Positions 1 through 64,000 of a stretch of 64,000 nt of DNA are shown one piece after another (position 1 is the stretch's first letter; each line of letters begins with the position of its first letter). The notes below the pieces were generated by a model, which had not been told where the DNA came from, did not search any database, and worked only from the letters and a program-made list of their open reading frames with translations. The translations under genes and the position numbers were made by a program. The stretch is from Eledone cirrhosa (taxonomy: Eukaryota). Location of the stretch: assembly GCA_964016885.1 (NCBI GenBank), contig OZ024740.1, positions 206,770,001 through 206,834,000 on the forward strand, read 5' to 3'.

Positions 1-14167: not shown

Positions 14168-15194
14168 AATATCTACATTTTACTAAAATTCCGAAATTGT
14201 GTGTCTGTTTGTCTGTTTGCGAAAACAATCCATTCTATCACAAAAAATGCAATCTTTGTAACTTACATTGTTGCTGCTGTTGTTGTTGTTGTTGTTGTTG
14301 TTGTTGCTCTTCTTCTTCTTCTTCTTCTTCTTCTTCTTCTTCTTCTTCTGCCACTTCTTCGTGAAAGGGTGGTGGGGACTGAGTCCTCAAACACTCCTTC
14401 CAGCAGGTCTTGTCAGAAGCAACTGATCCGGCTAGCTCCCCAATGATATAAGAAAATCGTCGAAATTTGGTTTCGCTCCCGGCAACAACAATATAAACAT
14501 TTCCATCATTGCTGTCATTTAGTTTGAAATAACTGTTATTTGAAACGTTTTTTATGGCGTCACATCTGACTGTTATTTAAATTTCAATATACATATGTAC
14601 AAAAAGTTGATAACAATAATTACACATAGAAAATCTAAACTATAATAAATGAAGGTCTGCGGGATTGCGTACGGTTTATTTTTTCTTTTATCCCGTTAGT
14701 AAAATAAGTTGGATTACTTTGAATAAATAATGAATGAATATTACATAATTTATCTACTTAATTTCGTAAAGAAAAAAAATTTCGTAAAAATAAATAATTT
14801 AAAATTGACTTCTTTTCAAAGTTGCACTTCCGGTATATCGTTGCCACCACCACCACCACCACTTCAACTACCATATATATATATAGAAAGAGAGAGTGTG
14901 TGATGTCAACACTTCCGGTGGCGATCACTTAAATAAACATACTAATTTTCTGTCACTAATTTTCTCCTAATGCAGTTTATATATAATATCGTTTTTTTTA
15001 ATGTATCATGGATTACGTTACTGATTACATAAGACAGTGTAACAACGTCTTCGTTTAATAATTTATGTTTATATTGTCAATTACGATTTTATTTGATGTA
15101 TCATGTCTACATGTATATATACTTGCGTATGATATCAATATACACACTACACATGCTAGCAGAAAACCACACAAAGGGTGGTTTTTCTGCTAGT
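14168..15194 (+). mobile_element. Probable non-autonomous Helitron-like element
   Basis: 5' ATCTACATTTTACTAAAA followed by TGTCTGTTTGTCTG; 3' hairpin CTAGCAGAAAACCAC/GTGGTTTTTCTGCTAG ending in CTAGT. Whether the two ends belong to one element is inferred. Confidence 0.5.
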
Positions 15195-15677
15195 GGGAAC
15201 AACTATCTTTAAAAAATTGTTTATACTCTATATTTACTATTGTATTTTAGTGGTAAAGGCTTTACCTCACATAATTATCTCACATAATATCGAATCTACG
15301 AGATATTGATATTATTTATTTTGAGAACATCACCTTAACGTCAGTACGAGCGGCCAGTTACGGCCGGTTAAAAAAAAGAGGTGAGAGAATTTTGGTCAGA
15401 TACAGCTGGTTAAAATATTCAACAATTTTCGAAAAGATGACTATAACATTTTTTTGTAAACACATTTAAAAACACATACTTTTTCTTTCAAGAACACTGG
15501 TTATGTTTACAGTATTTACTGTTTCTTGTTCTTATGGTTAACTGGTCAAAGTGAAAGACATGTTCCAACTCTATTAAATCTTATGAACAATAAATATTCA
15601 CTTGTATTTTAGTTAGTATGGCCTAGAGTGGCACAGGTGTGTGTGTGAGTCTTTCGGTGTATGAGTAAACGCATGCT

Positions 15678-15678
<1 letters not shown>

Positions 15679-15763
<85 letters not shown>

Positions 15764-15771
15764 CGTGCGTG
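15679..15771. repeat. (GT)n microsatellite
   Basis: Seen directly. Confidence 0.97.
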
Positions 15772-15874
15772 ATTATGTGTATACACATACAGAAAAACAA
15801 AAAAATCTCAACCGAATTTCTTCTTCGTTCATCAAGTTTCATGCTACAACAGACTTCATAAGATTATATATATT

Positions 15875-17127
<1,253 letters not shown>

Positions 17128-17229
17128 TTTAACCTGTTAGTTCTTTCGTTACTTTGGTATTGTGTGGTTGGGTTTTGCCTACCGCAATGTTCAATTTGTC
17201 AAGTTATTTAAACGTATGTTATTACTCTA

Positions 17230-17405
17230 TGGCAGTATCGGTAGAGAGTCGGACACCATGCTTTGAAGCAAAGAGTTACGTCCCTTTATGATCTGAGTTC
17301 AAATCCCGCGAAGGTTAACTTTGCCTTTCATCCTTACGGGGTCGACAAAATAAAGTACCAGTAATGTACTGGTTAATTGCTGGCCTTGTGCCTAAAATAG
17401 AAACA
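17230..17405 (+). mobile_element. SINE S1 with 12-bp target-site duplication GTTATTACTCTA
   Basis: Same sequence family as 4114. TSD copies at 17218-17229 and 17406-17417. Confidence 0.9.
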
Positions 17406-17419
17406 GTTATTACTCTAAG

Positions 17420-18443
17420 GACCTACCCTAATTGAGTGCTTTGCTAACTCATTCTTATTGTAGGTCGACTTTGCTTGCCCACAGCCAAAGCTTCGATTTT
17501 ACTAGTCAGTCCTTGTATTAACATTGAACTAAAACCTGTTGAGAAAGTGGCTTCCTTGTTCAATCATCTTACCAGAAGCCTGACATTATTTATATAAGCG
17601 GACGGTACTTGATTTAGGAGCCGCAGAAAACCAAATACTGGATTTTACCAACCTTCCAGGGGTCCGGGTAAATTTTTCAATACCCGAATTACTTGATCGT
17701 TTTTTTGGCTATACGAATGATTGTTTAACCATCGTCTCAGTGTGTTTTCCCTTTAACGTTTGTTATAGCTCTGGTTCATCTGAATCATTGAGCACTTGCC
17801 ACACATCTCGGAGGTTGTTTTTCGTTATTTCGTGGGCCGAAATGCGAATCTCGATAATTTATGTTTGTATTTATCTCCAGACTCTAGCTATTGACCAGTT
17901 AATTTTCTTGATTTTTTAGTTGATTCTATTGACTGATGAATAGCTAATGTTAATTTTAACCCTTCTGTTGAGAACTCTATTCGATTTGTGATGTTTTTGC
18001 ATTCTTGCAAAAAAATACACAACTGAATTTATTCGCCTGATGTAGGGGCTGCCTCCCTTGCCGATCCCCACGTGGAGTCAGCAATAGTCAGTCCTTGTAT
18101 TAACATTGAACTAAAACCTGTTGAGAAAGTGGCTTCCTTGTTCAATCATCTTACCAGAAGCCTGACATTATTTATATAAGCGGACGGTACTTGATTTAGG
18201 AGCCGCAGAAAACCAAATACTGGATTTTACCAACCTTCCAGGGGTCCGGGTAAATTTTTCAATACCCGAATTACTTGATCGTTTTTTTGCTATGCGAATG
18301 ATTGTTTAACCATCGTCTCAGTGTGTTTGGCCTTTAACGTTTGTTATAGCTCTGGTTCATCTGAATCATTGAGCACTTGCCACACATCTCGGAGGTTGAT
18401 TTTCGTTATTTTGTGGGCCGAAATGCGAATCTCGATAATTTAT

Positions 18444-18445
<2 letters not shown>
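17420..18445 (-). mobile_element. Degenerate Penelope-like coding fragment with an internal ~360-bp direct duplication
   Basis: Minus strand near 17940-17990 translates HKSNRVLNRRVKINISYS, similar to the PLE HKIFNRNTVKISYS motif. 17503-17865 is repeated at 18085-18445. Confidence 0.55.
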
Positions 18446-18483
<38 letters not shown>

Positions 18484-18773
18484 AATGCGCACGTGTGGTA
18501 TTTTTCTCGACGTTTTTTCCCTCCCTCCCTCTTCTCACTCTCTATCTTTCTATTTCATCTTGATTTCTCATTCTATCCTCTGATGAAGGACAGGTGTAAA
18601 AGTTAAGACACATTTCCTATTATTTCAAGCGTTAAACTAATATATTTCTTCATTGTACTGTGTCGTTTGATTTGTCATTTCTGTTTACTTGTTACACACA
18701 CACATACATATATATATATATAATAATAATACATCAGTAAGTACCTAGACTAAATGTATTCAATACCATGCGT

Positions 18774-18820
<47 letters not shown>

Positions 18821-18823
<3 letters not shown>

Positions 18824-19098
18824 AGCGTGAAGAATAACATGGTCAACAGTACAAAAAAGGGTTTTATTTACAGTCTAACAATTGTTTCACTGATTAAGTT
18901 GTCTAAAAATTGCTGAACACTTCTTGAAGCAGTGCCACTCAATTTTAAATACGTTGTTAGCTTAACCAGATGATCTAGTTAAGCTAACAACGTATTTAAA
19001 ATTCAGCAATTTTTAGACAACTTAATCAGTGAAACAATTATTAGACTGTAAATAAAACCCCTTTTTGTACTGTTGACCATGTTATTCTTCACTCTTTC
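18821..19098. repeat. ~125-bp-arm near-perfect inverted repeat (fold-back of a PLE pseudo-LTR)
   Basis: gaaagcgtgaagaataac... and ...gttattcttcactctttc are reverse complements. The left arm carries ~23 extra nt. Confidence 0.9.
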
Positions 19099-19257
19099 AA
19101 TATTATTACTCCAAGATAAACTTATACAGGAATACAAGAGAACTCGCCACCTGCGTAAACTCCTTGTTGAGTCAAACAACGCCGTACGCTAAAACTATAC
19201 ATAATACGAAGTATTCACAACCTCTAACTGGATTACCTATAACGATATTTTGTTATC

Positions 19258-19340
<83 letters not shown>

Positions 19341-19454
19341 GATACAATGATGTAATAAAATCGGAATGTAAGTAAATGAACTTACATAAAGATGGTAAAA
19401 AGCGATTCCTAAATTCTTTACAGCTGTTTCAGGGTCTAAGAGATATAGCGCCGA

Positions 19455-19621
19455 TGGTCGGACGCCATGCTTTGCAGCAAAGAGTTACGGCTCTTTATGG
19501 TCTGAGTTCAAATCCCGCCGCGGTTAACTTTGCCTTTCATATTTACGGGGTCGATAAAATAAAGTACCAGTAATACACTGATATAATTGCTGGCCTTGTG
19601 CCAAATGTAGAAACAATTATT
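19455..19621 (+). mobile_element. SINE S1, 5'-degraded
   Basis: B box GAGTTCAAATCCC, GGGGTCGATAAAATAAAGTACCAG and tail GTAGAAACAATTATT. Confidence 0.85.
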
Positions 19622-19946
19622 AAGTATTAGTTACCATAAAGATATCCAGCTCTTTATGTACTGTCCATTAGTGTTTTCCTATCAAACCTTTTGAGGTATG
19701 TGGTGTAATGTGATGTAATTGCTGGAGAGCCTTCGAGAGAGTGTTGTATTTGTATGACCAATGTAACAGCTGGTTTCAAGAAGTTTACAATTTACGTTTT
19801 ACCAATATAAATCACATTGGTTATTTACAGCTTGATCTCAGATCTATATGATTGGTGTTAACCTTTAATAAGTCCCCTGAGAGGACCCACCGGGAGGAGT
19901 GTTTGAGGACTGTTCGACCACAACCCTCTTAGGAATAAGTTGGTGA

Positions 19947-20010
19947 ATAACAACAACAATAATAATGATAATGATGATAATAATAACAATAATAATAATA
20001 ATAATAATAA
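19947..20010. repeat. (AAT)n microsatellite, left edge of the retroelement cluster
   Basis: Seen directly. Further (AAT)n spacers at about 24475, 28168, 31200, 31533, 31758, 36451, 36616, 42336 and 43289. Confidence 0.95.
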
Positions 20011-23000
20011 TTATACATTTTATATTCAAAAAAAGAAAATGGTTATAAATGGAAGAAAACCCCTCTGTCTACACTACATAGAACAGCCAAATAACAGCAA
20101 CTTCACCAACATCAGAAACTAGATACACCACCTACCCCATCACCCCTCTGTGTACACTAAACACAACAGCCAGATAACGGAAATTTCACCACCACCACCA
20201 CTAATCTCAGCATAATAATAATGATTACTATTATTATTGCCTCAAGTTTTAGTTTTAACAAAATGCTTAATTCCAATATTAAGAAAATATGTCAACACAT
20301 ATACGCGACTAACGATAATTTCACTAAAGATAATTTCACCACCACTACCACGATGAAAACTCTGGTCAAGTCGACTCAAATTTCTACTCCAACTTCAACA
20401 CCATCACTACAGTAATACGACCACATCACCACCACCACTGCCTCATTATCGCTACCGCCGCTATTCTCTCCCACTACCTCCTGCTAGTTGCTGCTAGCAC
20501 AGCACCGCCACCACCACCACCACCACTGCCTCATTATCACTAACGCCGCTATTCTCTCCCGCTAGCCCCTGCTACATTGTAGAATTCTCACTAAAAGAGG
20601 AAGGCATCAAAATATATAAATAGACTGAATTGATGACCCGGTCAAATAAAAAAAAAAAAAAAATCAAAATCAAAGCAGCACAGCAACAACGAAAAACGTA
20701 AAGAAAATAAGAATGAAGAGAAAAACAAACAGACGGACAGAGAAGGGAAGGGAAAAACTAAGTCAGACATTCAAACACTACATTACAATGAAACTTATGC
20801 TTATTCATTTTTGGGGTTTTTTCTGCCTGTTTGTTTGTTTGTTTATTTGTGTTCGTCTACAGCGTGATAATGCCACACAAAAGTCACGTGGAGTGACGAA
20901 ACCACCGGGGACGATGAATTCACCGGTGGTTATGTAACCGTACATTCGCCAATCCTCGATAAGAGTGTTTAAATGTCGAACCTAAACAGTTCGAATAACG
21001 GTGAAATGGAGACTAGAATGTCATGTGACAGACTCTCACCCAACAGGTGCTCCCTGGCTCAGCAGCAGGGACCTGGCTGTCAACCAAATACTGCTGGTGT
21101 CGGAGGAAGAAGAAGAAGGAAAGGGACCAGAACCAACTAGACGAAAGAATTGAATAGAACTGTTATGCAATGTTACCTGAAGAGTAACCCCAAGGAGAAA
21201 GGCTATAGGAAACGGATGCATAACATCTGGAACGAGATTGGTCCATTTAAATTAGATGAACAAAAACTGGCCGGGCAGGCTCGGGTAATAAGAACTAATG
21301 GGTGGATAAGCGAGCTGGAACTGGAGGAACTGAGCAGAGAGATTAGCTTGGAGATGGAGGGTGGAGTATGCCAGGCAAACGAGCCAGTGGGAAATGAAGG
21401 TAAAGAGGTCGAGAGAACGGAGGAACCACCCGAAGCAGACAATGATCTGAATGCTGAGATAAATAATACCTGGAACAGAGATACGGCCATTGAGGAGATG
21501 AATGCTGACGGGGTAGGACAATATTTGGTAGATATCCTAAACTTAGTGGTAGATGAATTGAACAATGATAGTGGGAGACCTATGAACCTAAGATTTGTAG
21601 ACAGGAAAAAGTTAAAAGAAACAACAGCTAAGGTAAACAAAGTCATCCCATACCTTGAGGCGAGGAGCCTTCACCAGTGCAACAATATACTCAAAGCAAC
21701 AGCAAATACGGTGAGGAAACTACTTGGTATAAAAGCGAGAGGAAACAACAGACAAGAAAGAGCAGAGCCTTGGTGGAAGAAACGACTGAGTGGCCAAATC
21801 AGGGAAATGAGAAATGACATTGGAAAGCTTGAGTCCCTACTGAATGGGACACTAAAAAACATAGACACTAAAAATAGACTGGAAATAAAGTACAAAACTA
21901 GGAGGAAAAAGCTAAATATTATCATAGAGGAACTGAAGCAACGCATTGATGCAAAGAGTGCAAAAATCAGGCGATACGAGAACAGAGTCAGTCAGTATAG
22001 ACAGAACCGCATGTTCTACAACAACCAGAAGATGTTGTTTGGACAGCTTGAAGGGAAAGAAAGAGGCAACGACTTGATCCCTGAGGCGGAACAAACTAAA
22101 ACATTCTGGAGAGGAATATGGGAGCAGGATGTTAAACATAATGACCAGGCAGTGTGGATTGAGACAGTAGAGAAGGAGATCAGTGAACAGGCACACCAAC
22201 AAACTGATTTGAGTATCACAGTTGAAACTCTTAAGGGGCAGGCCAAAAAACTAACCAACTGGAAATCACCTGGCCCAGATGGTGTGCAGGGGTATTGGAT
22301 TAAAAACATAACATCCCTCCACCCGAAACTGACAACCATGTTCAATGACTGCTTGATGTCAGGTGAGGTACCAGAGTGGTTGATAAAAGGTACCACAGTT
22401 CTGATAATGAAAGACCGAATCAAGGGTAATGATGTTACCAACTATAGACCTATCACATGTCTGTCCGTAATGTGGAAACTGTTGACAAGCATTATGTCTG
22501 AGGAAATCTACCATCACCTCCACACAAACAACTTGTTACCGGACGAACAGAAAGGATGCCGAAAGAAGTCACGTGGTACAAAGGACCAGTTACTTATTGA
22601 TAAGATGGTAATGAGGAATTGCAAGAGGAGACACACTGGTCTTGCCATGGGATGGATAGAGTACAAAAAGGCATTTGACATGGTGCCTCATTCTTGGATC
22701 ACCAAAAGCCTGGAGATCTTCAAGGTGGCAGATAACATTAGACAGTTGTTGGGCAAAACTATGAAGTCCTGGGAAACAGAGTTAACATCAACTAGAGAAT
22801 CCTTGGGAAGCGTGAAGATCAAGAGAGGTATCTTCCAGGGAGATAGTCAGTCCCCTCTGTTGTTTGTCCTTGCCCTGATGCCCCTGACCAGTGTACTGCG
22901 AAAAGTGAGAGCAGGATACAGGTTGGGAAAGGGAGGGCTTACCATCAATCACCTCCTCTTCATGGACTATCTTAAGCTCTTCGGGAAGAGTGAGAAGGAG

Positions 23001-24478
23001 TTGGATGTGCTTGTTGACACTGTCCGTATTTTCAGCAATGATATATGTATGCAATTTGGTATTAGTAAGTGTGGAGTCCTTGTGAGGAAGAGGGGTAAAT
23101 TGAGCAGAAGCAAGGGAATCCAGATACCAACAGGTGAGATGATAAAGGAAATTGACTCTGAGGAAGGATACAAGTATTTGGGTGTTCTGGAGGCTGATGA
23201 CATCAAGAACAAAAAAATGAAGGAATTGATAAGAACTGAATACCTTCGGAGAGTAAGGAGCGTATTAAAGTCACATCTGAACAGTAGGAATGCCATAAGT
23301 GCAGTAAATTCCCGAGCTGTGTCTATTATTAGGTACAGTGCGGGAATTCTGAAATGGAATGTTGCTGAACAAAAAGAAATGGATAGAAGACTAGGAAGCT
23401 ATTGACTATCTACAGTATGTTCCACAAGAGGAGTGATGTAGATAGACTCTACTTAAAGAGATCTGAAGGTGGAAGAGGTCTTATCAGCATAGAGGACTGT
23501 GTTCAGATGGAGAAAAACAACCTACACAAATACGTGACTGATAGTAAGGAGCCAATGCTCAGAACTGTACTGAAGGAGGGGACAATATGCCAGGAGATGT
23601 CCAAGGAGGAAATAACATCGAGAAGAAAGAGCAGCCTTGAGGAAAAATCCCTTCATAGTACCTTCTTTGAGAAAACTGAATTTAGAGATCCACAGACATG
23701 GAACTGGTTGAAAAGAGGAGACCTTAAAAAGGCTACAGAAGGAATGTTAATGGCTGCGCAGGAGCAGGCCCTCAAAACGAAGTGGTTGAAACACCACATT
23801 TACAAGGAGGAGGCTAGCCCACTGTGCAGGATCTGCGGAGAGAGACAGAGGAGACTGTGGCTCACATTGTATCCGAGTGTAAACACCTCGCCCAGACTCA
23901 CTATAAGGGCTGGAGACATGATGTGATGGGCAGGGTGATCCACTGGCACCTATGCAAAATAAACAATTTACCACATTCTGAGAAGTGGTATGAGCATAAG
24001 CCAGAGTCGGTGACAGAAAACGATCAGGTGAAGGTGCTGTGGGATTTTAGGATACAGACGGACAAGAAACTGGAACAAAATAGACCTGACCTGGTGGTTT
24101 TGGACAAGGAAAAAAGATCGTGCCTGATTGTGGATGTGGCCTGCCCATTCTACACGAGAGTGCAAGAAAAGGAGAGGGAGAAAATTAACCGATACCAGGA
24201 CTTAAAGTGGGAGGTAAAAAGGATTTGGAACTGCCATGAAGTCAAAGTGATCCCGATTGTCATAGGCACACTAGGGACTATCTCAAAAAGCTTCCAGGGA
24301 TGGTTAAAGAAAATTGGCCCCTTCACGCTTTTTGGAACGCTTCAAAAGGCATGCTTGCTGGGAACAGCAAGAACCCTCCGATACGTCCTGAATATCTGAG
24401 GCTGCAGGTAGTGGCTTGATATTCATTTCAACAAACTTTCCAGTTAACTAACATCAATGACTGAGACTCAAAGAGTAA
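20011..24478 (+). mobile_element. R4-clade (Dong/Rex6-like) non-LTR retrotransposon, family A copy 1, slightly 5'-truncated
   Basis: Myb-like N-terminus, RT (NWKSPGPDG, YRPITCL, GIFQGD, HLLFMD), CxxC..H..C knuckle, RHD and RPDLVV..D..K..KY restriction-like endonuclease. Flanked by (AAT)n. Dong elements are known to target (TAA)n. Confidence 0.93.
20973..24399 (+). pseudogene. Disrupted RT-RLE ORF of Dong-A copy 1
   Basis: TAG at 21138-21140 (TGG in copy 3), FMDY in place of FMDD, frameshifts at ~23388 and ~23845. Confidence 0.88.
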
Positions 24479-24482
24479 TAAC

Positions 24483-24515
<33 letters not shown>

Positions 24516-24517
<2 letters not shown>

Positions 24518-25798
24518 TTTCTTTATTGGCCACAAAGGCTGACATCAAGAAAAACATCACAGACGGCACAGGACGGTACAGGAAGGTACGATGTGGGTTT
24601 TGTGCGTGTAAATATTTTTATTATTTATATAAGAAAAGAAAAAAGACATAAAACATATATATATATAAACAATAAAATGAAAATTGAAACAATGAAAAAT
24701 TCCCCAATAGGGGGGAAACATCCGAGGGTTACTCGTGGCGAAAACCACACAAAAGACCACGGCCACCCTGACTACCAGGGCAAGCGCCATCTCTCAATGT
24801 TTCCATCTCTCAAACTTCAGACGTATATTCAGAGTGGTCCCGTTCACTCGGACCATTCTCGCTACATTCACCCACCTTTCAACAAACTTGCTAGAAAGCA
24901 GCACTTGCCTCTCCACCCTAATTTTCCTCTTCAAGTGAAACTTGAAAAAGTTAATCAGTTATTCGCCGAAGAGGAAAGTGTTTGTCTTTAATCCTTTTAA
25001 CCTTGTGTTTGTCTTTAATCCTTTTAACCTTTCGCCATGGCCACCAGGCAGATGAAAGCCGCCTGCCCTTCCTCCTCAAAGGAAGACGGCGAGACCATCT
25101 GCACAATGGACTCAGTCGACAACCGGATCAGTCCCACACGTGACAGCAACTGTTCGACATTGCTCCACAAATCAGCAATGCTCGGGCACTGAACGAGTGC
25201 GTACACAACGGTTTCGTCGCTATGCGCGCATCTCGGACAGGCTCGGCTGACGGCACTTCCGTGCCTGTAGAGCTTATCTCGAACCGGCAGCGCTCCCCGG
25301 TAGCACTGCCAGGCCAGGGATTTTTGAAAGTCATCCATAGGCCCCGGGCTGAAAGTTCTCCGGAAGAGAGCAAGCAGCTGATCTTCTTCGACGCCCAGGA
25401 TCTCTCAGAGAACGTCGTCGCTCTTCCCCTCCACTAGTCCTCTATAGAACGCCGAAGTGGATGTTCCACCGATACTGGTGCCCAACTGGGAGAGGGCAGT
25501 GAGCGCCTGGAGACATTCCAGTTTCCAAGCGCTATCCCTCGGTCTTTTTCTGACCCAGGACTGCAGCTCCGTCAAGGAGACGAGCTGTGGGAAAATGTGC
25601 CTGGCGAACGGCGACCACACCCGTTCACCCTCAAGGAAGCACCAGAGATGTCGCAGCCTCAGCTGTCAACACCCGTTGCGTGGAGGACTGGGCATGCCAT
25701 GGCTGATGATGCGCAAACATGCGCTGAGGCTGCGACATCTCTGGTGCTTCCTTGATGGTGAACGGGTGTGGTCGCCGTTCTCCAGGCACATTTTCCCA
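24516..25798 (-). mobile_element. 5'-truncated Tx1 family A copy with terminal inversion (25664-25798 on + strand)
   Basis: Encodes FQKSLAWQCYRGALPVRDKL..CPRC. 3' end TGTGGCCAATAAAGAAATC then (ATT)n. 25588-25663 is the reverse complement of 25722-25798. Confidence 0.9.
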
Positions 25799-25799
25799 T

Positions 25800-28166
25800 G
25801 ACAGAACTGTTATGCAATGTTACCTGAAGAGTAACCCCAAGGAGAAAGGCTATAGGAAACGGATGCATAACATCTGGAACGAGATTGGTCTATTTAAATT
25901 AGATGAACAAAAATTGGTCGGGCAGGCTCGGGTAATAAGAACTAATGGGTGGATAAGCGAGCTGGAACTGGAGGAACTGAGCAGAGAGATTAGGTTGGAA
26001 ATGGAGAGTGGAGTATGCCAGGCAAACGAGTCAGTGGAAAATGAAGGTGAAGAGGTTGAGAGAACGGAGGAACCATCCGAAGCAGACAATGATCTGAATG
26101 CAAAAAGTGCAAAGATTAGGCGGTATGAGAGCAGAGTCAGTCAGTATAGACAGAACCGCATGTTTGACAACAACCAGAAGATGTTGTTTGGACAGCTTGA
26201 AGAGAAAGAAAGAGGCAACGACTTGAACCCTGAGGCGGAACAGACTAAGACATTCTGGAGAGGAATATGAGAGCAGGATGTTGAACATTATGGTCAGGAA
26301 GTGTGAATTGAGACAGTACAGAAGGAGATTAGTGAACAAGCACACCAACAAACTGATTTGAGAATCACAGTTGAAACTCTTAAAGGGCAGGCCAAAAAAC
26401 TAACCAACTGGAAATCACCAGGCCCAGATGGTGTGCAGGGGTATTGGATTAAAAATATAACATCCCTCCACCTGAAACTGACAACCTGTTCAATGACTGC
26501 TTGATGTCGGGTGAGGTACCAGAGTGGTTGACAAAAGGTACCACAGTTCTGATAATGAAAGACCGAATCAAGGGTAATGATGTTACCAACTATAGATCTA
26601 TCACATGTCTGTCCGTAATGTGGAAACTGTTAACAAGCATTGTGTCTGAGGAAATCTACCATCACCGCCACATAAACAACTTGTTACCGGACGAACAGAA
26701 AGGATGCCGAAAGAAGTCCCGTGGTACAAAGGACCAGTTACTTATTGATAAGATGGTAATGAGGAATTGCAAGAGGAGACACACTGGTCTTACCATGGGA
26801 TGGATAGATTACAAAAAGGAATTTGACATGGTGCCTCATTCTTGGATAACCAAAAGCCTAGAGATCTTCAAGGTGGCAGATAATATCAGACAGTTGTTGA
26901 GCAAAAGTATGAAGTCCTGGGAAACAGAATTAACATCGGGTGGAGAATCCCTGGGAGGCGTGAAGATCAAGAGAGGTATCTTCCAGGGAGATAGTTAGTC
27001 CCCTCTGTTGTTTGTCCTTGCCCCGATACTCCTGACCATTATATTGCGAAAAGTGAGAGCAGGATACAAGTTGGGAAAAGGAGAGCTTACCATCAACCAC
27101 CTCCTCTTCATGGACGATCTTAAACTCTGTGGGAAGAGTGAGAAGGAGTTGGATGTATTTTCAGCAATGATATATGTATGGAATTTGGTATTAATAAGTG
27201 TGGAGTCCTAGTGATGAAGAGGGGTAAATTGAGCAGAAGCAACGGAATGCAACAGGAAATTGACACTGAAGAAGGATACAAATATTTAGGTGTTCTGGAG
27301 GCAGATGACATCAAGAACAAAACAATGAACGAATTGATAAGATCTGAGTACATTAGGAGAGTAAGGAACGTATTAAAATCACATCTAAATAGTAGGAATG
27401 TCATAAGTGCAGTGAATTCCCGAGCTGTGTCTATTATTAGGTACAATGCGGGAATTCTGAAATGGAATGTTGCTGAACAAAAAGAAATGGATAGAAGACT
27501 AGGAAGCTATGGACTATCTACAACATGTTCCACAAGAGGAGTGATGTCGATAGACTCTACTTAAAGAGATCTGAAGGTGGAAGAGGTCTTATCAGCATAG
27601 AGGACTGTGTTCAGATGAAAAATCCCTTCATAGTACCTTCTTTGAGAAAACTGAATTTAGAGATCCACAGACATGGAACTGGTTAAAAAGAGGAGACCTT
27701 AAAAAGGCTACAGAAGGAATGGCTGCGCAAGAGCAGGCCCTCAGAACGAAGTGGGCGAAACACCATATTTACAAGGAGGAGGCTAGCTAACTGTGTAGGA
27801 TCTGTAGAGAGAGAGAGGAGACTGTGGATGTAGCCTGCCCATTTGACACGAGAGTGCAAGAAAAGGAGAAGGAGAAAATTAACCGATACCAAGACTTAAA
27901 GTGGGAGGTAAAAAGGATTTGGAACTGCCATGAAGTCAAGGTCGTCCCGATTGTCATAGGCGCACTAGGTACTATCTCAAAAAGTTTCCAAGGATGGTTA
28001 AAGAAGATTAGTCCAGCCCCGCTTTTTGGAGCACTTCAAAAGGCATGCTTGCTGGGAACAGCAAGAACCCTCCAATACGTCCTGAATATCTGTGGCTGCA
28101 GATAGCGGCTTGATATTCATTTCAACAAACTCTCCAGTTAAATAACATCAATGACTGAGACTCAAA

Positions 28167-28168
<2 letters not shown>
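25800..28168 (+). mobile_element. Dong-A copy 2, 5'-truncated with several internal deletions
   Basis: Colinear with copy 1 from ~21155. Deletions at ~26100, 27157, 27250, 27618 and 27827. (AAT)n tail. Confidence 0.92.
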
Positions 28169-28232
<64 letters not shown>

Positions 28233-28233
<1 letters not shown>

Positions 28234-31198
28234 CTCTATTATGCATCGGCTAAAGTCACCACTCACTTATGTGGAGTGAAGATGAAAAAACAAAGGAATT
28301 CCCACAAGAAATCTACTTGGCAAGATAACATCAATCGCCAAATAAACCTTCTCCGATCTGACATAGAAATTTTAACAAACTATAAAGTAGGTGAACATGT
28401 TAAACAAACTAAACTTAGAAAATTGAAAAAAAAGTACAGTATAAGATCAACATGTGACATAGACATGCTGATAGAAACAATCAAGCAAAAAGTGTCGGCC
28501 AAAGCTGCTCGTATAAGGCGCTTTGAAAAACGATCTAGATTCTATAAGGACAATAATATGTTCAAAAACAACCAAAGAAATTTCTACAGAAAAATTGGTA
28601 AGTCAACAATAACTGCTAAATCAATACCACCCAAGGAGGAAGTGCAAGAATTCTGGGAAAAGATCTGGGCCAAAGAAAAAGTTCATAACATACATGCCCC
28701 ATGGATAGACAGACAAATGAAAGAACAGCTCACCTTGAAGAACAAACATGGGAAAATATAACAGTTGAACAGCTGCGCTTGGCTCTAAGAAAAACCAGCA
28801 AATGGAAATCCCCAGGAAAAGACAAAATACAAAACTTTTGGATAAATGCCTTCACAGAGTCTCATGAGCTGTTAGCCCAACTTTACAATGAAATAGTTAA
28901 GGAGCCAGAACAGATACCATCATGGCTAGTTAACGGCATTACATTCCTGCTACCGAAGAATGATGAGACAAACAATCCCAAAAATTACAGACCGATAACC
29001 TGCTTGACCACAATGTATAAAATTTTAACATCAGTCCTAACTGAATACACATATGACCACCTGATAACAAATGACCTATTTCCCATTGAGCAGAAAGGGT
29101 GTAAACGAGGCTCATATGGCTGTAAGGATCAGCTTCTGGTTAACAAAATGATACTGGAAGATTGTCATAATAGACACAAAAATCTATCGATTGCTTGGAT
29201 AGATTATAAAAAAGAATTTGATGGTTTGCCACACAGTTGGATTGAAAAATGTTTAGAGATTTTCAAAATATCCCCCGTTATCAGGAGGTTTTTGTCATTC
29301 AGTATGAGGACATGGAGAACGACACTCCTTTTGAATAGTGAAACAAAATCACTGGAAGCTGGAGAAGTTAACATTAATTGTGGAATTTTTCAGGGTGACT
29401 CTTTATCACCGCTTTTATTCTGCATCGCACTTATACCATTAAGTTAAATGCTCAATGAAACAAAACATGGATATAGAGTCTATGACAAAACCATTAATCA
29501 CCTGTTCTACATGGATGACCTGAAACTATTTGCAAAAAATGATGAACAATTGCAAGGGCTATTATCCACTGTGAAGCAGTTCAGTGATGACATTAAAATG
29601 GAGTTTGGACTGGATAAATGCGCCAAAGCAACGTTCACCAGAGGAAAGCTGCTGAAGAGTTCAGACATTAATCTTGATCGGGGGAACGTGATAAGAGAGC
29701 TTGATCAAGAACAAACTTACAAATATCTAGGTGTTTGTGAAGGAGACGGAATCAAGCACTCGACAATGAGGGAAAGGATAAGGAAGGAATGTTACCGCAG
29801 AGTCAGAGCAATCTTAAGAACGGAATTGAATGCAAGGAATAGGATCGATGCCATAAACACGCTTGCCATACCAGTAGTAACCTACAGTTACAATGTCATC
29901 AACTGGTCAAGCACAGAGATCCGTAGGCTCGATACAAAAATCCGAAAATTCTTAACCATGCACAGAATGCATCACTCTAAGGCAGATATAGATAGAATAT
30001 ATCTCCCTAGGAAAGAAGGAGGACGTGGGTTAATCCAGTTAGACATTGCGTTGAAAACTGCAACAATTGGATTATCTACACATCTAAGGGAATCACATGA
30101 TTGGATGATCAAACTCGTTTTGAAACACGAAAGCACCAAAAGATCATATTCCATTACAAAAGATGCACAAAGATACAGTAATGGACTACAAATTTCAGAA
30201 GTCCCATTTACTGCTGAAATGGAAAACACAGAAAAAGCAAAGCAGGTAAAAGTAACTGCAAAGAAAGAACTGCTACAGAAACTGGCTAAGAAATGGCAAG
30301 AAAAGCCTCTGTATGGAAAATACCCAGAGCGAGCTAACAATCCTGATGTTGACAAAACTTTAACCCATCAGTGGTTGGCATCCTCTGGACTGAAATCGGA
30401 GACTGAAGGACTGATTATATCCGCACAAGATCAGTGTCTGCCAACAAAAAATTACCAAGCCAACATAATAAAAAATGGGTGCAGCCCATTATGCCGTATA
30501 TGCAAAAAACAACCAGAGACCATTGACCATATAATTTCAATGTGCAGTCCTATAGCTCCAACCGAATACCTAAACAGGCATGACAGAGCTGCACAATACA
30601 TACATTGGATAATGTGTAAGCATTTTGACCTGCCCCATCAAAAGAATTGGTGGGAGCATCAACCACCTCCCATACTTGAAAAAGATCACATCTCAATCTT
30701 GTGGAACTTTAGCATCCAAACAGACCGAAAAATAGATGCAAATAGACCTGATATAATATTGAAGGACTTTCAAAGGAGGGTATGCCTGCTAATTGATATG
30801 TCTGTTCCAATAGACAAGAATGTATCTATAAAAACATTTGAAAAATTGAGCAAGTATAAGGACCTGGAGATAGAAATTGGAAAAATGTGGAAATTGAGAA
30901 CTAAAACAATACCAGTGGTTGTAGGCGCTCTGGGAATGATACCTAAGGGGTCTAACGACTACTTATCGCAAATCCCAGGAAACCCGCGTATAGGAGAAAT
31001 ACAAAAGATAGTACTAATGGGAACTGCCCATATACTAAGGAAGATCCTGTCAATATAAGTACATCACAAGTCTAAACACTAAGGATGCATGTGTGAATAT
31101 GTGTGTTCTTTCTTGAACATGGCGGACCTTGTTGTCTCTTGAGGTCACTGGTTGTGACTTGGTGATAACTCGTATAAACATAAAGCAAGATAAATGCA

Positions 31199-31200
<2 letters not shown>
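28233..31200 (+). mobile_element. R4/Dong-like element, distinct family B, 5'-truncated
   Basis: WKSPGKD, YRPITCL, GIFQGDSLSP, FYMDD, CRIC..ETIDHIISMC, RHD and NRPDIIL..D..K.KY. One frameshift (~28720) and one stop (29445). (AAT)n on both sides. Confidence 0.93.
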
Positions 31201-31250
<50 letters not shown>

Positions 31251-31254
<4 letters not shown>

Positions 31255-31533
31255 CAGGACCTAAAGTGGGAGGTGAAAAGGATTTGGAACTGCCATGAAG
31301 TCAAAGTGATCCCGATTGTCATAGGCGCACTGGGGACTATCTCCAAAAGTTTCCAGGGATGGTTAAAGAAAATCGGTCCCTTCACGCTTTTTGGAACGCT
31401 TCAAAAGGCATGCTTGCTTGGAACAGCAAGAACCCTCCGATACGTCCTGAATATCTGAGGCTGCAGGTAGTGGCTTGATATTCAATCCAACGGACTTTCC
31501 AGTTAACCAACATCAATGACTGAGATTCAAGGA
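31251..31533 (+). mobile_element. Short 3'-terminal fragment of Dong-A
   Basis: YQDLKWEVKRIW...LRYVLNI plus 3' UTR, between (AAT)n tracts. Confidence 0.92.
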
Positions 31534-31562
31534 ATAACAACAATAATAATAATAATAATAAT

Positions 31563-31755
31563 AATTGTTTCTACTTTTGGCCACAAGGCCAGCAATTACC
31601 CAGTGCATTACTGGTACTTTATTTTATCGACCCCGTAAGGATGAAAGGCAAAGTTAACCTCGGCGGGATTTGAACTCAGAATGGCAAGGGCCGTAACTCT
31701 ATGCATCAAAGCATGGCATCCAACCCTCTACCGATACTGCCAATTCACCGCCCTC
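31563..31755 (-). mobile_element. SINE S1, full length, in (AAT)n
   Basis: Minus strand GGCGGTGAATTGGCAGTATCGG...GAGTTCAAATCCC...GCTGGCCTTGTGGCCAAAAGTAGAAACA then (ATT)n. Confidence 0.9.
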
Positions 31756-31769
31756 TATAATAATAATAA

Positions 31770-34700
31770 TGGATAAGGGAAGAAGACGCACGAGGTGGTA
31801 GAAGGTCATGAAATCGCTCCCGTAAGTTTTGAATTTTTAACATATTTAAATCATTTGTGAAATAACAACTCTTAGTACAAATGTTACGTAAAGCATCCGG
31901 CTTGAGCCCCCAAAAAATTCGGACCCAAAATATATTGTTATAAGGCTCAATATTCAAATATTCAACTTTGTATTGTACATTGTATATTCAAAAAAGAAAA
32001 TGGCTATAAATGGAAGAAGAAGAACCCCTCTCCCCTGTCTACACTATATAGAACAGCCAAACAACACCAATCTCACCAACACCAGAAACTAGATACACCA
32101 CCTACCCCATCACCTCTCTGTGTACACTAAACACAACAGCCAGATAACGGAAACTTCACCACCACCACAACCAATCTCAACATAATAATGATAATAATAA
32201 ATACTATTATTATTGTCCCAAGTTTTAACAAAATGTTTAATTCCAACATTAAGGGAATTTATGTCAACACATGTACGCGACTAACCCCATAGATTCACCG
32301 AACGGACACCAGTAACGACAACGCCGCCCATCCATCATTACTACCACTATCCCATCACCGCCGCCACCACTCCTTCATTGCTACCACAGCTACAACACCA
32401 TCACTACAGTAATACGATCACATCACCACCACCACTGCCTCAGTATCGACATCACCACCACCACTGTCTCAGTATCGCTACCGCCGCTATTCTCTCCCAT
32501 TGCTTCCTGCTAGTTGCTGCTAACACAGCAGCAACACCACATTAAAGAATTCCTACTAAAAAAGAGGAAGGCATCAAAATATATAGATAGACTCAAAAGA
32601 AAAAACAAAAATCAAAACCAAAGCAGCACAGCAACAACAACAACAAAAAAAAAAAGAAAAACAAACAGAGAAAAACAAAAACAAAAAAACGTAAAGAAAA
32701 TAAGAATGAAGAGAGAAACAAGCGGACGGACAGAGAAGAGAAGGGAAAAACTAAGTCAGACATTCGAAAACTACATTACGATGAAACTTATGCTTATTCA
32801 TTTTTGGGGTTTTTTCTGCCTGTTTGTTTGTTTGTTTATTTGTGTTCGTCTACAGCGTGGTGATAATGCCACACAAGAGCCAAGTGGAGTGACGCAACCA
32901 CCGGAGAGGGTGAATCCACAGATGGTTATGTAACCATACATTCGCCAATCCTCGATAAGAGTGTTTAAATATCGAACCTAAACAGTTCGAATAACGGTGA
33001 AATGGAGACTAGAACGACATGTGACAGACTCTCACCCAACAGGTGCTCCCTGGCTCAGCAGCAGGAACCTGGCTGTCAACCAAATACTGCTGGTGTCGGA
33101 GGAAGAAGAAGAAGGAAAGGGACCAGAACCAACTGGACGAACGAATTGAATAGAACTGTTATGCAATGTTACCTGAAAAGTAACACCAAGGAGAGGGGCT
33201 ATAGGAGACGGATGCATAACATCTGGAACGAGATTGTCCATTTAAATTAGATGAACAAAAATTGGCCGGGCAGGCTCGGGTAATAAGAACTAATGGGTGG
33301 ATAAGCGAGCTGGAACTGGAGGAACTGTGCAGAGAGATTAGCTTGGAGATGGAGGGTGGAGTATGCCAGGCAAACGAGCCAGTGGGAAATGAAGGTGAAG
33401 AGGTCGAGAGAACGGAGGAACCACCCGAAGCAGACAATGATCTGAATGCTGAGATAAATAATACCTGGAACAGAGATACGGCCATTGAGGAGATGAATGC
33501 TGACGGGGTAGGACAAGATTTGGTTGATATCCTAAACTTAGTGGTAGATGAATTGAACAATGATAGTGGGAAACCTATGAACCTAAGATTTGTAGACAGG
33601 AAAAAGTTAAAAGAAACAACAGCTAAGGTAAACAAAGTCATCCCATACCTTGAGGCGAGGAGCCTTCACCAGTGCAACAATATCCTCAAAGCAACAGCAA
33701 AAGCGGTGAGGAAATTAGTTGGCATAAAAGCGAGAGGAAACAACAAACAAGAAAGATCAGAACCTTGGTGGAAGAAACGACTGAATGGTTAAATCAGGGA
33801 AATGAGAAATGACATTGGAAAGCTTGAGTCCCTACTGAATGGGACACTAAAAAACATAGACACTAAAAGTAGACTGGAAATAAAGTACAAAACTAGGAGG
33901 AAAAGCTAAATATTATCATAGAGGAACTGAAGCAACGCATTGTAGCAAAGAGTGCAAAAATTAGGCGATACGAGAGCAGAGTCAGTCAGTATAGACAGAA
34001 CCGCATGTTTGACAACAACCCGAAGATGTTGTTTGGACAGCTTGAAGGGAAAGAAAGAGGCAACGACTTGATCCCTGAGGCGGAACAAACTAAGACATTC
34101 TGGAGAGGAATATGGGAGCAGGATGTTAAACATAATGACCAGGCAGTGTGGATTGAGACAGTACAAAAGGAGATTAGTGAACAGGCACACCAACAAACTG
34201 TGAGTATCACAGTTGAAACACTTAAGGGGCAGGCCAAAAAACTAATCAACTGGAAATCACCAGGCCCAGATGGTGTGCAGGGGTATTGGATTAAAAATAT
34301 AACATCCCTCCACCCGAAACTGACAACCATGTTCAATGACTGCTTGATGTCAGGTGAGCTACCAGAGTGGTTGACAAAAGGTACCACAGTTCTGATAATG
34401 AAAGACCGAATCAAGGGTAATGATGTTACCAACTATAGACCTATCACATGTCTGTCCGTAATGTGGAAACTGTTGACAAGCATTATGTCTGAGGAAATCT
34501 ACCATCACCTCCACACAAACGAGTTGTTACCGGACGAACAGAAAGGATGCCGAAAGAAGTCCCGTGGTACAAAGGAACAGTTACTTATTGATAAGATGGT
34601 AATGAGGAATTGCAAGAGGGGACACACTGGTCTTGCCATGGGATGGATAGACTACAAAACGGCATTTGACATGGTGCCCCATTCTTGGAACACCAAAAGC

Positions 34701-36450
34701 CTAGAGATCTTCAAGGTGGCAGATAACATCAGACAGTTGTTGGGCAAGAGTATGAGGTCCTGGGAAACAGAGTTGACATCAACTGGAGAATCCTTGGGAA
34801 GCGTGAAGATCAAGAGAGGTATCTTCCAGGGAGATAGCCTGTCCCCTCTGTTGTTTTTCCTTGCCCTGATGCCCCTGACCAGTGTACTGCGAAGAGTGAG
34901 AGCAGGATACGGGTTGGGAAAGGGAGGGCTTACCATCAATCACCTCCTCTTCATGGACGATCTTAAGCTCTTCGGGAAGAGTGAGAAGGAGTTGGATGTG
35001 CTTGTTGACACTGTCCGTATTTTCAGCAGTGATATATGTATGCAGTTTGGTATTAGTAAGTGTGGAGTCATTGTGATGAGGAGGGGTAGGTTGAGCAGAA
35101 GTAACGGAATCCAGATACCAACAGGTGAGATGATAAAGGAAATTGACTCTGAGGAAGGATACAAGTATTTGGGCGTTCTGGAGGCTGATGGCATAAAGAA
35201 CAAAAAAATGAAGGAATTGTTAAGAAATGAATACATTCGGAGAGTAAGGAGCGTATTGAAGTCACATCTGAACAGCAGAAATGCCATAAGCGCAGTAAAT
35301 TCCCGAGCTGTGTCTATTATTAGGTACAGTGCGGGAATTCTGAGATGGAATGTTGCTGAACAAAAAGAAATGGATAGAAGACTAGAAAGCTATTGACTAC
35401 CTACAACATATTCCACAAGAGGAGTGATGTCGATAGACTCTACCTAAGGAGATCTGAGGGTGGAAGAGGTCTTATCAGCATAGAGGACTGTGTTCAGATG
35501 GAGAAAAACAACCTACACAAATACGTGACTGATAGTAAGGAGCCAATGCTCAGAACTGTACTGAAGGAGGGGACAATAGGCCAGGGGATGTCCAAGGAGG
35601 AAATAACATAGAGAAGAAAGAGCAGCCTTGAGGAAAAATCCCTTCATAGTACCTTCTTTGAGAAAACTGAATTTAGAGATCCACAGACATGGAACTGGTT
35701 GAGAAGAGGAGACCTTAAAAAGGCTACAGAAGGAATGTTAATGGCTGCGCAGGAGCAGGCCCTCAAAACAAAGTGGTTGAAACACCATATTCACAAGGAG
35801 GAGGCTAGCCCACTGTGCAGGATCTGTGGAGAGAGAGGAGACTGTGGCGCACATTGTATCCGAGTGTAAACACCTAGCCCAGACCTACTATAAGGGCTGG
35901 AGACATGATGTGATGAGCAGGGTGATCCACTGGCACCTGTGCAAAGTAAACAATTTACCACATTCTGAGAAATGGTATGAGCCAGAGGCGGTGATGGAGA
36001 ACGATCAGGTGAAGGTGCTGTGGGATTTTAGGATACAGACGGACAAGAAACTGGAACACAATAGACCTGACCTGGTGGTTGTGGACAAGGAAAAAAGATT
36101 GTGCCTGATTGTGGATGTGGCCTGCCCATTCTACACGAGAGTGCAAGAGAAGGAGAGGGAGAAAATTAACCGATACCAGGACTTAAAGTGGGAGGTAAAA
36201 AGGATTTGGAACTGCCATGAAGTCAAAGTGATCCCGATTGTCATAGGCGCACTAGGGACTATCTCAAAAAGCTTCCAGGGATGGTTAAAGAAAATTGGCC
36301 CCTTCACGCTTTTTGGAACGCTTCAAAAGGCATGCTTGCTGGGAACAGCAAAAACCCTCCGATACGTCCTGAATATCTGAGGCTGCAGGTAGTGGCTTGA
36401 TATTCATTTCAACAAACTTTCCAGTTAACTAATGACTGAGACTCAAAGAG
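31770..36450 (+). mobile_element. Dong-A copy 3, apparently full length with ~1.2-kb 5' UTR; ORF disrupted
   Basis: Starts directly after (AAT)n. The 5' region from 31975 aligns with 20012. ORF pieces span 33002-36380 with FMDD and RLE motifs. Confidence 0.93.
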
Positions 36451-36457
36451 TAATAAC

Positions 36458-36500
<43 letters not shown>

Positions 36501-36502
<2 letters not shown>

Positions 36503-36616
36503 TGTTTCTACTTTTGGCACAAGGCCAGCAATTACCCAGTGCATTACTGGTACTTTATTTTATCGACCCCGGAAGGATGAAAGGCAAAGTTAACCTCGGC
36601 GGGATTTGAACTCAGA
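36501..36616 (-). mobile_element. SINE S1, 5'-truncated, in (AAT)n
   Basis: B box through tail, nearly identical to 31563-31680. Confidence 0.9.
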
Positions 36617-36889
36617 ATAATAATAATGGTTTCTTTATTGGCCACAAGGGCCGACACGAAGAAAAACATTAGAGACGGCACAGATCAGTACAGGACGATA
36701 CAAAGTGGGTTTTGGTCGTGTAAACAGGTTATAACAAAATCGGGCTAGAAATCCAAAAAAATTCAAACAACAAAAATTCCCCAAGAAGGGGGAAACCTCC
36801 GAGGGTCACTCGTGGTGAAAAAAACACAAAAGACCACGGCCACACTGACCACCAGGGCAAGCGCTCTCTCTCACTTTTCCCACTCCTCA

Positions 36890-39800
36890 CTCTACAGGCG
36901 TATACTCAGAGCAGGCCCGTTCACTCGGACCAGACTCGTCACTTTCACCTACCTTTCAACAAACTTACTAGAAGACAGCACTTGCCTCTCCACCCTGATT
37001 TTCCTCTTCAAGTGAAACTTGAAAAAGTTAATCAGGGATTGGCCGGAGAGGAAAGTGTCCGTCTTCAACCCTTTTAACCTTGTCTACCACACAATCTCTT
37101 TCGCCATGGCCACCAGGCAGATGAAAACTGCCTGCCCTTCCCGACTAAAGGAAGAGGGCGGGGCAATCCTCACAATGGACTCAGTCGATAACCGTCAGCA
37201 ATCCTCGGGCACTGAGCGAGTGTGTGCAGGACGGTTTCGTGCCCTGCGCGCATCTCGGACAGGCTCAGCTGACAGCACTTCCGTGCCTGTAGAGCTTATC
37301 CCGAACCGGCAACGCTCCCCGGTAGCACTGCCAGGCCAGGGGTTTCTGGAAGTTGTCCATAGACCCCGGTCTGAAAATTCTCTTGAAGAGAGTGAACAGC
37401 TGATCGTCTTCGACGCCCAGGGTCTCCCCGAGATCGTCGTCGCTCTTTCCCTCCCCTCAATAGAATGCCGAGGTGGATGTTCCACCGATACTAGTGCCCA
37501 GCTGGTAGATGCAGTGAGCGCTTGGAGACATTCCAGCTTCCAAGTGCTATCCTTCGGTCTTTTCCTGATCCAGGACTGCAGCTCCGTCAAGGAGACGAGT
37601 TGGGGAAAAGCGCGTCTGGCAAACGGCGACCACACCTGTTCACCGTCAAGGAAGCACCAGAGATGTCGCAGCCTCAGCGCATGTTTGCGCATCATCAGCC
37701 ACGGCATGCCTAGTCCTCCACGCAACGGGTGTTGACAGCAAATGGATCGTCTGACCATGGGAGCACATCCCTTCCACAAAAAGCGGAAGAGTCGGCGCTC
37801 CATTTTGGTCAGAGTTGGACGGGGGAAAGGTACGACGGTCAGGCGGTAGCAGATGACGGACGCGATGTACGCATTCGTCACCTCCGCCCGATCTTTCAGA
37901 GACAGTCTCTTCTCGGCCCATTTCTGGGTGAGAGAGGCCACCCTGCTCGTCACCTCGCTCCAGTTTTTCTCCATCTGGAGGTCCAGACTGAACCAGACCC
38001 CGAGTAATTTAACGGGTCCTTCCGTCCAGCGCCCTACAACGCTGTCGGACGGCATGGACATGCCTCTCCAGGTGCCGAGTTGCAAGCCCACTGACCTTTC
38101 CTGGTTTATCTTTGCTCCTGTCACCGCTTCGTATTCTTTGAGAGCGGCGCCAAGCATCTGGACATGTTTGGTGCGCGACACCACCACGGTGACGTCGTCG
38201 GCGTAAGCTGACATGGATGTCCCGCATCCCAGTTCACATGGGACTCTCCTCATCGTCTCCAATTTGTGCAGTAATAGCTCTAGGGCCAGTACGTACAAGA
38301 GGGAGGAGAGGGGGCAACCCTGGCGGACCGAGCGCATGATGCTGAAAGGCTGCGATTCACCTTCACAATCGAGCAGATGTCGCTGTGCACCGCAGCGATC
38401 CAGCCCCTAAAAACGGCCCGAAGCCGGTAGCCTCGAGGACCGCAGCCAGGTACCGATGGTCGACCCTATGAAATACTTTAGATTGATCCAAGTTGATCAG
38501 GGCTCCACCCGTACCTGGTTCCTTAACCACCCTCTCTATGATGTATCGCATGACAAGGAGCTTGTCGTGGTTGGATCTGTCCAGAATGACGCATGTCTGC
38601 GCGTCTCCCACCAAGTCACCGACTACAAGCGCCAATCTCTTTGCTAACACCTTGACCAAAATCTTAAACTCTGCGTTTAGCAGAGTTATGGGCCTGAAGT
38701 TGTCTATAACGTCCCCCTTGTTCGGGTCTTTTCTCAGCAGCGCCACCGCTCCCCGGCTCACAAAACTGGGAATGCTCCCGTTCTGCTGCCGGTTGCAGTA
38801 GACATCTGCCAAGAGGTCACCGAACAAGTCTGGCATATACGCATAAAGCTCGTAGGGCAGACCATCCAAACCTGGTGATTTACCCCTTGTGCAGTCAGAG
38901 ATCACTTCTCGTATTTCACCTGTTATCGACTTTTCGCAGCACTTCGCTGCGGTCGTCGAGAGCCGCGGCAGTCCGTCGATGTTTGCACCGAAGTCCATAC
39001 TCCGATCCGGCCCGCCGCCGCACACATCTGCTCGGGTTCGAGCAATATGCACCCGTTTTGATCAGGCAAAGACCGAATTGTGGACTTGTTGCCACGTCGC
39101 GCCTCCACCACCCGGGCCCATTGAATGGCTTTCGTCCCCTCGTGTCTTAGAGCACGCACTCTAGCTCTGACAACGCAGCCTTCATGCTTTGCGTTGAAGA
39201 ATTGGTCGAGTGCCAATCTCGCCGCAAGCACGTCGATTGCGATGTCTGTCCTAAACGCATCTTCTAGCTTTCTAACTAGCTTTCCCTCTACTTTATTTTC
39301 CTCTATCACTACTGCTTTGCTAAACCTTATCGATTCTACCCTAATAGCTCTTTTCAGGGTAAACCACCACCTGTTGTTGACGATCGCACCCGTCAATGCA
39401 CGCTTAACTAATTCTCTAATCCGTTCTCTGTAAGCTTTGCGCGCCGGAATAGACGCGTTCAGCTTCCAGTAACCGGGCCCTTGCCTATGGAGTTTATCTA
39501 AGTCAACTTCACAGATCACAAATTTGTGGCCTGTGTAGTCGACTACTTTAAATTGTGGACAACCTACACTAGCCTTATCTGCTTCCCTACAGAATATCCT
39601 ATCTAAATACGATCTGGATGACCCGATGCGGTTTGCCCGTGTCCACATTGGCACATTCGGATAATCCAGTCTATACCTGTCAGACAGTTCAAAACGTCTG
39701 AGCAGGTTGTTGAGGCTTTTATACCCTCCACCCTGTCTACTAGTCCCACATAATCCCAGCGTGCATCTAAGATACCGTTCCAGTCGCCCACTAACACTAA

Positions 39801-40197
39801 AGAGCGTTCCAAGAAAGGTTTCTAGACATCTGAAGAAATCTGACCGTCCTACTGTTGGGGCGTAGACGGCTAGTAGCCTGAAAGCATTGCTCTCGCTGCC
39901 GGTAACGTTCAGCACCACTGACTTACATTCTGGGTCCAGGAAGATGGCCCGTATGGCGAGATCCAAGCCTCTCCGAAAAAGCACAGCAACTCCTCCCTTC
40001 AATCCCGGACGACTGGGAGATGCGTATACATTGTAGCCGCCGAAGATCGGTGCGTAGGCTCGTGTTTGGGAGATTCTGGTCTCGCTGATGGCCACCACAT
40101 CTATGTTTAGTGACCTGAGGTCATTAAGCAGGTGACTCTGCTTCCAAGATGACCCCAGGCCACCTACATTTATACTGCCTATTCTAAGTACGCCCAT
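36890..40197 (-). pseudogene. Tx1-A ORF2 (APE-RT-zf), frameshifted
   Basis: ORF pieces 38923-40233, 38363-39052 and 37195-38337 are colinear with the family B protein. Confidence 0.88.
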
Positions 40198-40392
40198 GTT
40201 GGGTGAAGAACGGGGTAAGTGAGAAAGGATCACTTACCTTGATCGTGTGGGGAAGGGACAGTACAACCTTCCCTTCAGCTGGTCATGGGTGTCTCCAAGG
40301 TGATATCTGTATATATTCTTTTGGGGAGTGACCCTCTAAAATCCCCAACGCAGTGGGGGAATTTTTGCTTTAATTGTTTATAGTCTTCCAGT

Positions 40393-41733
40393 TTAATGTC
40401 GACAATTGTAATGTTTTTGGGCAATGTTCTTGGTGTTGGTGGGGTGTGGTAATTTAAGTCTGAAATATCGGTGTGGTGTTTTATGTTCTATTAATCCTTT
40501 GTGTGCAATGTTTATGGCTGTGTACCTTTGTGTGTGTGTGTGTGTGGAGGTGGGGGGGGGGTGCTGTTGGGTGTGAGTGGTTTGTTGTGTTTGTGGTGAT
40601 GTTTGGTGGTGGTGTGGTTGTTGTGTTTGCGATGTTGCTGGTGTGGTTATTGGTGGTGATGCTTGTGGTGGTGATGGTGGTGGCGTTGCTTCAAGTCTCC
40701 TTACAGCCTTTACCCCTCTTTCTTTGCCCTCGCTTTTGGAGGGAGAAGCTGTGGTGTTTTGCGTTTGTTTTTTTTTTTGTTGACAACCGTTTTCCACTCC
40801 TCAGCCGCCTCATACTTCATGTCCGACTGTGAGAGGTCGGGGTGGGGTATGAGTTCTATCCTCTCATTTGTCTTTGTTGTTGTGTTGTAGTTGGTGGTGG
40901 TGGTGGAGCCTGGTCTGCCGTTTTTGGCACAGGTGCAGCAAGTGCAACTGTTTCTGTTGCTGTTATTGCCGCCGATGCTTTTGTTGTCCATGGCTTTGGT
41001 GTGGGTGCCACAGACGTTGTCCTACTCTCTGTAGAAGATCCTGACTTCCTCGCTGCCTGCCCTGTTTCTGATGGCAGCGGTTCCGGCGTTGGAAGGAGGG
41101 GGACCTTCGCCTTAGTTATCTACTGTGGGCATAAGGCCCTGAGGTGAGACTTCGATCCTCAGTTGTTATACTTTAGGTGCCTTCCTTTCACAGATTTGGG
41201 AAGTTGGGAGCCATTCTCGATGTTTATTATGTTGGGAATAGCGCTGATGCAGTCCTAGTCAGTTTGGATGAGCATCTCCATTCCAATACCGGACCAGTCC
41301 TCTCTCCCCAAAGTTTGTACCTGCAGAATTGTCGTTTTGTCCTCGATGCCCACAAGCACAGATACGACCAGCCAAGGCACGGATACGTAGGACAGGACCT
41401 GCGTCACCCTGACCTTTGCATTTTTTCCGCAGTAAAAAGGGACTAATATTATTTCATCACTCCGTAGGGTTGAGATTTTGCTTCCTGGGTGGTAGCAAAA
41501 AGGACCTCAACAGTAGCATACTTTTTGCCTCGGGTGATGTGGGTTTTCCGTGCCCACACAGTCTCCAAGACCTTTTGTATTTGGGCTTCCGAGGCTCTCT
41601 CCACACGACGCGATTTCGTGGCAATCGTGCGGTATGACACTATGCGTCGCTCTTGTTCCCCCAGGAAGTCGGTTGGTGGTTTCAAGGAGAATGAAAATTC
41701 AGTTTTGGTTATCATGTGTCTTGCGACCGCCAT
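40393..41733 (-). pseudogene. Tx1-A ORF1 (gag-like), frameshifted
   Basis: Lies upstream of ORF2. Knuckle remnant KYNN*GSKSHLRALCP and basic WKTVVNKKK motif. Confidence 0.65.
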
Positions 41734-42344
41734 CTCCTCCTCTCTGAGCAGGACTGTCTACATTGTGTATCACCCTCGCAAAAGAGAGTGTCCCCCTTTT
41801 CAGCGGCACCATTGTTGTTGCCGCTACTGCTGCTACTGGTCTTGTTTATGCTGTTGCTGTTGATACTGCTACAACCGGTGTTGTTGGTGTTGCTGCTGCT
41901 ACTGCTACTACTTGTTATTGTTACTGCTGCTACTTCCTTTGTTGCCGTTTTGCCAAATGCAGCTGCTTCTCGACCGCCACGTGATAAAGAGGTGACGATG
42001 AAGAAGACGAAAAGGAAAGCGAGACTCCACGCTGACAGTTTGGTGAAGAACGGTTTTGAGTGAAAACAAGGTAGAGAAAGAGATTTCTTGTGTGACTCCG
42101 TTTTTCTTTTTTTGGGTGTGTGGGGTGGGGGTGGGGGTGTGTGGGGTGTGTGCGTATTTGCCAAATGTAAAGTTCAAATTGGAATTTAGCCCCGAATAAT
42201 TTCGACCACCTCAAGAGAAGCGGGCTGTGTTTGAACACAAAACAATATAAATTTCTACAATAAGTTCGCAATAAAAACTGTTAAAAAATCACAAACTTAC
42301 GGGAGCAAAATTTCCTGCGACGTGTATACTTCCACAATAATAAT

Positions 42345-43288
42345 GCTTTCTTTATTAACCACAAGGGTTTACAAAAAGTAAGACATTAAGGATAGTACAG
42401 GACAATACAGGACGGTACAAAAGGGCATTTCTGCGTGTAAAAAAAAAACAACAGAGGATGTAACAAAAAAAAAAAGAACAATGAAAAATTCCCCAATAGG
42501 GGGGAGACTTCCGAGGGCCATCGTGGAGAAAGCCCATTAAAAAAGCCACGGTGATCCTGACCACCAAGGCAAGTGCCCTCTCCCAGTTTTCCACATTCAA
42601 TTTACAGGCACATACTCAGAGTAGACCCATTCACACGGGCCATTCTTGCCTCTCTCACCCATCTTTCAACAAAATGCTGGGAAGAGAGCACTTCCCTCTC
42701 TACCCTGATTTTCCTTTTCAAATGAAATTTGAAAAAGTTAATCATGGCATCACCGAAGAGGTAAGTGCTCGTCTTCAGCCCTTTCAGACGCGTCCACCAT
42801 ACTATCTCTTTCGCCATGGCCACCAGACAGATAAAAACTGCCTGCCCTTCCCGGCTAAAGGAAGAGGGCGGGGCAATCCTCACGATGGACTCAGCTGATA
42901 GCTGGTGTTCGACATAAACCCACAAGTCAGCAATGCTCGGACACTGGACCAGTGCATGCAGGACGGTTTCGTCACCCTGTGCGCATCTCGGACATGCCCG
43001 CTGACGGCACCTCCATGCCTGTAGAGTTTATCCCGAACCGGCAAAGCTCCTCGGTAGCACTGCCAGGCCAGGGATTTCTGGAAATTCTCCATAGGCCTCG
43101 GCCAGAAAGTTCTTCCGAAGAGATTGGCTAGTTGATTTTCGTCGACGCCTAGAGTTTCCCCAAGTACGTCGTCGCTCTTCCCCTCCACTAATCCTCTATA
43201 GAACGCCAAGTTGGAGTTTCCACCGATCACATTGTCCGACTGGTCGAGGTTTGTGAGCGCCCGAAGACATTCCAGTCTCCAAGCGCTC
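42345..43288 (-). mobile_element. 5'-truncated Tx1-A-related copy
   Basis: FQKSLAWQCYRGALPVRDKLYRHG..., 3' UTR ending TGTGGTTAATAAAGAAAGC then (ATT)n. (AAT)n on both sides. Confidence 0.92.
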
Positions 43289-43369
43289 AATAATAATAAT
43301 AATAATAATAATAAGAAGAAGAACAATAACAAGAATAAAAATATGGTATATATCATCTTTTTTTAATTT

Positions 43370-43375
43370 TTTATT
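43370..43375 (-). terminator. Candidate AATAAA polyadenylation signal of the cysteine-repeat gene
   Basis: Would lie ~65 nt after the stop codon if the Helitron-like insertion is removed. Confidence 0.45.
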
Positions 43376-43379
43376 AAAT

Positions 43380-44288
43380 ACTTGCTGTGGTACCCGGCGT
43401 TGCACGGGATAAGGTATTTTGGAACGTGAGCCGTCAACAGAACTAATCGTGGAAAAACTGCATGCCTGGACAATATGTAAAGAAAATAAACCGAATACTC
43501 TGATGGCTAGATAATTTTAAAGATTTTACTCGATGAAGGAGGAAAAATGCAGGTTTTCACCTAATGTGGGCCCTAGGGGATCAAGAAAATGATTTTTTTT
43601 ATGTGCATAATATGCCTTGAAATTTCGGGAAAAAGCCCTAAACAACTGAAAAAAAAATGAAGTTTTTCACCTAATGCGGGCCCTAGGCCATAAACAGTTG
43701 GATTTTCTTTGCTCACGGTATGAAGAAGAGACTGACTAATACATAGTTACAATTTCAAGGAAATCGGTCTGACGTAACGCCTCAAAAACCCCTAAAAACC
43801 TGAAAAAATGCAGTTTTTCACCTTATGCAGGCCTAGGGGATCGAAAGTTGAATTTTTTATGGGCATAACACTCCCTGAAACATAAGTAATACACATGTAA
43901 AGTTTGAAAAAAGTCGGTTGGGTACTTCTCGAGTTTTAGGGATTCAAACTCAAACACACACATATACACACACATAGACAGACATCCTCAGGGAAGTGAC
44001 GAAATGCAGACAGCCAGACATACAGACAGATATTATAAGGGCGCAACGTTATATGTATGTATCTATCTAAAAAGAGAAAGACTAAGAATTATAGAGAGAG
44101 ATCGCTAAATCGCCTAATGCGGTCCCTAGGACATTGAAAATTTGAAATTCTTTTTGCTCAGAACACTATCTGAAACATAAGTATTACATGTGTAAAGTTT
44201 GAAAAGAGTCGGTTGGGTGTTTCTTGAGTTTTAGGGATTCAAATTCACACACACACAGACAGACATCCTCAGTTTTATATATATAGAT
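43380..44288 (-). mobile_element. Non-autonomous Helitron/Helentron-like element with internal ~110-150-bp subrepeats
   Basis: Minus strand 5' ATCTATATATATAAAACTGAGGATGTCTGTCTG; 3' hairpin CCCGTGCAACGCCGGG then CAGCAAGT (degenerate CTAGT). Four tttcacctaatgcgggccctagg-like units. No TSD. Confidence 0.72.
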
Positions 44289-44346
44289 AATGTTGTTTGA
44301 AAATTTGCAAGTATTAAAATTATCAAAATATTTCTTCTGTTCTTCC

Positions 44347-44361
44347 TCAGTATCGCCGTAT
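44347..44361 (-). CDS. Putative last coding exon (IRRY-stop) of the secreted cysteine-repeat protein
   Basis: Acceptor tctgtttcattgtAG at 44363-44362. Phase 0 matches the donor at 44941. Confidence 0.55.
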   Translation of the reverse strand: MRRY

Positions 44362-44867
44362 CTACAATGAAACAGATTTACAAGGTATTAGGATATTTAT
44401 CAACTGTTATATTAAATGAATTATATACTGAATACATATGACGTGGAGCAAGTTCAGATTTATACACTATAACAGATTATATCTATATATATATTTTAAT
44501 GATAATTAATTCACCTGGCACAAGGGTTAAAAACTTTATTCAATCGGCATGAAATATATCCCGACACGTAAATCGATATGTATCTAATACTCTAGGTTAA
44601 TTATTTACTTTCATATTAATTAGTAATAGTATTCATATTTACAAAACACAGGATTTTAAAATTTAAAGATATTCGAGTAAAGAAAGGGAAATAATCCAAG
44701 TGTGAATTGAAACAGAGACGCTGACAGGATTTTGCTGGTTGCATGAAAACCGTAGATCGACGACAACCCAAGCCTTATGCTAAATATTAATCAGCTTTAA
44801 GTTATTCTTATTATTATACATAATAAAATCAGTGGAAAGCAAAATAGATTAAATTTATTACTTTTCA

Positions 44868-44897
44868 GATAATTGTTTCTACTTTTGGCACAAGGGC
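44868..44897 (-). mobile_element. 3' tail fragment of SINE S1 in intron 2
   Basis: CCCTTGTGCCAAAAGTAGAAACAATTAT. Confidence 0.6.
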
Positions 44898-44941
44898 CAC
44901 ATTTGACATAATAAAAAAAACTAATAAAACAAATTACTAAC

Positions 44942-47900
44942 CTTATCAGGACAGTCATAGTTGGTACACTTGATGTTCCCGTCTGTACACCGGCACACAT
45001 TGCATTTATCTTCAGACATAAATGTTTGGTCGGCTTCGAAAACTTTTCCTTTATGTTCACATTTCGATTTAGGACAGTACATTTTAGTACATCTTACTTG
45101 ACCAAACTGTCCACATGTACATGTATTGCAGTCCTTTTTAAACGATTCTCCGACAGAATAGGTTTGTCCGTTGAATACGCATGGTTTGGGGCATATTTTC
45201 TGTTCACATTGGACTCTTCCATCCTCATGGCACTGACATTTATTGCAATCATTGTAGAATATAGAACCAACATCATAACGTTTACCATTGTATGTACATT
45301 GACAAGGGTAATTTGTACATTGGACTTGTCCATTTTGTTGACAGGTACAGGTGTTACAGCCCTGTTTAAATGTAGTACCGATATTATAGACCTGGTTGTT
45401 GTATGTACATTTACAGACGTTACTGGTACATTGAACATCTCCATTTGACTGACAAACACATTGGTTGCATTCTTCATTAAATGTTTGACTAATTTGATAA
45501 ACCTGTCCTTTATATGTACATTGACAACGGTTATTTGAACATTGGACTTGTCCATTTTGTTGACAGGTACAGGTGTTGCAGTCCTCACTGAATTGTTGTC
45601 CGAAATTATAAACTCTATTGTTGTAGGTACAGGTACATGGGTTATTTGTACACTGTATACGACCATCTATTTGACATGTGCATGTATTGCAGTCCTTGCT
45701 AAATGTAGCACCAATGGGGTAAGATCTTCCATTTTCAAAACATTTACAAACCTTGTTAGAACACTGCACTGTACCACTAGATAAACATTCACATTGGTTA
45801 CATTCTTCATTAAATCTTTGACGAATTTGATAAACCTGTCCTTTATATGTACATTGACATGGGTTATTTGTACATTGGACCTGTCCATTTTGTTGACAAG
45901 TGCAGGTGTTGCAGTCCTCACTGAATTGTTGTCCGAAATTATAAACTTTATTGTTATAGGAACAAGTACATGGGTTACTTGTACACTGTATACGACCATC
46001 TATTTGACAGGTACAAGTGTTACAGCCCTGATTAAATGTAGCACCAATGGGGTAAGATATTCCATTTTCAAAACAATTACAAACCTTGTTTGAACACTGC
46101 ACTGTACCACTAGATAAACATTCACATTGGTTACAATCATCGTTAAATCTTTGACGAGTTTGATAAACCTGTCCTTTATATGTACATTGACACTGCTTAT
46201 TTGTACATTGGACTTGTCCATTTTGTTGACAGGTACAAGTGTTACAGTCCTGATTAAATGTAGCCCCGATATTATAGACCTGGTTGTTGTATGTACATTT
46301 ACAGACGTTACTGGTACATTGAACATCTCCATTTGACTGACAAGTACATTGTTTACATCCTTCATTAAATCTTTGATTAATTTGGTAAACCTGCCCTTTA
46401 TATGTACATTGACACGGCTTATTTGTACATTGAACCTGTCCATTTTGTTGACAGGTACAAGTGTTGCAGTCCTTGCTAAATGTAGCACCAATGGTGTAAG
46501 ATCTTCCATTTTCAAAACATTTACATGGCTTGTTAGAACATTGCATTGTACCACTAGATAAACATTCACATTGGTTACAATCATCGTTAAATCTTTGACG
46601 AATTTGATAAACCTGTCCTTTATATGTACATGGACATGGGTTATTTGTACATTGGACCTGTCCATTTTGTTGACAAGTGCATGTATCGCAGTCCTTTTGA
46701 AATGTAGCACCAATGGGGTAAGATCTGCCATTTTCAAAACATTTACATGGCTTGTTAGAACACTGCACTGTACCACTAGATAAACATTCACATTGGTTAC
46801 ATTCTTCATTAAATCTTTGACGAATTTGATAAACCTGTCCTTTATATGTACATTGACATGGGTTATTTGTACATTGGACCTGTCCATTTTGTTGACAAGT
46901 GCAGGTGTTGCAGTCCTCACTGAATCGTTGTCCCAAATTATAAACTTTATTGTTATAGGAACAGGTACATGGGTTACTTGTACACTGTATACGACCATCT
47001 ATTTGACATGTGCATGTATTGCAGTCCTTGTTAAATGTAGCACCAATGGGGTAAGATCTTCCATTTTCAAAACATTTACAAACCTTGTTTGAACACTGCA
47101 CTGTACCACTAGATAAACATTCACATTGGTTACAATCATCGTTAAATCTTTGACGAGTTTGATAAACCTGTCCTTTATATGTACATTGACACTGCTTATT
47201 TGTACATTGGACTTGTCTATTTTGTTGACAGGTACAAGTGTTACAGTCCTGATTAAATGAAGCCCCGATATTATAGACCTGGTTGTTGTATGTACATTTA
47301 CAAACCTTATTAGTACATTGAACATCTCCATTTGACTGACAAACACATTGGTTACAATCATCGTTAAATCTTTGACGAGTTTGATAAACCTGTCCTTTAT
47401 ATGTACATTGACACTGCTTATTTGTACATTGGACTTGTCCATTTTGTTGACAGGTACAAGTGTTACAGTCCTGATTAAATGAAGCCCCGATATTATAGAC
47501 CTGGTTGTTGTATGTACATTTACAAACCTTATTAGTACATTGAACATCTCCATTTGACTGACAAACACATTGGTTACATTCTTCATTAAATCTCTGATTA
47601 ATCTGATAAACCTGTCCTTTATATGTACATTGACACTGCTTATTTGTACATTGAACCTGTCCATTTTGTTGACAGGTACAGGTGTTGCAGTCCTTGCTAA
47701 ATGTAGCCCCGATATTATAGATCTGGTTGTTGTATGTACATTTACAGACGTTACTGGTACATTGAACAACTCCATTTGACTGACAAACACATTGGTTACA
47801 TTCTTCATTAAATCTCTGATTAATCTGATAAACCTGCCCTTTATATGTACATTGACACTGCTTATTTGTACATTGAACCTGTCCATTTTGTTGACAGGTA

Positions 47901-49089
47901 CAGGTGTTGCAGTCCTTGCTAAATGTAGCCCCGATATTATAGATCTGGTTGTTGTATGTACATTTACAGACGTTACTGGTACATTGAACATCTCCATTTG
48001 ACTGACAAACACATTGGTTACATTCTTCATTAAATCTCTGATTAATCTGATAAACCTGTCCTTTATATGTACATTGACACTGCTTATTTGTACATTGGAC
48101 TTGTCCATTTTGTTGACAGGTACAAGTGTTACAGTCCTGATTAAATGAAGCGCCGATATTATAGACCTGGTTGTTGTATGTACATTTACAGACGTTACTA
48201 GTACATTGAACATTTCCATTTGACTGACAAACACATTGGTTACATTCTTCATTAAATCTTTGACTAATTTGATAAACCTGTCCTTTATATGTACATTGAC
48301 AACGGTTATTTGAACATTGGACCTGTCCATTTTGTTGACAGGTACAGGTGTTGCAGTCCTTGCTAAATGTAGCACCAATGGGGTAAGATTTTCCATTTTC
48401 AAAACATTTACAGACCTTGTTAGAGCACTGCACTGTACCACTAGATAAACATTCACATTGGTTACATTCTTCATTAAATCTTTGACGAATTTGATAAACC
48501 TGTCCTTTATATGTACACTGACACGTATTCTTTGTACAATCTACTTGACCATTACCTCGACAATAGCAGGTATTGCAATCTTCTTCAATTTTCTCTCCTA
48601 CATTAAATATCTTTCCTCTGTAGTAACATTTACACATTTTATCAGTACATTTAACTGTTCCATCACTTAAACATTCACATGTATTGCATTCATCAGAGAA
48701 TGTTTGTCCGGTTTGATAGCGAATGTTCTTGTGATAACATTCACATCCTTGATTGCTACACTGCACTGTTCCGCTAATTTGACAAGTACAAGACTTACAT
48801 CCATCTTTGAAGGTCTGTCCATGGTTGTAGACATTACCTTTATATTGGCACTGGCATACATTATTTGTACATTCCATTTGACCATTGGCTTTACATACAC
48901 ATTTATTACATGATTGTTGAGATGTCTGTCCTACAGCGTAACGTTTACCTTGATACCTACATGTATGTCGCTGTCCATAGCCACAACTTTTGCTCGTACA
49001 CAGTGCTTGGCCCGTTTCAGTACACACACATGTATTGCAGTCGATTTTAAATGCTCCATTATATTGTTTACCATTATGGGTACATTCGT
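44942..49089 (-). CDS. Exon 2: 37 tandem six-Cys modules (pacifastin-like / half-VWC) of a secreted ~1407-aa protein
   Basis: 4148-bp uninterrupted frame. Module C-x16-CN-x-C-x-C-x3-G-x3-C-[TS]-x3-C. Acceptor ttttttacAG at 49091-49090 is in phase 1 with exon 1. Donor AAG|GTTAGT at 44942/44941. Confidence 0.92.
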
Positions 49090-49374
49090 CTGTAAAAAAT
49101 CATATGATCAATAATTATATTTATATCTAACACTGTAATATCAATATGGTATATATTCTATTGTACATAAGATATTAAGCTATTGATTTTAATTTCCTGT
49201 ATGTAGGGAGATACTTGCATTTAATAATACCATGTATATCTATATTCTATTATACGTAAGAAATTAAGATATCCACGAAAGATATGAATTTAGTGTGTCT
49301 AGCGGAATTTTAAAACTTAATGATACACACACACATATACATATATATATACATACATACATTCATACATACAT

Positions 49375-49922
49375 GACGATGGCTGCCCTCTCCTTATCGA
49401 GTATGGTCATTGCACGATATAACATTATTAATAATTATTAATTAATGCTACTGTGCAATGCCTGTGCGTGAAGATTCTTTTTAAAGTGAGGAAAGACTGA
49501 GCACTGAGCCCATCCGATTCTCTGAGCGACAGTAACTTTAACCCGAAAAGAAGCAAAGATCAACATCATCGGTAACTACCGAGCCGCATGTTTTATGTCG
49601 GAGTTATCCCAGTTTCCTCAGTTGCCTTCTCCTAGAAGAATGTCCTGATAAAGGCTATGGGTCCTTCACTCCCAGTGATTTAACCATGCGATCGGGTATC
49701 TAGCCCGATTATCTCCATGTCCCCCGCGCATTTGCATGTCCGTGTAACTCTTATGAGTTCTTCCGCCCTTTGTCAGGTTTTGTTTTTTGTCCAGCAGGGT
49801 GTCCCAAATCACCCTCTTCACCAAGTGAACTAGGTGGGGTTGTCGGTTTAGTCACCGACGACCTGACCATGTGACAAGCTGTACTGTGTTACATGTTACC
49901 AGTAGCACGCAAGAGTGACCTG
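49375..49922 (-). mobile_element. RTE-5'UTR-like short retroelement with (TATG)n tail, in intron 1
   Basis: Homologous to 13253-13862 (CAGGTCAC..GTGCTACTGGTAACATGTA..; TCTAGGAGAAGG; 3' ATACTCGA..GGCAGCCA). Confidence 0.72.
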
Positions 49923-50430
49923 TTATACATACATAAGTTCTCAGATAGATATTTTTAATCAAAAAATGAATTTTGTTTTCATTGACCATAATACGGTCTT
50001 CCACCAGAAAAACTACTAACACAATAATGACATCAATGTAAAATCATAGAAAACAAAACAGATAAACAAAAAATATATACAAAATTTTACTTGAGAATAT
50101 ATTGACATATTTACAATACTAATCAGACTTTTTTCTAAAGAAGAACAACACAAATATTTAGGCACATTAGTTAAAGAAGGATATCCAACGTTCAAGATCC
50201 TTTAATTTTCTGTGTCTTCGAGAATGGTGTGAAAAAAGAGAAAATTACCTCCCAACTAGAGATTTCTCTTGAATGTTTGCAGGAGAGTGAACTACGTTAA
50301 AGGTAAAAAACAACCAAAGCGGTAGTGTTAAGCTGGATTACGTATTAAGTCCATCACTGAAGACACTATAGAAGGCAAATAACCGTAAGAAATATCACAT
50401 CTCATCAGATGTTGTAACAAATCTATCTAT

Positions 50431-50537
50431 ACACCACACTAGATTATGGAAGACAAACTTTACCACAATGAGGTGTGTACTTTGAGTGGATACACCTCAC
50501 TAGATTATGGAAGACAAACTTTACCACAATGAGGTGT
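50431..50537. repeat. ~46-bp direct duplication, period 61 bp
   Basis: acacc(a/t)cactagattatggaagacaaactttaccacaatgaggtgtg occurs twice. Confidence 0.85.
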
Positions 50538-51055
50538 GAAACTTGAGTGGAAAGAGTCACGACAAATACCACAAAGTATTATGTCAGATGTTCTATCGAC
50601 CCTGTCAATTCACCATCCTAAAGAATTAGATGTAACTGATCACATATATAGATCGATAACTTCTCTATCAATCGCGATAGAGCTTACAAGACCTTACACT
50701 TTGTTTTTCAACAACTGTGAACAATGTGAAGATGTAAGCCGTACTGGTACCTTATACATCTGACCATATAAATAACATAAGATTTAAACATGAAACACTA
50801 GAGAGAAGTTTGGCATGTTGATCATTGGCTTCTCGTCTCCTTGGTGTCACAATACGGGATATTTTATATTACCTATGTATCTAGGTAGTGTAATGTGTCA
50901 TGTGATATTTTAGTGGACAGGTACGTCCTAATAAACTTCAACTCTCATAGAGTCACACTGGAGCTATGACACGTTTTGTGTACAATTGATAAATTCAACT
51001 AAACTAATTTAAAACATCAACAAATATACAATATATAGCAATATGAATTACTTAC

Positions 51056-51116
51056 AGTTGTTGTAGCTGTTTACGAATGAAAATGCTGCTAATACTAGCA
51101 GCAATTGGTACAACAT
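51056..51116 (-). CDS. Exon 1: signal peptide MLYQLLLVLAAFSFVNSYNN
   Basis: ACCACC-ATG Kozak context, hydrophobic core, donor T|GTAAGT. The spare T joins AC of exon 2 to give TAC in frame. Confidence 0.85.
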
Positions 51117-51216
51117 GGTGGTCAATTGGTTTATCTTATTTTCCTGTTGTAGAATGAAGATGGTTGTTATCTTCTTCGAAACAAGGACAGGTTTGACAAA
51201 TGTCTTAGAAGGACGG

Positions 51217-51224
51217 TTTTTATA
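51217..51224 (-). promoter_or_regulatory. TATA box (TATAAAAA) of the cysteine-repeat gene
   Basis: About 100 nt upstream of the ATG, with an Inr-like TCAAAC 28 nt downstream of the first T. Confidence 0.6.
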
Positions 51225-52009
51225 CCCTATAATAAACGTGATCACCGGCATAAATTAATTGATTGAATAATAAATTTATTTAGCTTAATTGTTTTCCCTA
51301 ATTCCATATTTTAAAATAGCAACTTTCCCAATATTAACCTAGTGAGAAATGGGTGGAGCACTTTTCTTGCAGTTATAACAATGATATGAGAAACGTTTCA
51401 CAAATTTAATCACATGTTTGATAATGTGTAAAGAAACAGTGAATTTATTAGTAAAGTATTTCTTTAAACCATCTTTGTTGATACTACATATGAAAATTAC
51501 TAGAAACAGGTCTTCATGAGAATAAATTGTAAATGATTCCCGGGATGAAATTTTCACGCTTAACGTTAAGAGGAAAAGGTATTTTTTAAGCACGTTTTTT
51601 TTCCATGTGTAAATCAGACATTTTTGTGGTTAAAAATATTATTTTTGTCTGCCTCTATTGTTTTACTAAAACGACAAATTCACACCAACCTAAACTTAGC
51701 CTAATCTCGTTTCCTGATCCACAAATCTTGCATAGCTTCTCTATTATCTACACTATTTCTATCTAATATTCCAGCTGTACTTACTATACCAACGTTAGCC
51801 AATATGTTGACTTTATATACAATGTATTCGTGATAGAAAAACATGAGGGGTGTTTATTTTCAGTTGAAGATATACAATTTGAAGTAATTCAGGTATAAAT
51901 ATAATCTCGTCTGTTTCTCTGTGTATAGTGACTGTATAGTAATGTAATAAACTCTGTATATGAGATAAAACGTATGTATATTTTCTAGCATTGTTATAAA
52001 TATTATACA

Positions 52010-52290
52010 TAATACTGTAATATAGAATGTATGTTGACACTATAGTACTGTAATATAGCATGTATGTTGACTATATAGTACTGTAATATAGAATGTATGT
52101 TGACACTATAATATTGTAATAGAGAATGTATGTAGACTATATAGTATTGTAATATAGAATGTATGTTTTCTATATAGTACTGTAATATAGAATGTATGTT
52201 GACTATATAGTACAGTAATATAGAATGTATGTTGACTATATAGTACAGTAATATAGAATGTATGTTGACACTATAGTGTTAACATACATT
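52010..52290. repeat. ~31-33-bp minisatellite, about 8 copies (tatagaatgtatgttgacactatagtactgtaa)
   Basis: Seen directly. Ends in a palindromic fold-back. Confidence 0.9.
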
Positions 52291-53334
52291 TTGACACACG
52301 GAAATAATAGAACCGTTCTACAACACAGAAAACACAGAAAACAAAACAAAAAAGACAACAGCAAAATAAAACAGACACAAAAACAAGCAAACCAAAAGGA
52401 ACGCCGTGGATGTAAACTCCCAATTGTTTAGGAGAGTTAATTTTAGAAATAATATTTGCTTCTCCTTTTCAAATCAATTTGACAATTTTTGGCTGCTTGA
52501 GGAATTCCCTTTTTCTTCACTGAGTTTTTTAATTGAATTTACTATTTTAAAATATTACACACACTTGCACCCGTTTCATATGATTCATGTATTTCACAAA
52601 AATACACATAAATTTCTTGCTGTAAAGTGTGTATTAGATGAAATAGTATCACCATTGTTCAAATGTGGACATGTAGGCTTGAAATCCAAGTTCACTTGGT
52701 AATGTAATTGCTCCTCACGGGCCGCAGCTTTAGAAAGAAGTACGTAATTAGTTGAGAACCTTTTCAAATATTCAGACCGATTTGAACATATGACAATCGT
52801 AGAATTACTAGGTCTTCTTACACTCAGTAAAGTTTTTCAACCGTTCTATGCCTCTAATCCAAGCAATAAAACCACATACACCAACAATCCTATGATTTAT
52901 TATTTCGTTACTTTTCTTATCGATTGCTGTTATTTTTCCATTGACCTCTACCAGGAACTACCGTAACGAAATTTAAAACGGGCATTTTGTCGCTTTCCCC
53001 CAAATCCCCACCAAGTAAGTAAATCCAGCATAAGATTTTTATTGACTATAAAGCAAAGCCAACTGTTTTTGAGTTCTCTCTATAACACGCGATAGTCTCA
53101 TAATCACGATTGCTCTATTTTTTCACACTTTACTGCTACAATTTCAGGTATTTTCTATATTGTGTATAACATATCATTGCCACAGGAATATTCCTCCGTA
53201 TAGGAAACCAACGGGCGTGTAGTTGTTATCTGATGAGAAGACACAAATCTGAAATGTAGGCATATGATTTTCTATAAGTCTTCTAATCCGAGAACGGCAA
53301 TTACTTAATGTTACCTTTGTATATTTATATGTAT

Positions 53335-53404
<70 letters not shown>

Positions 53405-53439
53405 AGAAATTAAAAGATGGTTAAAAAAGTTCCATATAT

Positions 53440-53498
53440 TTTATTGTGCGCATTTCGAAAACAACATCATCCTGGGACAATAATCGTGTTCTCATCAG
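53440..53498 (-). ncRNA. Degenerate hammerhead core followed by AATAAA (PLE pseudo-LTR remnant)
   Basis: CTGATGA-GAACACGATTAT..ATGATGTTGTTTTC-GAAA-TGCGCA-C-AATAAA. The U16.1 position appears mutated. Confidence 0.5.
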
Positions 53499-53730
53499 AT
53501 AAAATAAGATAACATGATATGAGGCCTAAAGACTCATGTCAACAGGAAAGTGCAAAGTCTACATATGCACTTTCCTACATATGCACTTAACCATCTTTTA
53601 ATTTCTTCTTTAATATATACTCCAGTTCTACCAACTGTTGAGTGCTACTTATCTGAATTATGTATAGTTTTATTGTTCTACAATATTACTCACCTTCTAC
53701 ACACACGTATATATATGTATATGTATATAC

Positions 53731-53785
<55 letters not shown>

Positions 53786-53809
53786 CATAAATATATATAT
53801 ATATTTTTA

Positions 53810-53891
53810 AGGAACGAGTAGGACCCCGACGGCTGAGCTCGAGCCGTGTCGAAACGGCTTGAGCTCAGCGGTCGGGGTCCTACTCGTTCCT
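53810..53891. repeat. GC-rich 38-bp-arm palindrome within (TA)n
   Basis: aggaacgagtaggaccccgacggctgagctcgagccgt-gtcgaa-acggcttgagctcagcggtcggggtcctactcgttcct. Confidence 0.92.
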
Positions 53892-53970
53892 ATTACCCAC
53901 TCTACTACCCTAAGTATTGAGTACTTTGGTTCGTTATGGTCCACCTGGTTCCTTACCACATTTCCATCGT

Positions 53971-56716
<2,746 letters not shown>

Positions 56717-56869
56717 CGTACTCAGTAACAGAGAAGACACGCCTTACCTAAATACATAGTAAAACCTACTACAGCCAGTAGGCATCTCTAACAAAATACA
56801 CCCCGTCCCACCACCACCCCCACCCCATCCACACCACCCCGTTCTATGTAAAGTTATGTTGGTGCCGCG

Positions 56870-57145
56870 CCATCCAGGCCGAAACAAATGAGATCGTGTA
56901 GGTGTCACGACAAAAAAACACACAGTCCACGCTGTAATGTGGCCGTGTAGGCAACACGGTAAAAACCTCCCAGACCCACACTGTAAATGTGGTTGGTGTT
57001 AGGAAGGGCATCCAACTGTAGAAAACCTGCCAGACAGTCCTATGCGAGCAAGACAATCACTCTTGCCTCAAGTGGGACTACCCCCGTCCAAACCCATGCA
57101 AGCGTGGAACACGGACGTTAAACGTTGATGATGATGATGATGATG

Positions 57146-57146
<1 letters not shown>
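56870..57146 (+). mobile_element. 3' part of SINE S2 with (GAT)n tail
   Basis: GGTTGGTGTTAGGAAGGGCATCCAACTGTAGAAA...CGTCCAAACCCATGCAAGCGTGGAA..GGACGTTAAA then (GAT)n. Matches 12646-12770. Confidence 0.8.
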
Positions 57147-58180
<1,034 letters not shown>

Positions 58181-58286
58181 ACTTTGAATAACTTTGAAAC
58201 TTTGAATAACTTTGAAATGTTTTGGCCAGTATTGGCCCAGGCCATGTCTAACTTAATAGCACCACCTGGCGAAGTCTTTCAATTCA

Positions 58287-61200
58287 GGATTTGGGCACCA
58301 TGGCCCATTCGAGAAGAGAATTACTGTTTGCGGAGACATATCCGGGTGTGGGTGGTTTGTCCGGGATTACTTGGAGGAATTTGTCCAAAGACTTCTTGAA
58401 TTTTGTGTGGTCAGTTTCTGTTTTGACGTGTCCTGGTGTGATGTTGAAGAGAGCAGGGCCGAGTGAGGTGAAATATTGTGCCGTATTGTTGTTTATGAGT
58501 TGCGATTTAGATTTTTGAATGGGACGGATAGCACGGGGCCCAAGCCTTGGGTGTATCTTGAAGGCGATGCCAACATCATTTGGGCAGTGATGATGGAACA
58601 TTTTCCACATCATGCAGATAATATAACGCTCACGGCGACGTTGGAGTGAGTAAAGTTCAGGTTTTCCAATCGACCCCAGTAGTCAAGGTCTGACATGCCA
58701 TCTATCTTTTTCGTGATTGCCCTTTGAGGAGCTTCAAGTTTCATGATACTTTGTTTCGTGTGGGGAGACCACAGTGGACAACAGTATTCAAGGTGTGGTC
58801 GGGCGAAAGTAGAGAAGAGAAGGATAATGGTGCGGGAATCTCTCGACTGGAAGGTTCTGAGGATCCAGGAACAACATTCTGCGGGCCATGTCAACTTTGC
58901 TGCTTATATGCGTGGGTCCAGCTTATGTTGCTGTCCACGGTTACTCCCAAGTCTCTGATGTTGTTAGATGCCACGAGAGTTTCCCCGGAGGGAAGGGAGT
59001 ACGGGAGTTTCAGAGCATCCTCTTTTCCAAAGTGGATCAGTTCGAATTTATCTTCGTTCAGTAACATGTTGTTCTTTCTGCCTCATTGGGTAACAGCCAG
59101 TAGGTCTGACTGAAGGCTTATCCGGTCATCCACGCCATTGATGACCTTTTGGAGCTTGGAATCATCAGCGAAAATTTTAATGTTGCTGTGTTTGATGATG
59201 TCAGTGATGTCATTATTATAGATGATGAAGAGAAGTGGGCCCAACACAGTGCCTTGTGGGACTCCACTACTTGCTTTGGCTGGGCTTGATTTGACTCCCT
59301 CAACTACAACATGTTGGGTTCTGTTTGACAGGAAGCTCTTGATCCACTGCAGCAGCTTTCCAGTGACACCAATATTTGGACAGCTTTCTCAGTAGAATGT
59401 TGTGATCAACCCCTGTCAAAGGCCTTGCTGAAATCAAGGTAGATAACATCAGTGTTGGAACCCTCTCTCCCAAGGCTCTCAAAATGTCATCAAAGTGATG
59501 CAGTAGTTGCGTCAGGCAATCCCTTCCATTAACGGAATCCATGCTGGTTGGAGTTCAGCATATTGTTACTCTCAAGGAAGTGGGTCATTCGCGATCTCAC
59601 CACTCGCTCAAATACCTTAATGATATGAGAGGTGAGTGAGATTGGACGGTAATTCACGGCAAGGGATTTGTTTCCCTTTTTGAAAAACTGGGACAACAGA
59701 CTGGGATAGAAGGTTTTTCTGGCACATATCCAGCATCCAGTGAGTTCCGCCACAGATTGGCAAGAGGAGAAGCAAGTTGGTGTTGACACGCCTTCAAGAC
59801 ACAAGCAGGGAACCTATCGGGACCTACTGCTGAATTATGCTTGATTTCCTTTATTGCCGCCAAGACATCAGGGGCGCCAAAACGTTATGTCCGATAAGGT
59901 GTAATGGGGAGTAACATCGCCGATACAGCCCAGATCGGCCATATCAGGATTGCTGAAAAACAGAGCAGTATTGTTTCTGCAGTATCTCACCCATGGTTTT
60001 TAGCATTGTCTTGAAGAGTGCCATTTTCATCAATTAGAGGGCCAACAGTAGAGCCAGTGATTTTGTGTTTTTTTGCAAATGAAAAGAACACTTTGGGATT
60101 GAGTTTGATCTTCTCAATGGCCAGGCCTCTTCAGCTCTTCTCTGATTGTTGATGAGGGACATTATGTTGTTTGGAGGTTATGTTTTTTTAAATCTCTAGT
60201 GATGAAATGGCAGTCAAGTTGATGTGTTGCTGCTGACAGTATTTCAGCTTGTTGATTTTTTTTGTTCGTTCTCTTAATTTTTCTGATGAGTGTTTTTTCT
60301 ATTTCTAGGGATTTGTTTATAGTTCTTAATGGGGTGTGTTTAGCACATATGTTTGTAACAGTGTCCACAAATGTCTGCCAGGACTTTTGATGTTAGTGGG
60401 TGTATGAGTGTGCGTGAAGGACCAGTCGACATGTGCAAGATCATGACTGATCGCTTCCCAGTTTGCATTGTGGAAATCCATAGCGTCAAACGGATGGACA
60501 GGAGAAATGACATTGGATTTGTATATTGGACGGTGGAAACTCAGATCACAGAGAACCATGTCATGATCAGAGAGTAGAGTTTTCTCACTGCAATATTGTG
60601 GATATTGTCAGTGTGATTGCTGAAAATTAAGTCTAGGACGTTTTTGTGGCACCTCGTTGGTTCGAGCACTAGTTGGGATAGGAAGAAATCATCCATGAAG
60701 TCAAGAAGCGATTCCACAGCTTCCCTGTCAGAGGTTGAGGCAGAAGAACCTGGTGGCAGGGTGTTTGTGGACCAGTCAACTCCGGGGAGGTTGAAGTCCC
60801 CCATCATCAAGATGTTGTCAGGGTGACACTCTTGGATGAAACACTTTATGCTGTTGAGGCATTCCTTGAAGCATGGTACAGGCGTTTGGGGTGGCCTATA
60901 GAGCCCCAACTACTAATAGGTTGTTGGTTTGACTGAATACAGTGACTGCCTCACAGTATCCATTAGTGAATATGTTCATAGCCTCTGTTGAGAAAGAATT
61001 ATGGACATAAATGGCAGTTCCGCCCTTTCTTCTGCCAGCGCGATCAGCACGGATGGCTTTGAAATTTTTCACTTTCACCTCGGCTTCCAAGTGGAGGTTA
61101 CTGAGATGGGTTTCAGTGAGGACGAAGAAAGGGATGTGGTTTGGATGGACATCAATCCAGTCCTCCAGGAATTTGATCTTCCATTTTTGAGTATTGGTGG

Positions 61201-61303
61201 AAGGGCTGATGCCTTGGGCGTTAAGCAAAAATGTAGAGGCGAGAGTGGATGGTTTTAATTGTTTTGGTGTGTTGTTAATTTGTTTGTTTGTTAATGGCAG
61301 CAA
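58287..61303 (-). pseudogene. CR1-clade ORF2 (APE-RT), many frameshifts
   Basis: More than 10 colinear fragments in the ORF track. Confidence 0.88.
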
Positions 61304-62455
61304 TGGAGTTTGTGCAGTGGGGTGATAGTGGAGGGTGGTGCTGGGTGATAGCTCGAATGTTTTTTTCCAGTTCTTTTGCCAGATTCATTATGGCTAAAAA
61401 AGAGGAAGAAGTTTCCTGTTTAGAAGACTGTTGGTGACTGTGGTAGTGGTTATTTTTATGTAGGTTATGGTTTTTGTTTTTGCTTTTATTTTTAATTTTA
61501 TTTTCATTTATCCGACGGGTCCCCGGGAGATGGGTAAAGGGACAATCCGGTCTAAACACAATCTGTCTCGCAGGGAAAAACGGCAGATTTGTGGATTCCT
61601 TGTTTGAGTTATTGGTGGTTGTGTTGGTGTTAAATTAGAGTATGTATTATGGTGGTGGCTGTTTGTGGGGATAGATCGTTTTGTCCTAGGTAAATGGGTG
61701 AATTTGCAGCCACTATCCGTACATATTCTATAGCGTAGAGAGTAGCGGCAAATGATGGGGTTTCGAGTGGGTGGGTATGTGGGTGTGGGTGTTGTGAGAG
61801 GTGTAGATGATGGTTTGGGTAGGATTTGACGACCTTTGTGGACTGTGGGAGGGAGAGTTCTTGTTCTGGTATTAGAAGGTAAATTCCTTGACATAGCAGT
61901 AGACAAAAATGTTGTAGTAGTAGTAGTAGTAGTAGGCAGAGATGTTGGCAGTGGTGATGATTGGACTGCTGGGCCAGAGAAGGGATGTGGCGTTTCATGC
62001 TGTGAGACAGAGGCCACTGGGGGGTCAATAGTTTCATTTAGTAGATCGGCCATTGTTGATGAATCAAGGAGTGGTTCACACTGTTGTTGTCGTTGTTGTT
62101 GTTGTTGTTGCTGTTGTTGTTGTTGTAGCTGTTGTTGTTGTTGTTGCTGTTGTTGTTGTTGCTGTTGTAGCTGCTGTTGTTGTTGTTGCTGCTGCTGGAC
62201 AGCATTCGAAGAGAAAACACACCGTAGTTTATCCAAATGTTTATTGATTAATTTAAAAGCAATTTCGATTTGCTTTAATTTATTTTGAATCTGTTGTTCA
62301 GATCGAGTTTTCAAAAATTGAACTGTACGTTTAGCAATGTCGTTCAGAGATGAAGCATCTATATTTTCTGTTTGGGAAAGGCAATGCCATGTGTTTATTA
62401 GAATGTCGATTTCATTATCAGACCAGTTCTGTTTGGATTTTTGCTGGTTAGCCAT
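61275..62455 (-). CDS. CR1-clade ORF1: Myb/SANT-like N-terminus, polyQ, Thr/Pro linker, two CCCH zinc fingers (one frameshift at ~61555)
   Basis: NWSDNEIDILINTW..RSEQQIQNKLKQI; CRYSLRYRICTDSGCKFTH; CRFSLRDRLC/FRPDCPFTH. Confidence 0.7.
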
Positions 62456-62467
62456 TCTAGTTTTGAG

Positions 62468-62833
62468 TGTGTGTGTGTTTTAGTTAAGTATTTCAATATA
62501 TATATATATTTTTTTTTTTTAAAATTTATTTTTGATTTATTTTTGTTTTTTGTTTTTCTTGTGTGTGAGTGAGAAGCGTATATATATAAATATGAGTATA
62601 TATATATATATATATGTATATTCTGGTTATTTGAAATTAATTAAGTTAATGAAAAGACGAAAGTATATAATAATAATTTGTAGTTAAAGGAAAATGTACT
62701 CACAAGTTCGTGTGTGTGTGTTTTAGTTAAGTATTTCAATATATATATATTTTTTTTTTAAAATTTATTTTTGATTTATTTTTGTTTTTTGTTTTTCTTG
62801 TGTGTGAGTGAGAAGCGTATATATATAAATATG

Positions 62834-62866
<33 letters not shown>

Positions 62867-63120
62867 TCTGGTTATTTGAAATTAATTAAGTTAATGAAAA
62901 GACGAAAGTATATAATAATAATTTGTAGTTAAAGGAAAATGTACTCACAAGTTCGAAAACACGTGGTTTCAAATATATAATAATATAGATGTATGAAAAA
63001 TGTATTAACCGGTCAATTTTCAAATATATAATAATATAGATGTATGAAAAATGTATTAACCGGTCAATTTTCAAATATATAATAATATAGATGTATGAAA
63101 ATGTATTAACCGGTCAATTT
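62468..63120. repeat. Tandem repeats in the CR1 5' UTR: ~245 bp x2 and 51 bp x3
   Basis: 62468-62709 is repeated at 62710-62955. tttcaaatatataataatatagatgtatgaaaaatgtattaaccggtcaat occurs three times. Confidence 0.9.
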
Positions 63121-63228
63121 TTGTTTGTTTGGTTTTGTCTTGTGGTTTTGTTTTGTGGCTGTGTGACTTGCTGCTTACTCGGGGAGAGAAGTAAAAACAC
63201 GTCCTTATACTTCAACTGCTCAACTGCT

Positions 63229-64000
<772 letters not shown>

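Follow-up and report, generated by a model that had tools for sequence, protein, structure and literature searches.

Ten non-LTR retroelement copies lie in series at positions 19,946-43,343 of the window, the whole 64-kb stretch of Eledone cirrhosa DNA analysed here. We read them, with a probability of about 0.85, as ten independent insertions into one (AAT)n tract, in which Dong-like copies stand on the + strand and Tx1-like and SINE copies on the - strand, likely through strand-specific pairing of their RNA 3' ends.

Results

The features of the array, and of two SINE copies outside it, are as follows (positions in the window, strand, description).

19946..20011, +, left tract edge, degenerate (AAT)n with AAC and GAT variant units (TRF, 85% matches)
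20012..24482, +, Dong-A copy 1, 5'-truncated by ~218 nt, ORF in pieces (RVT_1)
24483..24515, +, (AAT)11 between the 3' ends of Dong-A copy 1 and Tx1, tail to tail
24516..25797, -, Tx1-like 3' fragment, ~1.15 kb, 5' piece inverted (self-BLAST)
25803..28167, +, Dong-A copy 2, start position 1377, three internal deletions (RVT_1)
28168..28233, +, perfect (AAT)22 (TRF, 100% matches)
28234..31198, +, Dong-B copy, 3' 2,965 bp of an element of ~4.9 kb (RVT_1)
31199..31253, +, perfect (AAT)18 (TRF)
31254..31541, +, Dong-A 3' fragment, last ~290 nt (self-BLAST)
31542..31565, +, (AAT)8
31566..31756, -, full-length SINE, 191 nt, last ~30 nt like the Tx1 3' end
31757..31770, +, (AAT)4-5
31771..36457, +, Dong-A copy 4, full length, broken ORF (RVT_1)
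36458..36502, +, (AAT)15 (TRF)
36503..36615, -, SINE 3' fragment, from position 75-78 (self-BLAST)
36616..36627, +, (AAT)4
36628..42335, -, full-length Tx1-like element of 5.7 kb with APE and RT
42337..42345, +, (AAT)3, separating the full-length Tx1 (5' end) and the next Tx1 (3' end)
42346..43288, -, Tx1-like 3' fragment, 942 nt, another subfamily (90.7% identity to the L053 copy)
43289..43343, +, right tract edge, (AAT)n decaying to AAG and AAC variant units (TRF, 84% matches)
19453..19622, +, SINE outside the tract, orientation opposite, with an ATTATTA end only
17230..17405, +, SINE outside the tract, with an ATTATT-type end only and a 12-bp target duplication

Self-BLAST and annotation against natural genomic copies gave the order Dong-A, Tx1, Dong-A, Dong-B, Dong-A fragment, SINE, Dong-A, SINE, Tx1, Tx1, and reproduced the ten elements, their order and their orientation as the preliminary description had them. 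Dong-like copies are on the + strand in 5/5 cases and Tx1-like or SINE copies on the - strand in 5/5, a fit of 10/10 that random orientation would produce about once in 1000. The window has ten (AAT)n runs of at least four units, nine of them inside the array; on the + strand all ten are AAT, with no ATT run. The near-universal separation of the elements by (AAT)n that had been described holds at 8/9 internal junctions; the head-to-head junction at 25797/25803, where Dong-A copy 2 adjoins the Tx1 5' end directly, is without (AAT)n, and the junction at 42337-42345 has a run of three units only. As had also been claimed, no element body in the window is interrupted by another element. Each (AAT)n spacer lies at the 3' end of some element.

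Start points differ among the copies of Dong-A (219, 1377, ~4230 and 1) and of Tx1 (~4733, 1 and ~5037), and so do subfamilies, which supports the independent insertions proposed earlier. Identity by self-BLAST is unequal between neighbour pairs (91% for the Dong-A pair, 79% for the adjacent Tx1 pair), and this, together with the different subfamilies, argues against the segmental duplication that the preliminary description had named as a possible refutation. The outer tract edges are degenerate whereas the inner (AAT)n runs are perfect (TRF); from this difference and from the 16-bp target duplications described below, we infer that the array may sit in a single (AAT)n microsatellite and that its growth may have been self-extending.

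Dong-A copy 1 shares 97.4% identity with the L022 genomic copy, from position 219 on, and over its 3' 400 bp the 40 genomic copies scored are 98-99% identical to it. Dong-A copy 4 has the conserved 5' leader GGGAAGAAGACGCAC... The Dong-B copy is 99.5% identical to the one in L031, and all of the scored genomic matches to its 3' 400 bp (40/40) show 100% identity; this copy is very young. The first Tx1 copy has a 5' inversion at 25664-25797 with 77 nt duplicated, as in twin priming, its direct part corresponding to 4733-5841 and its inverted part to 4675-4809 of the copy in L006. The full-length Tx1, 82% identical to that same L006 copy, contains Exo_endo_phos in 38923-40233(-) and RVT_1 in 37195-39061(-), has its ORF2 broken into at least three overlapping open frames, and is adjoined at its 5' end by (ATT)3. 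The 5' flank of the Tx1-like fragment at 42346..43288 is likewise (ATT)n.

The claim that two unrelated endonuclease classes meet on this repeat was borne out by the coding sequences. Dong-like elements have a single ORF with RT, then a CCHC knuckle, then a PD-(D/E)xK restriction-like endonuclease (RLE). The intact Dong-B ORF (L031, 1253 aa) aligns with the solved R2 protein 9nl3_A (E 7e-27, residues 486-1199) over the CCHC knuckle CRVCKKQPETIDHIISMC and the RPD...D...EK motif, and the Dong-A ORF (L022, 1141 aa) keeps these motifs at 40% protein identity to Dong-B; the two lineages have a common target and a nearly identical 5' leader. In these ORFs Pfam gives RVT_1 and a weak zf-RVT only, with no APE domain. 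Assignment to the Dong/R4 clade is putative, resting on architecture, target and database labels; no clade names occur among the 120 homologues listed. Pfam showed no Myb/SANT-like domain at the N-terminus of the Dong ORF up to E 5. By eye, the ORF has a W-x-x-E-D-like stretch that might be related to Myb/SANT. An Rfam search of the Dong 5' end for an HDV-like ribozyme gave no match at E<=1, a method by which one is easily missed, and the consensus fold of nine 5' leaders reached -2.3 kcal/mol with 8 pairs and no covariation, an approach that also easily misses ribozymes.

The intact Tx1 ORF2 (L053, 1100 aa) contains Exo_endo_phos at 87-275 and RVT_1 at 576-819 (Pfam). Its closest solved relative is human L1 ORF2p (E 1.6e-52), and two database relatives with 28-32% identity are labelled 'Transposon TX1' at source. 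The protein combines an APE domain with an L1-group RT, and its probable Tx1-clade membership is judged by proxies, namely architecture, target and database labels.

Strand preference was scored in 57 fetched loci and the window, the loci having been picked either by similarity to window copies or within a single 5-Mb part of a single chromosome. Read in element orientation, the Dong 3' flank is (AAT)n of at least three units in 56/58 copies and ATT in none, and the Tx1 3' flank is (ATT)n of at least three units in 32/38, two units in 3/38, none in 3/38 and AAT in 0/38. The reverse pattern (Dong 3' ATT, Tx1 3' AAT) was found in 0 copies of either family; the opposite fixed orientation on one repeat, noted in a single array at first, extends genome-wide. 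The junction unit of Dong varies, and only 1,650 of 4,993 exact Dong-A 3' ends fit a narrow R-TAATAA pattern. At the 5' side, AAT flanks 33/47 Dong copies, including 5'-truncated copies with varied truncation points, and most of the 14 copies without it reflect SINE insertions or artefacts of chaining. In 13/13 full-length Tx1 copies the 5' end adjoins (ATT)n, and the repeat is on both sides of every one examined; of the 5'-truncated Tx1 copies, only 5/25 are flanked by ATT on the 5' side, and most of them are without a target duplication. Genome-wide, exact (ATT)3 follows 1,653 of 2,487 exact Tx1 3' 22-mers; it does not follow the other 834.

When the 3' ends of three SINE and five Tx1 copies are aligned, the SINE has a 3' tail of ~30 nt in common with Tx1; about half of the SINE copies lie outside any tract. 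Abutting direct repeats of at least 8 bp were present in 21/46 SINE copies, with a median target-site duplication of 16 bp; 14 of these 21 duplications run on into DNA that is not repeat, with an ATTAT start in 11 of these. The target-site duplications that start with ATTAT(T) are 9-18 bp long. Where a SINE copy lies in unique DNA, its ATT units do not exceed those of the duplicated target. One SINE in L012 is followed by (AAT)n, not (ATT)n. In L015, a Tx1 copy has a 17-bp duplication holding two ATT units only, and the SINE in tandem with it carries the same duplication. These target-site duplications in unique DNA indicate that Tx1 and the SINE require ATTAT(T) only and have no strict microsatellite specificity. 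Neither ARAGORN nor Rfam found a tRNA in the SINE head, which looks tRNA-like by eye, with a B-box-like GAGTTCAAATCCC.

The window array is typical of the genome and not special: of the first 17 tracts with at least 15 AAT units on C1, 15 have a Dong- or Tx1-type element no more than 100 bp away and oriented as expected, and the same architecture occurs at many independent loci. Among the matches listed for C1 0-76 Mb, the Tx1 and Dong-A 3' ends no more than 250 bp apart form six pairs on opposite strands, which were compared by eye and are 6/6 tail to tail; a further pair, separated by 4 kb, shares one strand. Long (AAT)n tracts number ~14,000 by rough extrapolation (17 tracts per 100 listed matches of ~83,700).

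Discussion

The spacers could in principle be (AAT)n 3' tails brought by the elements themselves, in the way that the Drosophila I factor has a (TAA)n tail, with no target preference and with accumulation in a gene-poor region. Such tails would account for the position of all spacers at some element's 3' end, for the unique 5' flanks of most 5'-truncated Tx1 copies and for the many SINE copies in unique DNA. However, they leave unexplained the (AAT)n that 5'-truncated Dong copies adjoin at varied truncation points (33/47) and the (ATT)n at the 5' end of full-length Tx1 (13/13); SINE copies in unique DNA gain no ATT beyond a duplicated target that itself starts with ATTAT, and a strict opposite-strand rule toward neighbours is unexpected from random insertion, making this explanation very improbable. 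We give hardly any credence to an assembly artefact or to the segmental duplication of a unit of Dong plus Tx1. A region of high-copy repeats with microsatellites at the joins is indeed hard to assemble, but neighbour pairs have diverged unequally (Dong 91%, Tx1 79%), truncation points, subfamilies and intervening SINEs differ between copies, many independent loci have the same architecture, and a 388-nt contig from run X1 agrees with the unique left flank at every position up to the tract.

It is also unlikely that the Tx1 protein recognises long (AAT)n and thereby confines Tx1 strictly to the microsatellite, the dispersed SINE copies being relaxed, trans-mobilised exceptions. The L015 Tx1 has a duplication of 17 bp with two ATT units, common to the neighbouring SINE, Tx1 3' ends have two units in 3/38 cases and none in 3/38, and 834/2,487 exact 3' ends lack an exact (ATT)3 after them, even though full-length copies lie between (ATT)n runs in 13/13 cases and 32/38 3' ends have at least three units. 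The convergence of Tx1 on the microsatellite that the preliminary description inferred, with non-ATT 5' flanks or random orientation named as evidence against it, survives in part: full-length copies abut (ATT)n and orientation is not random, but ATTAT(T) suffices in unique DNA and most truncated copies do have non-ATT 5' flanks (5/25 ATT).

In our reading of ten insertions under a strand rule, each family has a fixed orientation, likely because its RNA 3' end pairs with one repeat strand only, as would happen in target-primed reverse transcription on the nicked repeat. The junctions suggest that the Dong endonuclease would cut the TTA strand, with cDNA primed on a (UAA)n RNA tail, and that the Tx1 APE would cut the AAT strand immediately past ...AATAAT; this AATAAT end would prime on a Tx1 RNA whose tail, also deduced from the junctions, would end in ...(AUU)n, and a second nick would follow ~16 bp downstream. 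A long tract would offer Tx1 a dense series of targets, and Dong would need the tract itself. Repeat would remain on the flanks of each insertion through the split tract, the target duplication and the tails, so that arrays could go on growing away from genes. For the ATT-less 5' flanks of truncated Tx1 copies, the model must assume target deletion at 5' joining.

A more tentative extension, which we consider possible but rather doubtful, is a positive-feedback loop between the repeat and two lineages, Dong-like and Tx1-like, together with the SINE, in which the lineages would build and renew most long (AAT)n tracts and supply each other with targets. AAT units would be gained with each insertion, by the 16-bp target duplication for Tx1 and the SINE and by tails for Dong. 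If this were true, a pair of parasites with unrelated endonucleases would maintain most of the long (AAT)n tracts of the genome.

Dong specificity for (TAA)n, Tx1 families that target microsatellites and the sharing of one repeat from opposite strands by TRAS and SART are already published; the ATT-targeting Tx1/SINE pair and the pairing of RLE with APE appear new. Dong elements of the R4 clade, as described in Bombyx mori, Anopheles, Biomphalaria, an ostracod and others, enter (TAA)n in a single orientation, flanked on each side by TAA, and encode a single ORF with RT, CCHC knuckle and restriction-like endonuclease, without APE (PMC3812793, PMC7998251). Accounts of related elements mention recently active Dong-R4 families in Octopus vulgaris (PMC13282606), a 5' HDV-like ribozyme in Bombyx Dong (PMC3774820) and a diverged N-terminal Myb/SANT-like domain in Dong/R4 (PMC7998251). 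As far as these accounts go, the Eledone cirrhosa Dong-like elements match in ORF layout, (TAA)n target and fixed orientation, whereas a ribozyme like that of Bombyx was not detected here, with methods that easily miss one. A further difference is that the two lineages here, at 40% protein identity, use a single target and have almost the same 5' leader.

Microsatellite families described in the Tx1 clade include Kibi in (TC)n, Koshi in (TTC)n and crocodilian Tx1 in (TTCC)n/(TTTC)n (PMC4494074, PMC3812793). On these descriptions, the element studied here is alike in being a LINE of the L1/Tx1 group, of APE type, that prefers one simple repeat and one orientation; it differs in its ATT/AAT target, of which two units are enough, and its Tx1-clade membership is judged by proxies. 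No report of an ATT/AAT target for a Tx1-type element was found in the literature searched. In the crocodilian Tx1-Mar/SINEU pair, the SINE is described as having its partner's target preference, and tandem SINEs sandwich the same target duplication (PMC4494074). Tandem copies with the same target duplication occur here too, in L004 and L015, but the SINE head looks tRNA-like where that of SINEU is given as snRNA-derived, and the target is a short repeat motif and not a DNA transposon.

A parallel to the strand rule is that of Bombyx TRAS and SART, which insert into telomeric (TTAGG)n in opposite directions, each nicking its own strand, with two or three units sufficing (PMC7265360). There, as here, two LINE families use one simple repeat, each in a fixed and opposite orientation. 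As described, however, TRAS and SART are both APE elements of one clade (the R1 clade) and confined to telomeres; here an RLE element is paired with an APE element, a SINE is also involved, and the tracts, of which there are thousands, lie at interstitial positions. R1 and R2 in 28S rDNA are an APE element and an RLE element on the same multicopy target, entering the gene in the same orientation at different sites that lie 74 bp from each other. The array in Eledone cirrhosa is alike in bringing APE and RLE together on one multicopy target, which here is a microsatellite entered in opposite orientations.

Results

Ten retroelement copies lie along an (AAT)n tract

Tandem Repeats Finder and a regular-expression search found ten (AAT)n runs of at least 4 units in the 64-kb window, all with AAT on the plus strand and none with ATT, and nine of the ten fall within 19,946-43,343. 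Comparison of this region with itself delimited ten repeat copies, which were confirmed against natural genomic copies and belong to two Dong-like (R4-type) lineages, Tx1-like elements of the L1 group and a SINE.

Repeat copies of the array, in order along the window
20012-24482, plus strand, Dong-A, 5'-truncated with about 218 nt missing
24516-25797, minus strand, Tx1, 3' part of 1.15 kb and an inverted piece at 25664-25797
25803-28167, plus strand, Dong-A, beginning at element position 1377 and with three internal deletions
28234-31198, plus strand, Dong-B, 3' 2,965 bp (complete element about 4.9 kb)
31254-31541, plus strand, Dong-A 3' fragment
31566-31756, minus strand, SINE, full length
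31771-36457, plus strand, Dong-A, full length
36503-36615, minus strand, SINE fragment
36628-42335, minus strand, Tx1, full length
42346-43288, minus strand, Tx1 3' fragment

This confirms the array as noted in the preliminary description, whose order of elements matches exactly and whose statement that no element interrupts another is true within the window. The near-universal separation by (AAT)n that it described stands at eight of the nine internal junctions, including three (AAT) units at 42337-42345, and fails at the head-to-head junction 25797/25803, where the inverted 5' end of the first Tx1 meets the 5' end of the following Dong-A without intervening repeat. The inverted segment of that Tx1 overlaps its direct part by 77 nt (window 25600-25800), an arrangement of the twin-priming type. 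Toward its two ends the tract is degenerate (84-85% matches; variant units AAC, GAT and AAG), and the inner runs are purer (93-100%). Just beyond the tract lie two further SINE copies, on the plus strand, with ends of the ATTATT type only.

Long simple repeats are very plentiful across the window. A 7.7-kb (ACC)n tract at 4460-12167 (88% matches) was first visible as an extreme C and A skew. At 53971-58180 lies a (TA)n tract of 4.2 kb, and another (TA)n run at 63228-64000 continues up to the window end. An open frame of 1392 residues on the minus strand (44921-49099) is made of 111-bp tandem units and contains 27 pacifastin-inhibitor domain stretches (Pfam, E 1.9e-184); the pacifastin family is typical of arthropods. 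A cephalopod host, suggested by one 66-residue match to an Octopus gene model, was set aside as unproven on account of this gene.

The two groups of elements carry unrelated endonucleases

In the window copies, Pfam identified RVT_1 in the plus-strand elements and Exo_endo_phos with RVT_1 in the minus-strand element. Because the frames of these copies are broken, natural copies with intact frames from this genome were used for protein analysis and gave ORFs of 1253 residues for Dong-B (locus L031) and 1141 residues for Dong-A (locus L022) that are 40% identical. Dong-B aligns to the solved R2 retrotransposon protein (9nl3_A, E 7e-27) across the reverse transcriptase (RT), the CCHC knuckle and the RPD...D...EK motif of the restriction-like endonuclease (RLE). 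Neither Dong ORF has an APE domain, and their N-termini gave no Pfam matches up to E 5. The intact Tx1-like ORF2 of 1100 residues (locus L053) has APE and RT domains, and among solved proteins its best match is human L1 ORF2p (E 1.6e-52). As the Dong ORFs are of the RLE type without APE and the Tx1 ORF2 carries APE, the proposal of two unrelated endonuclease classes is borne out. Homologue names and cluster members for the close relatives bear no clade or host labels, and the protein atlas gave generic RT/APE clusters; two distant database relatives of the Tx1 ORF2 carry the source label 'Transposon TX1'. The clade assignments Dong/R4 and Tx1 are putative ones that agree with architecture and target.

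Despite their 40% protein identity, Dong-A and Dong-B have almost the same 5' leader, some 50 nt long (GGGAAGAAGACGCAC...GCTCCCGTAAG), which stands directly after the repeat in the window (31777-31830) and at loci L026, L029, L032, L035, L046-L048 and L053; at L022 and L032 a grown (AAG)n run separates the repeat from the leader. A 5' HDV-like ribozyme has been reported for Dong in a passage of PMC3774820. The Dong copies here gave no ribozyme match in Rfam: window 19-44 kb at E<=1 yielded two chance-level matches only, with no HDV-like ribozyme and no tRNA, and a consensus fold of nine Dong 5' leaders had no supported structure; such ribozymes readily escape both methods. SINE and Tx1 copies have a 3' tail of about 30 nt in common, and the SINE head in the region was not called as a tRNA by ARAGORN or Rfam.

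Element orientation follows the repeat strand across the genome

Flanks were scored in element orientation at 57 loci of 6-10 kb each, comprising 20 at Tx1 matches, 10 at Dong-A, 10 at Dong-B, 5 with intact Tx1 ORFs and 12 tract stretches that cover the first 17 (AAT)>=15 tracts listed on contig C1 of the same genome (0-5.3 Mb). Reading (AAT)15 backwards gives the identical repeat and hence provides no control.

The 3' flank of Dong was (AAT)>=3 in 56/58 copies and interrupted AAT in the remaining 2, and that of Tx1 was (ATT)>=3 in 32/38, with two units in 3 and none in 3; the reverse repeat appeared in 0/58 and 0/38, respectively. SINE 3' flanks were more varied, with at least three ATT units in 19/47, two in 16/47, none in 7/47 and AAT-type calls in 5/47, most of them ambiguous. 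The L012 copy is real and is the sole clear SINE-tail exception, with (AAT)n joined straight to (ATT)n between Dong-B and the SINE (L012:1263-1299). At the 5' side, (AAT)n adjoins 33/47 Dong copies with many and varied truncation points, the remaining 14 being mostly chaining artefacts or neighboring SINE or Tx1 copies, and full-length Tx1 copies with three types of 5' leader begin directly after (ATT)n in 13/13 cases.

Of the 17 tracts sampled by position, 15 lay no more than 100 bp from the end of a Dong, Tx1 or SINE copy, in the expected orientation every time, and a second array of at least 26 kb, made of Dong only, lies at C1:2,786,200-2,812,200. Exact-pattern counts over the genome found that 1,653 of 2,487 Tx1 3' 22-mers continue as (ATT)3, and that the Dong-A junction pattern R-TAATAA matches 1,650 of 4,993 exact 3' ends, a lower bound because the pattern is too narrow. 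Among the places listed for C1 0-76 Mb and judged by eye, Tx1 and Dong-A 3' ends within 250 bp of each other were tail to tail on opposite strands in 6/6 pairs, and 12/13 pairs within 10 kb were on opposite strands. The window array is thus unexceptional: the pattern is genome-wide, and known mechanisms account for it.

Tx1 and SINE also insert outside the microsatellite

The behavior of Dong is that of a truly (TAA)n-specific element; Tx1 and SINE do not need a tract. Both flanks could be read for 46 SINE copies, of which 21 had an abutting direct repeat of at least 8 bp. Of these duplications 14 extend into non-repeat DNA, where they start with ATTAT in 11/14 and contain ATTAT or TTATT among the first nine letters in all 14; at these unique sites the SINE is followed by no additional ATT units past the duplicated target. 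The median duplication length is 16 bp. Tx1 copies with non-ATT 5' flanks, which the preliminary description had named as evidence against its reading, do occur: ATT was present at only 5/25 5' flanks of truncated Tx1, and most of these copies have a unique 5' flank and no target duplication (L002, L010, L012, L013, L016, L018, L019 and others), yet no full-length copy lacked it.

At L015:1376-2998, a tandem of Tx1 and SINE has a 17-bp duplication common to both, and at L004:279-1013 four tandem SINEs sandwich one 9-bp duplication; these tandems suggest that insertion recurred at one identical pair of nicks. SINE copies or fragments also lie within Dong bodies (L021:2431-2682, L038:5666-5725 and L039:2237-2401), and elements therefore do interrupt each other elsewhere, at ATTATT motifs.

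The families are abundant and young

The Dong and Tx1 families are abundant and young. The 3' 400 bp of Tx1 gave more than 4,000 first-look candidates, and the other 39 scored copies were 94-97% identical; scored Dong-A copies were 98-99% identical. For the 3' 400 bp of Dong-B, 40/40 scored matches among the places listed on contig C1 (genome G000) were 100% identical, pointing to a burst that is very recent or still under way. Sequencing runs X4, X5 and X7, labelled as other organisms, contain contigs with Dong-B (window 28243-31186) at about 99% identity, for example one of 1,474 nt with 16-17 differences, and one contig reaches 1.15 kb past the truncated 5' end of the window copy. The family is therefore nearly unchanged among several labelled organisms.

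Discussion

That the repeats next to the elements are tails brought along by elements inserting without target preference is contradicted by what flanks Dong and full-length Tx1 on the 5' side, and by the target duplications at unique sites. A segmental duplication as the source of the array is likewise contradicted, as divergence is unequal (91% for a Dong pair vs 79% for the adjacent Tx1 pair) and subfamilies and truncation points differ. A misassembly is unlikely; four sequencing runs gave short contigs only, at very high multi-copy depth, which speak neither for nor against the assembly of this locus and contain no empty site. Independent insertion into a common target, in which two endonuclease classes converge from opposite strands and each insertion leaves target for others, is the interpretation of the preliminary description, and we consider it largely right, with a lower specificity of Tx1 and SINE than claimed. 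The array may also be a source of small RNAs, as that description suggested.

We propose that the Tx1/SINE APE would nick the AAT strand directly after ...AATAAT, with a second nick about 16 bp downstream, so that targets would be densely packed along a long (AAT)n tract. An RNA whose 3' end is (UAA)n would pair with the TTA strand alone and one ending in (AUU)n with the AAT strand alone, because AAT and ATT are not self-complementary, and target-primed reverse transcription would fix Dong and Tx1/SINE in opposite orientations on the same duplex. The repeat would be left on the flanks of every insertion, so later insertions of either kind would find adjacent targets. The array may grow by insertion in this way, with indirect evidence in the pure inner and decayed outer runs and in the 16-bp duplications. 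The scarcity of ATT at the 5' flanks of truncated Tx1 may reflect two modes of joining: full-length Tx1 cDNA may join the upstream repeat through homology, and joining of truncated cDNA may remove what is left of the tract. Such removal would also account for the repeat-less junction 25797/25803 and perhaps also for the '5' truncation' of the neighboring Dong-A.

These observations suggest that long (AAT)n repeats in this genome are to a large extent linked to a few active retroelement families, a point relevant to annotating repeats, to assembly and to AAT microsatellites used as markers. In shrimp, part of PMC7878876 argues that transposable elements carry simple-repeat expansion, and according to Table 1 of PMC13282606, Octopus vulgaris has many Dong-R4 and L1-Tx1 insertions of recent date.

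Passages of PMC3812793 and PMC7998251 give (TAA)n as the specific target of Dong in insects, molluscs, cnidarians and an ostracod. Sections of PMC4494074 describe Tx1-clade families specific to (TC)n, (TTC)n, (TTCC)n and (TTTC)n, together with a SINE that has the target of its partner Tx1 and whose tandem copies sandwich a duplication. In PMC7265360, TRAS and SART are described as entering (TTAGG)n in opposite orientations; each of them nicks a strand of its own and requires two or three repeat units. In the literature searched, outside Repbase and Kojima & Fujiwara 2004, we met with no Tx1-type element or SINE that targets ATT and with no RLE and APE elements (Dong and Tx1) that share one microsatellite from opposite strands, an absence that weighs little. 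What appears to be new here is the Tx1/SINE pair that targets ATT, together with the pairing of RLE and APE elements. The known principles of target-primed reverse transcription are unchanged by this finding, which offers a natural example of RNA tail sequence and nicked strand together setting insertion polarity, of two enzymes of unrelated origin reaching the same non-coding target, and a ready substrate pair for comparing RLE and APE strand choice on one duplex.

Follow-up and report, generated by a model that had tools for sequence, protein, structure and literature searches.

Pr77, a hallmark of trypanosomatid retroelements, is a short 5' promoter module common to several of their families; its carriers form one related group and it holds a ribozyme, not a splice donor, unlike the module of Dong and Tx1 LINEs described here. 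U1 telescripting is grouped with unspliced 5' splice sites as a protection of transcripts. Closer systems are found within L1, where recruitment of 5' UTRs is known: a lineage swaps its 5' end, and non-sister ORFs share one (PMC3600994, PMC5381506), the capture mechanisms discussed being read-through and template switching (PMC3600994). Human L1 possesses a donor at +98 of its 5' UTR, and its spliced genomic copies, the SpIREs, number 131 of 6,609 (~2%) (PMC5860796). In mRNA/L1 5' chimeras, first exons end exactly at donors, in some cases without a LINE acceptor (10.1101/2025.02.02.635956). In mammalian cells, Restrictor is blocked by a start-proximal 5' splice site that stays unspliced (PMC12211998), and introns have been described in antisense TART RNA (PMC1636488). 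In Octopus vulgaris, Dong-R4 and L1-Tx1 are among the recently active repeats (PMC13282606, PMC9115989).

The present locus lies in the genome of Eledone cirrhosa (contig OZ024740.1, positions 206,770,001 to 206,834,000); "the window" designates this whole stretch of 64,000 nucleotides. Its repeats, taken by themselves, would suggest an octopod host. The phenomenon is real and of known kinds (L1 promoter recruitment, SpIREs) in a new form, a donor-bearing leader probably captured across clades. As in L1 recruitment, the Dong 5' end was most likely taken from another family and is common to non-sister ORF lineages. Whereas L1 recruitment takes place among L1 families or from unknown sources, the exchange would here lead from an APE-bearing, two-ORF Tx1 to an RLE-bearing, single-ORF Dong, and the module spread on to a second Dong family, 29-40% identical in protein sequence to the first. 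No report of an APE-to-RLE 5' capture, or of these donors, that before Tx1 ORF2 included, was found in the open-access literature searched.

LINEs of the window

20014..24475, + strand: Dong-A copy 1, 5'-truncated in its leader, starting directly 3' of an (AAT)n tract
28228..31200, + strand: Dong-B copy, 5'-truncated; full-length members of Dong-B carry the same leader
31777..36450, + strand: full-length Dong-A-type RLE LINE with a broken ORF, flanked by (AAT)n tracts
33002..36380, + strand: single ORF of this Dong-A, broken here (RT, C-terminal Cys/His knuckle, restriction-like nuclease)
36630..42335, - strand: Tx1/L1-type two-ORF LINE, full-length, broken
63173..63227, - strand: 5' end of a CR1-type LINE of similar layout, with a donor-like site at 63178

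The Dong elements have the attributes of RLE-type LINEs: a single ORF (1135 amino acids in one copy, L110) with RT, knuckle and restriction-like nuclease but without APE, and an insertion preference evident from copies sitting in (AAT)n tracts. The knuckle and the nuclease were recognised by eye from their usual pattern. The Dong/R4 label, adopted from the sequence-only reading, is provisional; the closest solved relatives of the protein are R2 proteins. Among 120 homologs listed, two bear a name, "hypothetical protein" in both cases. The second element has two ORFs, with APE, RT and a zinc-binding domain in ORF2, whose closest solved relative is L1 ORF2p (E 3e-51). Tx1 is the name that the sequence-only reading gave to this L1-type element, and four loci (L032, L034, L114, L115) are called Tx1 5' ends solely from their UTR and ORF1-like start.

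A motif common to Dong and Tx1 5' ends

31777..31821, + strand: first exon of Dong, 45 nt, presumed internal-promoter part
31816..31829, + strand: shared 14-mer, in which a C-rich hexamer precedes a consensus 5' splice site (GT at 31822)
42293..42306, - strand: the same 14-mer in the Tx1 5' UTR (GT at 42300)

The sequence-only reading had noticed an identical motif in the third Dong copy and the full-length Tx1, and it is indeed present at 31816-31829 (+) and 42306-42293 (-), ~45 nt from the Dong 5' end and ~36 nt from that of Tx1. These are the two matches of the window (0.16 expected by chance), and the 3.0-Gb genome contains it exactly 2,324 times, as compared to 5 occurrences of the reversed control. 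The first 30 of these loci to be read comprise 29 Dong 5' ends, which begin at the equivalent of 31777 after (AAT)n or (GAA)n, and one Tx1-type end. A pattern excluding the usual Dong context yields 174 matches in the genome against 25 for its control; 30 such loci correspond to 26 Tx1-type ends, which represent five groups or more and include that of the window, and to four Dong variants.

The motif is not a general feature of Tx1. None of 20 Tx1 loci chosen through ORF2 homology carries it within two substitutions: two have a one-base insertion variant, seven a weaker donor at the same place, ten are degenerate and one is truncated. Six Tx1 families were found by means other than the motif: two display a full consensus donor, while in TB, TC, TD and TE the best donor of the first 60 nt is no better than in shuffles, a fraction of 0.20-0.79 of which reaches its score. 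TC is the source of intact ORF2 copies, yet lacks a strong first donor. Hexamers similar to that of the motif are kept in TB and in a third Dong family, Dong-C, alongside a donor that is missing or has degenerated.

The looser motif reported for the CR1 5' end proved to be family-wide (148 matches against 2 for the control). In all 15 CR1 loci read, this motif is followed by one and the same leader, the front being altered in two, and homology between the CR1 and Tx1 UTRs is absent outside the motif. To note, a contig from another organism (X6) matches 31773-31877 with four differences, which documents presence only.

The Dong leader and the Tx1 5' UTR

31832..32016, + strand: collinear with Tx1 5' UTRs (motif not counted), with the hairpin of Tx1 in decayed form
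32000..32002, + strand: ATG placed as the ORF1 start of Tx1 is, opening a short reading frame only
32003..32780, + strand: low-complexity leader, probably a decayed Tx1 ORF1 start, judged from composition only

Homology to Tx1 5' UTRs extends ~200 nt past the motif, as far as the place where ORF1 begins in Tx1. The alignment path runs from a T-rich stretch through the hairpin region and an A-rich run to the ATG at 32000. With the motif excluded, four Dong leaders aligned to 14 Tx1 UTRs give best z values of 5.4, 10.8, 5.5 and 6.3. Against 15 UTRs, their top-3 score is reached in 1, 0, 0 and 0 of 300 shuffles, the same test being at chance for the Dong-C (191/300) and CR1 (116/300) controls. 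An HMM placed three of the four leaders above all 250 shuffles and missed the fourth. The hairpin is a stable fold in many Tx1 families and not in Dong. The 640 nt after the relic ATG resemble the low-complexity start of Tx1 ORF1, with a triplet correlation of 0.68, a value as high being seen in 2 of 180 background pieces. This remainder of the leader is not alignable to Tx1 ORF1, matches at the protein level are of low complexity only, and none of the eight leader lineages listed holds a long reading frame.

In an unrooted tree, six Dong leaders form one branch (support 98/97) amid an unresolved radiation of 20 Tx1 UTRs, without being nested inside Tx1, which indicates one origin for the Dong leaders and no direction of transfer. 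Dong-C has a different leader in the only 2 of its 13 copies that reach the 5' end. The Dong 5' end is thus homologous, well beyond a short motif, to that of an element that is not its sister, and by this comparison the leader is most likely a Tx1 5' end acquired by capture. The direction is inferred to be from Tx1 to Dong, as favoured by the relic ORF1 start, the decayed hairpin and the other leader of Dong-C. An exchange of the module between clades, as the sequence-only reading had envisaged, is therefore supported by collinear homology.

All 29 Dong leaders run on into a Dong: Dong-A in 19 cases, Dong-B in nine and an internally deleted Dong in one. Leader and body of Dong-B are separated by a SINE tail, the residue expected from capture by read-through. 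Several 5'-truncated copies (window 20014, L092, L207, L208, L210) begin inside the leader just after the (AAT)n target; the leader hence belongs to the reverse-transcribed template and is physically present on the mobilised RNA. This excludes that it is a separate element, the circumstance that the sequence-only reading had named as fatal to its proposal.

Constraint on the motif

Among nine leader lineages that are 58-89% identical, no invariant run is longer than that of the motif (11 nt, the next being 6 nt). Mean identity amounts to 1.00 for the hexamer, 0.93 for the donor and 0.48-0.86 for the remaining segments; two of 11 representatives were dropped from this comparison for deletions, one of which removes the motif. 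It is kept in 41 of 44 distinct leaders, a conservation that is inflated because most Dong loci were collected through the motif, and two leaders found otherwise (L095, L198) lack it. The lineages show what appears to be selection on the motif in Dong, 11 nt being held strictly while the flanks and the hairpin drift.

It is very improbable that the motif merely came along with the captured 5' end as a neutral passenger. Such a reading would accommodate the amplification of several Tx1 families without a strong donor, and part of the conservation would be owed to the mode of collection, but it explains neither an invariant run nearly twice as long as the next one among such divergent lineages nor the exact repetition of the motif in Tx1 families whose first exons differ.

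Splicing at the first donor

31822..31996, + strand: GT-AG segment of 175 nt, the equivalent of which (167-169 nt) is exactly missing in L230 and L231
32800..32855, + strand: proposed acceptor (pyrimidine tract and AG), conserved in Dong-A, no joined copy
42099..42101, - strand: mutated ORF1 start of the window Tx1, an ATG in its sisters L037, L212 and L213
42026..42034, - strand: proposed Tx1 acceptor, Gln-Arg-Gly codons of ORF1 in sister copies

The main leader lineage comprises 1,766 copies with an intact donor and six matches without it. In two of the latter, L230 and L231, the first exon is joined to the base following the AG that precedes the relic ATG, 167-169 nt being gone as compared to their nearest relatives. 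Both are full-length Dong-B copies with native tails, and they differ in contig, flanks and sublineage and display no microhomology at the join. As in SpIREs, an exact GT-AG segment is missing from copies with the hallmarks of retrotransposition. The search pattern fixes the 5' break by design and leaves the 3' break free; two independent 3' breaks at the same AG make splicing the best explanation of L230 and L231. The proposal that the donor is splice-competent thereby gains support, and this first donor of Dong appears, from the genomic copies, to be usable and rarely used.

Spliced-type copies account for 2/1,770 (0.11%, CI 0.01-0.41), or at most 4/2,190 (0.18%) when two joins lacking an AG are counted, the searches missing second exons that start with G or have T in second position. 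The remaining matches are a point mutant (L232), an unrelated sequence (L233) and L228/L229, one duplicated event whose join lies 5 nt farther upstream. The last was considered as a spliced product and is ambiguous, as the AG is absent in its relatives. So is L065, the one AG-less join among nine matches in a minor lineage of 420 copies: it is joined exactly at the donor, but none of five sisters has an AG on the 3' side, and similarity permits a template switch. Exact donor joins without an acceptor liken L065 and L228/L229 to the mRNA/L1 chimeras; in the chimeras, however, host exons were inserted singly, whereas here an entire LINE 5' end, in unspliced form, founded families of ~2,200 full-length copies.

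The spliced Dong copies did not amplify, and since L230 and L231 are full length, spliced RNA can be inserted full length. A conserved promoter-proximal donor with rare, non-amplifying spliced genomic copies recalls human L1 and its SpIREs, L1 transcripts being likewise mostly unspliced. As compared to human L1 (~2%), spliced Dong copies are about tenfold rarer (0.1-0.2%), the donor matches the full consensus and lies much closer to the start, and a second consensus donor precedes ORF2. The human L1 donor overlaps a transcription-factor site (RUNX3), and no such overlap is known here.

In the TC family, no spliced copy was found at either donor-like position (1 and 10 matches). An AG in A-rich context precedes the ORF1 start in several Tx1 families and not in several others; a scan for CAG or TAG only overlooks the A-rich acceptor actually used. 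Contigs from four sequencing runs that match 31740-33400 and the young Tx1 L083 display no joint at either donor among the matches listed; as assembled contigs are prone to drop rare forms, this speaks neither for nor against splicing.

A derivation of the head from a spliced-leader or other small nuclear RNA, serving as a trans-splicing donor, is the least credible of the alternatives. A short capped exon followed by a donor would have the appropriate layout, Tx1 elements mobilise snRNA-headed SINEs (PMC4494074), and the two donor joins without a 3'-side AG, L065 and L228/L229, would be in keeping with it. First exons, however, differ widely among families, with no sign of an invariant leader exon; an Sm-like site occurs in one of 28 5' ends; Rfam returned seven weak matches for eight loci, none of them relevant; and a stand-alone short copy is absent among the loci read.

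The proposal of a retained 5'-UTR intron

The sequence-only reading had placed introns of 1034 and 269 nt between the first donors and AGs at 32855 in Dong (20862 in copy 1) and 42032 in Tx1, both upstream of the first ORF, spliced RNA being translated and unspliced RNA serving as template. The positions and lengths are correct; the introns themselves find no support. Not one genomic copy is joined at 32855, as against 1,766 and 420 unspliced 5' ends in this genomic test. The search for intron-less copies that had been suggested did yield two, L230 and L231, with the acceptor at the equivalent of 31996 instead of 32855. In Tx1, the presumed acceptor falls inside ORF1 of L037 and L212, downstream of the ORF1 ATG, so that an intron 42300-42032 would delete the ORF1 start. 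The CGTGG following both AGs is incidental, since these five bases vary among Dong-A sublineages.

A retained intron is accordingly improbable in Dong as well, although the donor is usable, all 24 distinct Dong-A sequences retain the pyrimidine tract and the AG at 32855, the unspliced leader contains 11 ATGs, and a strict use of unspliced RNA as template would likewise leave few spliced copies. Against it, joins at 32855 are missing even though spliced RNA inserts full length; three ATGs persist between this acceptor and the ORF start; the splice of the observed type, to 31996, removes no upstream ATG; and Dong-B lacks the Dong-A acceptor stretch altogether. Furthermore, L1 proteins favour the message that encodes them, and mobilisation in cis extends to spliced L1 RNA (PMC5860796).

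A second donor upstream of Tx1 ORF2

40232..40237, - strand: second donor-like site of consensus sequence, preceding the ORF2 ATG (40197) by 40 nt

This site is present in 50 of 58 distinct Tx1 ORF2 starts, at 37-40 nt in 46 of them; the eight misses are five substitutions, a deletion, a truncation and a mis-anchored duplicate. It falls in ORF1 phases 0, 1 and 2, and coding therefore does not explain it. A pyrimidine tract follows, without an AG before the ORF2 ATG, and no spliced copy from this donor was found (10 and 0 matches). An ORF1-ORF2 fusion through a mini-intron of 53-59 nt was considered and rejected: phases differ among families and no joined copy exists among the matches.

The second donor bears on a possible, though clearly less probable, account of the same capture, in which the motif is a downstream promoter element acting at the DNA level, overlapping a donor by chance and with splicing as a side effect. 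The hexamer is invariant in the Dong lineages and its relatives in TB and Dong-C outlast the donor; its position is constant at about +27 to +45; and mutation of the human L1 donor cut RNA to ~18%, an effect that the authors ascribed to RUNX3 (PMC5860796). Against this account, the second site is 2 kb distant from any start, and what it retains across three phases is precisely the six bases complementary to U1; seven of ten TC variant copies, moreover, share a one-base loss restoring the full consensus donor. Both readings could nevertheless coexist. Conservation of the hexamer equals or exceeds that of the donor, yet the hexamer pairs poorly with U1, which points to a second constraint, probably at the DNA level.

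A probably captured leader with a proposed U1 site

The explanation that we prefer, at a probability of roughly 55%, is that the first ~230 nt of the Dong leader were captured from Tx1 and that the donor was kept as a rarely spliced, promoter-proximal U1 site. U1-complementary sequence is conserved apart from coding in Dong, in the motif-bearing Tx1 families and at the ORF2 site; it is not at the 5' site of TB, TC, TD and TE, and the four of six independently found Tx1 families without a first-60-nt donor better than shuffles speak against the U1 reading. The donor likely helps transcription rather than yielding a separate mRNA.

Capture could have proceeded by a sense insertion of Dong into the AAT-rich start of Tx1 ORF1 followed by read-through from the Tx1 promoter, or alternatively by template switching, and the leader would then have passed to Dong-B by read-through across a SINE tail. 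Binding of U1 without splicing would guard a long, intron-less, A-rich transcript from early termination. One unspliced RNA would be both message and template, the ORF being reached through reinitiation past short upstream frames. The leader has in common with Restrictor-blocking sites a strong donor near the start, inefficient splicing and an otherwise intron-less-looking transcript; the block itself is shown in mammalian reporters and not for LINEs or for this host (PMC12211998).

More broadly, and tentatively, the intron-less LINEs of this genome may mimic intron-bearing genes, unpaired donors behind the start and ahead of ORF2 recruiting U1 and averting early termination; the module would have been traded over the deepest divide within LINEs, from Tx1 to Dong-A and on to Dong-B, with a parallel origin in CR1. 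If the captured, donor-bearing leader is what it seems, promoter recruitment would extend from exchanges within L1 to a transfer from an APE to an RLE element that founded ~2,200 full-length copies. For the question of how LINE transcripts lacking introns escape the surveillance by which non-coding RNA is removed, the system would make a clean test case, with two defined donor sites, families that naturally have or lack donors, and spliced copies of natural origin.

Donors in the 5' ends of other LINEs

TC, a Tx1 family (two-ORF APE LINEs) found without the shared motif, carries a weak donor at its 5' site. A one-base loss common to seven copies (L235-L237, L239, L241-L243; L-numbers are loci read from the species' own genome, outside the window numbering), which lie on several contigs, converts this weak site into a full consensus donor. 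In Tx1 5' UTRs (for example L031, L070, L080, L097 and the window copy), one or two hairpins immediately precede the ORF1 start; they show apparently compensatory differences from family to family, and none of them matched Rfam.

about 42170-42230, minus strand: Tx1 5' UTR hairpin region, window copy

In the window, an A-rich AG stands directly ahead of the CR1 ORF1 start (62455-62461, minus strand), the same arrangement as that of the acceptor used in Dong, the single-ORF RLE LINE.

L162, L166-L168: second CR1-type family

This second family opens at its 5' end with a word that we take to be YY1-like, and its 5' UTR of ~800 nt includes a full consensus donor at ~+310, possibly marking a real 5'-UTR intron. 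RTE-type 5' ends (L173, L174, L176) have no strong donor close to the start; L174 contains a stretch presumably resembling an HDV-like ribozyme, a putative assignment. A further RT fragment is, we assume, Penelope-like in appearance.

L104:4904-5866, minus strand: RT fragment

Insertion sites and other window features

Dong, Tx1 and a SINE are stacked together in shared (AAT)n tracts (L096-L102, L110 and window 20014-43287), where Dong and Tx1 lie in opposite orientations. Many Dong 5' junctions show (GAA)n expansions. Two window features lie outside the LINEs.

44921-49099, minus strand: open frame of 1392 codons with tandem Pacifastin/VWC-type modules (27 Pacifastin stretches), probably a single giant host exon
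4507-12210: CAC-rich tandem array of 7.7 kb, with open frames exceeding 2,000 codons on both strands

Dong leaders

Within a young Dong-A sublineage (L002, L013, L022, L030, L218), segments of the leader, the Dong 5' end, are internally duplicated in tandem.

L196, L198: Dong-C 5' ends

The Dong-C leader, A-rich and ~1 kb long, differs from that of Dong-A and Dong-B. It includes a word presumed to be YY1-like and the C-rich hexamer without the donor, which suggests that it was captured independently.
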